A stretch of 64,000 nucleotides of DNA, taken from a virus. The notes below the pieces were generated by a model, which worked only from the letters and a program-made list of their open reading frames with translations, searched no databases and was not told the DNA's origin. The stretch spans positions 1 through 64,000 of the IMG/VR virus record IMGVR_UViG_3300012953_006686; one strand, given 5' to 3'. The position numbers and the translations under genes were made by a program. Shown piece after piece: positions 1 to 64,000 of this stretch. Each line of letters opens with the position of its first letter. The first letter of the stretch is position 1.

Positions 1-144
1 GGTGTGCGCAATGTCTCCGCAGTGAACAATATAATCGACTTTTTGTTCTCGTAATAATTCGTATAATTGCTCAAAAACAATTCTATACTCGTAATGATAC
101 TTCAAATTTTTGATATGAGTATCGCTTATATGTGCAAACTTCAA
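1..144 (-). CDS. SbcD/Mre11-like (T4 gp47-like) metallophosphoesterase nuclease, N-terminal part; runs off the window
   Basis: Not in the ORF track. Manual translation from TTG at 144 gives MKFAHISDTHIKNLKYHYEYRIVFEQLYELLREQKVDYIVHCGDIAHT, with the DxH and GD motifs of calcineurin-like phosphoesterases. GGAGGG RBS lies just upstream. Confidence 0.85.
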   Translation of the reverse strand, partial: MKFAHISDTHIKNLKYHYEYRIVFEQLYELLREQKVDYIVHCGDIAHT

Positions 145-174
145 GTTCCCTCCAGACGTAGTTATGCCGTTAGT

Positions 175-206
175 ATTATAATACCCTATGCGGGATCTGT
201 TGTCAA
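175..206 (-). promoter_or_regulatory. sigma70-type promoter for the SbcD-like gene
   Basis: Minus strand reads TTGACA (206-201), 17-nt spacer, TATTAT (183-178), with an overlapping TATAAT at 180-175. It sits in an intergenic gap upstream of an RBS. Confidence 0.8.
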
Positions 207-226
207 GACTTTTTTTATCTGTCTAC

Positions 227-709
227 TTATCTACCACGGGCGGCACGATAAGCTTGCTGAGCAGCTTTATATTCCTCTGGATCTTGTTCTCTGTTTGCGT
301 AGGCTTGTCGCATACGATCTTTGGCGGCTGCTAGTGGATTTGCTGCAGCATCGGCAGCCTGTTCTCCTCCCTCAAGAGAGGCGTTAATTGACTCAAGAAC
401 GCCTTCCCATTTAGTAGAGACACCTCTCAAAGACTGGGCATACTCTGTCGCGGCTTGGTTTAATTCACCTTGAAGTTCTTTTAATTGAGGTACCGCTTTT
501 CGGAGAGCGTTCATAAATCCTTCTCGATCTTGTTGAACATTAGCAGCAAACACATTGTTGGCTAAATATGCCGCCATCTGATTGAGATTTGAATAGGCAT
601 TTGTAGAAACAAGCTTATGCAAGTGCTGGACCGCATTCCCATGAGATCCAATAGCCTCTTGTAGCTCTTCCTTGATAATTTGTTTAAGTTTTGTTTTTGT
701 AATTTTCAT
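227..709 (-). CDS. Hypothetical helical protein with MKITKTKLKQIIKEEL leader; probable internal head protein
   Basis: ORF track gives 227..799. The ATG at 709 is preferred because it overlaps the TGA of a small upstream ORF (ATGA) and begins a basic amphipathic leader ending in LQE. Confidence 0.7.
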   Translation of the reverse strand: MKITKTKLKQIIKEELQEAIGSHGNAVQHLHKLVSTNAYSNLNQMAAYLANNVFAANVQQDREGFMNALRKAVPQLKELQGELNQAATEYAQSLRGVSTKWEGVLESINASLEGGEQAADAAANPLAAAKDRMRQAYANREQDPEEYKAAQQAYRAARGR

Positions 710-846
710 AATATTAGTGCCCCAATCGCTCCATAGAGCATCACACCCATAAATGTAGCCGACATTAAAACAATCCCGATGATCTTTAAAAGCTCCCAAT
801 CGCTTATGCCTTTCTTAAAAAGATATCGTGAGAGTTTTCTTAGCAT
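706..846 (-). CDS. 46-aa single-pass membrane protein (below the ORF-track cutoff)
   Basis: Translates as MLRKLSRYLFKKGISDWELLKIIGIVLMSATFMGVMLYGAIGALIL*. It fills the gap exactly, with a TAATG overlap upstream and an ATGA overlap downstream. Confidence 0.75.
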   Translation of the reverse strand: MLRKLSRYLFKKGISDWELLKIIGIVLMSATFMGVMLYGAIGALIL

Positions 847-1658
847 TATAATTTACGTGGTGGTCCACCCTGATCGGTATAGTGGCTGTCATCTTGATAA
901 GCAATACCCTGCAGCATCTTAGTTCTGGAACTCTGGTCTCCGAATGTGGACATTGTACTTTTCAAAACCGACAAAATTTTCACAAGCTTGTCGCGATATT
1001 GTTGAAAATTATCTGCTTCCATGGAACCAACGAGCCGAATAGCCATATCATGACCGGTGTCTCCGACGCGTCGGTTGTCTGGAAGATCTTTACCAATTGC
1101 AGCTAAATAATCAAAAAATTGCTCAGGAGACATGCCTGCCGCGGCTTCTTGAAGCGTGAAGCGCGTCTCGTCGGACTTCTCTCCAGCATAGGTAGGATCG
1201 TCTTCGGATCCGATCTCCGAACCTCGCTTCCATGATGGCTCTTTCGTAAATGCAAGTTGCTTTTCTGCGTTTTGTTCAGCTCCAGGGGAACCTATGCGTT
1301 TAAAGATAATCGCCATTTTTCCTAGCCATTCATGAAAATTTAATCTACCCACCTTTAATTCTTTCGCGTCCTGTGATCTGAAAGGAGAGTTTCGGACCGT
1401 GTCGAGTCCGGTTGTCAAATACTTTTTATATTGATAATCTTCTCTTGCTAGCAAGGCAACTTGCTCAAGTCTATTCCCTATATCTTCGTAATATTCTGAC
1501 ATCTTGCCCATGTGCTTCATCTGCGTGCCGGCGTCGGCATAAGGATCAGCCGCAATATCTAAAAACTTATCAAGATCTAAGTTTTCATCTAATCTTTCAG
1601 TCTTCTCGTCCATAAAATAACGAGGATCAATAAATTTTGTATTTTTTCTTCTAGCCAT
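846..1658 (-). CDS. Hypothetical protein with MARRKNTKFIDPRYF leader; possible processed head protein
   Basis: 270-aa ORF with AGGAGA RBS, basic N-terminus and LDE/LQE sites. Confidence 0.7.
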   Translation of the reverse strand: MARRKNTKFIDPRYFMDEKTERLDENLDLDKFLDIAADPYADAGTQMKHMGKMSEYYEDIGNRLEQVALLAREDYQYKKYLTTGLDTVRNSPFRSQDAKELKVGRLNFHEWLGKMAIIFKRIGSPGAEQNAEKQLAFTKEPSWKRGSEIGSEDDPTYAGEKSDETRFTLQEAAAGMSPEQFFDYLAAIGKDLPDNRRVGDTGHDMAIRLVGSMEADNFQQYRDKLVKILSVLKSTMSTFGDQSSRTKMLQGIAYQDDSHYTDQGGPPRKL

Positions 1659-1668
1659 AGTGTTCTCC

Positions 1669-2607
1669 TTAGACAGCCGATAGTAAATCTAACAATAAAT
1701 AGTTGTCTCTGTCGATAAAGGTGGCGTTTTGTTTTCTTTCTTCAAACACATCTTTTGGCATAGAGCCAATGTCTTCATACCCAGCTACGTCTATCTTATA
1801 TAATTCTACGTCATATTTCAAAAGTGTCTTAATTACTTTTCGTTCTTTTTCTGCTGCATCAGGATCAAGTGCGACGTAGACTGGTGTGTCGTTGTAAACA
1901 ATTTTTTTGATGAGCGAAGAATCAGTGCGTAGCGTCGAACCCAATATTGGGACAGAATTTCCTGCGTTGATTGCATCGAATACCCCCTCTACAAGAATCA
2001 GGTCTTCGTTCCAATTAACATACAATTCGTTAAACACGATGTTTTTGGAGGCACGTGGATTCTTGTATTTGTAAGTATCACCATTGTAACTTCTTGCCAC
2101 AAAATAACTGACATTTCCGTCATCATTGAAAGAAGGCACCACAATTCTGTTGCGATATTCCCCGCTAAAACAGTATCCTATCTTCCATTTTAGAATTTCG
2201 GAGTCGGTAATGCCGCGTGAATTCAAATAGTTGCGAGCATATAAGCCTGTCTTAGGTATGTTATCGTGACAAAGACTTATGAATTCTGGCGGGAGTTCCA
2301 AGATCTGATCGTGTCTCTCCACGCTTCTCTCAGCAAAGAGATCATCAAATCTTTCCAGATCTTGCCTACCGAATATTGCGTCCCATTTCTGTAGTTGTGT
2401 ATAAGAACCAAAAGACCTAATAACACGCCTAATAGAGCGGCCGCGATAATCACAAATCCAACACTTAAATACATTTTTAGACAGGTTAACAGAAAGCTTA
2501 GATTTGTGGTGATTACACTTCGGGCATTTGAAAAGAATTTCCGAACCATGATCTCGACCCCTCCCTAAAGCTTCATTGAGAATCTTCTTCGCTGCTTGCT
2601 TGTTCAA
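1669..2607 (-). CDS. DNA primase (zinc finger + TOPRIM), phage DnaG-like
   Basis: CPKC..H..CWIC zinc-binding domain, YLNSRGI, RIVVP, KYKNP, TOPRIM motifs LVEGVFDA and ALDPDA. Confidence 0.9.
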   Translation of the reverse strand: MNKQAAKKILNEALGRGRDHGSEILFKCPKCNHHKSKLSVNLSKNVFKCWICDYRGRSIRRVIRSFGSYTQLQKWDAIFGRQDLERFDDLFAERSVERHDQILELPPEFISLCHDNIPKTGLYARNYLNSRGITDSEILKWKIGYCFSGEYRNRIVVPSFNDDGNVSYFVARSYNGDTYKYKNPRASKNIVFNELYVNWNEDLILVEGVFDAINAGNSVPILGSTLRTDSSLIKKIVYNDTPVYVALDPDAAEKERKVIKTLLKYDVELYKIDVAGYEDIGSMPKDVFEERKQNATFIDRDNYLLLDLLSAV

Positions 2608-3160
2608 TCGCCCACCCTGCTTTTGCTATAACAATTGCGTCCGCACGATCATACGATTCAGGTTTCGGATTTCCGTGCTTAGTGTATTCTATCTTGAAAG
2701 CGGGCTCGTTGTCAAGTAAATATTGTAAAACAACTTGTTTTGCTTTTTGTCCTCTCGGAACTTTAATACCAGCTTGCTTTCGTGCGGAGGTAGCGCCGAT
2801 AAACTTTGGCTCCATTTCAAACATTTCGTACACAAGCCAAGAAACAATGCCGTTAAAGCGGGTGAGTGTTGAAAGAGTTTTAGCAGAAGACTTACCGCCC
2901 ATAAACATGTGAAGAGATTGTTCGATATAGATGTGGTTAATCTTGTTTTCTCTATCCTGATCTACTTCCATCCAATGATCATCTTCTCTGCTAAACTGAT
3001 AATTATCAAAGATAGTGAAGATGGCTTCTTTTATTCTTTCTACTTTCTCGAATAAGTTTTTGTATTTTCGCAAGTCAACCGAATCATAAAATACAATTTC
3101 GCCTTCGGCTACGACGGCAAAGCCAGTTATGCTGGTGGAGATATCTATTCCCAATATCAT
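2573..3160 (-). CDS. RuvC-like Holliday junction resolvase
   Basis: N-terminal ILGIDIS..TG, central IYIE, C-terminal DRADAIVIA catalytic pattern. Confidence 0.85.
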   Translation of the reverse strand: MILGIDISTSITGFAVVAEGEIVFYDSVDLRKYKNLFEKVERIKEAIFTIFDNYQFSREDDHWMEVDQDRENKINHIYIEQSLHMFMGGKSSAKTLSTLTRFNGIVSWLVYEMFEMEPKFIGATSARKQAGIKVPRGQKAKQVVLQYLLDNEPAFKIEYTKHGNPKPESYDRADAIVIAKAGWAIEQASSEEDSQ

Positions 3161-3172
3161 GTGGTTATTATA

Positions 3173-4384
3173 CTATAAGTCTATTCGCAATTTAAATGTA
3201 TAATCCTGATCTTCATCTTTTAGAATCGGATTAGACAATGTTGCAACACCAATTAAGTTTTTAGAATCATCATATATTGCAACGCGAGATATATATACCT
3301 GCCTCTTAAAAGAGGCACTGAGGTTAGAGTAGCTTGAACTCACCACATTTGTTATCTCTAGCAGGGAATTTTCTTCATAAACTTGAGAAGATGTGAAATT
3401 GGTCTTTTTTTGTCCGTATTTTATATACGTTGGATTGTTAGAATAATTAACTTCTCCTGCCCGAGCATGTGCAAACATAGTAACAACTTGCGTATCAGTC
3501 TGCCCTTTAAAATTTAATTTAAATGATGCAGACATATAATTGGAAGTGTTGCCGCTACCGGCTGTAGATGCTTGGCTTACTCCATCATAAGCGCCCGCGC
3601 CCCAAAATTTCCATGAAGGCTTGCTGGCTGTAGTCGAGCCGGCTGTCATCGGAATTGTTTCGCCGTTTAAAGCCCACGATCCAGTCAGGCAGATGAAGCC
3701 CTCTTCATATAAAATAACGCCCGCCACCGAGCCGCTACCCGTACTGCCGGCAGGTCCAACTTGAACTAATTCTCCGTTTTGCTTAAGATCTTGCAGCTCT
3801 CCTATTATAGAGCCGGTAAAATACCACTTTAACGACACTGTTCCTGGCTTGATTCTGTTGCCGTAAAATATTGACGGAATTGATATTAAATTTATAGTCT
3901 GAACATTTTTGTCGCCGAACGAAGACGAAACTTTATAGTGCGCACTTCTTGCTCCATAGAAATTTAATTTATTTTTTAAAGCAACAAAATGTCTATTGAA
4001 TTCACCAGTAGCAGAAGAAGACGGTGTAGTTATATATTCTCGATATATCGAAGCAGACATAGGATAACTGCTACTTATTGTATCGCCATATTGAAATTCG
4101 TTTGTATATGTTGTGGCGCCCACTGTTTTAAAACTTGCGCCGGAACCCTGCTTGGTTATAAAAGGATAGCTAAAGTTATTAGATCCCGATAGCTTATCAA
4201 TATTATATTCATATAAGCTAATGTGTCCTGGCTCTATATTTAAAACCTGCGGGCTAAAAGCTCCAGATAATTCAGGTTGATTATTATAGTATACCTTCGA
4301 ATCAAATATAAGGAACTCACAACTAGGGTAAGCCCTCATTGTGTTCGCGACTACATCATTTGGACCGAATTTTCTAAGCGACAT
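3173..4384 (-). CDS. Virion structural protein (baseplate/fibre-attachment type)
   Basis: Ser/Gly/Thr-rich. C-terminal NYSNNPTY...YISRVAIYDDSKNLIGVATLSNPILK...FKLRIDL domain is shared with the adjacent gene. Located in the baseplate module. Confidence 0.7.
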   Translation of the reverse strand: MSLRKFGPNDVVANTMRAYPSCEFLIFDSKVYYNNQPELSGAFSPQVLNIEPGHISLYEYNIDKLSGSNNFSYPFITKQGSGASFKTVGATTYTNEFQYGDTISSSYPMSASIYREYITTPSSSATGEFNRHFVALKNKLNFYGARSAHYKVSSSFGDKNVQTINLISIPSIFYGNRIKPGTVSLKWYFTGSIIGELQDLKQNGELVQVGPAGSTGSGSVAGVILYEEGFICLTGSWALNGETIPMTAGSTTASKPSWKFWGAGAYDGVSQASTAGSGNTSNYMSASFKLNFKGQTDTQVVTMFAHARAGEVNYSNNPTYIKYGQKKTNFTSSQVYEENSLLEITNVVSSSYSNLSASFKRQVYISRVAIYDDSKNLIGVATLSNPILKDEDQDYTFKLRIDL

Positions 4385-4388
4385 TGCA

Positions 4389-5525
4389 TCAGTAATCTAG
4401 TCGCAATCGCAGTGTAAGCTCGTTTGTTGGATCTTTTCTTAATGGCTCTGAAAGTTTTGCGATTGCCAATAGCTCCTGGCTGGAATTATATAGACCAACC
4501 GTCGTAATGTATGCGACCGGTGGGTCACTAGCAACACTTTTCACTCTTATCTTGCTGCCAGTCAAATAAGTCGGATTAGAACTCATATTGCATCGATTAT
4601 GCGGAATCCTACAGAAGTAAATTGTTGAGTTAATCTCGGTCGTATTGTTGAAAGAGATGCTCTTGATTCGTTTTCGTAAAGAATCACAAGCGCCTGAAAT
4701 TGCTGAACCGGTGAACGTTTGTGCAATTGTCTGGGTACTATTATTTGGTCGATTGTAGCGGAAGCCGGTGGGTGCAGCCAATGGTTGGCTGGCAAAGGAG
4801 CCTGTAAAAACGCTAGACGAAAGGAAAATTATTCCTGCCTGATAAAATATCAACCCAACGGCGTTGCTATAATTAACCGGTGGCGGTGAGCTGATTGCAG
4901 AAGCGGAAGCCAAAGTTGTATTGTATAAAACACCATAGTCTCCTCCATAAGAGTTGGCTGTGCCTCCTGTGTCAGAAGCGCTTATGTCTTGAATTGTAAC
5001 AGTCGTTGCGGCGCCGCTAGTTGAAAATGGGTTTTTGAAATAATCTCTTGAGCCAGGTATGGCATATGACGCAGTTCCGAGCACCATACTGAAGGTGCCT
5101 TTCTTAATCTGGTCTTTGGTAATAAGTCTAGATAGATTGATAAAGAATCCGTTTAGCGCTTGCCCGCTCTTGTCTTGTGTTAGATCGGTCTCAAATGGCT
5201 GAATATCACCAGCAGAGCCGCTAGCGCCCAGCAATACCAACGACATCTGATTGTAGATATTTATTTTCTTTGAATTTTGAACTGCGGTTGAAGAACTCAA
5301 TACAGAATCTGCATGGTACCCCATTGTGATATCAAAAATGTGGTTTGCAGAAGAGCTTAGATATGGATAGTCATATACGCTTTGAAACATTCCGTGCGTG
5401 TAGTTCTTAATATTTTCATCTGCATACGTGCCGCTCACAACCGTTCCGGTTAGCGGAATAGATTCATACAACAATGTTTTTGTATTGGTAGCGTCGTCAG
5501 AATCCAAGGTTAACAACTGAGTCAT
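4389..5525 (-). CDS. Virion structural protein, paralog of 3173..4384
   Basis: C-terminal NMSSNPTY...YITTVGLYNSSQELLAIAKLSEPLRK...LRLRLDY, resembling the tail-collar/fibre attachment domain end. Confidence 0.7.
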   Translation of the reverse strand: MTQLLTLDSDDATNTKTLLYESIPLTGTVVSGTYADENIKNYTHGMFQSVYDYPYLSSSANHIFDITMGYHADSVLSSSTAVQNSKKINIYNQMSLVLLGASGSAGDIQPFETDLTQDKSGQALNGFFINLSRLITKDQIKKGTFSMVLGTASYAIPGSRDYFKNPFSTSGAATTVTIQDISASDTGGTANSYGGDYGVLYNTTLASASAISSPPPVNYSNAVGLIFYQAGIIFLSSSVFTGSFASQPLAAPTGFRYNRPNNSTQTIAQTFTGSAISGACDSLRKRIKSISFNNTTEINSTIYFCRIPHNRCNMSSNPTYLTGSKIRVKSVASDPPVAYITTVGLYNSSQELLAIAKLSEPLRKDPTNELTLRLRLDY

Positions 5526-5553
5526 AAAATAATTCTCCTAATTCTTTTTATTT

Positions 5554-6570
5554 TTAAACTTTCACTCTGATAATTCTTAGTGGTATTTGAAGCGTGGCTC
5601 CAGTGGTAACTCCCTCTACAAAGATCGTAGTGTCAATATATTCGCACACTGTTCCATTCATTGTAGTAGTATTTCCAAATAGTGAATATTTATCACCTAA
5701 ATCTGATTTGGGAGCCAAACCAATTGCCGCAAAGTTTCCGCGCGGACCCTGAATTGCCGAGATTGTAGTATCGTCCGTTGTGTTTGACGGACTATAGTAA
5801 ATTTCATTTTTTGCGCCGGCGATGCGCGCAGTGCTATAATTTTCTAGCGCCAGATCAAAAGTCGCAGTTGCGGCGGCGCCCATCGTAACACTTATGCTGC
5901 CAGCAGATGTGGTCATACTCAATGTGGAAGTAGACGAAGCTCCATAAACCGTGTTAATAAATCTATTATCATAATGAACGTAGTATTGACTATTCAATAA
6001 TCCGTTTGATGTGATAAAGGCTGTCGCATTCGCTGCGGTTCCTTTATATGTAGTTGTGTCAAGCCCGTCTTCAAGTAGGACATATTTTGTACTATGATCA
6101 TCTCCGTTCAAATATTGAACCGAGTCTACATAGCCTGCGGTTGTTGAATCCATCCCAAGAATCCCAGAAATCGTAGTAGACCCAAGGGCGTCGTTGGAAC
6201 TATCGGACAGGTACAAAATAGGATAAGAGCTATTATATCCATCTGGTATAACCGCTGATGTAGCCCAGCCCTTATCATTGATTTTAATTATGGGCATATA
6301 CAGAATATCTGTGGCTGTTGAGGTTAATAAGCCGCCATTGATAGCAGCGTTAGTTCCCGTAAAAGCCTCAAGAACTGGCGTTTGCAAAATTTCTAGATCA
6401 TAATACGCACTACCGCTAGCGTGATTTTTATTATATAGTGAATAATCAATTTCATCGTCACCCAAAGCAAAGTAGCTTACGCTAAAATCACCGGTCGCCA
6501 TCTTTTCGCGACCTAAATCTGTCAGTACCGCATCTAAGATGATGTCTCCTGAGTTATCTAAAAAAGCCAT
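5554..6570 (-). CDS. Virion structural protein (tail-collar fibre N-terminal-like domain)
   Basis: N-terminal DAVLTDLGREKMA..F..SYFALGDDEIDY motif typical of myophage baseplate/fibre-attachment proteins. GAGGA RBS. Confidence 0.7.
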   Translation of the reverse strand: MAFLDNSGDIILDAVLTDLGREKMATGDFSVSYFALGDDEIDYSLYNKNHASGSAYYDLEILQTPVLEAFTGTNAAINGGLLTSTATDILYMPIIKINDKGWATSAVIPDGYNSSYPILYLSDSSNDALGSTTISGILGMDSTTAGYVDSVQYLNGDDHSTKYVLLEDGLDTTTYKGTAANATAFITSNGLLNSQYYVHYDNRFINTVYGASSTSTLSMTTSAGSISVTMGAAATATFDLALENYSTARIAGAKNEIYYSPSNTTDDTTISAIQGPRGNFAAIGLAPKSDLGDKYSLFGNTTTMNGTVCEYIDTTIFVEGVTTGATLQIPLRIIRVKV

Positions 6571-6588
6571 TTATATTCCTCTCTTTAC

Positions 6589-6596
6589 ATAAATAG
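6589..6596 (-). promoter_or_regulatory. Candidate phage late-promoter element TA(A/T)TTAT
   Basis: CTATTTAT just upstream of the RBS. Similar elements occur at 9940-9950, 14191-14197, 27677-27683 and 35792-35798, all ahead of structural genes. Confidence 0.4.
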
Positions 6597-6605
6597 TAGT
6601 CATTT

Positions 6606-9272
6606 TTAATATTCGCTATCCAATTTATAAGTAATGTTTAAATCAATTTTTTTATTTGTTTTCTTTGAAACCAATCGCAACTTAAAAGTTTTGTCCCAAA
6701 GTGGATCTGTTGCGGCTCCAATTTTTATATTGTCAATCTGAGTTCCAGCATCTGAAGCGAAATCAGCATCTGAGCTATCTATTTTAACATGGAGAAACTG
6801 AGGCTTAAATTGTAATAATTTTCTAATTGGCTTGGTTGTTTGTTTTATGGGCTTTGCGGGGAGCTGATCGGCTCTGTGGGTTTTAAAAATACTATACAGG
6901 TATCCGCCATCATTCACAAGTTGGACCTCATAAACATCACTAAAATGTCCGGTGACCCCTAATTCATTTCTAGCTCTAAAAGCATAATAATAAATTCTGT
7001 TCGCGTCTACTATATTTTCAAAGAAGTCTGCTTGATTATAATCTTTAGAGTCGGATATTTGTAGGTTTAATGTGTGAATTTCTTTATTTTTAAAATCTAG
7101 CATTGAGGTTGGCTTGTCTACTGTTCGATATATATCAATAAATTTTATATTAGATACTGATTTTTTTGTAACTTTATCATCTAACAATAGATTATTCGAA
7201 TCATGATAAAGTTCATATTCTCTCGCTGAAATATTAGGCGCATTGAAAGTTGTATCATAGACGGCATCCTCGTGTCCCATTAGTTTCATTTCAAACCCTA
7301 CCTTATGGGATGCATCTAAAACCTGGTATGGGCGCGCGAATACCTTTGATGGCCAATGGTCAGTCATTTTTATTGACTTTGCAAGGATAGGAATTTCAAC
7401 TATACTTAAATAAGGCTCTACTTCTACGTACATATCCGCCAAAAATGGATATTCAGAAGTAACCTGTGCCATAGTAGCATAATCGTTTAAGCGTTGAAAC
7501 CTGCCCCCCTCTAAGTCATAAAGCTGATCCGCTTTTATTCCAGATTCATAATCATAAAATTCAAGACCATAGCTACCATCAGATTCGCAGTTTAATTGTC
7601 TAGACAAAAGCAGATTTGAATATTTGTATCTATAAGCTCGGACAAGCCTATAAGCATACACTGTATACTGATATGTCACGCCATATTTTACTTGTGTGTC
7701 ATAAAAATTAAAATCTTGAATATTAGAATTCATGAACCAATAATTTTGAATAAAGCCGGATGGATCTGAATCAGCGGCGGGGTCGACTGAACTCTTTTTT
7801 ATTCTATACGCTAAGGTTTCAACTTCATTTTGTTCATCAGTAAAAATATTATTTAATGAAGGTGCATTATAGTTTTCAGATGAGCTTACGTTGATTATCA
7901 TATCTGATATGACCCCACTTGTTGTGGTAGTTTTAAGATACCTGTTGACAGTGGGGCTGGACGCATCATTAGTCGTAAGGGACATTGCACAGCTTTTATA
8001 TATTGTTTGTTCGCCGGCAAATATATAATTGCCATTAGTATTATCATGGCTTGTGTTTTGACAATATTCTAAAAATTCTCCGTATTCACAATTATTTATA
8101 GAAGCGTTTCTTATGCCAGCTGTATACACAGCAATGCCATTTGGTTCGGGAACAGTATATCCATCGCCTGCGATAGCTAATTTTGTTCTATTTGTTTGAA
8201 TAGTTCTGCCGCGTGTTGCGGCTGTTTGCGGAGAACCTTCAAGAGCTTCTTTTCCAAAAACAGAAGAAATTGTTTTTATAAACATTGAAGAAAAATTATT
8301 ATCTTTAATACTTTGGTAGTGATCTCCAATGTCTTCACACGGAAAAGTAATGTTTATATAATATGGAAAATAATTCATTTTTTCACTAATAGGAGAAGTT
8401 TTATTAAATTTATCTACCGTATCAATATCAAACAAAATATTCCTTTGTTTTTTTCTTAAAGAATCAATTTGCTCTTGTGGGTAGTTAGTCTGTGGTAGCG
8501 CTGCAGTTAAATATGTTGTGTTAAGGAATGAGTAAATATATGCATGCTTGCTAGTTGTAATCATTTCTAATTTTTTCGGACTGCGCACTGTTCCAAGATC
8601 GGCGCGCATTTCGGACAAATTAAGTGTAAATAAAGACTGCACATCTTTATACTCACCGTTACATGTAACTAAGTTTATTAAAGCCGGATCAAACTTGTCA
8701 ATGTCGGCATCATAAATATCGTAATCAGCCATATCACATAAAAAATAACAATTTGGCAAAACAAATTCAGATGATATTCTAGTTGAGTAATTATAGTAGC
8801 TTGGATTATACCTATTAAGCTCATAACTAATTACTATTTTTTCTGGTGTCATGCCCGCGTCTTCTAAGTGTCGGCTTTCAGGAAATGCAACTGGTGGCGT
8901 AGTGACCATGTTTATGTTATTATGTACTCTATTTCGATCATATGAAAATACATTTTCAAAAAGCCCTTTCCACTCATCGTCATCCAACACTTGATCGCCG
9001 TCGCCAGAAATTCTTATAGGAAATTTTCTATTTGGAAACAACGTTGTTGAATCGATTGATTGCAAATATTCTCCATCAGTTCGACTTTGTACTTTTGCAA
9101 AATAACGACTTTTAGGGAGCACTGGTTTGAATTCTTTGAAGTCTAAAGTTGTAATTGTTCCGCCTGTTTCTGAAGACGCACTAACAACTGAATAAGTACC
9201 CCCTATGGCGGTTCTGAGGTTATCGCCTGATCCCGATATTAAAGAGCCTCCAATAATTTGAGCCGTAGACAT
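6606..9272 (-). CDS. Large putative virion protein with FN3-like beta-sandwich segments
   Basis: 888-aa ORF with FYDTQVKYGVTYQYTVYAY and YYYAFRARNELG..S motifs, in the structural module. Confidence 0.6.
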   Translation of the reverse strand: MSTAQIIGGSLISGSGDNLRTAIGGTYSVVSASSETGGTITTLDFKEFKPVLPKSRYFAKVQSRTDGEYLQSIDSTTLFPNRKFPIRISGDGDQVLDDDEWKGLFENVFSYDRNRVHNNINMVTTPPVAFPESRHLEDAGMTPEKIVISYELNRYNPSYYNYSTRISSEFVLPNCYFLCDMADYDIYDADIDKFDPALINLVTCNGEYKDVQSLFTLNLSEMRADLGTVRSPKKLEMITTSKHAYIYSFLNTTYLTAALPQTNYPQEQIDSLRKKQRNILFDIDTVDKFNKTSPISEKMNYFPYYINITFPCEDIGDHYQSIKDNNFSSMFIKTISSVFGKEALEGSPQTAATRGRTIQTNRTKLAIAGDGYTVPEPNGIAVYTAGIRNASINNCEYGEFLEYCQNTSHDNTNGNYIFAGEQTIYKSCAMSLTTNDASSPTVNRYLKTTTTSGVISDMIINVSSSENYNAPSLNNIFTDEQNEVETLAYRIKKSSVDPAADSDPSGFIQNYWFMNSNIQDFNFYDTQVKYGVTYQYTVYAYRLVRAYRYKYSNLLLSRQLNCESDGSYGLEFYDYESGIKADQLYDLEGGRFQRLNDYATMAQVTSEYPFLADMYVEVEPYLSIVEIPILAKSIKMTDHWPSKVFARPYQVLDASHKVGFEMKLMGHEDAVYDTTFNAPNISAREYELYHDSNNLLLDDKVTKKSVSNIKFIDIYRTVDKPTSMLDFKNKEIHTLNLQISDSKDYNQADFFENIVDANRIYYYAFRARNELGVTGHFSDVYEVQLVNDGGYLYSIFKTHRADQLPAKPIKQTTKPIRKLLQFKPQFLHVKIDSSDADFASDAGTQIDNIKIGAATDPLWDKTFKLRLVSKKTNKKIDLNITYKLDSEY

Positions 9273-9925
9273 TAATAGGCTCCCATCGTAGTGCTAGATA
9301 CATTAGATGTAGTTGGCATAGTTGTGGATTCGGCGATGCCAACATTAGCCCTTCGTCCCGATAAAGCAGATAAACCATTAAACGATAAAACCGGAGTGGG
9401 GGTTTTTTTAAAGTTTAGTGCCCCTAAAGTAGTACCAAGACCACCCACAGCAGCAGTTACCAACTCTAACACTGAGCTTTCTAAAGCGTCAGAAAGTTCA
9501 GAGCCCTGGTCGGCGCCGGCGGTGGCATACCTCTTATATTGTGTTAAAAGTGCATCTTTTTCAGAAGTCGTATATTCAACATAATAAAACGAACTATAGC
9601 TTCCAATTGTCGCTGTACCTGTGTTGATTGACGGATCTTCATCTATGCCCAAATTAACAGCGTAATATAATGTATGTACTGTTGAGTCAATAGCATCTGT
9701 AACATATACTCTCATGGGTTTAACTCCTGCGGTGTAGTTGCCATCTTCAAAAGAGCTTTTATATTTTTCTTCTAATGCATCTGAGTCTGCACAAAAAAGA
9801 CAAAAGAAAAACCACTCTGGATTAGATAGCCATTTAGAATATGATTCAACTGTTTCGCTTGAAGTAGAGTACATCATTCCAACGGCTACGCTGTACTCTT
9901 CTGATTCTTCGTATGTATATGGCAT
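9272..9925 (-). CDS. Hypothetical protein
   Basis: 217-aa ORF with GAGGA RBS and TAATG coupling to the downstream gene. Confidence 0.65.
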   Translation of the reverse strand: MPYTYEESEEYSVAVGMMYSTSSETVESYSKWLSNPEWFFFCLFCADSDALEEKYKSSFEDGNYTAGVKPMRVYVTDAIDSTVHTLYYAVNLGIDEDPSINTGTATIGSYSSFYYVEYTTSEKDALLTQYKRYATAGADQGSELSDALESSVLELVTAAVGGLGTTLGALNFKKTPTPVLSFNGLSALSGRRANVGIAESTTMPTTSNVSSTTMGAY

Positions 9926-9955
9926 TTTTATATCCTCTTATAAATAATTATATTT

Positions 9956-10498
9956 TTATTTAAATTCATCAAATTTTGTTTCACTGCTTGAATCTAAATT
10001 GATCTCACTTATTGCCGCGGCGACTTTTTGAATTGCAAGCTCAGGAAGTTCAATAGCTTGGGTATCCGAAGATCTTTGTTTAAATTGTCTTTGTTTTTTA
10101 CCTAATTTATAAAATGGATCATCCGGATCGGGAAACTTGTCCTTTGCATCTTTCTTTTTGTTTTTAAGATTTTTCAAATTTTTATCTTCAATGTTGGGAT
10201 TTTCAATTGTTTCGCTGTCGCTGACTGTCTGCTTTAAATCTAAATCTGCATCAAATTCTGTGTTTATTGTTATGCCAAAAGCCCCCAAAAGAGTCATTGC
10301 GTCTGCTGTTACAGAGTCTACAGTGGGATAATGCACTAAATTTTTATCTGACAGTTTTTTCATCGCCGACTTGATCAAATACTCGTCTTTATCGTTTTTA
10401 TCAATATTTTTCCCATTAACTTTCTTTTTTTTTCTAAAGGACAGTTTTTTTTCTATATCATCTTTATTCAAATGTTTAAAATCTAGTTTTCTTTTCAT
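9956..10498 (-). CDS. Hypothetical Lys/Asp-rich protein
   Basis: 180-aa ORF that fills the gap, with AAGGA RBS. Confidence 0.6.
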   Translation of the reverse strand: MKRKLDFKHLNKDDIEKKLSFRKKKKVNGKNIDKNDKDEYLIKSAMKKLSDKNLVHYPTVDSVTADAMTLLGAFGITINTEFDADLDLKQTVSDSETIENPNIEDKNLKNLKNKKKDAKDKFPDPDDPFYKLGKKQRQFKQRSSDTQAIELPELAIQKVAAAISEINLDSSSETKFDEFK

Positions 10499-10515
10499 GC
10501 GTTTTAATCCTTCTA

Positions 10516-13182
10516 TTAATATGAAGATGTTTCACCTTCAGTTCCACCAAGCCCCGAAGTATCGCCGTCAAATGAATCATCTTCTTTCTCACCTTCCTCG
10601 GATTCTCCAAAGTCAGCCCCTGAAGTTTCTTTATCTTCACTTTCTGTCGCTACACACTTATTAATACCAGAATCACATTCATAATCAGAGCCGTACAAAT
10701 CTTCACATTGGGAATCTAATGTACAATAGTCTTTCGATACACATTCTTGATTTGTCCAGCATTTTTCTCCAGAAGCACAGTCAGAATCTGATTCACAAAA
10801 AAATTCAGCTGTTGTCCATGCTGTGGGCCACGGTGTGCCAGAACCAACCGGCAATGTATATGTAATTTCTTGTTCTCTAGAATAAGAATCTAATATGTCC
10901 TTTATGGTCCCTGAAATAATATCGTACATTGTTTCCATTTTTTCGTAAAAACTCTGTATACCGGTCAGTGTGCCTGTTACGGGATTGATTTTATCAATTA
11001 TAATTAAAGATTCTTCCATTATTAATTCTTTATCGCCGCCATAGCTATCGTAAATTAAATCTTTAAATAAATTATATACCACAGGAGCAACATTCCATGG
11101 CGCCGTTTCTGGCGAATCAATATAAATACCCATAACGGTTTCAATAAAGAAGGAGTTAAATTCATCTGTAGAGGTGTTTGCCGAACACAAGCTATTAGCT
11201 GCTTCAAGATAGTCTGACAAATCAGAAAGCCGATCAGTCAACATTTTATCTATTTGGGCGGCAGTCTGTCTAGTAGAGTCGCGAATAGTTATGTGTGCCC
11301 CGTAATATCTTGCTTCTTCTGCAGGCAGGTTTTTAAAAAAATCTTGATATTCAAACAACATAAGCCTGTAATCAGAAGACGGCTGTGTTGTGGCAATCTC
11401 TCCTGTTGTCACTGAATAGGGGCGCACCACTAACATGGGCAATTGTGAGGTTACGCCGAAGCCATATTTAGAACTCTCGCCGGAAGGACCAAGAACTTCT
11501 GAGGTATATGGAAAGATTAAATTGTTTACATCGCCTGAAGAATTTAATGCTCTAGTTTCGTCCGTTCTGGGGTATGATGGACTGTCGTCTTTATCCTTCA
11601 TGTAAGTTAATATTTGTACCCAATTATCCGTGAGACTTTCACAAGGTAAATTTTCACATCTAAAGATGCGAGCTTCTGTAACGTTAAAGGAAGCGTAAGT
11701 AAAATCAATTCCAAATAAATTTATTAATTTTTCCATGTCGTAAACTTGCGAAATTGCCGAAGTAGTAAATAAAGCTTTTTGATAATCGAACATAAAAAAT
11801 CCATATCCCGTATACATTTCAGTGATATCGTCATATTCAATACTCTGTAACCAATTGGGATAGATATACTCAAAACCAGATGACTCTAAAGTTGCGAGGT
11901 CGACCGCACTTGTTGGTTGTGCATATTCTTCTGCCTCTCTTGTTCTTTCATCTAAAATTTTCAAATTTCTTATTACTCTTTTCGAGACAGGGGTCGACTC
12001 CTTGAGTGTTGAATTTATTGAATACAATAATTTTCTAAAATCACGATACAACTTTCCAACCTTATTGGTTGAACTTTTACTTGGAAACATATTTTTTAAA
12101 GTATTTAATTGCGGAATTAACTCCGTAGAATCTCTATAGGTATCCAATACGGTAGATATTTGATTTGTTATATTGTTAAGGGAATAATCAGTACTAGGCG
12201 ACCTGATTAAAGAACTAAAAGAGTCTAAAATAATTTCACGCGATATTTTATCTGGTATGTAATATTGTTGAGTAGTAGATTTAAGCGGCACGTTTTCGTA
12301 AATTGATCCATCTGTTCTTAAAAATTCTGTCTGTTTCTGCGAGATAATCGACATATTTAACAAGGGACTTTGCCAATCAGCCCCACTAGTGTAGTCGACA
12401 TTGTTGGTCACTGTTTCATATGAAACCGCGCTGATTCTGGTTGCGGCTAAGGCATTGTTATTTAAAACTACGCTAACTTGTTCTTGAATTTGCAGATCGA
12501 CAGCGGTACTAAATGCGCCAACATAAATTCCGGCATCCCAATTTTTCCAAATATAATAATCAGGGGCGTTCTCAATTCCATTAGGCCATTCTGAGTCAGA
12601 CCCTTCCGTAGCTATGGAATCTTGTGAATCAGAATCTAGCAAATAATAATTATTTTTTAATTCAGAAGCATAACTTTGCCACAATCCCCCTATAGTTTCA
12701 CGACTCATCAAGTCATCAGAATCGATAGCGTCAATTGATTTAGTTATTCTAAACTCCCAAACGGGAATTCCCGTATCAGTGGAATTTTCTGTATCTGTTA
12801 AGTATGTGTATTTAGTATTCCCCTCTTCGTCTATTGAAGATTGAAAAATATTATCGAGCGCTATGTATCCATCGCCAAAGTCTATTGGGCTTTCTTGAAA
12901 TTCAGTTTGCACTTCTTGATCTTGTAGATAGTTTAAAACACTGGCTTCTCCAGAAATAACTTTGTTGATTCTAGATGGGCGCACAGTCAAATATATATAA
13001 AATTTAAGCTTATCTCCAAGAGCATTAATAGCGGATTCAGGATCAAAACTCCCATCACTATTTAATAGAAAGATAGATAAATGTATATCGAGACCGGTGT
13101 CAGTTACAGATACTCGTCGAATATATGGAGATGGCATATACAAGCCAATATTTTGCACAACATTGCCATTTAGTACTAACAT
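10516..13182 (-). CDS. Large acidic putative virion protein with C-terminal Cys-rich repeats
   Basis: 888-aa ORF ending in two four-Cys modules followed by an acidic low-complexity tail. Confidence 0.65.
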   Translation of the reverse strand: MLVLNGNVVQNIGLYMPSPYIRRVSVTDTGLDIHLSIFLLNSDGSFDPESAINALGDKLKFYIYLTVRPSRINKVISGEASVLNYLQDQEVQTEFQESPIDFGDGYIALDNIFQSSIDEEGNTKYTYLTDTENSTDTGIPVWEFRITKSIDAIDSDDLMSRETIGGLWQSYASELKNNYYLLDSDSQDSIATEGSDSEWPNGIENAPDYYIWKNWDAGIYVGAFSTAVDLQIQEQVSVVLNNNALAATRISAVSYETVTNNVDYTSGADWQSPLLNMSIISQKQTEFLRTDGSIYENVPLKSTTQQYYIPDKISREIILDSFSSLIRSPSTDYSLNNITNQISTVLDTYRDSTELIPQLNTLKNMFPSKSSTNKVGKLYRDFRKLLYSINSTLKESTPVSKRVIRNLKILDERTREAEEYAQPTSAVDLATLESSGFEYIYPNWLQSIEYDDITEMYTGYGFFMFDYQKALFTTSAISQVYDMEKLINLFGIDFTYASFNVTEARIFRCENLPCESLTDNWVQILTYMKDKDDSPSYPRTDETRALNSSGDVNNLIFPYTSEVLGPSGESSKYGFGVTSQLPMLVVRPYSVTTGEIATTQPSSDYRLMLFEYQDFFKNLPAEEARYYGAHITIRDSTRQTAAQIDKMLTDRLSDLSDYLEAANSLCSANTSTDEFNSFFIETVMGIYIDSPETAPWNVAPVVYNLFKDLIYDSYGGDKELIMEESLIIIDKINPVTGTLTGIQSFYEKMETMYDIISGTIKDILDSYSREQEITYTLPVGSGTPWPTAWTTAEFFCESDSDCASGEKCWTNQECVSKDYCTLDSQCEDLYGSDYECDSGINKCVATESEDKETSGADFGESEEGEKEDDSFDGDTSGLGGTEGETSSY

Positions 13183-14177
13183 GTTTCAGGCTCCGTCTCA
13201 GTTCCATATATATCGTAATACAGCTCTTCTACTGCCTCTTGATCGCATTGAAATTCAAGATCAATATAATATGACTCTTTATTAAAATAATCAGCACCTT
13301 TGCATGCTAATGACTGTTCTACCCCATTATCAACCATTACGTTAAAATAATAATCGGCAAAATCTGTTTCTGATAGTCCTGTGGTTTCTTCAGGAATACC
13401 GGGCTGTTGTAAAACTAAAAGCCCATCTATGATTTGAGGTTTAAACGTTTTAAAATATTTTCTTTGCAATTCTGTTACTATCTGACCAGAATCATCCGAT
13501 CCCGTAGTCACATGATACATTTCAATATCGAAATTTTCTACTAACAAATCAGTGTTTAATTCTTCTATATAAAACACCAAGTCTTGTCTCATTAGTGCTA
13601 CAGTTTTTTTATCTTTGAACTCTGCCGTTTGTTCTGTTAGTTCTCTGAAGCTGTCTGCTTTATAATTTATATTCCAGTCAATGGTTTTTTTCTTATATAT
13701 AACATCAATATCTATTTGTGGTATATCAATATTGTTGCTTGTATCATATTCAGCGCTGCTGCTAATTTGTCCTTGTAAAAGTGCTATTTTCCATACCGGG
13801 GCTCTCTGCGGCTCACCGCTAATGTGACCATCGCCAATTGGCACACTAAATCTAAAGGAATCTTTGCGGGGGGTTTTTTGAATCGCGGTGACGTCATTGC
13901 TGAAAAAATTTATTTCGCCAATTGACGCGTCATCCGTTAAATTTTCAACATCTTCAAATAAAACAAGGCTTTCTATATACGGAGTATCTTCTTTTATTCT
14001 CTTGTGCGCATCATTTTGTCTTTCAAAAAGACCAGCATACTGTGCATCATATAAAACATTATCATCATAAAAAGTATAATACACAGGCTTAAACTTGCCG
14101 GTCGATAATAAGTGGCGCCCATATGATGTTAATTTAAGATCATAAACTTGTTCTTTCTTGTTTAAAAATTTTGCCAT
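13176..14177 (-). CDS. Virion structural protein, N-terminus related to 5554..6570
   Basis: DLKLTSYGRHLLSTGKFKPVYYTFYDDNVLY aligns by eye with DAVLTDLGREKMATGDFSVSYFALGDDEIDY. Confidence 0.65.
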   Translation of the reverse strand: MAKFLNKKEQVYDLKLTSYGRHLLSTGKFKPVYYTFYDDNVLYDAQYAGLFERQNDAHKRIKEDTPYIESLVLFEDVENLTDDASIGEINFFSNDVTAIQKTPRKDSFRFSVPIGDGHISGEPQRAPVWKIALLQGQISSSAEYDTSNNIDIPQIDIDVIYKKKTIDWNINYKADSFRELTEQTAEFKDKKTVALMRQDLVFYIEELNTDLLVENFDIEMYHVTTGSDDSGQIVTELQRKYFKTFKPQIIDGLLVLQQPGIPEETTGLSETDFADYYFNVMVDNGVEQSLACKGADYFNKESYYIDLEFQCDQEAVEELYYDIYGTETEPETC

Positions 14178-14207
14178 TTTTGTTCTCTATATAATTATGC
14201 TGATAAT

Positions 14208-17200
14208 TTATTCTTCTTGTTGTTCTTCGCTTTTATACAAGACCTCGGCGTCAAATTTAATTAACTCAACGAACGAAAAGAAATCATAAGGCCAATTAAA
14301 TCGTATAGGATAAGCTGCTGTGGCTTGGGGAGTCAGCTCTTTTGACGACTCGCCGGCTTGAGAAGAGCGAATGTCATTATAAAGGGATTGAGATTTTTGC
14401 TTGACTTTAAAAACCATCCATCGAAGATTTGGATCCATTAAATTATCAGAATTTAAACGCTCCGTAATGTCAATATCGTCTGCTTGACTTTGTGCCTCAG
14501 TTATTATTTTTTTATAATCTCTTGGCGCTAAATTTTGCCACATATAATTGAGATCATGATTATCAAATTTATATTCAAACTCAAACATATATAACACAAT
14601 TGGGTCTATTGAAATATCATTTAAGAAATCAAATTGGGGTGGTAAAATATATTTGTCCATCTTTTGAACCATTTTTCTAATCGATTGTCCAACTGATTCA
14701 GTCGAATCTCCATCAGCGGTTCCTTGAGCGGTCGTTGTGCATGCATCGATCTTTTCTCTAGCGATTGAGAAAAAGTTCTTTCTCGTAGAAGCCTGTTCTC
14801 CGCTTACTTCTTCACCTTCTGAGAGCGCTTCTTCTAAGTATGGTATCGCCACAACCGCCTCTTTTATTGTTTGGCTATGTCCGATTTCACCTAGGCGTAT
14901 TGAATCTCCTTCCGTGAACTTGATCAAGTCAGTAATTGGCTTATAAGTTCTAGCTATTTTTGTAGCGTTTGAAGATGTATAATTGTTATATATAGAGTTC
15001 ATCAGTCTAGAGTGCGGATGTAACAGTACCCACTCGCGAGGAATTTCTCCAATATTTAAAAATATTCCCACTGAAGGCTTTATCGGAGGAGTTCCGAACT
15101 GATGCCACATTCCGCGCGGTGTTGAACTACTAGCAAATGTTGGAATTTGAATAGTGTTGTTTGATGCTGATATTGGGTGGTCGGCAACATCACTAAAATT
15201 AAGTATTGGTGTTTCCCATTTTGGCTCAATAACCCAGCGCATGCCGGCGGTTTCATTTTCTTCAGATTGTACTAACTGTCGCGCACTTCTTTGTTTCAAA
15301 ACACGCTCAACGCCGAGATAATTAAAACTAGCGCTCAATTGCATTGCATTAGCGTTGATATTTTTACCGTCAACAATCAAGTCCCCACCTTCATGCTGTC
15401 GCGCTGAAATTCCCAAGTTGCCGCTAAAACAAGCTATTAGCTGTGGACCTCGCAATCCAAGGTGTGGCGATCCAGGAGACGTATTTGGCAATTGAGAAGC
15501 GCTCGGTCCGGAGTCAAAACGCCAATGATATACTTGTAGCTCTGATAATATTCTTTCCAAATCGTACACTTCACCAGATTTAGGAAAGAATGTTACATCA
15601 AGCCACGCTTCTCCGTCATAGTATGACGGTGTATAAGGTACATTGTGTCCGTTCATAGAATCAAACGGCTGCGAGTAATAAATTCTTGGATCATTATGAC
15701 CCATTGCTCCAGTTGGGCGCCCAGCTATAGGAGGACCAAAAGCTGTAGGTCTACTATACATGCAGTGATTTTTGCGAAATACATTTTTCGGAGCCTGTCT
15801 AGGATCTTGAGGAATCGGATAAACAGAACCGGTTAACCAAACACCACCGAGCATCCCATTAGCGCCATTCTTGGCGTATCCTGCATTATCACCCGAAGAA
15901 CCGGATTCGTATTCATATGTTCTGACGCCTTGCCATGACTGTCCCAAGGTAATTCTTCCCATATAAGCTTCGTTATCTTTAAATCTCAAATCGTCAGTGA
16001 TAACGTCAGACTTAAGCTGGCTCATGGCATTATCCTTTAGGTAAAATTTTGGAACTTCTGCTAAAAAGTTCGAAGCCATCATTTTATAAATTTGATCGGT
16101 TGGCTGGCCAGAAAAAACACCTGTTACCGGCAAAGAGCAGCTCGGATCAGGCTCAATATCATAAAAAGACATTCCTTTCATGTATTTTTCAGGATTAATT
16201 ATTGTTTCAAACGGAAGCCTTCTAAACCAGCTTCCACCCTTGTACATTGCAAGGCGATCATTAGGGCTAGCACCTGCATCCCAATTGTTGGTGACCATCC
16301 AATTTGGAATATTGTCACTTGCAAGCCCATAAGAGCCGCTCTCAATCCTAGTAGGTTCTGACGGTACTGGAAAATCGACGGCTATTCCCGATTTAATTGA
16401 ATTATATAAAATTCCTGGTGCAAACAATGGCTGGATAGTCGGATTCCATCCACCGTCTGCAGAAGAATAACTAGTACCAAATGCAACTGAAGATATTGCG
16501 TCTGAATATGATTTAGAAAATTGTTGCACTAAATCTATTGTTCTTTGGGCAGGGAAAAATCCTTTTTTAAAATCTGGTCTAATAATTGCTTTGCAGGTTA
16601 ATTTAATTTGTGATGGATTTAGCTTTGTTATGTCTTTGATTCCCACAAAAGCACTCATAAATTCAGTATTTGAATAATCTAATAACAACGAGCCAGTCGT
16701 TCCGCTATTTAGATCTCCTAATTCAAATACATCGCTAACTTGATATGAATTAACGCCTTCTTTAATAAAGTTTTCGACATGATTACTTATTCTAAATTCT
16801 GGAATAACCGAGTAGTCTTTGCCTATAAAGCCCAGATCGTATTTATATTCATCATAGTTGTCCCACCATGGTTCTGATGAGGCTGACACAAACTCGTTAA
16901 TGCCATTTGTGCGCTTAAAGTATCCGGCATTTTTTGGTGCATCCCAGTGTGCCTCTCCGCCAAATTTATTAATTTTATGGTTATATGGCGACCAAAGACC
17001 ACCAGTCTGTGGAATTATACTTCCATTTGGACCCACTACTGACTTAGGGGAGGGTAAACAATGCTTTCTTGCGTATAAAGCGCCGGGTGCGCGAGCTTCG
17101 ATTTTAAACGTTTCTCTAGTAGCTGACCCTGAATAAATTGCAGGGTTTAAATTCGCTACTTGAAAATAAACATTTTGTAATTCGCCGCCTGCTTGAATAT

Positions 17201-20200
17201 TATGGCGTAAAACATCAGCTTCTGAATTTGCCATATATGGGGCGGCGGAGCGTGTTAGGAAACCGGCGGGCGCATCTAAAATCCAACTACTCTGTCTAAC
17301 ATTAATACCGCAGGAATTAGTAATAACTAAAGATGTGCCAGTATATATTCTATCGGTAAAAGCTTTTCTCCAAAATTTATTATTGTAAGAAGGACGATTA
17401 TACGATGATGCGCTTCGTTCGTTTTCTAAAAGAGGAAAAAGTGTTTCAGAGTATTTAACCCAATTAACATGATATCCCGGCGTTGTATCAGCAATGTTAA
17501 TTGTTGCTTCAAAAGGTCCTATTTTCTCTGTATGAGAACTGATTAATAAATTATCTAACTCTGTGGAGTTAAAATAGACATTTTTATTATTATATGTTGT
17601 TGTCAGGGTAACATTCTCTGTTGTGTTCGCCCCTTCTGCGTCAAGAACGTCAATATTTAAATTAATATTTATTGGTTGGGCGCGAGATGATACCGGTCTA
17701 AAGGTATAATTTTTGATTTCATTTTTTTCATATATACTGAAAGTGTTTTGTTTTCTTTGTAGTTTTAGAACCGGGTGATCTTGTTGTCTGGTTTTTTTCC
17801 AGCCCCAGCCGTATGAAGCACCGCGATGTGACATCAGAAGATTAAACGTGTCTGCTCTGGTATTAAACTGGTCTATCGAGCCAGAAATTACACCAACCTT
17901 TTTCACTAATGCATTATTAATATAATTCGATATTTCTGTTCCAAGTGCTTTTCCTGAAGAGTTTGATAGACTTGTTTCTGTTACCTCATTTACTGGATCT
18001 ATAACAAATAGATTTAGCCTGCTTGTTGGTTGTATAAAGTTATCACTTGTTGCAGCCGTCCTATCTCCAGGCTTGCAAACATCGCTAGCAGTAACATAAT
18101 TGAAAAATGGCACGTACCCGCCAGAGCCGGAATAATAGCCTGCAAAATCACCAGTAACAGTAGCATATCCATAATATCTAATATCTACATCACCACTCAT
18201 CATTGCGCCTGTAACCCAAGCATATTGCCTGTCATTTCTGGGAATCTGATGTTGAACCCAAAAATTATCATATTGAGATGATGTTGCTGGAGAGCCTTCT
18301 GAGCTTTCAATTATAAAGGGCTTCCTGTTTCTGTTAATTTTATTGAATGCCGGCAATTCGTCATATGATGCGCCCGGTGCTGTGACATGTAGGGAATCTC
18401 TCCCAAATCTTCCGGCATGCCGAGACAAGTGAGATCTTAATCCGTAATCTTTACCATGTATGTCCGATACTTTAATTCCCGGTGTGCCGGCCGCAAAGGA
18501 GCCGCTTTCAGAATATGAGCCTGACGGACCTTGAGAAAGCTTTCTAACCGTTAAGTTTCTATAATTGATTGTATTATAGACTGAATATTCTGCCGCTCTA
18601 ATATCGCAATATCCAAGACCCATTGTCTCGATGCCGCCGGGTGCGGAAAATCTTCCAATGATAACAGATTTGTTGGTCGAACGAGGTGAGCGCAAATACC
18701 CTAAAGAATATGAAGGTATAAGTTGAAAATGCCTATCTCCTTGAGAAGAGGTCTGGATTCCTGTCGATACTAATACTCGATTATCTGTGTTTCGACGGAT
18801 GTCGTAAATCGTCCTACCTTGAGACGCAGACGGTGTATCGGTTATTTGACTCGGTAATTCTGGCTGATTGTCTATAAATCCTCTTGGGTTAGAATATCCA
18901 CCAACAGTATGTACAACTTCATAGTTGTGATTGTAATTTCCAAGAATTGTCGAGCCGGTCGTGTGATGAATGTTACGAATATTAACGGGTCGTTTTGCTA
19001 CATGATCGCGATAATAAACAGCTTTTTGTGAAGCTGTCACCGGATATGGAGTAATTCCTTCGTCATTTGCTTCAGGCCATGGGTAATCGGCTCCTACCAT
19101 GCCAATAGCGCCGGAAGCTGCTGGTCCTTCTGGTACAGCTGTGCAAGTACCCAGGACAATTTTCCAGGCTTCTGGTCTGTTTGTGTAATCATCTAGAGAG
19201 CCTGTGTTAATATCAATATGTCTAGACTGGTGACCGCCGACAACATGGTTTGTAAATGGTCCCTGCATTGGAACTTCCATATCAGGTCCATATACATCAT
19301 TATGTAAATTAGTAATTGTTATACTGGCTGTTACTCTTTCTTGGACTCTTTTATTGTATCCACTAGAAAGAGAGCCTCTATCGAGTGACGAACTAAAAAT
19401 ATTAAATGGAAATACATACGAAGATTTTACATTTGAGTAGCTATTGCCGTCTCCCCAGTCGCGACCGTGTTGAGCTTTATAATATCTTCTGACTTTTTTA
19501 TTTGGGTCTGTAATATCTGCAGATACGTCTATAGACTGTGACAATTCATCCGTAAATGCTAATAAAACATTTTCCGGAACAAATATTCCTCCCGAATGAT
19601 TTACAGGACCAGCTGGATATAGCGCATTATATGTAAAATGAATATTTTTATTATCTCTGAAGTTCACACCGCCTTTATATGTCTGTGTTCTGAACGATTT
19701 CAAGCTATACGGCTTTGCACGCTTACGCCACATATATGATGATCCATAATATCCGCTTTTTGCTGTTGTTGTTAGCAAACTAGCGCTAGCATTACTGTCG
19801 TTTACAATAGATTTGCGAATAGTTTCTCGATCGTTATCGGCAGCAGAAACCCCTGCAGTAGAACCTGTAAACACAAGAGAATCTCTTTCCCATCTTTGAT
19901 TCCACCATAATGAGTTAGTGTTTTGTTTGTTATTTAACGGATGGTGGGCAATTCGCCAATTATAATTTTTTTCGTTAATCCCCATAATTGGAAAATCGGG
20001 ATCGTTGCCTGCAAATTCAATTGTAGGAAATTTTGTTTGATACTTATTTCTTTCCAGCACATGGCTTTCAACCACATTTAATACACTGTCAACATAATCT
20101 ACAGAAGCAGGTAATAGTTGCGATATTATCTCACTGAGAGCCTGATCAAACCACTTATAATATGTTACATATTTTTCAACATCGGAAACCTGAGTAGCGC

Positions 20201-23200
20201 GGCGAAAGAAAGCTTCTCTTAATTTTTCTAAATTCTTGTATCTTTCTCGATATCTGTTTACTGGGGCGCCTATTAAATTATTAAAGTCAACTGATCCGGC
20301 AAAAAAATCTAGCATCTCTTCAGAAATTGCGTTATACATGCTTTTTTCAATAGTGTACACAAATGTTGGTGGCGTTGGATCAATACCGAACGATTTATCA
20401 TCCTCTGAAAGGATTTGAATCATGTCTGAAGATATCGCCGCTTCTGGATCTATAAATTTATATGAGTTAACTGTTTCTTTTTCAATAACTGTTGTGGAGG
20501 ATTTCGCAAATCCATATCCGTATCCAGTGTGTTGTTTTTCAGATAAGCTTCCAATCCACCCATATTTAGTCTGTTCTACAGCAGAGCCTGAAGATGCGTC
20601 CTGAACATAAAAATTTCCTGCCGCGTCGGAGGTCGTTACATTGTTGAAATTCCAATCTAAAAACAACATTTTATTGTTTTGCACATCGTAGTTCTGATTA
20701 TTGGGATCTTTGGGAGATATGTTTTGATATGATCCGGAAATACCAATATTATCTATATCAAAAGCATGTTGATCTAAATCTTTATCATCAAGATATCTGC
20801 CCCAATATTTAATATTAGACACCTTTACATCAGAATTTGTTAAAATAGCGCCGGTGACATTGGTTCGGCGGGCGCCCACGTATAGTCGTTTAGCGCTGCT
20901 AAGCATATTTTGCCCAAGAGCTTTAGAAATTGAGGCTGTCAGGAAGAAGCTGTTCTGTATGTTTCCTAAATAAGTATTAACACCTCTAAACTCAAGATTA
21001 TATGTATAAAAGCTCGAACCGGATACTATATCAGTTACCGGCCAATTGCTGGGCTTAAGCCTGACCGATATGTTCCATCGACTATCATCATATACGTTGT
21101 AAAAAATACTGCTGGTGAGTTCGGGAAGGGGAAATGGATTGATTGATGATGTAATTTTAAAATATACATTTTTAGATCTGCGACCATCTTTAATGGCATA
21201 TACCTCAAAATTTGCACTATCAGTTGTTGCCCATTTAGTACCGACATCATCATTAATTGACGCAGACACCACTCCAAAAAGAGAACTTTCTATATTCGTT
21301 TTTGCGTATTTTAATTTTCGTATATTAAAGGAAGGAAATAAAACATCTGATTCAACAGTAAAGCCATATTTGTTTTCATAGCCAGACGCAACGCTACCAT
21401 AAATATAGTTTGATGAATTGTTCCCTGAGCCACTTTTTGCATTATATACGACGGCGGCGGAGTTGTCTTCGGTATCAAAATTGATCGATGTCTTATTTCT
21501 TAGCGTTTGCCTTAAATTATTTTTTAATTCGTATACATTATTGTTGGAATAAATATTCAGTCTAATTAATCTTTCGTCTATATTAAAACATCTATATAAA
21601 TTACGAATAGACTTTTCAGTTCCTTTTGCTTTATAAATATCTGCTAAATTATTGTATAGATTAAGATAAATTAAATTCTTTGTTTCTTGTAAATCGTTCT
21701 CAAACATCATGGTTCCGTCGCGATTTACAAATTTTTCTAATACGTCAGCTTCAATAAACAAATCTGGAGTCGCCAACCCTAAAGATTGAGGCAAGTGTCG
21801 CGCGAATGGTACCGGAGTATATGACGCACTAGTATAAATTGGGCTTTTTAATTTAGAGAGGGACTTAATTTGTAGATATAACTTATCTAAATAAGAGCCA
21901 ACAATGTGGCTAACTAATTTGGTATCAGTTGTCTTAGAATCCCCTTCTTCTTCGGAAATCCACGCAGGAAGCATAGAAACAAAAGCAGAATTATTAGTAG
22001 AGTCATAATCTGTTCCTCTGTTCAATAGTTCTGTTTTAAGTGCAGAAACGTCTGGGTGATCTGCGTATATGATCGGATCCTTATATTCAGAAGATGCTGC
22101 ATTAGATTCTACTATAGCAGAATTAACATTTCTAGAATTAGATGTATACCCTACCCAACTACCGTTAGTGAGCCTTCCCGAATAATCAAGTACAACGCTA
22201 TCTACTGTTGAGTCTGCTGTAATTCCTTCGTTAAATTTATAATAAATTCCAAGAGTTGCGTTATTTACCTCTGTGTTGGAGCCTCCGTAGACCGGCGCAA
22301 AATAGTTCTTTGCAATTTGTTCTGATGTTCTTTTTGCTTTCCAAAATCTGAATTCATCAACGGATCCACTTAATTTTGCAGATCCAGTTGAGGCATTACT
22401 ATAGGCTGGAGCCGATGCCAGAGCACCTATACGACCCACCATATTCTTTGAGTTTAATTCGTTTATTTTTGCAGAGGCGAATGTGCTTTCTTTGTTTAGC
22501 TGACCATCAACATAAAAATTACATTTAAAATCGCTTCCGGAATTATACATCGCAAAGGCATAATGATGCCAATTGCCATCAGCCACAAGACCCTCGCCAA
22601 CTTGGCTTAGGTGAATTCCTTTACCAGAAGTGTTAACAAAAGAACTTTCTGGTTTTGGGCTAGCGGAACTCGGGACGGCGCCGCTCATAACAGTAAGATA
22701 AAACGGAGAATCTGACCATATTCCAGAGCCGGTCATTTGAATTGTTATTCTTCCATAATCGACACTAGCAGAAGAAGCGTTGTTCCAAGCATCAAAAACT
22801 ACTTGTTTATAAGTTGTTGATCCAGCTGGCGATAAAGAGCCGCTCTTAAGCCAAAACTCAACCGTCACACCTGTATCAAAATTTGATTTAAGATTAGAAG
22901 TCCTAGTGCCAACGCCGTAATCGCCGCGGAGACCCTCTGAAGTATAAATATCTGAATTATAAATGTTGGCTTTATTAATTTTACTGTTTAAGTCGGATGG
23001 AAAAATTTCTTTTAACTGTCCTCCGTTTGAAGACGTGTGTGGTCCTCCTTTAAATACAATATATTCTAGCGTATCTGATAGTCCATAACCGTCTACAATG
23101 CTCGTAGTGGTTCCATAACCGTCAGGGCTTAAAACAGCATATCCATTTGTTCGCGGATAGCTATTATTAAAAATATATTTTTCTATTTCTAAGGAATTGT

Positions 23201-30600: not shown

Positions 30601-33600
30601 GCTCTATTGCTAACTTCGCTTGGTATACATTTTTTGGGCGTCAACGTTCCACTAGGAGTCGATGCAAGATCGGCAAAATAAGTTTCTATATCATAACCAT
30701 ATGAAAACTCATAATCTTCTACGCCTTTTGCATTATCTCTATATTGCAAAGTCAAATCAGGTGCACTTTTTCGTGTTAGTTTTACAAATTCTACATATCC
30801 CGATGACCCTGCGTCGGTATCTGCATAATAAGGATCAATTTGTATGTTGTATCCCAAATCCGGTAAACTTAAAAAATTCACTCTTTGTCTGTTGTACGAA
30901 CGATATCCCGGCAAATCTTCAAAATTTGTTCGATAATATTCGTTTGTGTAATTTGATGGTAAATCATTATTTATTGAATATTCAAAAGATAAATTATTTA
31001 TTTGCTCTCTAAGCCAGCTGGAAACATACATCGGATAGGCGCCGCGTTGCTGTTCAATGGGTCTAGGCAAGCTATTAATTAAAGGTATTAATGAGGCTAT
31101 ACCTGCTACTGGATTTGTTGCGAAGGCAGCAATAGAGCCAATACCGTTTATTAAAACTTCTTCTAGTTCTGGCTTTAGTTCTTCGATTGTCCAATTTTTA
31201 TAAAAATCAACGCGCCTTTCTTGATTTGATGTTTTTCTGTGGTGAGTACTAAGTGGCTGACCCATAGTATCAGATAAAATTAAATTTAAAAGTCCCCAAT
31301 TTTTCTTGCCGGGCCCCGATCCTAACATATCTTGTGTATATGCTAGTCTTACTTGCTCCAATTTTGAATCCAGATCTGCCACAACAGCTTCTTGTACGAG
31401 TTCTGGCTCATATGGCAAGATGCCATTATCGCAGCCAGGATCAGACACTAACGGAGGCATATTGTTTTGTACGTACCCAGGAAAATCATTCATAATAGGG
31501 GCAATATCTCCCAACTCTTCCAAGAGGTTGTTTTGAAAATCATCGCACATTTTTTTAATTTGACCAGGAGAAGCTCGACCTTCCATAAGGGCTGCTCTAT
31601 TTTCGCAGAACTGCTCAAGATCTTCATCTGTGGCGCACAAAGTAGGATTCGAGGGTGTGTCTGCACCATCTTCTCCAAGTCCATTTCGCAACTGATCCCT
31701 AAAGTCAACTGGCATAACATTTCCCATGTTGCCAAAAGTTTTTTTAATGGTTTGAGGATCCCCAAAAGCGCTAGCATATTGTGGATATTCATTGTTACAA
31801 AGCTCTATTACAACAGTGGTAAATTCTTCGGATGCTTCCCCAAGAAAAGCTTCAGACATTTCATCTTGTGTGACGGCACTTGAGATGTCCATGGCAAAAT
31901 CCATCACCGTATCGGAATCAGAAAATGCTCCGGAACCATTTCCAAAAGATTCAAAAAGATCTGTCACAGTATTGTGTAAGGTTTGATCATCTACACTATC
32001 ACCACAAATAGACTTCTTGATTGTCTCAACAAGAGTATTTTCCCCAGTAGCAAGATTTTTCGCCAGCTGACCAGCGATTCCGAGTGCATTACAAGATCTA
32101 TTACTTATAGTCTTACATAACCTAACCATGAGAGACACCAAGATTTTTTGAATAAGTTGTGCCATGGCTAGCTTAACTGCGTTTTTTAAAAATAACCACA
32201 GATCAGTAAATTTATGTCTTGGTGGAAGCATTAAAGTTGGAAATGTTATATCTTTATTGTTTCTACAAATAGGCAATTGCCAGTCTACCATATAATCTAA
32301 AGTTGAAGGATTAAAATAAGGAACTCCCGGACATGTAACACCTGCAATAATGTTTGAAATAATCGGTGCACCGGGAAATTTTCCTAGCAAATCGATAAGT
32401 GAAAATTCATCACCTACATATACTTCAATTATAGCCTGAATATACGCAACTACAACTTTATTAGGATCCAATCCTCCAGTTATTGTTTTTAATGCTGCAA
32501 AATGGCTTGGGGCTAATGTGTTTCTATTCTCGTCCTTCCAATTAGTCCAATCTCCAAAGGTCAATCCTCCCAGATTACCCTCATGGGATGAAACCCAATC
32601 GTGTTTTGCGGTGTCTGCGCTAGATGCAGAAGCTACTCCTGCTAATGTCGAATCTGCTGCAGTGGGCGTAGATGATAGTGCTGCAGAAGCCTCCGATGAA
32701 AATATCTCCGGAAATTCTGATGTGATGTCTTCGAGACCAGCCTCAACTGCAGCTGTAGCTGTTTGCTGCTGTGCCTGCTCTTGGGAGAGCAAATCTCCCT
32801 CTTCTTGATTCATTGCTGCTTCATTTTCAGTTCCTTTTTCAAATATCTCGCCAGATAGCAACTTCTTTTTAGCTAAATTTTCAATCTGCTGTCTTTTGTC
32901 TACGGGAAGTCCAAGAAATAAATCTGACAGACTTTTAACAGACATGCCTTTTAAAGCCGCTTCAATCATTTTTGACAGAGCTTGTTCTAAGCTGAGACCA
33001 CTAAACAAACATTGAATTCCTTCAGTAAGCAAATCTAGTAGACCACACATCTTCAATCGATCAAGCTTGCCTCTGAATTGGGTATAAAAGTTTTTAGCTG
33101 TTTTTAAAGATGTTTCTACATTTTGACCAGGCTCTCCGGGAGGTAAACCAAATAGCCAAACGCAAAAATTACTAAACTGTTCTTCGTCTGGATCTATTTC
33201 TCCAAAAGCTTGCTCCTTTGCGAGAGCTTTAATTTTACCTGTCGCTTCTCCATCATCTCTAAATCCATATAAGCTTTGACCCTCCTGGCGTCCTCTAACG
33301 CCTGAAGCTTGAACCTGTTCAGATGTGACCGTGTATTCTTCCTCTGTGACTGGTCCTGCGGAACCAGACACTTCGCGGATCCGGAGGGAGGACGTTTCGC
33401 GGGTCTTCGGGCTAAGATAAATCAGCATTTCCTTTTTTATTTCCATTAATTCTTCTTGTGTTTTAGCACATTTCTGCTTATGGAACTGGTACGCAATTGC
33501 ATCCCCTAGTGAAAATATTGGATTCAAAATATCTTCGCCAAGCTGTTTTGATTCAGCTGCCAGCGAAGCGCCTAGGCAGCTTCTGGCTTGATCTCCATTA

Positions 33601-34718
33601 TCATACATAGAATTTGCTGTTTTATAGACTGGAGGATATGTGTATTCTAAAATAAAATCAATCCACGGTGTCGGCTCTGATGCTGTTATGTCTGTATCCA
33701 TTTCTCGGAGATTCATAAAATAATTTACTGCTGTTTTGTCTCTCCATGCAGAGCCCGATTTTTTTAAGATCGAAAGCTTGTCAGTAAAAGTAATCGGATC
33801 AGTTTGACACCCAGCAGCTTCTATAGTTAATCTAATTAAATCCCTATCTTTGAAAGAAAAAGTCAATCTTTCGGCAGTCCTATTAGCTCGTGCCATGTCT
33901 CCCGAGAAAGAGCCGACGCCTTGAATATTTATTTTTCTAGAATTTAAAAACGAGTCTAGCTCCTCTATCAATGTAGCTAACTTAGAGGCATTTGGTGACA
34001 GACCAAAATCACCATATAAATCTAAATTAAAAACACTGTTATCAGTTAAAAATAAAATATTACTATTTTCAACCTTTCTCATTACAGTTAAACTTCTAGC
34101 ATACATCCACAATGCTTTCCTAACTTGTATATTAAAAAGCAACAATTCTTCAACAGCGTAAGTAACTTCAACATCGCCATTATCTTCGTCTTCGTCAGCA
34201 GGAGCATCTGGCAGTGCCTCAAACTCTTCGCTAGGTACAGAGTATAAAAGCTTTAAATGACTGGAGGACCTTAGAGAAAGATTCCAGTCTGTTTTTTGCA
34301 TCATATCATATACCTGCATTTGAATACCGGCGACGGTAGACTTATCGTAGTACTTGAGCAGTGCTTCAATTGCAGTATAAATGTATTCTTCATAAATCTC
34401 TTCAAGAGATTGATTTGCTAAATTTTCTATCTCTGCTTCTGAATATTCTATTTCTCCTATTGGTAGAGCGTCTCCAAATGTGGTCTTATATGAAGTGGGA
34501 GCAGTAATTTGATACATGCATAATCTTTCATTTAAAAAAGGAGACTCTAGATCTTTTTGAGTCCAATCTGGAACTATTGCGGTTGCATTAGGCACACAAT
34601 CCGGACATTCGGCTGGTGGTAGAATATTGAATTCTGCCTCACAAGCATCAATAAGCCCGTCGCCATTTACATCTTGATATTTTAAAAATGGTGACTCTTT
34701 TTGTTCTTCTTCTGCCAT
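27687..34718 (-). CDS. Giant acidic hypothetical protein (2343 aa), probable virion/baseplate hub-associated component
   Basis: Uninterrupted ORF between spike-like genes and gp25. N-terminal DVNGDGLID loop, many cysteines, internal hydrophobic helices. Confidence 0.6.
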   Translation of the reverse strand: MAEEEQKESPFLKYQDVNGDGLIDACEAEFNILPPAECPDCVPNATAIVPDWTQKDLESPFLNERLCMYQITAPTSYKTTFGDALPIGEIEYSEAEIENLANQSLEEIYEEYIYTAIEALLKYYDKSTVAGIQMQVYDMMQKTDWNLSLRSSSHLKLLYSVPSEEFEALPDAPADEDEDNGDVEVTYAVEELLLFNIQVRKALWMYARSLTVMRKVENSNILFLTDNSVFNLDLYGDFGLSPNASKLATLIEELDSFLNSRKINIQGVGSFSGDMARANRTAERLTFSFKDRDLIRLTIEAAGCQTDPITFTDKLSILKKSGSAWRDKTAVNYFMNLREMDTDITASEPTPWIDFILEYTYPPVYKTANSMYDNGDQARSCLGASLAAESKQLGEDILNPIFSLGDAIAYQFHKQKCAKTQEELMEIKKEMLIYLSPKTRETSSLRIREVSGSAGPVTEEEYTVTSEQVQASGVRGRQEGQSLYGFRDDGEATGKIKALAKEQAFGEIDPDEEQFSNFCVWLFGLPPGEPGQNVETSLKTAKNFYTQFRGKLDRLKMCGLLDLLTEGIQCLFSGLSLEQALSKMIEAALKGMSVKSLSDLFLGLPVDKRQQIENLAKKKLLSGEIFEKGTENEAAMNQEEGDLLSQEQAQQQTATAAVEAGLEDITSEFPEIFSSEASAALSSTPTAADSTLAGVASASSADTAKHDWVSSHEGNLGGLTFGDWTNWKDENRNTLAPSHFAALKTITGGLDPNKVVVAYIQAIIEVYVGDEFSLIDLLGKFPGAPIISNIIAGVTCPGVPYFNPSTLDYMVDWQLPICRNNKDITFPTLMLPPRHKFTDLWLFLKNAVKLAMAQLIQKILVSLMVRLCKTISNRSCNALGIAGQLAKNLATGENTLVETIKKSICGDSVDDQTLHNTVTDLFESFGNGSGAFSDSDTVMDFAMDISSAVTQDEMSEAFLGEASEEFTTVVIELCNNEYPQYASAFGDPQTIKKTFGNMGNVMPVDFRDQLRNGLGEDGADTPSNPTLCATDEDLEQFCENRAALMEGRASPGQIKKMCDDFQNNLLEELGDIAPIMNDFPGYVQNNMPPLVSDPGCDNGILPYEPELVQEAVVADLDSKLEQVRLAYTQDMLGSGPGKKNWGLLNLILSDTMGQPLSTHHRKTSNQERRVDFYKNWTIEELKPELEEVLINGIGSIAAFATNPVAGIASLIPLINSLPRPIEQQRGAYPMYVSSWLREQINNLSFEYSINNDLPSNYTNEYYRTNFEDLPGYRSYNRQRVNFLSLPDLGYNIQIDPYYADTDAGSSGYVEFVKLTRKSAPDLTLQYRDNAKGVEDYEFSYGYDIETYFADLASTPSGTLTPKKCIPSEVSNRAEITYINEEELTPFIVAPSDSTRIKIYNILNPYADLDNAEMELLDPVQQRDIKKERYDGASTIKERAFEFMAVDQTFVDINFDPYPKFLDKFSNYEEDSPLLTLLEEILMNAGWDSLSTGQSSDDLKQFHSSVLETLNQSVANAVYENEPMWLYGASYDRLTMDDAEYVIPDNTPYVPEEYWGGPYQEAEIEEFTTTGEESGVTGLSEMRKIKNDDMILGVSKMQYKIEKGEYELQYVSDSPSDYDTAITTPAENRVFYLDPALYGGNYMNPPVYIKPMANKGWLGLIENLFPEISVCKDSPTDFVDFQDIQDQLDETYKFLSDDPRWYKDPECRIEVPFNKLLKRDSKAFIYGLVDAAIRIYVSAHIIKSLPIYTIFAPKYPDCYSNITAAYILEIMEKSFKDAQGTGAEAFNTFKDEEFWYSFLEQAVECFASKVENDLIEPSPSAESAMARLNKLQEKYEFVTKEDLKQAKEEQKVGRIKLLKNYRSDKNLEEVQEYEEDCKIILQEMIATQMNLQAEKVINNLKGADEEPAVKNMDYYILDNFTAGSSLTLNEKVNFDGSFETSYPDFPEVPFEENEETEEPYYTDGGQFVVGEKFTETGPGVGEEYIGYYHVHIDLETGQLKFMAGEYHSIETHDLLTPVVNLVKIPIGDVPEYGERSVQDSLESIDKPFLVEKYISINGQRHAPTAAVDIVKGNDSESLISEIYPGTMALNADETGIVGELGVRYGLTFSLLLGGSWFEITSVEIDALDRPIKQFTTLGSDSALLLCLINHLKKDDVFRLITGYVFPIRKIASIMSIYVDMGLLASIGEVTVADGATYQKTINPLSPFNAEGKPGMYASTETGTDDDGNTVIKSITIDGIPGWASKKDRNVWSPFFLEFDEWDQEILRSTKSKIKRLFKYSYNSRDFSIPKMRDYNIVNLRTESLKNALRLPQGDRILPRFRRKRLSSNPFNSLGQECESEENEE

Positions 34719-34736
34719 TCTATAGTTTCCAATTAT

Positions 34737-35762
34737 TTAAGTTAAATTCACATTTTTGCTGCAAATAGATCTGTTTGCGTTGTCCGTTAAAAACGTCTGG
34801 GCCCACGCAGCTATATGTGACTGAATTGACCACTGACTTTGTAGTCCGTAATTAGTAACCGTTGAAGCAAATGCGGCTGATGCAGCTGCGGCGGGAGCAA
34901 GTCGAAGAACAGCTCCAAAATTAAGACCAAGAGCGCTCGCCCATACCAATAAAGCTGTATTAACTGTCATTTGTGCACTAGCTAGAGAGTCTAATAGATC
35001 TCCAAGCTCGGCTAGTGCAAGACGCAAATTATCACCCATTACTGCTGGCTGTAGATAGTTATAAGTTAAATCTAAATTAGGCACGTAAATACTAACCGCA
35101 TCAGCTAGCGGTTTAAGTAGCTCTGGAAATGGAAGCTGGTGGGATCCTATGTTGTTGCCAGCGATGAGATCAATTGTTGGTGAAATTTGATATTTTCCTC
35201 CTTTTGATGTTTTTTCGCCGCCGCCATCAACACCAAGAGCGTGACCGGTAATAAGTTTAATTCCTTGTCGACCAACTACGCGGGTTTTATCAGCTTTAAG
35301 AACTACTGCAGATGCAGCTTTTTCACCAGTAGAGGGAGGCTCGTGAGCAATTCCAAACATAGTGTCTACTTTAACTGCCCTACTAACATAAACCCTAGCT
35401 GCGTCTGTCACAGAGTTAACATTGACTATCTGACCGTTACAAGGCTCTCCGCCGTCATTGAATCCAACCACAATATCAATAGTATCAGAAGGGTTTCCGG
35501 TTTTTCCTTCGCCGCTCATATCGTTTGTGTTTCTTTGGGGTCCCATAATAATACCAGCATTATTAAAATATATTACTTTTTCTCCAAGAGTTATATTTCT
35601 GTGTATATATGGTTGGACAGGTGGAGTATTTGCTAACCCTCCTAACTGTTGCCTTACGGGAACGTTGTTATTAATGTAATCTTGTGCGGTTGTCTGCTTA
35701 ACAACCTGACCAGATTCACACACTTCGAAGTGACTATCGTCATTTATTTTTCTAGTGGTCAT
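34737..35762 (-). CDS. Putative baseplate spike/puncturing protein (gp5 C-terminal-like)
   Basis: Short beta-strand run (AVVLKADKTRVVGRQGIKLITG), then an Ala-rich hydrophobic C-terminal helix. Position upstream of gp25. Confidence 0.5.
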   Translation of the reverse strand: MTTRKINDDSHFEVCESGQVVKQTTAQDYINNNVPVRQQLGGLANTPPVQPYIHRNITLGEKVIYFNNAGIIMGPQRNTNDMSGEGKTGNPSDTIDIVVGFNDGGEPCNGQIVNVNSVTDAARVYVSRAVKVDTMFGIAHEPPSTGEKAASAVVLKADKTRVVGRQGIKLITGHALGVDGGGEKTSKGGKYQISPTIDLIAGNNIGSHQLPFPELLKPLADAVSIYVPNLDLTYNYLQPAVMGDNLRLALAELGDLLDSLASAQMTVNTALLVWASALGLNFGAVLRLAPAAAASAAFASTVTNYGLQSQWSIQSHIAAWAQTFLTDNANRSICSKNVNLT

Positions 35763-35825
35763 ATTATTATTTTATTACCTATAATATGTTTATAATTATC
35801 ATCTTAACACAAATATAAACGTTTT

Positions 35826-36995
35826 TTATGTTTGATTTCTAAGCTCAACATGACAAGCATTATTTCTATATTCCGGTGGTTTTTCTAATTTCCAACCATT
35901 CGGGGCAAATGCAGTACTGGCGAAAGGAGATATTGAGCCAGCATCAACAAGCGCTTGATAGCCTTTGGGACCCGTATCATCTTTGAATTCTTGGAGTGCT
36001 GTAGCTATAGCTTCAAGGGCTGTGACTTTTTCTGCGTCTGTACCATCAGAGCCGGCTCCACCTGCAACATCAAACGCAACAATGTTTCCATATCTACATC
36101 CTTCACCTACGCAATGATTGCTTCTAGAAGGCATTGCAATTGCCAAGCCGTGAGAACTCGTTAAGATACCTCTTAATCTTTCATTCTCAGTGTGGCTCAT
36201 GCCATCTCCATTGACTGTTATCGATCTTGCTCTTGCCATTCTAACAATCATAGCGCGACCCTGCGTTATAGTTCTCCCAGTTGATGTTACCCTCACGCCG
36301 GCCGGCACATTTCCATGATCAACAACCGCTTCCCAAAAAGAATCAATTTGTCTTTGTCTTTCGGTGGCGCCGGCTACTGTGGTCTCACTAGAAACCGTAG
36401 CGCTACTAAAATCTAGTGCAGCCAAGGCAGTGCTGCATCGTGCTATTAATCTAGCATTTGAAACATCAAATTTTTCAGCAACCTGTATGGTCGATGTTAC
36501 AGTAGCCAACTCAGTCTCTACACTTCCTCTGCGATTAACAGGGCATGCCACTGTTAAAATGTCACCTGATTGTATATTGGTGCGCGTTTCGCCAAACCCT
36601 TCATAATTTTTTGCTGTCATTGCCAATGTGTGATTTACAAGAGACATTGAATTAGTTTCCGGCGCGCCAGTGGTTGCCTCTTCACAAGGGGTTTCTAAAA
36701 AGCTATGAGGATCTAAGCCTTCATAAAATTCTGATAATATTCTAATGCGCAATATCTGTCTATCATCAGGAAAGGAATCAGTTGTCATAAGGCGACTGCT
36801 GTACTCAGAAGAACTTCTTCTGCTAAGCATCCAGTTTCTATCAATGGGCACTGAATCAGTAACCGCTTGAGCCACAAACACACGTTGTGCGCCGCGAGAA
36901 TTTACTATCTTATTTGACTGCAGGCGCGCATACAAGCTCATTCTTTCGCGAGCGGTGGTAAAAGATGTTATATCTAACGGCGGTGTTGTTGACAT
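35826..36995 (-). CDS. Tail-tip protein paralog 3 with C-terminal M15-like (Hedgehog/DD-peptidase fold) Zn peptidase
   Basis: N-terminal PLDITSFTT...AQAVTDSVPID shared with two neighbours. C-terminal VTSTGRT...SNH...AFDV...CHVE matches the M15 pattern. Confidence 0.65.
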   Translation of the reverse strand: MSTTPPLDITSFTTARERMSLYARLQSNKIVNSRGAQRVFVAQAVTDSVPIDRNWMLSRRSSSEYSSRLMTTDSFPDDRQILRIRILSEFYEGLDPHSFLETPCEEATTGAPETNSMSLVNHTLAMTAKNYEGFGETRTNIQSGDILTVACPVNRRGSVETELATVTSTIQVAEKFDVSNARLIARCSTALAALDFSSATVSSETTVAGATERQRQIDSFWEAVVDHGNVPAGVRVTSTGRTITQGRAMIVRMARARSITVNGDGMSHTENERLRGILTSSHGLAIAMPSRSNHCVGEGCRYGNIVAFDVAGGAGSDGTDAEKVTALEAIATALQEFKDDTGPKGYQALVDAGSISPFASTAFAPNGWKLEKPPEYRNNACHVELRNQT

Positions 36996-37018
36996 ACTAT
37001 ATTATAACTCCATTTAAT

Positions 37019-37663
37019 TTATACTGCACTGACAAATAAGCTAGCTAAAGTTGTGCAACCTATCGATGACGTTGGTTCGGTGCTGCTATCTATAGTATTT
37101 CTACTAAACAATGACACTAGAATACCTTGCTCTAGATCATAATAATTATTATCTCCCATCACCAGTCCGACTTGAATTATATCATCTTTGCTTATAGTGG
37201 CGCCGCGGCTCAAAGAAAAACCATCTCCACTTATAAAAAGAGTATATTGACAAACTTTTTCTAAATCAGATTCATAATCGGCAGACGTTGCTAAAGAACA
37301 AGGATTTTCAAAGCCATTATGTGGGTTATTGTAAGATTCTAGAGCATTACCATTTGAGTCGCCAATAATTTTAGCCCTGACAATATACTTTGAGGGGGAG
37401 TCTCCTTCGAAAAAACGAGTAAAATCTTCACCACGATATGTATAATGACCTTCTGATTGAAGAGTCCAAGCGCCGAGTTCATCAGAATCAAGACCGCACA
37501 TGCCGGTGAAGCGACCATCAACTGGGACAGCATCAGTTAGGGCAACCGCAGTGAACACACCAATGGTTCCGGGCTCAGTCACTTGCAATGCGCCGCGCTG
37601 TTTTGCCATACCAAGCTCAACTAGCATAAATGGGGTAGTAAACGATGTGATATCTAAAGGCAT
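37019..37663 (-). CDS. Tail-tip protein paralog 2 (shared N-terminal domain only)
   Basis: MPLDITSFTT...AVALTDAVPVD...VRAKIIGDS.G...NPH.....PC; AAGGAG RBS. Confidence 0.65.
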   Translation of the reverse strand: MPLDITSFTTPFMLVELGMAKQRGALQVTEPGTIGVFTAVALTDAVPVDGRFTGMCGLDSDELGAWTLQSEGHYTYRGEDFTRFFEGDSPSKYIVRAKIIGDSNGNALESYNNPHNGFENPCSLATSADYESDLEKVCQYTLFISGDGFSLSRGATISKDDIIQVGLVMGDNNYYDLEQGILVSLFSRNTIDSSTEPTSSIGCTTLASLFVSAV

Positions 37664-37687
37664 TAAATTATTTTCTCCTTATATATT

Positions 37688-38929
37688 TTAACACACGGCG
37701 CCGCCGATTTCTGTATAATATGTACTTGGAAACATTCCATTGGCGTCTGCTATTTCTGTTCCATCGCGCATGTTTTCAGCGCCGCCGGCGCCTCTTAGGT
37801 GGGCTGCAGCCAACATGCCGCCCACATCATTAGGGTTGTCTAAATCTAATTTTCCATTCGAGCGCAGATATCTAAAGTGAGTATTTGAGTGGCGACGAAC
37901 CGCGTCTTCTTGGCATCCATTTTTATTTGCAAGATAGTCTGCTTTACTGTTGACTCCATTCTGACCAGTCCAGTTAGAGCTATTATCTATTATTCCATTG
38001 GTAGTCGGGCGACAAGACTCAGATTGACCTTTACAGGTGCCCATAGAATTCCAGCTTCCGGTTTTCAAATAACCAGCAGTTTCTAAAGCGGCAACTCCAA
38101 ACTGATAGTAGCCTAAGTAACCAGCAGAGTTTACATCAGAGTAAGATGTAGCTTCGTGCGCGCGAACAGCGGCTAGCCAGTTTTCCCAAGAAGTACTACC
38201 AAAATAAGTTTCAATATCAGTTGATTCCCTATTAGATGGTCGGCAGCCGGCTGTTAATTTTACACAATCAAAATCTATTCTTCTTACTTCAACTCGGGTA
38301 CCAGTACGACTACCACACTCGCCAGAACTGGTACTCGCTGATGTGCCAGACCAAGCCAAGCCGGATAGACTTGAAACAGCGCTGCTGCATTCCGTTGCTG
38401 CTCCTGGACCTCGACCTTCAGCTGCATGTTTTTTGATTTGTAATATTCTGCCGCTCTGTAAGTCTATAGCTCCATACCTATCATATTTAACTTCAATTCT
38501 AACCTCAGTTCCTTCAGAAATATAAGAATTTGCGTTGTGGTGGTGCAAGGAGTGCTCACATCGAATAAACATGTGTTGAATCGAATCATCGGAGCAAGCG
38601 CCTAAAAAATTATGACAATTTGCCATTGATCTTAAGCGATGACCTCGACTATCACCAATAATCCTACACATAACTAAGTGCGTTTGAATTGGTCCGGAGC
38701 GTGTGCCGCCCCATGGTACTCGCGAGGTACGGGCGCTGATACCTCCATTTCCTATAAATCGTTCATATTGTGCAGCGTCTATAGGTACCGCGGTTGTTAC
38801 GGCGATTGCGGTATACCGCCTAACTTCTCCAGGATCTCCCATATCAATGCGGTTGTAGGTGCTAGACGCGTCGAGGTCTGCGATGTCTCTACTGTTTGTA
38901 TAGCTCGTAATGTCTAGACGGCGACCCAC
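37688..38929 (-). CDS. Tail-tip protein paralog 1 with C-terminal lysozyme-like/lytic transglycosylase domain
   Basis: Likely GTG start at 38929, just after the upstream stop. N-terminus LDITSYT...AIAVTTAVPID. C-terminus AHE..SY..VNSAGYLGYYQFG...LAAAHLRGAGGA...DANG...YY. Confidence 0.75.
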   Translation of the reverse strand: MGRRLDITSYTNSRDIADLDASSTYNRIDMGDPGEVRRYTAIAVTTAVPIDAAQYERFIGNGGISARTSRVPWGGTRSGPIQTHLVMCRIIGDSRGHRLRSMANCHNFLGACSDDSIQHMFIRCEHSLHHHNANSYISEGTEVRIEVKYDRYGAIDLQSGRILQIKKHAAEGRGPGAATECSSAVSSLSGLAWSGTSASTSSGECGSRTGTRVEVRRIDFDCVKLTAGCRPSNRESTDIETYFGSTSWENWLAAVRAHEATSYSDVNSAGYLGYYQFGVAALETAGYLKTGSWNSMGTCKGQSESCRPTTNGIIDNSSNWTGQNGVNSKADYLANKNGCQEDAVRRHSNTHFRYLRSNGKLDLDNPNDVGGMLAAAHLRGAGGAENMRDGTEIADANGMFPSTYYTEIGGAVC

Positions 38930-38930
38930 A

Positions 38931-39221
38931 TCAAGCGGTTCCTTGAATAATATCAAACAGATTGTCTTTATCTTCTTCAGATAAGATATCTTGCTTTGGA
39001 TCAGATTTTTTCTGTATTCCAATAAGTTTAACTAATTGTTCGTTAGATCTTTGAAGTGTTTCAATATGCTTCGCGGCGACTGGGCTTAAATATTTATTTT
39101 GGTCTGCATCAGATGCTATCAAGTTCGCAATCTCATTAAGAAATTCGCGAGCAGATTTTCTATCGCTACGTATATTGTCTAATGCTTCGTCTATTAAAGA
39201 TTGTAAATTTTTATTACTCAT
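38931..39221 (-). CDS. Hypothetical coiled-coil protein
   Basis: ORF 38931..39239; the ATG at 39221 (MSNKNL) overlaps the upstream stop (ATGA) and has a GGAG RBS. Confidence 0.7.
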   Translation of the reverse strand: MSNKNLQSLIDEALDNIRSDRKSAREFLNEIANLIASDADQNKYLSPVAAKHIETLQRSNEQLVKLIGIQKKSDPKQDILSEEDKDNLFDIIQGTA

Positions 39222-39943
39222 AGCTCTCCGTTTTCCCAACCTTGCCTAAAAGAATAGTATTTCTTTTTAAACTTCTTCAAAGAGTTAACAATTTGCTTGG
39301 TGTTTAAGCCCGTTATCTCTCTAAGGTATAGGTAAATAGCTTTCTTATTAAAAATTTCTATGTCGTCTTTTGATTCAAAAAGTATATTAATCGCTTTATA
39401 AACTTTTAAATCGTTATCCTTCATTGCAGAGGTGTCCCACGATTTTAATTCTTCGTAAAATGAATTCCAAAATTCTTCTTCTTCTCGATTGCTTAAATAA
39501 GACTCATTTGTTGATAAAAACTCTTCTTCAAATTTTTTAGATATATTATCATAATCAACTTCACGTTTATTTAATTTTTGCTGTCTTTTTACTTTATGAA
39601 TAAACCAGTTTTTAGTAATTACTGAGAAGTACGAGAACGCTTTTGACCCCTTGCTCGGATCATACTTGTCTAGTATCGTCATTAGCCATATCTTGCATTC
39701 ATCTCTTAAATAATCACAATTTGGCAGATTGGTAAATTTATAAGTGAATACAATCTTATCCACCATTTCGTTAAATGCTGGCTGAATCCATTTTACATAT
39801 AATTCTGTGCGCTCTCGAATACAAGTGGTTTTAGTATATTGAATTATCGCATTTTCGTGTTCAGACGTAAAATAATAATTCTTATTCTTCTTCTTCTTGG
39901 TCGCTCGTCGCTTCTTCGTTTGTGTTTTCATTTGTGTTGTCAT
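39218..39943 (-). CDS. Phage RNA polymerase sigma factor-like protein (probable late sigma)
   Basis: YFT, then region-2-like LDKYDPSKGSKAFSYFSVITKNWF, and a C-terminal HTH-like LYLREITGLNTKQIVNSL. Confidence 0.75.
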   Translation of the reverse strand: MTTQMKTQTKKRRATKKKKNKNYYFTSEHENAIIQYTKTTCIRERTELYVKWIQPAFNEMVDKIVFTYKFTNLPNCDYLRDECKIWLMTILDKYDPSKGSKAFSYFSVITKNWFIHKVKRQQKLNKREVDYDNISKKFEEEFLSTNESYLSNREEEEFWNSFYEELKSWDTSAMKDNDLKVYKAINILFESKDDIEIFNKKAIYLYLREITGLNTKQIVNSLKKFKKKYYSFRQGWENGEL

Positions 39944-40235
39944 TTAGTTCTTGTTCTGTTAACGAATATATATATTCAAAATTTCCCAGCTGGTCATTTA
40001 AAGAAATTGCATGGTTTAATAAATACTGCAATGTAGGATCACCGTAAAAAGAATCCAACTCATAGACCGACTTGGTATGCTTGGCGAAGGCGTCGATCAT
40101 GTTTTGCAAATCTCCAAGTTCTTCTGAAACAAGCAATAGTCTTGTAACTGCGGCTCTTGCATAAAAAAAGACGCCTATATTGAACAATAGCGATACAAAA
40201 AAGAAGGCTGATAGTATTATTTCAAGACGCGTCAT
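39882..40235 (-). CDS. Hypothetical membrane-anchored coiled-coil protein
   Basis: Likely start MTRLEII, followed by the hydrophobic segment IILSAFFFVSLLFNIGVFFYA and an acidic tail. Confidence 0.65.
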   Translation of the reverse strand: MTRLEIILSAFFFVSLLFNIGVFFYARAAVTRLLLVSEELGDLQNMIDAFAKHTKSVYELDSFYGDPTLQYLLNHAISLNDQLGNFEYIYSLTEQELNDNTNENTNEEATSDQEEEE

Positions 40236-40488
40236 ATTTTGCTTCCTTGGCTTTCTTTTTTTCTTCTTCAAGAATTTCTTTGTTTGATTCGATATATTCT
40301 TTAGTTAATTGACCAATCTTTGTTGAATCTTGTGGCTCTTCTTTTATTATTTGTGGAGTGGTGAGGGCTCTATACATTTCTGCCGGTATATCACAATCAT
40401 TGCAAAAATACTTCGGACTTTCACTGAACAAGTGAAACTTTATTTGCTCAAGCCCGCATTCTTCACACACATAACGATATCTCGGCAT
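40222..40488 (-). CDS. FmdB-family zinc-ribbon protein
   Basis: MPRYRYVCEECG...CNDC pattern. Confidence 0.75.
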   Translation of the reverse strand: MPRYRYVCEECGLEQIKFHLFSESPKYFCNDCDIPAEMYRALTTPQIIKEEPQDSTKIGQLTKEYIESNKEILEEEKKKAKEAKYDAS

Positions 40489-40712
40489 TACTTAACCATA
40501 TTTTTTAGATTCTCTTCAGTGATCGGCTGATTGTTGCTCACTCTTACAGTCGGAGGATTTTTTACTACCAAGCCTTCCGATGTCTCTGTTAATTCAAAAC
40601 CCTTTAAAATTGGTACAATGTCCAACTCGTTTAACAATGACTCTTGTAAAGCCATCATAATAGCTCCGAGAGCTTGGTTAGACAATTTTAGTTCTTTTGT
40701 CTGTGTTGCCAT
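40488..40712 (-). CDS. Hypothetical protein
   Basis: 74-aa ORF coupled by TAATG to the next gene; AGGAG RBS. Confidence 0.65.
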   Translation of the reverse strand: MATQTKELKLSNQALGAIMMALQESLLNELDIVPILKGFELTETSEGLVVKNPPTVRVSNNQPITEENLKNMVK

Positions 40713-40714
40713 AA

Positions 40715-41083
40715 TTAATCTCCTTTAATAATTCTGTGGCTATCGCTGTCAAAATGTTCGGTAGAGAATTCAAACAATTCGCTATCTTCTAGTGCCACCA
40801 TTTGATGTCTCAATCCGGTTGGTACGTGAAATTTTTCGCCGGCGTTTAAGATAATTTGATTTGCTTGTTCAATATCATCATTCATAGAATAGTAAACAAT
40901 CATCTTACCAGATTGTAAGTAAAAAACTTCATCTTTAATCTTATGAAAATGCCAAGAACATCGCTTGCCTTTGTTAAAAAATAAAAGCTTACCGCAGTAC
41001 TCAGAACAATTTACAATCCAACGTTCCCAACCCCAGCCCTTTGGTACGTGCTTCATCGGTAACGGCTGCTTTTTTTTACTCAT
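40715..41083 (-). CDS. Cupin-domain sugar isomerase-like protein
   Basis: VPKGWGWE, YCGKLL, SWHFHKIKDEVF and G.RH cupin metal motifs. Confidence 0.8.
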   Translation of the reverse strand: MSKKKQPLPMKHVPKGWGWERWIVNCSEYCGKLLFFNKGKRCSWHFHKIKDEVFYLQSGKMIVYYSMNDDIEQANQIILNAGEKFHVPTGLRHQMVALEDSELFEFSTEHFDSDSHRIIKGD

Positions 41084-41424
41084 ATATCTTTTCTCATTTG
41101 TTCAAAAAAATGAATGTCTCTCATTCCTTTATCATCAACGTATAAGCCACCGGCAGGCTTTCCTAAAAATAGTTGATGATATTTAACACCCCAACTATTT
41201 AGCTGATTAGCTGTAAAATCATAAAACATTTCTATAGCTTTTTCTGCATCATTTTCAAATCTTCCCATTCCTCTCGCTGTTTGAAAAATAATAGTATTTC
41301 CTTCATCATATAATCTATTGACAATTCTAACACGATCGGCAATTGGTTTTGAATTTTCATAATTGCTATCGGAAAATTCATCTTTAGCACAGATAGTGCC
41401 GTCAATATCAAATACATAAATCAT
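41080..41424 (-). CDS. HAD-superfamily phosphatase (capsule biosynthesis phosphatase-like)
   Basis: FDIDGTI, TARG, GKP and YVDDK HAD motifs. Confidence 0.85.
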   Translation of the reverse strand: MIYVFDIDGTICAKDEFSDSNYENSKPIADRVRIVNRLYDEGNTIIFQTARGMGRFENDAEKAIEMFYDFTANQLNSWGVKYHQLFLGKPAGGLYVDDKGMRDIHFFEQMRKDI

Positions 41425-41810
41425 TGGTTCTCCAGTATATTCGTGGTTGAATACCCCTCTATTCTATCAAAAAATTTCAGTTCTGTGCAATATTGCTCGC
41501 CTACAACAGTTTTACCTTTCCAATCTGAGCCTATAACCATAACATCTGGCTGCAGTTGTCTTATTTCTTGTTCTAACTGTTCTGTTGAATCAAAAACAAT
41601 AACTTCGTCAATATATTTAATGCAGTCTAAAGCAAACTTTCTATCTTCAATATTATTGAAGGGGCGATCGGAGCCTTTATCTTTTCTAACTTTCTCATCG
41701 GAGTCTATTCCTACAATTAATTGCTCACCAAAAGACTTGGCATACTTAAACATTTCGAAGTGGCCACGATGTAATATATCAAAACAACCATTTGTCCAAA
41801 CAATTTTCAT
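41421..41810 (-). CDS. hldC: Heptose-1-phosphate nucleotidyltransferase (RfaE domain II / HldC-like)
   Basis: WTNGCFDILHRGH, VGIDSD..V...KG..RP, G.DW and RIEGYSTT motifs. Confidence 0.8.
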   Translation of the reverse strand: MKIVWTNGCFDILHRGHFEMFKYAKSFGEQLIVGIDSDEKVRKDKGSDRPFNNIEDRKFALDCIKYIDEVIVFDSTEQLEQEIRQLQPDVMVIGSDWKGKTVVGEQYCTELKFFDRIEGYSTTNILENQ

Positions 41811-42556
41811 ATGACAGAAACGCCTTTTTTTTGAACTACAACAGTTGCTTTGTCGTTAGCAAATTTTATTGCGCTGTCGATGTCTTTAGTTTTAGCATAT
41901 TCTAAAGCCAATGCGGCTATAAACGTATCGCCGGCGCCTGATGTGTCTTTGATTTCTACTTTAGGTACGGGATATACTTCTTCTAGATATTTGGCGCCGG
42001 CTGGACCAAGGGTAATAATCATTTTTGATTCCATTTTCTCGTCAAGCATGTGTCTTGTTCTATTGTGCTCAAACTCATTTATCTTAATGTATTTAATATC
42101 AGAGCACCAGTCTCCTAAGATTTTTTTAGTATCTAAAAATGTGTTTTCGTGCTGTTGGGAAATATATTTAATATCTTGTTCGGATAGGTAGCCCTTATTA
42201 TAATCAGATATAACAACTACTTCAAACTGTGAAAAGTCTATTTCATCAAGATTATTACAGCGGTTTATCTGATCATCATTTTCATCAGTTCTTAAAATAA
42301 TATAGTTAGTTCTTCGATCAACATATCGAATCTTGTTTACACTTTCCCAATTAGCGTTAGTGCTTAGCGCTACCTCAACAGTATCGTTTGAAAGAGAAAT
42401 TATATTTCTGTACACGTTCATAGCCATGCCAGGATTAACACTGTACTCTTCGTTTGATAACTTAATTACCGGAACAGGCGCTTCGGGACACAGACGACTG
42501 CATTCACCATATCTATATATGTCGCGACAACTCTCGCCTATAACCAAAATGTTCAT
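41807..42556 (-). CDS. hldA: Heptose-7-phosphate kinase-like PfkB protein (RfaE domain I / HldA-like)
   Basis: ILVIGE...D.Y.YG...RLCPEAPVPV, GMAMNV..N, ISDYNKG and DTSGAGDTF motifs. Confidence 0.8.
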   Translation of the reverse strand: MNILVIGESCRDIYRYGECSRLCPEAPVPVIKLSNEEYSVNPGMAMNVYRNIISLSNDTVEVALSTNANWESVNKIRYVDRRTNYIILRTDENDDQINRCNNLDEIDFSQFEVVVISDYNKGYLSEQDIKYISQQHENTFLDTKKILGDWCSDIKYIKINEFEHNRTRHMLDEKMESKMIITLGPAGAKYLEEVYPVPKVEIKDTSGAGDTFIAALALEYAKTKDIDSAIKFANDKATVVVQKKGVSVI

Positions 42557-43719
42557 TACGCACCTTTGACAATATTACAGATAAGCTCTATCTCTTCTTC
42601 GGTTAGTTCTGGGTAATTTGGTAAAAAGAACCCTCTCGCGTGGATATTATCACTGACCTCATCGCGGAACTCTTCATATAAATCAGTCCAAAATGGATGA
42701 CGACCAAGGTTGCCGGCGCTAAAGATTCTGGTTTCTACACCATTCTCCACCAAACGGGTTACTATTTCTTTACGATGCTCTGTGCTATCTGCAAGGGCGC
42801 CAAATGAGATTGAAACAGGGTTGCTGTCTCCCCATCTCTGAAACTCAACATAACCCTCTAGTTTCTCCGCGTAGAGGAGATGATTTTTATTACGTTGAGT
42901 GGCAGCCCAGTCTGCTTTTTGAACTTGTCTGATGCCCAGGAAAGCCTGCAAATCAGTAGATCTAAGGTTATACCCCGGTATGAAAAAAGTAAATGGAGAA
43001 TGAAAGTCATCAATATCATACTTGTCCATCAAGGCTTTTGAAGACTCTGGGCTTAAATCTTTGGCCCAACCGTGGCTTCTAAGCATTAGAAGCATTTCGT
43101 ACAATTCATGGTCGCTAGTATTAACCATACCACCCTCAATCGTAGAAAGCTGATGTCCAAAGTAAAATGAGAATGATGACATGTCTCCAATAGTTCCAAC
43201 CATTGAGCCATCGTCATAAGAGGCGCCTAAAGCTGCGCAGGCATCTTCCAAGAGAATAAACCCATACTTTTCTTTAAGTGCTAAAAGACGCTCTTTGTGA
43301 TGAGGTACTCCTAAAACCTGCACAAAAATAACTGCATCCGGTCTTTCTGTTTCGCAGATCTGTTCTAACTGATCGAGATCTATTCCATATGTATCTGGAT
43401 CTGCACCGCACATAATTGGTGTCAAGCCAAGCTGCATGGCTGGTGAAAGTGTTGTTACCCAACCTACTGATGGTACTACAATCTTTTTGTTGGGAATCTT
43501 GCCGCACTGTACGGCCGCCGATACCATCAATAAGTTTGCAGATGAGCCTGAGTTATTAAACACTGCGTAGTCAGTACCAATATACTTTGCCCAGTCTTCT
43601 TCCACATCCCAGGTCAATTGCCCCTTTGTAAGACGCGGATAGCTTTTAAGCCAAGTACACAACGCATCTATATCTTCATCGTTAATCGTTTCTTTTGCAA
43701 GAGGGTATTTGATATTCAT
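42556..43719 (-). CDS. colD: PLP-dependent GDP-4-keto-6-deoxy-D-mannose 3-dehydratase-like (ColD; DegT/DnrJ family)
   Basis: YPLA N-terminus, NSGSSANLL, SFYFGHQLSTIEGG with His in place of the Schiff-base Lys, RSHGW, PGYNLR. Next to gmd. Confidence 0.75.
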   Translation of the reverse strand: MNIKYPLAKETINDEDIDALCTWLKSYPRLTKGQLTWDVEEDWAKYIGTDYAVFNNSGSSANLLMVSAAVQCGKIPNKKIVVPSVGWVTTLSPAMQLGLTPIMCGADPDTYGIDLDQLEQICETERPDAVIFVQVLGVPHHKERLLALKEKYGFILLEDACAALGASYDDGSMVGTIGDMSSFSFYFGHQLSTIEGGMVNTSDHELYEMLLMLRSHGWAKDLSPESSKALMDKYDIDDFHSPFTFFIPGYNLRSTDLQAFLGIRQVQKADWAATQRNKNHLLYAEKLEGYVEFQRWGDSNPVSISFGALADSTEHRKEIVTRLVENGVETRIFSAGNLGRHPFWTDLYEEFRDEVSDNIHARGFFLPNYPELTEEEIELICNIVKGA

Positions 43720-43728
43720 TTTATAATC

Positions 43729-44283
43729 CTATAGTTTTGTAGCTTCAACGTTTAAGCTCATCAGCTTTCCGTTTGTTTTATCCATATGTGGAAGATACGC
43801 TTGACTGTAGTCATCCACATAAAAATGTTCAGTAGACTTCCAGTCATATGTTTTTACATCTCGAAAACCTAAATTAACTAATTCTTTTTCTAGTGTTTCA
43901 AATGACCATCCATGGTAATGAAAGTCAAAGTCATATTTCTGACCGCCATAGAAAAAAGCGCGCACAGAATCAAAGTCATTAGTCTTTAAATAATATTCAC
44001 AGGCTGCTTTAATATCTGGCACCGACAGTCTCAAAGTGCCTCCCGGCTTTAGTGCAGCATGCCAATTAGTTAAAACTTGCTTCCACGTAAGCGGTTGAAA
44101 GGGGAAGGGCTGTGTTGGAAAATGCTCAAGAACATGGCAGGCATAAATTAGATCCGCATTGTTATATTTCTCGTGAATTTTGGTAACGTCACACACCATA
44201 TCTGGCTTGACATCTTCGCGAGCATCAACATTAATGAATCCGTGGAGCTTTCTATCACCACAGCCTAGATTTAATTTAATCAT
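43729..44283 (-). CDS. SAM-dependent methyltransferase-domain protein
   Basis: KLNLGCG, HVLEH and LKPGG.LRLSVPD motifs. The start at 44283 gives TAATG coupling. Confidence 0.8.
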   Translation of the reverse strand: MIKLNLGCGDRKLHGFINVDAREDVKPDMVCDVTKIHEKYNNADLIYACHVLEHFPTQPFPFQPLTWKQVLTNWHAALKPGGTLRLSVPDIKAACEYYLKTNDFDSVRAFFYGGQKYDFDFHYHGWSFETLEKELVNLGFRDVKTYDWKSTEHFYVDDYSQAYLPHMDKTNGKLMSLNVEATKL

Positions 44284-45254
44284 TAGAGTCTTTCCATCCA
44301 ATAGTTTATCATTTCATCTATCATACTGTCAAATGTATAATCAAATTTTAAATCAATTACACTTGCAAGCTTTTTCGTGCAGCCTTTAAGATCGTTTAAT
44401 TCTGCTGGTCTGAGAAACCTAGGATCCTGCGTAACATGATCTTCATAATTCATACCAAGCTTGCTAAATGTAATTTCGCAAAACTCTCTTACGCTGTGAG
44501 ATTGTCCTGTGGCACACACATAATCTCCGGGCTCATCTAGCTGGAGCAGTTGCCACATAATCTTTACATAATCCTTCGCGTGACCCCAGTCTCTAGTGCT
44601 ATCCAAATTTCCAAGTGCTAGCTCGTTAGCCATACCCTTTTTAATCTTTACGGCGCCGATAACAATCTTGTTAGTTACAAAACTGATACCTCTACGAGGA
44701 GACTCATGGTTGAATAAAATTCCATTGGAGCCAAAGATATCATAAGATTCTCTATAACAATTCACTAAATTATACGCCAATAGCTTAGCACAAGCATAAG
44801 GGCTTACAGGGTTCATTGGAGTCGTCTCCCTTTGAAACCCGTCATTATCAATAGAGTTACCAAACATTTCTGAACTACTTGCTTGATACATTTTTGTATC
44901 GATATCCAAAAGTCTAATGGTTTCTAGTAAGTTTAGCGTACCTCTTCCAATCGTATCAAGTGTGTAAATAGGCTGGTCAAAGCTTACACGAACGTGGCTT
45001 TGCGCTGCAAGATTGTAAATCTCATCAGGTTGCACTTGCTGTACTACAGACAAAAGCGAAGACATATCACACATATCAGCGTGATATAAGTTGTTCTTAA
45101 TAACTGGATAGATGTGCTGAATTCGTGCTGTTTGGTTTTCGGGAATCGAATTTCTCTTGATAATACCGTGAACATCATAGCCTTTCTCAACTAAAAATTC
45201 AGCTAGATAGGAACCATCTTGTCCGTTGATTCCCGTTATCAGTGCTCGTTTCAT
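44283..45254 (-). CDS. gmd: GDP-mannose 4,6-dehydratase
   Basis: ALITGINGQDGSYLAE, YNLAAQSHVRVSF, YQASSSEMFG, SPYACAK, NGILFNHESPRRG and RDWGHAKDYV. Confidence 0.97.
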   Translation of the reverse strand: MKRALITGINGQDGSYLAEFLVEKGYDVHGIIKRNSIPENQTARIQHIYPVIKNNLYHADMCDMSSLLSVVQQVQPDEIYNLAAQSHVRVSFDQPIYTLDTIGRGTLNLLETIRLLDIDTKMYQASSSEMFGNSIDNDGFQRETTPMNPVSPYACAKLLAYNLVNCYRESYDIFGSNGILFNHESPRRGISFVTNKIVIGAVKIKKGMANELALGNLDSTRDWGHAKDYVKIMWQLLQLDEPGDYVCATGQSHSVREFCEITFSKLGMNYEDHVTQDPRFLRPAELNDLKGCTKKLASVIDLKFDYTFDSMIDEMINYWMERL

Positions 45255-46187
45255 CTACGATCTCACATTAGGATAAGTTTGTTCGAACCAAGTAACTGTC
45301 TTTTTCATTGCCTCACTTAAGTCAGTGTATACAAAGTCTGGCAAGATTTTATGAAATACTTCTTTGTTAGTTGGACGACGGAGCTGACCATTGGGCTTGT
45401 CCGTCAACCACTTAACATTGTGATAATCATAAGCATCGCAGACTAGTTTTACCAAGTCTTTGATTTGTGTTTCCTCTTGACCAGAAACAATCACTCTTCT
45501 AGGTAATTCTACATCACTTTCTAATAATTGTATACAGACGCGAGCTACATCTTTAGCATATAAAAACTCTCGATACGCGGAACCATCGCCCCAGACTTCT
45601 AAGGGTGTTCCGTTTTTCTTTGCATTGTAACACTTGTGCACCAATGATGGCACAACGTGACCATCTTCCAAGTTAAAATTATCGTTCTCTCCAAAAATAT
45701 TACCAGGAATCACGGAACAAAAGTTAGTGTTGTACTGTTGTTTATACGCGTGAATCTGGACATCTACCATTCGCTTTGAATATGCATACGAATAGTGCGC
45801 TGGGTACGGCTCTCCGTCGTGGAGAACATCTTCGTGCAAGCTTTCTGCGCCTGCAGGAAAGGCACACACAGAGGAAAACGCCAACAACTTATCAACGTTG
45901 TGCATGTGTGCATAATGAATAACAAAACTGTTCATTAAAATATTGCAGTAATACTGTTGTGCTGGTGATGATAGGTTACGCCCAATGCCACCAACGCGAG
46001 CGGCTGTGTGAATAACATAATCTGGTTTTGTTCTTTCAAAAAGAAGCTTGACTTCTTCTTCTTTAGTCAGATCGCACTCTTTGTGGGACGAAAATACAAA
46101 ATCATAGTGAGGATATTCTGCCGCAAGGTCTGCAACCGCAGAGCCAACAAGACCGCCTTTTCCTGTTACTAATACTGTTTTCTTCAT
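45255..46187 (-). CDS. fcl: GDP-L-fucose synthase / ColC-like epimerase-reductase
   Basis: GLVGSA, HTAARVGGI..N, SSVC.FP, YAYSKR, P.NIFG.NDNF...HVVP and VWGDGS..REF. Confidence 0.9.
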   Translation of the reverse strand: MKKTVLVTGKGGLVGSAVADLAAEYPHYDFVFSSHKECDLTKEEEVKLLFERTKPDYVIHTAARVGGIGRNLSSPAQQYYCNILMNSFVIHYAHMHNVDKLLAFSSVCAFPAGAESLHEDVLHDGEPYPAHYSYAYSKRMVDVQIHAYKQQYNTNFCSVIPGNIFGENDNFNLEDGHVVPSLVHKCYNAKKNGTPLEVWGDGSAYREFLYAKDVARVCIQLLESDVELPRRVIVSGQEETQIKDLVKLVCDAYDYHNVKWLTDKPNGQLRRPTNKEVFHKILPDFVYTDLSEAMKKTVTWFEQTYPNVRS

Positions 46188-46960
46188 TTCTTATCTCCAA
46201 ATCTTCTTTTCCACACGGGATCGCTCTTCATCCAGTTATAATAATCAATCTTGATTCTTTCGGACTGATCTTCCATATAAACTTCGCGAAACAAAGGCGC
46301 ATCGTTTGCGTGATAGGCCATTTGAACTGGCACGTGATCACCTTCTCCAGGATTCCAATCGCAGGTTAGAACAAGATTAGGGCTGAAGTGGAACTTGCTG
46401 CCATCCCTCTGCGCTCTAAACGCAAGGTCGTGCGTGTTCATATTCAGATGCTCCCAGCGGCAATCAAAGCCGCCAAGCTCTCGAAAATAGTTTAACTTAT
46501 ACATAGCCAATAAATGAATTTGATAAGTCTTTGGTACCCCTGGTAGTCTTAGGTCGGGGTGTGTCCAAGCTGTCCAGTAACTATCGTCTGGGCAATTGCC
46601 GGAAATGTCACGACCTTCTGCGTACTTGACAATAACAATGTCTTTGTAAGGCAGCTCTTCGTGCATTTCAATACATTCTTTAATTGAGTCCTTTAAAAAG
46701 TATCCGTCATCGGATCCCCACATCATTAGTTCACCTTCAGCCAACAGAGTTGCAATCTGTCCACAGCGCGCCGGTGTTCCAAAGTCCTTAAAGAACTTGA
46801 AATTGCTCTTCTCTGCTAGCTCTGGTGGCGGTTCGTTGGGCCCAACTAAAACCATCTCCCAAGTATAGTCTTCTCCTACAGCTTCGCTAGCGCTATCATA
46901 TAAGCGTTGCCATAATTGTGTTCGATGTGCCGGCAAACATATAGATAAGTCGTATTGCAT
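46184..46960 (-). CDS. GT-A fold (GT2-like) glycosyltransferase, KD(Y/F)G-P family copy 5
   Basis: LSICLPAHR, WEMVLVGP, KDFGTPAR, SDD, LGGFDC and DLAFRAQ. Confidence 0.75.
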   Translation of the reverse strand: MQYDLSICLPAHRTQLWQRLYDSASEAVGEDYTWEMVLVGPNEPPPELAEKSNFKFFKDFGTPARCGQIATLLAEGELMMWGSDDGYFLKDSIKECIEMHEELPYKDIVIVKYAEGRDISGNCPDDSYWTAWTHPDLRLPGVPKTYQIHLLAMYKLNYFRELGGFDCRWEHLNMNTHDLAFRAQRDGSKFHFSPNLVLTCDWNPGEGDHVPVQMAYHANDAPLFREVYMEDQSERIKIDYYNWMKSDPVWKRRFGDKK

Positions 46961-47748
46961 TATTTAAATCTCCTTTTCCAGACAATGGGTGCTTCTTTCC
47001 AGTTGTCCATTTTAATCTTTGGTTTCACATTCATTGTCCAATTGGGGTCTCGGTACCGCTTTTGCAACAATGGTTCGTCATGCTGGTGCTGGCATTGGAA
47101 GATTGGCATATGATCTCCAGTGCCACCGGGCATATGATCGCAAGTAAACAGCGGAATCTGTGCCATTTTAACGCTTGCGCCGGCATATTGGGCGCGAATT
47201 GCCATATCAGCGTGGGATGCCCATGTTCCTTCATAGCTACAGTCCCATCCTCCAAGCGAATTAAAGAACGATGAATACATAAACGCTATGTTAAACAGCC
47301 ACCAGTCCCCCGGAATGTGCGGGGATCCTGCTGGTGTATGGTTAATTTTGAAATAACTATCGGGTTGAAGGGTTTCTCGCTCTCTGCTACCTACTTGACC
47401 CTCAAAATACTTGGCTACAAGTACATTATTGCTAGCTGGACCAAGGTCATAAAACTCATCCACGCACTGATCAAGCGAATTTTCAAAGAAAAGACAGTCA
47501 TCTGCAAGCCAAGTGTATACATTTCCTTCACACAATGAGGCAGCAATGTTAGATGCGCGCACCGGTGAGCCGTAATCCTTAACATATTTGACGTTTCGCA
47601 GCTCTTTTAGTGCTTCTGGTAGTGGGTTTGGTCCGCAAATCACCAGCTCAAACGTCCTTTTAGTAGATGTTAGGATGGTTTCGTATAGTTTTTCAAGCCT
47701 TTCAGTGCGAATACTAGGCAGAATCAAAGAAATTTCAGGCTTATCCAT
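46960..47748 (-). CDS. GT-A fold (GT2-like) glycosyltransferase, copy 4
   Basis: ISLILPSIR, FELVICGP, KDYGSPVR, ADD, LGGWDC and DMAIRAQ. Confidence 0.75.
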   Translation of the reverse strand: MDKPEISLILPSIRTERLEKLYETILTSTKRTFELVICGPNPLPEALKELRNVKYVKDYGSPVRASNIAASLCEGNVYTWLADDCLFFENSLDQCVDEFYDLGPASNNVLVAKYFEGQVGSRERETLQPDSYFKINHTPAGSPHIPGDWWLFNIAFMYSSFFNSLGGWDCSYEGTWASHADMAIRAQYAGASVKMAQIPLFTCDHMPGGTGDHMPIFQCQHQHDEPLLQKRYRDPNWTMNVKPKIKMDNWKEAPIVWKRRFK

Positions 47749-48760
47749 CTTCTTTTTGTCTCATATATTCAATAACTTCTCTAACAGAGTCCTCTAAAGG
47801 TATCTCTGCTTCAAATCCAAGCACTTCTTTCGCCTTTGATGTGTTAGGAATACGCTTTTGAACGTCATATTCGTAAGCTTTATCGGATACATATGCAAAT
47901 TCTTGACCAGGATTAAGTATATTCCACACTAATTCCGACAATTCAAGCACAGAAGTCGCTACAGGGGTCGAAATATTGAAGTCCTCATTGAGTGCTTTTT
48001 CGCTTTCTAGAGCCATTCTAATGCCCCTAGCGATGTCTAAACCATTAGTATAACACCTAATCTGCTGTCCAGAGCCCAAAATATGCAGCGGATTCTGTCC
48101 TTTTAGAATTTTGTTGATAATGTCGGGCAAAACGTGACTCATCATAAGTTTAATGTTACCTGACTTGACTTCGTGCTCTCCGATGGCGTCTTCTTCGCCA
48201 ACACCGACACAATTGAAGGGTCGAATGATTGTATAAGGGACACCATATTGTTCGTGGGCTCCTTTGCAGAAATATTCAACAGCTAGCTTTTGAAATCCGT
48301 ATGTACTCATTGGAGGAGCACAAGTTTCAACGTTGCTTTCTGGGGTTGGGTAGACTTCCGTGTTCTCAAATACCATGCTACTTGACATAGCAACGATGCG
48401 TTTAAGAATCCCTTGTTCGTGAAGCTTAATAGCCAAGTCAAATGTCGATGCCATAATGCGCTCATTAGTGGCCAAAAGATCATAAGCGTACTTGTGAAAA
48501 TAAGTAATGCCACCAATCATTGCGGCACCCGAAATAATGTACTCTACATCTTGTAGTTCTGGTAAAATATTCTCTGCATCAAAATCTATGACATCCATTT
48601 CGATTAGTTGAAAATTAGGATGACTATCGTGCGGTCTTGTAATGGGTCCATACTTTGAAAAGTTATCAACTCCGACAACTTGGTAGCCCTTATTTAAAAA
48701 CTCAGCACATAAATATGAGCCGATAAATCCTTGACTTCCTGTAATTAATACTTTACTCAC
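47741..48760 (-). CDS. NAD-dependent nucleotide-sugar epimerase/dehydratase (possibly acting on UDP-glucuronate)
   Basis: TGSQGFIG, SSS, YGFQK and RPFN motifs. Directly downstream of ugd. Confidence 0.85.
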   Translation of the reverse strand: MSKVLITGSQGFIGSYLCAEFLNKGYQVVGVDNFSKYGPITRPHDSHPNFQLIEMDVIDFDAENILPELQDVEYIISGAAMIGGITYFHKYAYDLLATNERIMASTFDLAIKLHEQGILKRIVAMSSSMVFENTEVYPTPESNVETCAPPMSTYGFQKLAVEYFCKGAHEQYGVPYTIIRPFNCVGVGEEDAIGEHEVKSGNIKLMMSHVLPDIINKILKGQNPLHILGSGQQIRCYTNGLDIARGIRMALESEKALNEDFNISTPVATSVLELSELVWNILNPGQEFAYVSDKAYEYDVQKRIPNTSKAKEVLGFEAEIPLEDSVREVIEYMRQKEDG

Positions 48761-49542
48761 TTTCTCATTCCTTTAAAAACTGTTACTTTATATTTGCTGT
48801 TCTCGTCCAGTAAATCTTCAAAAAAATCAACTGCTGTGTCTTCCATTAATTTTGCCATCGCAGACACATCCTTTGGCAAGCACATTCCTCCGAAACCTCT
48901 GAAGTTGTCGTTACACTCTAGATAATTGCTGTGAATATGCTTGCGGTTTACGACAGCGTTTTTAACGTTGGTGTAGTTTACACCCTGCATCTTGCAGGCT
49001 TCATAGAAACTGTTAGCAAAGATGATGAGCATTGCGTTATAGACATTGTTGAAATACTTGCAAAACTCAGCTTCCGCAACAGAAAGCCTAACAAACTTCT
49101 CAGGGAACGATCCGTGACAATCTTTAAGTATTTTATATGTCATATCATCTTCACAGCCAATAATACACACATCGTGATTCTCTGTAAAGTCTGTGATTGC
49201 GCAACGTTCGCGAAGAAACTCTGGGACAAAGCAGATGTTAAGTCCGGTTTCTTCTCTCAGTCTCTCGGTGGTTCCCGGCACGACTGTTGACTTAATCGCA
49301 AGAATTCCTTTGTAATCTCGTTCTTTTAAGTCCGAGATGACCTGCTCTACGATTGATACATCGCAAGAGCCGTCATCTGCTCTCGGCGAGGGAACACAAA
49401 TAAAAACTGCGGCAGTGTCGAGCACATCATCAATGGTTGTATCTAGCGCAATATCGTGCACCGATACATTGTGACCTAAAAGCTCAAAGCCAAACTTGCA
49501 AGCACCCCCAACAACTCCAACCCCTACAACTCCGATATTCAT
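48757..49542 (-). CDS. ugd: UDP-glucose/GDP-mannose 6-dehydrogenase family (short form)
   Basis: GVGVVG, FICVPSP, IKSTVVPGT, PEFLRE and GFGGMCLPKD with the catalytic Cys. Confidence 0.85.
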   Translation of the reverse strand: MNIGVVGVGVVGGACKFGFELLGHNVSVHDIALDTTIDDVLDTAAVFICVPSPRADDGSCDVSIVEQVISDLKERDYKGILAIKSTVVPGTTERLREETGLNICFVPEFLRERCAITDFTENHDVCIIGCEDDMTYKILKDCHGSFPEKFVRLSVAEAEFCKYFNNVYNAMLIIFANSFYEACKMQGVNYTNVKNAVVNRKHIHSNYLECNDNFRGFGGMCLPKDVSAMAKLMEDTAVDFFEDLLDENSKYKVTVFKGMRK

Positions 49543-50369
49543 TCGTACCCCAAGTCCTTGTAGCTCTGTGGCAGTTTACCATCCTTGAACTCAAAGCGGC
49601 GCTTCCAAATTGGAGAAGCCTGCTGCCAGTTATCAAGGTCTAAGTGAATGCGACTTGCGGCTGCATTTGGCTGCATATAAATTTCATCGAACTTTGGCTT
49701 ATCTGAAAATGTCTGTGCGTCATAAATTGGCGCGTGATCTTTAGTCTTGTTAATATAGTGATTACAAGTAGTTGCATCAGTTTCTGAATCAAATAGCTTG
49801 CCACCATCTGCTTGCACCCTGAACATAAGATCGTGCAGGGGATGGTTAATATATTCAAACTGACAATCCCAACCGCCAAGCTCCTTAAAATAATCCATTC
49901 TCATAAAATGGTGAAGGGAAATCTTGTATTCTTGTGGAATTCCTGGGAGTCTAAGCTCTCCGTGCGCATGCGCAGTCCAGAATCCTGGATGGAGTGTCTG
50001 TCCGCCATACATTGCGCCTTCTCTATAGCGCATATTTACGACATCTTTGTCAGATCCAAAGTCTCTCAAGAACCTCACCGCGTTGTCAATTGCATCAGGC
50101 AAAAAAATCGCATCATCTACACAGTGATACATATACTCGCCCTCGCACTGTAGCGCGCCGATCTGCGCAGCTCTAGTTGGTGCACCATAATCTTTGATAA
50201 GTTTAACGTTGTCAAAATGCTGCATCTCAGGTGGTAAATCAAATGGACTCACCAACACAAGTTCCCACGTATGGTTCTTGCAAGCGTTATATAGGCTTCC
50301 GTACATCATAAGCCATTGGTGTGTTCTAATTGCCGGCATCAATACCGAAACATCATATTTATAGGTCAT
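49539..50369 (-). CDS. GT-A fold (GT2-like) glycosyltransferase, copy 3
   Basis: VSVLMPAIR, WELVLVSP, KDYGAPTR, VDD, LGGWDC and DLMFRVQ. Confidence 0.75.
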   Translation of the reverse strand: MTYKYDVSVLMPAIRTHQWLMMYGSLYNACKNHTWELVLVSPFDLPPEMQHFDNVKLIKDYGAPTRAAQIGALQCEGEYMYHCVDDAIFLPDAIDNAVRFLRDFGSDKDVVNMRYREGAMYGGQTLHPGFWTAHAHGELRLPGIPQEYKISLHHFMRMDYFKELGGWDCQFEYINHPLHDLMFRVQADGGKLFDSETDATTCNHYINKTKDHAPIYDAQTFSDKPKFDEIYMQPNAAASRIHLDLDNWQQASPIWKRRFEFKDGKLPQSYKDLGYE

Positions 50370-51336
50370 AACCTAAATCTCCCATAATCTTTTTCCAAAA
50401 TTTTGCAGCATTGTACTTCTTCTTATAAGCACCATGTCCTTTATTAGCAATATATTCTCTTTCTTTGTCGTTGTCAAGATAATAATTTATTTTTTCTACT
50501 AAATCTTGTTCATTTTCAAATTCAACGTAGTGAACGCCGGGCTTCAGGTAATTCTTAATGCACTCGTTCTTTCGCTCCAAGAGTAGAGACTTGCTTGCTA
50601 AAATCTCCCAGACACGACCTTTGCATTGATCATATCCATCTGGACCTTCTGGAAAGTTTAAGCTAATCTTGCTGTGACGCATTAGCTGTGCATATCGTTC
50701 TGGTGATAGACCTTCTTCTCGTTGACCCCCTCCAATGTGAACCGGAACACCATTAGTTACAAGGTGAGTTAAATACTTCTGCCTCTCAGGATACCGAGGG
50801 CTTCCTAGAAAGCTAGCGCCCAGCTCTTGTTCTCCATCGAGTGGGTGATACAAACTATCATCTTGAGGCGCCCAAAGCCATACTAGGTTTTCAATATCTG
50901 TAGCAGTATTTCTTTCAGATCCCCAACAAACGTGCAAGTCTGCAAAGCCTTTTTCGTTTAAATCTTCAATCTCGGGAAGACCCCACCCATCAAAAACATC
51001 AGGCCACATAAAAACTGTCTTGCAGCCTTTTTCGCGAATATATTCATAACTTGCGTCTGAAGGGTTAAGGTGCGATTTGCCCAACAACGAGAAAACCACA
51101 ATATCGGGTTTTGTTCTGTCAAGCAATGTTGGCAAAAATGTATCGATGTGCTTCTTTTTTACCAACGAATATTCATCCATATGCACAATATTAAACTGTG
51201 TGTCTGGGAACGTATTCTTAAACGTTCTAAAAAGGTTGTGATAGTTGTTTGTCAAGCCCTTGTTTGGGTTGGCGTCACACCACTTTTCTGTTACAAACAA
51301 AACTTTCGGGTTACTTTTCTCCATAATAGTCTCCAT
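50359..51336 (-). CDS. GT-B glycosyltransferase, CgeB/Glyco_trans_1_2-like
   Basis: SFLGS....R, SKISLNF, KGRVWEI, HYVEF...DLVEKINYYL....RE.IA..G. Confidence 0.8.
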   Translation of the reverse strand: METIMEKSNPKVLFVTEKWCDANPNKGLTNNYHNLFRTFKNTFPDTQFNIVHMDEYSLVKKKHIDTFLPTLLDRTKPDIVVFSLLGKSHLNPSDASYEYIREKGCKTVFMWPDVFDGWGLPEIEDLNEKGFADLHVCWGSERNTATDIENLVWLWAPQDDSLYHPLDGEQELGASFLGSPRYPERQKYLTHLVTNGVPVHIGGGQREEGLSPERYAQLMRHSKISLNFPEGPDGYDQCKGRVWEILASKSLLLERKNECIKNYLKPGVHYVEFENEQDLVEKINYYLDNDKEREYIANKGHGAYKKKYNAAKFWKKIMGDLGYDL

Positions 51337-51850
51337 ATTCTACTACAATTGTGCTCTTACCATCAGTGCGGTTATATGCCTTATGATATGCTGGAAACAC
51401 GTCTGAAGGATCTTCACAGCGAATAACCTCTATGTTGCGCAACATTCCGCGGAAAGCTTGTGTAAAGTCTCCCGTATGTTGCGCTTGTGGATTCAGCGGT
51501 CTCTCAGAGCCAATTCCAACTCGTATAATTACTTTTGGCGCATATTCACCGTGTGAATAAGCTTTAAGTCTGTCAAGATGATTAACGAGCTGATTAACCG
51601 CGCAGAGAAGAAAGTTCCAGCGAGGATAAATACTAACTGGCACGCTGCCGTTTACAGCCATACCTGTGGCGATGCCCATCTGCATCTCTTCATCAACTGG
51701 CATTTCAATTAGCTTGTCTTTATCTACATCTTTAAGCGTGTTGGTCATTGCGGTGCCCTTGTAGGCGACTGCTTGTCCAATAAATACTGTATCTGGCTGT
51801 TCACCCAGGTACTCCATTGCTCTTTTTAGTTCATCAAAATATTGTCCCAT
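51311..51850 (-). CDS. ThDP-dependent enzyme, pyrimidine-binding subunit (E1-beta/transketolase-like, short)
   Basis: FIGQ.V, IEMPVDEEMQMGIATGMA, NQLVN and QH motifs. Lacks the C-terminal domain. Confidence 0.8.
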   Translation of the reverse strand: MGQYFDELKRAMEYLGEQPDTVFIGQAVAYKGTAMTNTLKDVDKDKLIEMPVDEEMQMGIATGMAVNGSVPVSIYPRWNFLLCAVNQLVNHLDRLKAYSHGEYAPKVIIRVGIGSERPLNPQAQHTGDFTQAFRGMLRNIEVIRCEDPSDVFPAYHKAYNRTDGKSTIVVEYGDYYGEK

Positions 51851-52449
51851 TATTGCTGCTCCCTATTTTTTAAATTATATCTTGCTAGATATTTTTCAAA
51901 TAATACTAACCCAGTTTCATTAATCATCTTTTGTTGTGTTTCCTTTTTTTCTAATTCTGAAATTATACACTTAGTAGACCTTTGATGACCTGAAAGCTCA
52001 TACATATCGTGGACATATTTTCTTATTTTTGAAAAATCAGCTTTCAAATTATATTTGATGTCCAAAAAGTCTGCAATTGTAAAAAACAAATCATCTTGTT
52101 CTTTTAAATCTTCATAATAAACTACCATTTTTGGTGACTTAATGTTATCAAATCTGCGAATCTGTCTGGCGTATCCAGATAATTGTAATCCGTATGGGCG
52201 AGATTTTGCTTTTGTTGTCTTAAGGGTTATGAAGTTTCTTAACAAAAGAATATGTCTGTCAAATTTTGAATCTGCTTGTTTTGAAGTAATTCCAGTAAAA
52301 TAATGAACATATGAAGGTAAATACTTGCTTCCCCAAATTGTTTTATATTCACTTTTTTCATCTAAATGTTCAGTCATCGCATATAAACCTAAAGATAACA
52401 AATGAAGCCCACTTCGTGGATGAGAGTAAATTATTACTTTATCTCTCAA
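51850..52449 (-). CDS. Sulfotransferase-fold protein (divergent)
   Basis: N-terminal YSHPRSG resembles the PAPS-binding loop; also LLLRN and VYYEDL....IADFL. Confidence 0.55.
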   Translation of the reverse strand: MRDKVIIYSHPRSGLHLLSLGLYAMTEHLDEKSEYKTIWGSKYLPSYVHYFTGITSKQADSKFDRHILLLRNFITLKTTKAKSRPYGLQLSGYARQIRRFDNIKSPKMVVYYEDLKEQDDLFFTIADFLDIKYNLKADFSKIRKYVHDMYELSGHQRSTKCIISELEKKETQQKMINETGLVLFEKYLARYNLKNREQQ

Positions 52450-53063
52450 AACTGAACTCTTTTACCGGCGCCGGCGTGTGGATACTTATCTAAACTATAC
52501 TTGTAGTACGTCACATATTCGTCGTTAACGCCTTCATAGGTCAGCTTTTCCTGACCCCAAGTCTCGCGCGTGTCCGTGCAGACAGACTTGCCGTTGTCTT
52601 CGATAATAAAATGAATCGGCAGCTTGTGGTTGCGAGAATACTTAATACATTCGTGAGCTACTCCTGTTTCAGAGGTCATATCGCCCATAAAGCAGTAAAC
52701 CCTGTTAGAGCCTCCGCGGCGCTTAATGTCTAAAGCAAGACCAGTCGCAATAGGGAGAACGCCCGTTACAATCCCCGAACACAATACTCGGTATTCACTG
52801 AAGCACAACGAAATAGAACGACCCTGCAGGATTGCTGCTTTTAGTTGATCTTTGGGAACACCCTTCAATAAACACTGATAATGGCTGCGCCAGGATCCCA
52901 GCACCCAATCATCGACTCCGATATTGTGTCTTTTGAATACATCAATCATTTGTTCTTCGTTACCGTGGTAAAGGTGCACAGGGGCACGAATCATAGCCGC
53001 ATCAAAACACGCGGCCATCTCTACCTCAAATTCAATTAACTCTTCTTTTGTGAGCATATACAC
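52446..53063 (-). CDS. ThDP-dependent enzyme, diphosphate-binding subunit (E1-alpha-like, short)
   Basis: HL..GNEE, WRSHY..L.KG, SGIV and the GD...ETG..HE...FIIEDN ThDP motif. Confidence 0.85.
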   Translation of the reverse strand: MYMLTKEELIEFEVEMAACFDAAMIRAPVHLYHGNEEQMIDVFKRHNIGVDDWVLGSWRSHYQCLLKGVPKDQLKAAILQGRSISLCFSEYRVLCSGIVTGVLPIATGLALDIKRRGGSNRVYCFMGDMTSETGVAHECIKYSRNHKLPIHFIIEDNGKSVCTDTRETWGQEKLTYEGVNDEYVTYYKYSLDKYPHAGAGKRVQF

Positions 53064-53071
53064 CCCCTAGG

Positions 53072-54580
53072 TTAATCGCCCAACAGCTTTCTTTTAAGCT
53101 TAATTTCTGTCATTTTTTCGATGCCCTGTCTTGTACCAAGTCCGAACTTCTTCTCTATCATATCAAGATATGCATCATTTTTATAGTATTTTGTGAAGGC
53201 TTCATCACGAAACTTAAGTACCTCTGCGGCAGAAATATGTTTAGTCGGAAGGGGGGATGTTTCATATGAGTGTTGAGAGTATCCCACATAGGTCTCTGGC
53301 AGCTCCCAGCCTTCTTTAAGGGCGTCTAAATAAAGTTTAGAGCCAGGGTATGCCATGGCAGAATAAAAGTTCGCAAACTCGCAATTAAGCTCCATTGACA
53401 TATCTAAAGTATCTTGCATGGTTTCAACAGTGTCTTCTGGGAGTCCAAAGATGTAGTTTCCAATGACGTTAATATCATAATCTTGAACTTTCTTTACCAA
53501 ATCTACAATGTTAACTTCTGTAAATCTACCTTTAACTACATCTTGTCGAACTACTTTATTGCCAGATTCAATTCCGAGCGCTAACCAATTAACGCCGGCG
53601 TTCTTTAGTGTTTCTAGATATTCTTCTTTAACGGTATCAATTCTAGCATACGCCCAAATATTAAAATCATATTTTCTTTCAATTATCAAATCACACAGCT
53701 TCATAAAGTGCTTTTTGTATAAAACAAACATCTCATCTGCAATCTTAACATTTTTAATTCCCATCTCAGCAATTTGATCAAATTCAGATATGATGTATTC
53801 TGGATCCCAAAATCTAAATTTGTTTCTGCCATAGTCCCAATTTTCAAGATTGTTGTTGCCAAACGGGGCATTAATACAACAAAAGCTACACTTAAACGGG
53901 CAACCTAAACTTGTATATAAAGAAGCAAATGGCTTTCTATCATCTCCGTTAGTCATAGCGTGCCAATTAGCAGTTCTATAATTACCCATCGGAAGTAAAT
54001 CCCAGGCCATGCCAGGTAATTCGTCCACCATTTCTTCTTGAGATATTAAAGGAGCAGGCTTTGTATAACAAATATTCCCGTCTTCCCTATACCACAAGCC
54101 TGGAACATTACGCAATTGTGAAGGTTCATCCATATTGACATTTAATAATCCGGCAATAGTATGCGGGCCTTCACCTTGGCAAACAAAATCTGCTATTTCA
54201 TCGTTCATGGTTTGTCGCGATACAGCAGAAGGATGCAGTCCGACTAACAATGTCTTGTACCCAGGATAATTATTTTTAAGCTCTTGTAAAAGGTAACGTG
54301 TTCCAATCATGTTCTGAGTTGAAGCAGATGGCTGTTGTCCATAAATTACTATAACCACAAGCCTGGGGTCATATAAACTAATGGCTTCTGCAGATTGAGC
54401 GGCATCAATTCTCATTGCCTCGCAATCTAAAACTCTTGTAGAATATCCATTCTTGCGCGCATTCTGCGCCAATAGAGCCGCCCAAATTGGCGGCTCGATA
54501 GCAGAATATTCTTTACTTAATTTTTGATAGATAATTGGGGCGCCGTTAGGGTGCACAAATAATACGTCTAATTTACTCAT
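53072..54580 (-). CDS. Cobalamin-dependent radical SAM protein (class B methyltransferase-like)
   Basis: N-terminal B12-binding domain (EPP.W, G.HPSA, GEG), GCPFKCSFC cluster motif, GIESG, IFGLP.DT and YPGS.L. Confidence 0.9.
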   Translation of the reverse strand: MSKLDVLFVHPNGAPIIYQKLSKEYSAIEPPIWAALLAQNARKNGYSTRVLDCEAMRIDAAQSAEAISLYDPRLVVIVIYGQQPSASTQNMIGTRYLLQELKNNYPGYKTLLVGLHPSAVSRQTMNDEIADFVCQGEGPHTIAGLLNVNMDEPSQLRNVPGLWYREDGNICYTKPAPLISQEEMVDELPGMAWDLLPMGNYRTANWHAMTNGDDRKPFASLYTSLGCPFKCSFCCINAPFGNNNLENWDYGRNKFRFWDPEYIISEFDQIAEMGIKNVKIADEMFVLYKKHFMKLCDLIIERKYDFNIWAYARIDTVKEEYLETLKNAGVNWLALGIESGNKVVRQDVVKGRFTEVNIVDLVKKVQDYDINVIGNYIFGLPEDTVETMQDTLDMSMELNCEFANFYSAMAYPGSKLYLDALKEGWELPETYVGYSQHSYETSPLPTKHISAAEVLKFRDEAFTKYYKNDAYLDMIEKKFGLGTRQGIEKMTEIKLKRKLLGD

Positions 54581-55565
54581 TTTTATCCCTTTGAAGATGT
54601 TTCATTTCATATGTCACTGCAGGCGATCCAAGTTTTTTTATAATTTCGTATTGCGCGGTTGGCGGCATTGAGCGGATATCATCACCAAGAGGTAAATATG
54701 CATATGGTGTATCGGTAGATTCAAATTGGGATTTCCACTTGCGAGACCACAATGTATCGGCTTTTTTCCACTGAGACTTTACATCTAAATTAATTTGTAG
54801 TTCTTCTTTCCAAGTGGCTTTCTTATAGGTTTTGTTGTATAATGGCTCATCATGAGTTATTTGCGCGTCATGAATAATGCCATGGCTCTCGTTATCGTTT
54901 TGTTGTGTGCACATCAGAATAGGTATACCTTCTAAAAGTTGGACATTAGCATCATCTGCCTGAGCGCGGATGGCGAGGTCGGTATAAGCAAGAGCAGTAC
55001 ACTCATAGTCGCAATTGATCCCACCTAATTGATCATAATATTCTCTATACATAATTGCACTATTTAAAATAAAATAGTCATCTGGAATGTGTTCACTTCC
55101 TATTCCGTTTCCTTCCTTATCTTTGTGAAAATTGATCTTATAATATTCATCAGTATAAACTTTTTCATTTTCAGTAAATTTATAAGTTACAATATTCTTT
55201 ATATCGTTCCCCATTTTATCTAACCGTGCGAGGGCAGTTTCGAGCCCATATGGTACAAAAAATCCATCATCAGATATCCAAGTAATAAGTTCACCTTCTG
55301 CTATAGCGGCGCCGATGGCGTGGGCGCGGACAGGACTTCCATAATCTTTAATTACTTTAAAATTAGGCGCTAACAATAAGGCAGGCTCAATCGCGTAAGG
55401 ATATGGAGTTATTAAAATTAATTCAAAAGAGCTGCTAGTAGAGCCTATAATAGAATTGTATATATCTGTCCAATACTCAGGTCTAATACCCGGCACAAGT
55501 ACAGATAGCTTGGGCTTATCCGATATAATATTATAATCTATTTTTTTAGGTGGCTGTAAGTACAT
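54573..55565 (-). CDS. GT-A fold (GT2-like) glycosyltransferase, copy 2
   Basis: LSVLVPGIR, FELILITP, KDYGSPVR, SDD, LGGINC and DLAIRAQ. Tandem duplicate of the upstream gene. Confidence 0.75.
   Translation of the reverse strand: MYLQPPKKIDYNIISDKPKLSVLVPGIRPEYWTDIYNSIIGSTSSSFELILITPYPYAIEPALLLAPNFKVIKDYGSPVRAHAIGAAIAEGELITWISDDGFFVPYGLETALARLDKMGNDIKNIVTYKFTENEKVYTDEYYKINFHKDKEGNGIGSEHIPDDYFILNSAIMYREYYDQLGGINCDYECTALAYTDLAIRAQADDANVQLLEGIPILMCTQQNDNESHGIIHDAQITHDEPLYNKTYKKATWKEELQINLDVKSQWKKADTLWSRKWKSQFESTDTPYAYLPLGDDIRSMPPTAQYEIIKKLGSPAVTYEMKHLQRDKNE
55126..55205. repeat. Near-identical ~80-bp segment shared by the tandem GT paralogs (second copy 56137-56216)
   Basis: A 53-nt exact match (55144-55196 = 56155-56207) inside an ~80-nt block with two mismatches; offset 1011 bp. 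Confidence 0.85.
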
Positions 55566-55577
55566 GCTCTATTATGA

Positions 55578-56576
55578 TTATGATAATTTTGTCAAGGCTG
55601 AAAGTTTTTCGTTCAAGGTTGCCAGTTTTGCGCTAGCGTGTTTTACGATTTTTGCAGCCATCGCGATGCCGATAGTGTGATATGAATACATTCCGTCTGT
55701 TCCGTAAGCTGTTGCATGCTCAATTCTTTTTTTGATAATTGGCTCATATTTACGGGGCCATGCAAGAGGAGCAGATTTCCAATTGTTTAACTTTAAATTA
55801 ATTTTTATATTATCTCGCCACGTTGACGATTTATAGGTTTTAGCGTAAAGAGGCTCATCATGGGTTTGCTGGGCACTTTCTACGTGCGTGTGTCTATTAT
55901 CTCCAGGCGTAAACTGACCACACATTAAAATAGGGGGACCATCGACCAATTCTACACGTGCTCCATCAAATTGGGCACGAATAGCAAAGTCAGTATATGC
56001 CATGGCAGTTCCTTCATAAGAGCAGTCAATTCCTCCTAATTCTTCATAATATGCGCGATGCATAAGGCAACAATTAAAAATATAATAATCATCTGGAATA
56101 TGCTCGCTTCCTATTCCATTTCCTTCTTTATCTTGATGAAAATTGATCTTATAGTATTCATCAGTATAAACTTTTTCATTTTCAGTAAATTTATAAGTTA
56201 CAATATTTTTTATATCACCCCCCATTTTGCCTAACTGTGCAAGAGCGGTTTCTAATCCTAATGGTGCTATAACTCCATCATCAGCGATCCAAGTAATAAA
56301 TTTTCCTTCTGCCAAAGAGGCGCCGATGGCATGCGCTCGGACTGGTGATCCATAATCTTTAACAATCTTAATATTTGTACACCACCAAAACCAAGGCGGA
56401 ATATCATAGCCATTTGGAGTTATAATGATAAGTTCAAATGATCGAGATGTTGAAGCTACTAGAGAGTTATAAACGTTAGTCCACTTTTCAGGGTGTATTG
56501 CCGGCATAATTATAGACAACTCGGGCTTGTCTTTGGTTATATTGTACTCTTCATGTGTGGGGGGTCGTAAATACAT
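55578..56576 (-). CDS. GT-A fold (GT2-like) glycosyltransferase, copy 1
   Basis: LSIIMPAIH, FELIIITP, KDYGSPVR, ADD, LGGIDC and DFAIRAQ. Confidence 0.75.
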   Translation of the reverse strand: MYLRPPTHEEYNITKDKPELSIIMPAIHPEKWTNVYNSLVASTSRSFELIIITPNGYDIPPWFWWCTNIKIVKDYGSPVRAHAIGASLAEGKFITWIADDGVIAPLGLETALAQLGKMGGDIKNIVTYKFTENEKVYTDEYYKINFHQDKEGNGIGSEHIPDDYYIFNCCLMHRAYYEELGGIDCSYEGTAMAYTDFAIRAQFDGARVELVDGPPILMCGQFTPGDNRHTHVESAQQTHDEPLYAKTYKSSTWRDNIKINLKLNNWKSAPLAWPRKYEPIIKKRIEHATAYGTDGMYSYHTIGIAMAAKIVKHASAKLATLNEKLSALTKLS

Positions 56577-56584
56577 TTTCTATC

Positions 56585-57517
56585 TTAATAATTTGCATAC
56601 CAAGGAGATTCAATGATGCTGTAAGCTTTAATAAGCTGACCAATACCATCATCTAAGTTATATTTGCACTCAAATCCCTTATCATAAAATTTTTGACTAC
56701 TAACAATATAATCACGTGTATCAGGATCGGAAGTAAATTCTGCTTTAATAATCTCAAGCGGAAGGTGTTCCTTAATCTTTTGTGCTAGCTGAAGCTTGTT
56801 CATGTTAATAGCATCGTTGCCTACATTGTAAGTTTCATTCTTGCACTCTTCCCAATTGTTAATCACAAACATAAATGCGCGACAAACATCCTGTAGGTGT
56901 ACATAATTGCGCATAAATTCACACTCATAAAGTACCAATACACGTTCGCGGAGAGCCTTAAGAACAAAATTGTTAACCAGCAAATCGGTTCGCATACGAG
57001 AACCGGGACCAAACACAGTCGCTAATCTAAATGTTACATAATTATCAATATTTTTAAATTCATTTTCTGCCGCTACTTTTGTTTTTCCATAAAGGGTAAT
57101 TGGATTAAGAGGAGATTGTTCAGTGCACACAGAACCATCGACACTAACTCCATAGCCAGAATTAGTACAAGGGTAAATCACCTTTTGTTCTGGTGTTTTG
57201 TTTTTGGCAATCCAGGCGTTAACTCCATGATTGATCTCAACGGCACCTCTCTTATCTCTATCACAAAGAGGAAACCCCACTAATGCCGCCAAAGGAATGA
57301 TTATATCAGCTTTTGGCATGTGCTCGTGCAAAAACTCTAGATTTACAACGTCACCCTTAATAAAAGTAAAATTAGGATTAATAGTATATCGTAACAACGA
57401 TGTGGCATCATACATTAGGTTATCAATGATTGTAACTTCATGACCTTCTTTCAAAAGATGCTCGGTTAATTCGCTACCAATGTAGCCGGCGCCGCCGGTA
57501 ATAAGAACTTTAGACAT
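56585..57517 (-). CDS. NAD-dependent nucleotide-sugar epimerase/dehydratase/reductase (SDR)
   Basis: TGGAGYIGS, LAALVG.P.C, YGKTK and RLATVFG...RMR.DLLVN.F. Confidence 0.88.
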   Translation of the reverse strand: MSKVLITGGAGYIGSELTEHLLKEGHEVTIIDNLMYDATSLLRYTINPNFTFIKGDVVNLEFLHEHMPKADIIIPLAALVGFPLCDRDKRGAVEINHGVNAWIAKNKTPEQKVIYPCTNSGYGVSVDGSVCTEQSPLNPITLYGKTKVAAENEFKNIDNYVTFRLATVFGPGSRMRTDLLVNNFVLKALRERVLVLYECEFMRNYVHLQDVCRAFMFVINNWEECKNETYNVGNDAINMNKLQLAQKIKEHLPLEIIKAEFTSDPDTRDYIVSSQKFYDKGFECKYNLDDGIGQLIKAYSIIESPWYANY

Positions 57518-57814
57518 TTACAACTCCAATTTTCCTGTTAAGGTGTCTTTAAGCATAACCCAGTCGCATGCTTTAGCCCACAGAGGTCTTGAAAATGCTG
57601 CTGGCTCATTCTTTTCAAACACAAAATGACCAGTCCACGCAAAAGGATAAACCACAAATGGAGCTGCTAACAGTAACAACCATGTTTGAGTATATATTAC
57701 CGCACTAATGAACATAATTGTAGCCGCTTGCCCTAAAATATGCATGCGCCGACACCATTTGTTTTGATGTAAAGTAAGATAATATTGATAATATTCACTA
57801 AATGTCATTTCCAA
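57518..57814 (-). CDS. DUF962/Mpo1-like membrane protein
   Basis: YL..HQN..CRRMH..G, hydrophobic core and AW.GHF.FEKN.PA.F..P. Confidence 0.8.
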   Translation of the reverse strand: MEMTFSEYYQYYLTLHQNKWCRRMHILGQAATIMFISAVIYTQTWLLLLAAPFVVYPFAWTGHFVFEKNEPAAFSRPLWAKACDWVMLKDTLTGKLEL

Positions 57815-58212
57815 CTAATCTCCCAATCTTTAAAATCAGCTGCGAGACAATCAATCTTATAATCTTTCCTACCGCCCATAATCTCTTGGATACAATTTTT
57901 GGCAGTGTTTCTAATTCCATTTAAACCGTGTGTTAGTTCTAAATTATTACCATCTTTGATACCTTTGCGATAATTGGATTCATTGTGCCAGATGTGCAAA
58001 TTCATCTGAGATAGAACTACAATTGCTCGGATTGTCTCTGCTGTAATTCCTTCACTTTGATCCAACAATAATTGGATATCGTGGGTGATATCAGCGATTT
58101 CTTGCGCATATTCTGTTTTGTGTTCAGGTATAAATACCTCTTTTAATTGGGCGATCGATAATCTATCTATCAGCTCCGATAATGTTGGTAAATACTTTCT
58201 ACTAGTGTCCAT
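57805..58212 (-). CDS. Hypothetical helical protein (DUF4254-like) common in glycan loci
   Basis: ELIDRLSI..LK, N..IWH.E...R and N..RN..K..I pattern. Confidence 0.55.
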   Translation of the reverse strand: MDTSRKYLPTLSELIDRLSIAQLKEVFIPEHKTEYAQEIADITHDIQLLLDQSEGITAETIRAIVVLSQMNLHIWHNESNYRKGIKDGNNLELTHGLNGIRNTAKNCIQEIMGGRKDYKIDCLAADFKDWEISWK

Positions 58213-58221
58213 GATATATCC

Positions 58222-59871
58222 TTATATAAATTGTCTAAAATATGGCTCATACTTTTTGAAGTTTGCTTCACCGAACACTTCTTTATGTTTAAAGAATGTA
58301 CCGGCCTCTTCTTGACCTCGTTCTTTAATGTGCTCGTTTGATGTTGATAAGCCTTCAGAATTATAATAATATAATCCCAATGGAATGTCAACCTTTTTAA
58401 ATTGTGCTCCTGATTCTACCATTCTTAAAAACATATCCCAGTCGCCTGCGTATGCTAAATCTTCATTAAAAAAGCCTGCCTTGTCGTGAATGTTTTTTTT
58501 CCACATAGGCATTGGTCCTGGCAGGCATTTGATCATATTTTCTCTGGAAAATTTATTCCTAGAGTGTTCATAAAAATTTCCATTTGATGAGTTATCTTCA
58601 AACGTTTCATTTGGCTTAGTTGTTTGATAGCAATCAGTATAAACCAAATCTATATCGCTAGAATAATGTAAATGTTTGGCAAGAGTTTCTAAATAGTGTG
58701 GTGAATGTCTATCGTCCACACAAGCCTGAGCAATAAATTCTCCAGTGGCTATTTTTATTGCCATATTCTCTGTTTCCATAACTGTGGCTCTATAGTCGAG
58801 CTTTTTATAAACTACATTTTTATGGTTCTTCATAAATTCTTCAATGTATTGTTCTTCGTTCTCTGGCGAATTTGCATTAATAATGATCAATTCAGATTGT
58901 TCAAAAATGGTCTGCTTTTGCATGTCTTCTAGAAAGCCTTGAATGTATTTTTCACCAGCATATAGAGGACAAAAAATAGTGACTTTTGGAAGATTGACTT
59001 TTCCATAAAATTCTACTTTATTATCGTCAATTAGTCCAAACCACTTCTGTAAAAGTGTGTTATTGTTTTCTCTAATAAAATCTAATAATTCTCTGCCTTT
59101 TAGTTTAAAGTAATCTTCACTAGCTGCACCAATAAGATTATTAGTTATCAACTTACATCCCAAGATACGAGCCTCAATTGAAAGCCTGTTATATGTCTCA
59201 AGCCATTGAGGAAAAAATACCAAATGTTGAACGCGCGCAAGATTAACCACAAAACTTTCAAATGGTTGTGGTTCTAAATATTCAAACGGTAAATTGTTTT
59301 TCTGACAAAAACCAATAGCAGCAGGCATGCCTTTATTTTTATTATTCGATCTTAAAAGAGCATACTTAATGCTCTTGGGCGTGTCTATATTATTCTCTAA
59401 GACTGATAATTGTTCTTCCGTCCAAATATTTCCGCTTAAACTAACAATGTTGTCTAATAGCAGATTCTTTTGAACTACGGAAGCGTGCTTCTTGCTTTGA
59501 CACATTACTGCTTGAGCACCTTTATAGAAAAACTTATTAATTATTTGCTGTTCAGGTGCTAAAAAATCTTTATATAGCGATGGATTATTAGAAGCAACGT
59601 ACTTGTGATCGTGTTCTAAAATCGCATATCTATATTTATCAGATAGTGCATATTTAAATGCTTCAGGTAACATAAAAAAGTTTGCTACTATAAAAAAACT
59701 ATCTGTACTGTTATTAAGCAGTTGAGGGGTTACTTCAGATGACTTTACTGTAGTCACATTATATTTTTTACGCAGAAGATTAATGAGAGCATCATTACAC
59801 AACTCCGCTCCCCCTCTTATCTCATTTACAAAAAAATCAGATATAAAAACAATGTTAGTCATATTCAACAA
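58222..59871 (-). CDS. Two-domain glycosyltransferase (GT-B-like N-terminus + GT2 C-terminus)
   Basis: N-terminal SDFF....GGAE and P.W.ET..R..IEA...GC. C-terminal VTIFCPLY, ELIII...S, GEFIA...DD, G.F.E...AGDWDMFLR. Confidence 0.82.
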   Translation of the reverse strand: MLNMTNIVFISDFFVNEIRGGAELCNDALINLLRKKYNVTTVKSSEVTPQLLNNSTDSFFIVANFFMLPEAFKYALSDKYRYAILEHDHKYVASNNPSLYKDFLAPEQQIINKFFYKGAQAVMCQSKKHASVVQKNLLLDNIVSLSGNIWTEEQLSVLENNIDTPKSIKYALLRSNNKNKGMPAAIGFCQKNNLPFEYLEPQPFESFVVNLARVQHLVFFPQWLETYNRLSIEARILGCKLITNNLIGAASEDYFKLKGRELLDFIRENNNTLLQKWFGLIDDNKVEFYGKVNLPKVTIFCPLYAGEKYIQGFLEDMQKQTIFEQSELIIINANSPENEEQYIEEFMKNHKNVVYKKLDYRATVMETENMAIKIATGEFIAQACVDDRHSPHYLETLAKHLHYSSDIDLVYTDCYQTTKPNETFEDNSSNGNFYEHSRNKFSRENMIKCLPGPMPMWKKNIHDKAGFFNEDLAYAGDWDMFLRMVESGAQFKKVDIPLGLYYYNSEGLSTSNEHIKERGQEEAGTFFKHKEVFGEANFKKYEPYFRQFI

Positions 59872-61123
59872 CTTGATCTAAGATGTCTCGCCAAGCTTCT
59901 TCTTCTTTTGTTTGAATAAATTCGATTAAACTGTCAACAAAAAGTGCATTTTGTTTTTGTTCAGAAAACCGGTCATGAACGGTGGTGGCATATTCGCAAG
60001 AATTTGCCGCTACGCTATCTTCTATATTATCCTTTAAATCATTATAGCAATTTCGCAATTGTTCCTTTGCAGAAGATTCTCTTGCATATGCCCACATAGA
60101 TTCTTTAATTAAAACGGCGTCCCATACAACTTCATCTGGTACAGGGGAAATATCATATGCTACATTATAAAAATTATCTCTTCCTTTTTCATCAACAAGA
60201 AAATCAAGCTGACCCGACCAGCCGGTGCATACCACTGGAAGTCCGCTATAACAAGCCTCAAAAATAGGAAGTCCAAAGCCTTCTCCGTGAGGCAAAGCCA
60301 ATAAAGCTGAAATTTTAGGATGAGTGTATAGCGAATGCATCTCATCGTCTTCCATATCTCCGTGTAAAAGATAAACTTTACAAGTTTTTTCTCCGAGTGT
60401 CTTTAAAAAATTAGATAGCTCGCTATGAACTTGCTCTCGATCAATTAAGCTATTTTTGGCTAAGTTGGTCTTTAATACCAAGCCTACTTTTTCATCTCTA
60501 AATTCTTCAACAAACCACTTAACAGTATTAGGAATATTTTTTCGTGGACCGAATTGAGCTACAGTCAAAAAATTGATTTCATAGTCCAAGTCTATATCTA
60601 CTTTTGGTAAATCATTAAAGATCTTAGTTGGATAGTTTACAGTATCAATCTGTGTTGTCGTTCGTAATTCAAATTGTTGCTGCGGATTTTCTCTAGTAGA
60701 TGCTGTATAAACAGTTCCTTCAAAAACGTTTTTTGAATGATTAGAAACTACAATAATTCGATTCATTTCGTTTGCTTTTTGTATCCATTGATGTGATACT
60801 TTTGTAGTTTCAATTCCGGCTGTATATCCAATATTTATAGGTGCTAGCGACTCCCATTCGTTAGGGATTGTAACTTGAAGCGATAAATCAAATTGACCAC
60901 CTTGTTGTATATAGGCTATTGTTTTTTCGACACAACGATCGATCCAAATACGCTCAACGTCACCTCCTGACATCCACGATGTAGAACCCCACTGCAGTGG
61001 TTGGATATAAATATCAAACAAGTCAGGTCTCGATCTAAGAGCCCTAAAGGCAAATCTAGATTGCTCTCCATACCCTGATCGCGTCAGCAATGGGGCTTTT
61101 AAAAGAATCTTTTTCTTCATCAT
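59855..61123 (-). CDS. GT4-family glycosyltransferase
   Basis: SGYG...R, RKN and GEGFGLPIFEA..GLPV..T.WSG..DF. The start at 61123 follows GGAGG and overlaps the upstream TGA. Confidence 0.88.
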   Translation of the reverse strand: MMKKKILLKAPLLTRSGYGEQSRFAFRALRSRPDLFDIYIQPLQWGSTSWMSGGDVERIWIDRCVEKTIAYIQQGGQFDLSLQVTIPNEWESLAPINIGYTAGIETTKVSHQWIQKANEMNRIIVVSNHSKNVFEGTVYTASTRENPQQQFELRTTTQIDTVNYPTKIFNDLPKVDIDLDYEINFLTVAQFGPRKNIPNTVKWFVEEFRDEKVGLVLKTNLAKNSLIDREQVHSELSNFLKTLGEKTCKVYLLHGDMEDDEMHSLYTHPKISALLALPHGEGFGLPIFEACYSGLPVVCTGWSGQLDFLVDEKGRDNFYNVAYDISPVPDEVVWDAVLIKESMWAYARESSAKEQLRNCYNDLKDNIEDSVAANSCEYATTVHDRFSEQKQNALFVDSLIEFIQTKEEEAWRDILDQVVEYD

Positions 61124-62409
61124 GCCACCTCCATAAAGTGCCATTTCTTGTATCCTTTTCGTGTTTCCCAAGAGCCATATTTCTTTACTACATTGTCCAT
61201 TATTTCTACCCATTGTCTTTCAAATTTTTCAAAATTATAATTCTCAGCCACGTGCTTCATTCCATTTGTAGACATTTTATTATATGATTTTTTAGATGCC
61301 TTTAAAGCAGAAGTGAGGGCTTTTTCAAAATCTTCTTGTGAAATACGATCTTCATAAATATATGGAACCTCTAGTGAACCAATAACTGCCTTAGAAGCCG
61401 GCTGAATTCCCCAGCCGAACCAATTTTCGCCATCAGTTACTTGTTCTTGCAATCCTCCTGTCATATTGACAATAATTGGAGTTCCGCATGCTAAAGACTC
61501 TAGCGTTCCTAGTCCAAAACCTTCTGCATCTGAGATATTAATCGTGTAGTCAGCCGCATTATACATTGAGGCTAGATCCGATGCGTCTACCTTATTAGTA
61601 GAAAGTAAAATCTGTCCCTTATTAACCCCTAAATGATCAATTAAATGTGGTAGGTCTTGTCCGTGAGGATCTCTTGCATCTGTGTGCATTAGCAAGGTCG
61701 CTTTGTCGTGCCCAACTTTATCAAGCCATTCCTTAAACCACCAAAGCAAAGTGCCACTTTGTTTGCGGCGGGCATTTCGATTGTTCCAGAAGAATAATTT
61801 TTTATTTTTATTTTGTACTTCTTTAAATGTGTTATCATTATAAATTTTCTCTCTTAAAGCTGAAGCACGGGCCTTATCTTCAATTGTTTTAAATTTATAA
61901 AATACTGACGAATTCACAGCATGTGGGACATAATGATGTGGTACTTCGGGGCTTACATTGTGTAGTATATCGTATGTAACCTTAGAAATTGCAGCAATTT
62001 CATCAGTTGAGCGGTACCATCTTCCATTAAAATGGGGATACGGTTTATTATCCCAAACATGATAATAGACCATTGGGACATTAGCTCTAACTTCATTTTC
62101 TATTTCCCAAAGCCATCCATAAAATCTTGGATCAGTCATAAACCATAAAACATCTGGCTTTTCTTTTTGTAAAATTGATCTGATCATTTCATGATTACCA
62201 TACCCATCAACCGGATAGATAATCCAATCATCTTGCCATTGTTCCATTCTTTGCGGGCTATAATCTTGATGTTTCATGGCTCCTCCAAGACTAATAAATT
62301 GATAGCGACCTGTTTTTAATAACGCCTCAATAAAATATTTTGTCTGGGTACCCACACCAGATGGAGATAGCGGGTGATCTGATAAAGTCAGAATCTTTGT
62401 CTTTTTCAT
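61120..62409 (-). CDS. GT4-family glycosyltransferase
   Basis: SD.P..PSGV, NRN.RRK and YNAAD......AEGFGL..LESLACGTPII...TGGL.EQ. Confidence 0.9.
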   Translation of the reverse strand: MKKTKILTLSDHPLSPSGVGTQTKYFIEALLKTGRYQFISLGGAMKHQDYSPQRMEQWQDDWIIYPVDGYGNHEMIRSILQKEKPDVLWFMTDPRFYGWLWEIENEVRANVPMVYYHVWDNKPYPHFNGRWYRSTDEIAAISKVTYDILHNVSPEVPHHYVPHAVNSSVFYKFKTIEDKARASALREKIYNDNTFKEVQNKNKKLFFWNNRNARRKQSGTLLWWFKEWLDKVGHDKATLLMHTDARDPHGQDLPHLIDHLGVNKGQILLSTNKVDASDLASMYNAADYTINISDAEGFGLGTLESLACGTPIIVNMTGGLQEQVTDGENWFGWGIQPASKAVIGSLEVPYIYEDRISQEDFEKALTSALKASKKSYNKMSTNGMKHVAENYNFEKFERQWVEIMDNVVKKYGSWETRKGYKKWHFMEVA

Positions 62410-62416
62410 TTATTCC

Positions 62417-63181
62417 TCATGGACATTCTTTTGTGTGTCTAAACGTACATCGCTCACACGAGAGCCTATTTTTAATATAACGTTTATTTTTAATATTGTA
62501 TAATGCTTTGTGCAATAATTTAAGAGCGTTCTCAGTTTTTCTTGGTCCGCTCGTCACCCTAAATAGTTCAACCCTGTTTTTCTTTGCTGTTCTCTTGAGA
62601 AGAGCAAAGTGTGTTTCTATATTATCAGGATCAATCTCCATCTTTTGCGCAAAGAAATGTTTGTAAAGTGTAAGTTGATAAGTTGTCATCTTCTCACTGC
62701 GGCGCCGAGAGTTCCAGCCCCACGAGCAAGTCTTCCAATCGAAAATGTGAACTTTACCATCAGGCGTTGATACAATTGCGTCAATAAAGCCTTTGAACTT
62801 ATAATCATTTTGACCATCGATGGGTTCGTAAAGCTGTAGCTCTACTGCTTCGACGTTGTATTCTCCGAAGTAGTCAGCGACGGCTTCTTCGATTTCTGGA
62901 AGTAAAGCTTTCCCTTGTCCCACCATTTGATCAACAAGTCCGCTATCCACAGGCACGTCATCTCCCAGGTCAGAAATACAATCATTAAAGCTACGAACAA
63001 AAAATCTTTCATCGTCGATCTCTTCCTTTAATAGTTTCTTCTCACATACAGCGTGAATAGCTGTTCCAAACGCAGTAAACTCGTTTCCTTTAAATCCTTT
63101 GAGTTTATCAACGCGCGTAAGTTTATGATAAAACGCGCAAGTTACCCAATCTTTAAGTTCAGAATATGATATATGTGGCAA
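62417..63181 (-). CDS. PD-(D/E)XK nuclease, Cas4/AddB/RecB-like, with probable Fe-S staple
   Basis: ISYS.L.....C, FGTAIH, E, GFID, IFDWKT, QL..Y, C-terminal CERC....C. TTG start with GGAGGG RBS. Confidence 0.85.
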   Translation of the reverse strand: MPHISYSELKDWVTCAFYHKLTRVDKLKGFKGNEFTAFGTAIHAVCEKKLLKEEIDDERFFVRSFNDCISDLGDDVPVDSGLVDQMVGQGKALLPEIEEAVADYFGEYNVEAVELQLYEPIDGQNDYKFKGFIDAIVSTPDGKVHIFDWKTCSWGWNSRRRSEKMTTYQLTLYKHFFAQKMEIDPDNIETHFALLKRTAKKNRVELFRVTSGPRKTENALKLLHKALYNIKNKRYIKNRLSCERCTFRHTKECP

Positions 63182-63203
63182 AATCCCTCCAGATTTATAT
63201 TAT

Positions 63204-63232
63204 ATTATAACCACTTTTATCCTAGTTGTCAA
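63204..63232 (-). promoter_or_regulatory. Consensus sigma70 promoter upstream of the nuclease and glycan locus
   Basis: TTGACA (63232-63227), 17-nt spacer, TATAAT (63209-63204): a perfect consensus. Confidence 0.9.
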
Positions 63233-63917
63233 GCTCTTCTGGGTTTTGTAGCAAAACTAATTTTCTATATAGCTCTGGGCTAACTTTTTTTAGAAAGTTG
63301 TGTGAATCAGGGTATGTGTAAAACTCAGTGAATCCGGTAGCAAAATATTCTCTTAGCGATGTAATAGCATACGGAGTGATAAATACGCCAGCTACGATTG
63401 TTGAAAGCTTGTCATAACCAATCTTTTCATATAAAAATAAATCAAGTTCTTGATTATATTCGGGGTCCATAAAAACAGACAATGGAATTTTATAATCCAT
63501 TTTCCACAACATATCGTGAGTATATTTTCTTTTTCTTAAGAACTCTTGTTCAATTTTTTTATCACCATATAAAAAATATCCGTGTGGCTCTTCTAATGAA
63601 TGAGATATTTCATGAACTATATCATCGTACATATCCATAAAATTATCTTGTATATTAGAGATATATAACGTTCCGCCGTCATAAAAAGCGTTCAGGCTTC
63701 TTTCTTCAAATTCATCAAACCATCCAAAAATAATCATCTCTACTTCTACTAGAAGATGATGTGGGATAATTTTTTCTACTTTTGCTATTACTTTTTCGAC
63801 ATCTACATTTTCAACAGGATCTTTAAAAAAAACATGCAAACCTGTAGATGTATAAAAATCAGTCTGCTTTTCCAAAAGCTGGCTCTGATTCTTTTGTATG
63901 TAATCCTGTAGCATCAT
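63222..63917 (-). CDS. Putative zinc metallopeptidase (HExxH...E zincin)
   Basis: AFY..G..YI, VHEISHSLE and a downstream YA....REYFA.GF motif. Confidence 0.65.
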   Translation of the reverse strand: MMLQDYIQKNQSQLLEKQTDFYTSTGLHVFFKDPVENVDVEKVIAKVEKIIPHHLLVEVEMIIFGWFDEFEERSLNAFYDGGTLYISNIQDNFMDMYDDIVHEISHSLEEPHGYFLYGDKKIEQEFLRKRKYTHDMLWKMDYKIPLSVFMDPEYNQELDLFLYEKIGYDKLSTIVAGVFITPYAITSLREYFATGFTEFYTYPDSHNFLKKVSPELYRKLVLLQNPEELDN

Positions 63918-64000
63918 CTAATCCTAATTGATATCCGCGAAGAAAGTTTTCTTCAGCAAAGGCAAACACAAACTCTGGAAAGTCTGCTGCAAGAACTTCC
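63859..64000 (-). CDS. 3' end of a hypothetical protein entering from outside the window
   Basis: Open frame EVLAADFPEFVFAFAEENFLRGYQLGLDDATGLHTKESEPAFGKAD*, with TGA at 63861-63859. Confidence 0.55.
   Translation of the reverse strand, partial: EVLAADFPEFVFAFAEENFLRGYQLGLDDATGLHTKESEPAFGKAD

What the first reader, a model, noticed from the sequence alone, without database searches (positions are those of the whole stretch)
3173..62409. Candidate phage-encoded virion glycosylation system: self-contained glycan factory next to structural proteins loaded with an [ST]-[GAS]-S motif
Seen: a 21.7-kb locus with nine glycosyltransferase genes and donor-synthesis enzymes is co-oriented with the baseplate module and separated from it only by the sigma factor and four small genes. 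It has no Wzx/Wzy/ABC exporter, ligase or polyprenyl-phosphate initiating transferase, and the GTs look soluble. Seen: several structural proteins are full of SGS/TGS/SAS/TAS/SSS/TSS tripeptides, while the enzymes have almost none. Established: some mycobacteriophages and giant eukaryotic viruses glycosylate virion proteins with their own GTs. Inference: the acceptor is cytoplasmic and most plausibly the virion, decorated at many Ser/Thr sequons with a complex modified glycan for shielding, adhesion or stability.
Basis: partly seen in the sequence, partly recalled or inferred. Interest (0 to 1): 0.85.

Follow-up and report, generated by a model that had tools for sequence, protein, structure and literature searches.

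The report
Glycan island tracks virion serine motif
In an abundant group of large marine phages, a swappable block of sugar-building genes occurs in exactly those genomes whose baseplate and fibre proteins carry a conserved Ser/Thr-Gly/Ala-Ser motif, which suggests the phage sugar-coats its own outer parts, although no chemistry has been measured.

Summary
Both observations are real. The window is the first 64 kb of a 93.7-kb fragment of a roughly 190-kb marine myovirus. Positions 40715-62409 hold a glycan locus. The tripeptide [ST]-[GA]-S is enriched about 4-fold in four baseplate-distal proteins. The enrichment is directional: Thr at position 3 shows none.

The glycan block sits behind a conserved sigma70-type promoter. 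The baseplate genes carry a different, late-type promoter.

The locus has a fixed frame: nuclease, GT4a, GT4b, a variable island of 0-19 kb, small genes, then a gp55-like sigma factor.
- Among 33 relatives, the 26 with an island show motif enrichment of 2.8-6.7x.
- The 7 without an island show none (0.4-1.9x), although they keep GT4a/GT4b and orthologues of all the motif-rich proteins.
- At sites that are invariant SGS/SSS/TGS in island-bearing lineages, island-less orthologues have Asp, Glu or Lys. The motif is therefore probably exposed and not structural.

In the cultured relative immuto, published nucleoside analysis found dA, dC, dT and fdPreQ1, with no sugar adduct reported.

The best reading is phage-encoded O-glycosylation of peripheral virion proteins (about 0.55). 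It is unproven chemically, and only two independent evolutionary transitions support it. Two other first-reader notes of this scan cover the same stretch.

The parts
63202..63232 (-). Sigma70-type promoter (TTGACA-N17-TATAAT with an extended -10) about 20 nt upstream of the nuclease gene. It heads the glycan block.
   Evidence: The same element lies upstream of the orthologous nuclease in about 50 relatives and in G001/G002.
62417..63181 (-). PD-(D/E)XK nuclease. It is the first gene of the conserved frame nuclease-GT4a-GT4b.
   Evidence: Pfam PF12705, E 1.1e-18. The same gene order occurs in immuto, Mel-JY01, G001, G002, G016, G018, G019, G034, G035, G037 and G045.
61120..62409 (-). GT4a, a conserved GT-B glycosyltransferase with an intact EX7E motif.
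   Evidence: Pfam Glycos_transf_1 E 1e-13 and phrog_2170 E 2.6e-29. Found in 529 IMG/VR contigs; the 80 listed are 59-76% identical. Alignment A2 shows E296/E304 invariant. Best PDB match is chlorovirus B736L (3oy2), E 1.8e-7.
59855..61213 (-). GT4b, the second conserved GT4. Its true start is probably near 61120. It is fused to the GT2 in some relatives.
   Evidence: Pfam. Alignment A3 keeps E311/E319; the first invariant column is P41, so the called ORF is over-extended at its N-terminus. Fusions of 647-698 aa occur in L125, L144, L151, L156, L184 and L190.
58222..59871 (-). GT2 of 549 aa, the first gene of the variable island.
   Evidence: Pfam Glycos_transf_2 E 2.8e-11. Partial homologues occur in G001, G002 and G045.
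40715..58212 (-). Rest of the variable glycan island: further GTs, the GDP-mannose dehydratase branch, aminotransferase, methyltransferase, the PfkB/cytidylyltransferase/HAD/cupin set, a split ThDP enzyme, a B12 radical-SAM enzyme and SDRs.
   Evidence: Pfam and NCBIfam. Most genes lack homologues in G001/G002. The whole island is absent from G018, G019 and G037, where GT4b abuts the small-gene block.
39218..39943 (-). gp55-like late sigma factor. It ends the early-type block that also holds the small genes 38931-39239, 39882-40271, 40222-40488 and 40488-40712.
   Evidence: phrog_234 'late sigma transcription factor', E 0.0074 over nearly full length. 81-84% identical in G001/G002. Always downstream of the island site.
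25482..27655 (-). Baseplate wedge genes: gp25-like (27290-27655) and gp6-like (25482-27278). Neither is motif-enriched. A late-type promoter lies upstream of the gp25-like gene.
   Evidence: PHROGs phrog_261/43 and phrog_6/219. Motif n=0 in both. Promoter motif reported.
23464..25482 (-). Motif-rich 672-aa baseplate-peripheral protein, a chain of Ig/FN3-like beta-sandwich domains.
   Evidence: 15 motif sites, z 7.8. AF2 pLDDT 88.4, pTM 0.84. Foldseek matches FN3/Ig arrays, S-layer proteins and adhesins. The family has 955 clusters at 50% identity, with the motif 4.1x enriched (z 54.6) across 119 representatives.
14208..23474 (-). Motif-rich giant 3088-aa protein with a ConA-like lectin domain.
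   Evidence: 45 motif sites, z 8.6. Laminin_G_3, E 7.6e-9. Orthologues of 3.3-4.1 kaa are enriched in island-bearing relatives and not in island-less ones.
4389..5525 (-). Motif-rich 378-aa distal protein.
   Evidence: 10 sites, z 3.4. The G018 orthologue (43% identity) has 0 sites.
3173..4384 (-). Motif-rich 403-aa distal protein, the last gene of the structural module.
   Evidence: 14 sites, z 6.2. Motif residues are among the invariant columns of alignment A1. The family has 3458 proteins at E<=1e-5. The G018 orthologue (38% identity) has 1 site. The AF2 monomer model failed at pLDDT 34.6.

Best explanation
This is a phage-encoded, cytoplasmic protein O-glycosylation system aimed at the peripheral parts of the virion.

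SHOWN.
- A fixed genomic frame (nuclease, GT4a, GT4b, an insertion site, small genes, a gp55-like sigma factor) carries a highly variable glycan island at the insertion site.
- The island holds at least one further glycosyltransferase plus sugar-nucleotide and tailoring enzymes.
- A directional motif, hydrophobic-[ST]-[GA]-S-hydrophobic, is conserved at about 10-15 sites per protein. It occurs in the Ig-like baseplate-peripheral protein, the giant lectin-domain protein and two distal proteins.
- Motif and island occur together and are lost together.

INFERRED.
- The block is made from an early sigma70-type promoter, so enzymes and activated sugars would accumulate first.
- When late structural proteins appear, one or both hydroxyls of the motif would receive a sugar.
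- The island's GTs and tailoring enzymes (methyl, amino, branched-chain, and in relatives sulfate, pyruvate or CMP-sugars) would then build a lineage-specific glycan.
- That glycan would coat the baseplate periphery and fibres.
- Which enzyme reads the motif is open. GT4a/GT4b are the only universally conserved GTs, but they persist without the motif.
- The likely benefit is masking or tuning of the adsorption apparatus. Candidates are protease or grazer resistance, reduced non-productive sticking, and altered host range. This is speculation.
For: (1) The motif is specific. It is enriched 3.4-5.5x, with Thr at position 3 and non-small residues at position 2 disfavoured. The result is robust to local shuffling and codons are mixed. 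Across 119 family representatives it is 4.1x enriched (z 54.6), against 1.06x for the Thr variant.

(2) It is restricted to peripheral proteins, genome-wide, in the complete relatives G001 and G002. MCP, sheath, tube and portal are not enriched.

(3) It is absent from T4 and P-SSM4, and only one P-SSM2 protein is enriched.

(4) Co-variation. In 33 contigs that hold both GT4a and the 672-aa homologue, the 7 island-less contigs have obs/exp 0.43-1.85. The 26 island-bearing contigs have 2.8-6.65, with no overlap. The Thr variant shows no relation. Island absence was checked gene by gene in G018, G019 and G037.

(5) In G018 the orthologues of all four motif-rich window proteins carry 1, 0, 2 and 0 sites.

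(6) At sites invariant in island-bearing lineages (SGS 21/22, SSS 21/22, TGS 22/22), island-less orthologues have TDA, KSN, KRK, SDE, KAY or IGT. The positions accept charge, so the motif is not needed for folding.

(7) Distant cultured relatives with island-type loci also have motif-rich tail proteins: Flavobacterium phage immuto (6 proteins, tail spike z 10.7) and Microcystis phage Mel-JY01 (9 proteins).

(8) Island content turns over completely between lineages, as expected for an exposed glycan.

(9) The AF2 model places the motifs in loops and at strand ends of Ig-like domains.

(10) DNA is an unlikely acceptor. Nucleoside analysis of immuto virion DNA found dA, dC, dT and fdPreQ1, with no sugar adduct reported (bioRxiv 10.1101/2023.04.13.536721).
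Against: - There is no chemical evidence of any glycan on any protein.
- On the gp6 tree, the co-variation rests on about two independent transitions: one nested marine clade and LR756508 (quick tree, SH-aLRT 84 for the clade). A joint change of host could in principle remove both features.
- GT4a and GT4b, the only GTs shared by all island-bearing genomes, are retained intact where the motif is gone. No single island gene is common to all islands. The enzyme that reads the motif is therefore unidentified.
- RM378 has only the GT4 pair yet shows weak enrichment in two proteins.
- The block appears early-transcribed, which would suit host-surface remodelling equally well.
- Truly private motif sites are no more enriched than the Thr control, so there is no sign of rapid sequon gain.
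- Similar sugar clusters in cyanophages are conventionally read as host-surface modifiers (PMC7824862, PMC12801897).
Confidence: 0.55

Rival explanations
1. The glycan locus remodels the host envelope (LPS, capsule or S-layer glycan) during infection, using host initiating transferases and flippases. This would serve, for example, to block superinfection or stop progeny sticking to debris. The virion motif is an unrelated property of the fibres. Motif and island were lost together only because that lineage moved to a different host.
For: - This is the standard reading of comparable clusters in large cyanophages (PMC7824862; PMC12801897).
- The block follows an early sigma70-type promoter.
- O-antigen GTs are also soluble, so the lack of TM segments does not discriminate.
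- Hypervariable content resembles O-antigen or capsule loci.
- Only about two independent transitions support the co-variation.
Against: - It does not explain why roughly 10-15 near-invariant Ser/Thr sites per protein, in four different virion proteins, decay to charged residues exactly where the island is missing.
- The frame and motif span phages of Bacteroidota, Cyanobacteria and unknown marine hosts, whose envelope acceptors differ. The phage's own proteins are the conserved candidate acceptor.
- No phage-encoded initiating transferase, flippase, polymerase or ligase occurs in complete genomes.
Confidence: 0.2
2. The motif is a structural or assembly feature of this clade's fibre and Ig-like domains, such as a tight turn or small-residue packing. 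It has nothing to do with sugars, and the co-occurrence with the island is phylogenetic coincidence.
For: - Most of the enrichment comes from positionally conserved sites.
- Hydrophobic residues flank the motif at -1 and +3.
- In the immuto tail spike the motif sits in tandem [ST]AS[YF]A hexa- and nonapeptide repeats, and next to a recurring GDGSxLT motif seen in several fibre-like proteins of this clade.
- The 403-aa protein would not fold as a monomer in AF2, as is typical of intertwined fibres.
Against: - Orthologues in the island-less clade keep the same proteins but put D, E or K at the invariant positions. The motif is therefore dispensable for the fold and probably exposed.
- T4 baseplate and fibre proteins show no such enrichment.
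- The strict exclusion of Thr at position 3 and of Asn or Gly/Ala at flanking positions is hard to derive from packing alone.
- In the well-modelled 672-aa protein the sites lie in varied loop and strand-edge contexts of globular Ig-like domains, not in one repeated structural position.
Confidence: 0.1
3. The sugars go onto phage DNA as base hypermodification, or into another non-protein product such as a small molecule or secondary metabolite. Alternatively, the motif marks a different modification, such as phosphorylation by the phage-encoded kinase.
For: - The locus sits next to a nuclease in an early-type block, as DNA-modifying genes often do.
- Phage GTs that glycosylate DNA are well known (PMC13326640).
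- The contig encodes a kinase-like protein beyond the window.
Against: - Nucleoside analysis of immuto virion DNA found dA, dC, dT and fdPreQ1 in place of dG, with no sugar adduct reported.
- No thymidylate-synthase-family hydroxylase or hydroxymethylase occurs in G001, G002 or Mel-JY01.
- Islands with sulfotransferase, pyruvyl transferase and CMP-sugar synthetase look like glycan decoration rather than base modification.
- A non-protein product would not explain the coupling to a protein motif.
Confidence: 0.07

Closest known systems
Mycobacteriophage virion glycosylation (Freeman et al. 2023, Cell Host Microbe; known here only through citing papers PMC12619734 and PMC12801897)
   Same: Phage-encoded GTs located outside the structural module are proposed to act in the cytoplasm on the phage's own virion proteins. 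No export machinery is involved.
   Different: In those phages the glycans sit on C-terminal extensions of the capsid and tail-tube subunits. Here capsid and tube are not enriched. The candidate targets are baseplate-peripheral and fibre proteins, at dispersed internal [ST][GA]S sites. The locus is a hypervariable island of up to 19 kb with its own sugar-nucleotide pathways. The hosts are marine Gram-negative lineages.
Serine-rich-repeat adhesin glycosylation by GtfA/GtfB (GT4 pair, PDB 5e9t and 4pqg)
   Same: Two adjacent GT4 genes, cytoplasmic O-glycosylation of Ser within S-[A/x]-S contexts, and later elongation by further GTs.
   Different: Sequence similarity to GtfA is only marginal (E 0.02-0.07). 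Both phage GT4s keep the catalytic EX7E motif, whereas GtfB (from my own knowledge, not checked here) is a non-catalytic partner. The targets are folded Ig-like domains with dispersed sites, not long Ser-rich repeats (immuto's tail spike partly excepted). The GT4 pair persists without the motif.
Giant-virus glycosylation gene clusters (chlorovirus, mimivirus fibrils) and chlorovirus GT B736L (PDB 3oy2)
   Same: A virus-encoded, host-independent sugar-nucleotide and GT toolkit whose glycans decorate outer virion structures. GT4a's best solved relative is chlorovirus B736L (E 1.8e-7).
   Different: Those are eukaryotic viruses with capsid N-glycans or fibril glycans and different sequons. The function of B736L itself is unproven. 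The similarity here covers only 150 residues of the C-terminal domain.
Cyanophage 'LPS / cell-wall modification' sugar clusters (P-SSM2 type; PMC7824862, PMC12801897)
   Same: Same enzyme classes (SDR epimerase/dehydratases, cupins, PfkB kinase, HIGH-type nucleotidyltransferase, several GT families), no exporter, and polymorphism between related phages.
   Different: P-SSM2 and P-SSM4 have no GT4a homologue and lack the set of motif-rich virion proteins (1 and 0 proteins). Here the island is coupled to a protein motif. Those clusters have no experimentally defined acceptor either.
Flagellin O-glycosylation islands (Maf/PseE type) and bacterial O-antigen or capsule loci
   Same: A hypervariable cassette between conserved flanks. 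One minimal island (G016) carries a CMP-sugar synthetase, an HpcH-type aldolase and a weak MptE/Maf-like match.
   Different: The Maf-like match is below threshold (E 0.002). The window's own island holds no nonulosonic-acid synthase. The acceptor is a phage protein rather than flagellin or lipid.

Membership tests
Phage-encoded virion protein O-glycosylation | Glycan covalently attached to virion proteins | not testable with these tools
   Needs mass spectrometry or glycan staining of virions. None was found in the literature for immuto, Mel-JY01 or RM378.
Phage-encoded virion protein O-glycosylation | Phage-encoded GTs with no membrane-linked assembly or export step | tested here: met
   There are 4 solid and 2 weak GTs, none with TM-like segments. 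No polytopic membrane protein other than a probable tape measure occurs in complete relatives.
Phage-encoded virion protein O-glycosylation | Acceptor feature in virion proteins that depends on the presence of the GT genes | tested here: met
   Motif obs/exp is 2.8-6.65 in 26 island-bearing relatives and 0.43-1.85 in 7 island-less relatives. Charged replacements occur at invariant sites. This rests on about two independent transitions.
SRRP GtfA/GtfB-type O-GlcNAc priming pair | One catalytic GT4 plus one catalytically dead GT4-like partner | tested here: not met
   Both GT4a and GT4b keep an invariant EX7E motif. Similarity to GtfA is only E 0.02-0.07.
SRRP GtfA/GtfB-type O-GlcNAc priming pair | Presence of the pair goes with Ser-rich acceptor sites | tested here: not met
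   The island-less clade keeps intact GT4a and GT4b but has lost the motif.
Phage DNA glycosylation (T4 alpha/beta-GT; 5hmC or 5hoC arabinosylation) | Thymidylate-synthase-family enzyme that makes a hydroxylated or hydroxymethylated pyrimidine | tested here: not met
   PF00303 is absent from G001, G002 and Mel-JY01. Only immuto has a ThyA.
Phage DNA glycosylation (T4 alpha/beta-GT; 5hmC or 5hoC arabinosylation) | Glycosylated nucleosides in virion DNA | tested here: not met
   Published LC-UV-MS/MS of immuto_2-6A DNA found dA, dC, dT and fdPreQ1 (10.1101/2023.04.13.536721). This is literature evidence for a relative, not for this phage.
Host LPS or capsule modification cluster (cyanophage P-SSM2 type) | Sugar-nucleotide enzymes plus several GT families, polymorphic between related phages | tested here: met
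   The enzyme classes match the description in PMC7824862.
Host LPS or capsule modification cluster (cyanophage P-SSM2 type) | Product ends on a host envelope glycolipid or polysaccharide | not testable with these tools
   No acceptor has been shown for any such cluster. The coupling to a virion-protein motif argues for another acceptor here.
T4-type contractile-tail baseplate module | Adjacent gp25-like and gp6-like wedge proteins | tested here: met
   phrog_261/43 and phrog_6/219. Synteny with immuto, Mel-JY01 and LR756508.

The most novel reading that the evidence does not exclude
A globally abundant lineage of roughly 190-kb marine myoviruses, with cultured relatives on Flavobacterium and Microcystis, carries a sequon-directed, phage-autonomous O-glycosylation system. 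A fixed insertion site behind two conserved GT4 genes holds interchangeable glycan cassettes. Their chemistries include amino, methyl, branched-chain, sulfated, pyruvylated and CMP-activated sugars. The cassettes would give the baseplate periphery and fibres a lineage-specific sugar coat at conserved [ST]-[GA]-S sites, in effect virion 'serotypes'. Lineages that lose the cassette erase the sequons.
Probability: 0.5. Interest if true: 0.85.

Novelty: new variant of a known kind. Interest (0 to 1): 0.72.

Why it matters
Glycosylated phage virions are so far documented mainly in mycobacteriophages. The large sugar-gene clusters of marine phages have been read, without experiment, as host-surface or DNA modifiers.

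If this reading is right, it gives three things:
- a defined candidate sequon;
- a defined set of target proteins;
- a natural presence/absence contrast.

All three occur in a very abundant marine phage group: the 672-aa family has 955 clusters at 50% identity, and GT4a occurs in 529 IMG/VR contigs.

The system would be testable at once in cultured phages (immuto, Mel-JY01, RM378).

It would also change how auxiliary 'LPS genes' in viromes are interpreted. It would suggest that glycan coats on adsorption organelles form a diversifying layer in phage-host and phage-grazer interactions.

Tried and rejected
- AF2 of the 403-aa protein from a shallow alignment failed (pLDDT 34.6), so no structural context is available for the densest target.
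- The AF2 model of the 672-aa protein is good, but coordinates are not returned. Solvent exposure could only be inferred from secondary structure and from charged substitutions.
- The T4 late promoter TATAAATA is not enriched (10 found against 8.4 expected). The exact string ATAATTAT marks four baseplate-module genes in the window but is not conserved as an exact string in G001/G002. A degenerate motif had to be used instead.
- No convincing terminator lies between the glycan block and the baseplate.
- GT4a relatives in prokaryote genomes were all short MAG contigs 49-72% identical to the phage gene. I read them as mis-binned phage DNA; no cellular gene context was obtained.
- The fibre-module search against cultured phages found nothing useful. 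PDB sequence searches of the giant protein found nothing, and those of immuto's spike hit only its YadA-like head.
- Five island ORFs stayed unassigned in Pfam, NCBIfam and PHROGs.
The motif-poor family member P0230 was traced through IMG/VR instead.
- Complex prediction was not used. GT4a-GT4b binding is not claimed, and enzyme-substrate pairs are poor candidates for that tool.
- The idea that GT4a/GT4b alone define the system was rejected, because they persist in the motif-less clade.
- The first hint of a link came from five GT4-bearing genomes against T4-like controls. This was set aside as phylogenetically confounded until the within-clade contrast was found.
- The careful tree search did not finish. 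The tree cited is the quick IQ-TREE run.

Full report
WHAT THE WINDOW IS

The window is the first 64 kb of a 93.7-kb IMG/VR viral record that CheckV rates 51% complete. All genes lie on the minus strand. GC is about 38%.

Complete relatives are 191-203 kb, three of them with direct terminal repeats. The nearest cultured phages are Microcystis phage Mel-JY01, Flavobacterium phage vB_FspM_immuto and Rhodothermus phage RM378.
- The gp6-like protein is 27-30% identical to its counterparts in Mel-JY01 and immuto.
- The capsid, terminase, portal and sheath proteins of the complete relatives G001 and G002 are 30-40% identical to those of RM378.

The lineage is very abundant in marine metagenomes.
- The 403-aa protein has 3458 relatives at E <= 1e-5.
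- The 672-aa protein has 955 clusters at 50% identity.
- GT4a occurs in 529 IMG/VR contigs.

CHECKING THE OBSERVATION: THE GLYCAN LOCUS

The 21.7-kb locus at 40715-62409 is real. It encodes:
- GDP-mannose 4,6-dehydratase;
- three further SDR enzymes;
- a DegT-family aminotransferase;
- a methyltransferase;
- a PfkB kinase, cytidylyltransferase, HAD phosphatase and cupin set;
- a UDP-glucose-dehydrogenase-like protein;
- a split ThDP E1-like pair;
- a B12 radical-SAM enzyme;
- glycosyltransferases.

I can confirm four GTs firmly and two weakly, not nine. Five ORFs remain unassigned.

No GT has a TM-like segment. Complete relatives encode no polytopic membrane protein apart from a probable tape measure.

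CHECKING THE OBSERVATION: THE MOTIF

The motif enrichment is real and sharper than described. Only four proteins carry it: 3173-4384, 4389-5525, 14208-23474 and 23464-25482.
- Pooled, they hold 84 sites against 22.6 expected (z 12.8).
- The excess survives shuffling within 15-residue blocks (z 12.3).

The motif is directional:

| Pattern | Observed/expected |
|---|---|
| [ST]GS | 5.5x |
| [ST]AS | 4.5x |
| [ST]SS | 2.1x |
| [ST][GAS]T | 0.67x |
| [ST][non-small]S | 0.65x |

All Ser, Thr, Gly and Ala codon families are used at the three positions. The signal is therefore in the protein, not in the DNA. Hydrophobic residues are favoured at -1 and +3.

Most structural proteins are not enriched. 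These include the gp6-like, gp25-like, 2343-aa and two 888-aa proteins, and the capsid, sheath, tube and portal proteins of complete relatives.

The 'motif-free' enzymes are simply Ser-poor, with 9 sites seen against about 7 expected.

WHAT THE TARGET PROTEINS ARE

The 672-aa protein follows the gp25-like and gp6-like wedge genes. With a 119-sequence alignment it folds confidently in AF2 (pLDDT 88.4, pTM 0.84). The model is a chain of Ig/FN3-like beta-sandwich domains. Foldseek matches cytokine-receptor FN3 tandems, S-layer arrays, complement MG domains and adhesins. Its motif sites lie in loops and at strand ends.

The 3088-aa protein has a ConA-like lectin domain. The two small distal proteins have no known family. 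The 403-aa protein did not fold as a monomer.

In G002, further motif-rich proteins lie between the portal and capsid genes. One of them carries a GDGSxLT motif that recurs in fibre-like proteins of this clade.

CONSERVATION

In relatives, the same four protein families are the most enriched proteins genome-wide. Motif residues are better conserved than other Ser residues: 0.70 against 0.48. They are among the invariant columns of the 403-aa family.

Across 119 representatives of the 672-aa family, [ST][GA]S is 4.1x enriched (z 54.6). The Thr, Asn and reversed variants sit at 0.6-1.1x.

The excess comes from about 40 alignable sites, each shared by at least 10% of members. Truly private sites are no more enriched than the Thr control.

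The promoters differ.
- Upstream of the nuclease gene that heads the block there is a canonical TTGACA-N17-TATAAT promoter. It lies at 63232-63202 in the window, and also in about 50 relatives and in G001 and G002.
- The gp25-like gene in 61 relatives, other baseplate genes, and the G001 capsid gene carry instead a motif without a -35 element, [AT]TA[TA]TTA[TC], just before the ribosome-binding site.
- A gp55-like sigma factor is the last sizeable gene of the early-type block.

Adjacency of the locus and the baseplate is therefore an early/late boundary. These are pattern matches, not transcript data.

Absence of exporters and soluble-looking GTs equally describes cyanophage sugar clusters, which the literature attributes to host-surface modification (PMC7824862; PMC12801897).

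THE DECISIVE COMPARISON

The locus has a fixed frame: p231, PD-(D/E)XK nuclease, GT4a, GT4b, an insertion site, three small genes, the gp55-like sigma factor, one more small gene, then the baseplate hub genes. The insertion site holds nothing in some genomes, 5-7 kb in others and 19 kb in the window.

A motif-free member of the 672-aa family (P0230) led to contig G018. There GT4b directly abuts the small-gene block. Orthologues of all four motif-rich window proteins are present at 31-43% identity, and they carry 1, 0, 2 and 0 sites.

I then took all 33 contigs that hold both GT4a and the 672-aa homologue, and used the distance between the two genes as a proxy for island size.

| GT4a-to-672 distance | Contigs | Motif obs/exp (672-aa homologue plus adjoining giant protein) |
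|---|---|---|
| 13-17 kb (no island) | 7 | 0.43-1.85 (mean 1.22) |
| 19-40 kb (island) | 26 | 2.8-6.65 (means 4.9 at 18-26 kb and 4.2 above 26 kb) |

There is no overlap between the two groups. The Thr variant shows no relation to distance (rho 0.08).

Gene-by-gene inspection confirmed that the island is absent in G018, G019 and G037. It confirmed islands in G016, G034, G035 and G045.

On a gp6 tree the seven island-less contigs form one nested clade. Immuto and Mel-JY01 (island and motif present) and LR756508 (no strongly motif-rich protein, GT4a present, no GT4b homologue found) lie outside the marine group. At least two transitions are needed (quick tree, clade support 84).

At sites that are invariant in island-bearing lineages (SGS 21/22, SSS 21/22, TGS 22/22), the island-less orthologues carry TDA, KSN, KRK, SDE, KAY or IGT. 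Positions that accept Asp, Glu and Lys are almost certainly exposed. The motif is therefore not needed for the fold. Its conservation depends on something that only island-bearing genomes have.

OTHER CONTROLS

Counting proteins with at least 5 [ST][GA]S sites and z of at least 4:

| Genome | Motif-rich proteins |
|---|---|
| Mel-JY01 | 9 |
| immuto | 6 |
| G002 | 6 |
| G001 | 5 |
| RM378 | 2 |
| P-SSM2 | 1 |
| P-SSM4 | 0 |
| LR756508 | 0 |

- T4 baseplate, fibre, head and tail proteins show no enrichment; the highest z is 2.4.
- P-SSM2, which has a large unrelated sugar cluster, and P-SSM4 have no GT4a homologue.
- RM378 has the GT4 pair only, and its two enriched proteins are weakly enriched.

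THE ISLANDS

Island content turns over completely between lineages.
- Most window island genes lack homologues in G001 and G002.
- The minimal island of G016 holds a third GT4, a GMD homologue, a CMP-sugar synthetase-type cytidylyltransferase and an HpcH-type aldolase.
- The minimal island of G035 holds a GT4-GT2 fusion, LicD, a methyltransferase, a polysaccharide pyruvyl transferase, a sulfotransferase and an APS kinase.
- In each island whose first gene could be assigned to a family, that gene, directly after GT4b, is a GT. These are the window, G016, G035 and G045; the first gene of the G034 island was not assigned.
- In several genomes GT4b is fused to that GT.

A conserved frame with a swappable glycan cassette is the pattern of loci that make exposed, diversifying glycans.

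ACCEPTORS OTHER THAN PROTEIN

Published LC-UV-MS/MS of immuto virion DNA found dA, dC, dT and fdPreQ1 replacing dG. No sugar adduct is reported in the passages read (10.1101/2023.04.13.536721).

G001, G002 and Mel-JY01 lack a thymidylate-synthase-family enzyme. Known DNA-glycosylation routes start from such an enzyme (PMC13326640). DNA is therefore an unlikely acceptor.

INTERPRETATION

The most economical account is that island-encoded enzymes build a glycan on the [ST][GA]S sites of peripheral virion proteins, with or without GT4a/GT4b. Once the island is lost, the sites drift.

Shown:
- the motif and its specificity;
- its restriction to peripheral proteins;
- the frame-and-island architecture;
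- the co-variation of motif and island;
- the charged substitutions in island-less orthologues.

Inferred:
- the covalent modification itself;
- the timing of expression;
- the biological benefit;
- the enzyme that reads the motif.

Open problems:
- GT4a and GT4b are the only GTs common to all island-bearing genomes, yet they persist, highly conserved, without the motif.
- No island gene is universal.
- The evolutionary evidence amounts to about two independent events, so a host shift that removed both features cannot be excluded.

I put the glycosylation reading at about 0.55, host-surface remodelling at 0.2, a purely structural motif at 0.1, and DNA or other products at 0.07.

COMPARISON WITH KNOWN SYSTEMS

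It works like mycobacteriophage virion glycosylation and like giant-virus glycan clusters. It differs in its targets (baseplate periphery and fibres, not capsid or tube termini), in having a short internal candidate sequon, and in the cassette architecture.

It resembles the GtfA/GtfB system of serine-rich adhesins in having two adjacent GT4 genes and Ser-x-Ser sites. It fails the defining tests for that family: both GT4s look catalytic, and the pair does not track the motif.

Its enzyme inventory matches the cyanophage 'LPS' clusters, whose acceptors are also unknown. This result suggests that some of those clusters deserve the same test.

LIMITS

- No coordinates were available for solvent-accessibility calculations.
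- One AF2 job failed.
- The careful tree search did not finish.
- Promoter assignments are pattern-based.

Noticed in passing
window 63202-63232 (-); 27656-27686, 35763-35825, 14178-14207, 9926-9955 (-): Two promoter classes are visible. A canonical TTGACA-N17-TATAAT element lies before the nuclease/GT block, and before replication-type genes in G001/G002. A motif without a -35 element, [AT]TA[TA]TTA[TC], lies 8-15 nt before the SD of baseplate genes and the G001 capsid gene. This fits a gp55-like late sigma factor.
   Followed up: partly
L104:35287-38448 (immuto 'tail spike', 1053 aa): This protein carries 60 [ST][GAS]S sites. Many sit in tandem [ST]-A-S-[YF]-A hexa- and nonapeptide repeats, interspersed with GDGSxLTGI motifs. 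It ends in a YadA/Hep_Hag-like head (PDB 7o23, E 6e-10). The repeat region has no Pfam family.
   Followed up: partly
L125, L144, L145, L151, L156, L184, L190 (ORFs of 647-698 aa after GT4a); G002 43808-45751: In several relatives GT4b is fused to the following GT2. This Rosetta-stone link suggests that the two act in sequence.
   Followed up: no
L106:7442-8933 (Mel-JY01 83441-84932): The GT4a homologue of Mel-JY01 is annotated as two ORFs (191 and 303 aa) in different frames. This may be a real split at the GT-B domain boundary, a frameshift or a sequencing error. The phage still has nine motif-rich proteins.
   Followed up: no
L367:13107-15237 (-) (G035 island): A minimal island encodes a sulfotransferase, an APS kinase, a polysaccharide pyruvyl transferase, LicD and a methyltransferase. 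This implies a sulfated and pyruvylated phage-made glycan, an unusual chemistry for a phage.
   Followed up: partly
L365:13589-15899 (-) (G016 island): This island carries a CMP-sugar-type cytidylyltransferase, an HpcH/HpaI aldolase and a sub-threshold MptE/Maf-like match (E 0.002). The combination is reminiscent of ulosonic-acid flagellin glycosylation islands.
   Followed up: no
G002 125755-127772 and 130712-132895; G001 190420-191088: Additional motif-rich small proteins (256 aa with 16 sites) and a 727-aa fibre-like protein lie between the portal and capsid genes. They may be head or neck fibres that share the motif.
   Followed up: partly
P-SSM2 (NC_006883) 18953-20746: One 597-aa P-SSM2 protein has 20 [ST][GA]S sites (z 7.0), although the phage lacks a GT4a homologue. 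It is the only such protein in that genome and was not identified.
   Followed up: no
L222-L232 (genome contigs): Contigs encoding close GT4a relatives (49-72% identity) are filed in MAGs named Woesearchaeota, Pelagibacter, Flavobacteriales, Maricaulis, Neomarinimicrobiota and WOR-3. They are almost certainly mis-binned phage DNA, so these bins should not be used for host assignment.
   Followed up: no
window 51311-51850, 52446-53063, 53072-54580: A split ThDP E1-like pair lies beside a B12 radical-SAM enzyme inside the island. It has no homologues in G001 or G002. The arrangement is consistent with a branched-chain, C-methylated sugar, as another first-stage note proposed.
   Followed up: partly
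G000 beyond the window, about 65.5-66.4 kb: The intergenic sequence upstream of the ORF at 65827-66435 appears to hold tRNA genes, judged by eye from the sequence and not checked with a tRNA finder. ARAGORN found none inside the window.
   Followed up: no
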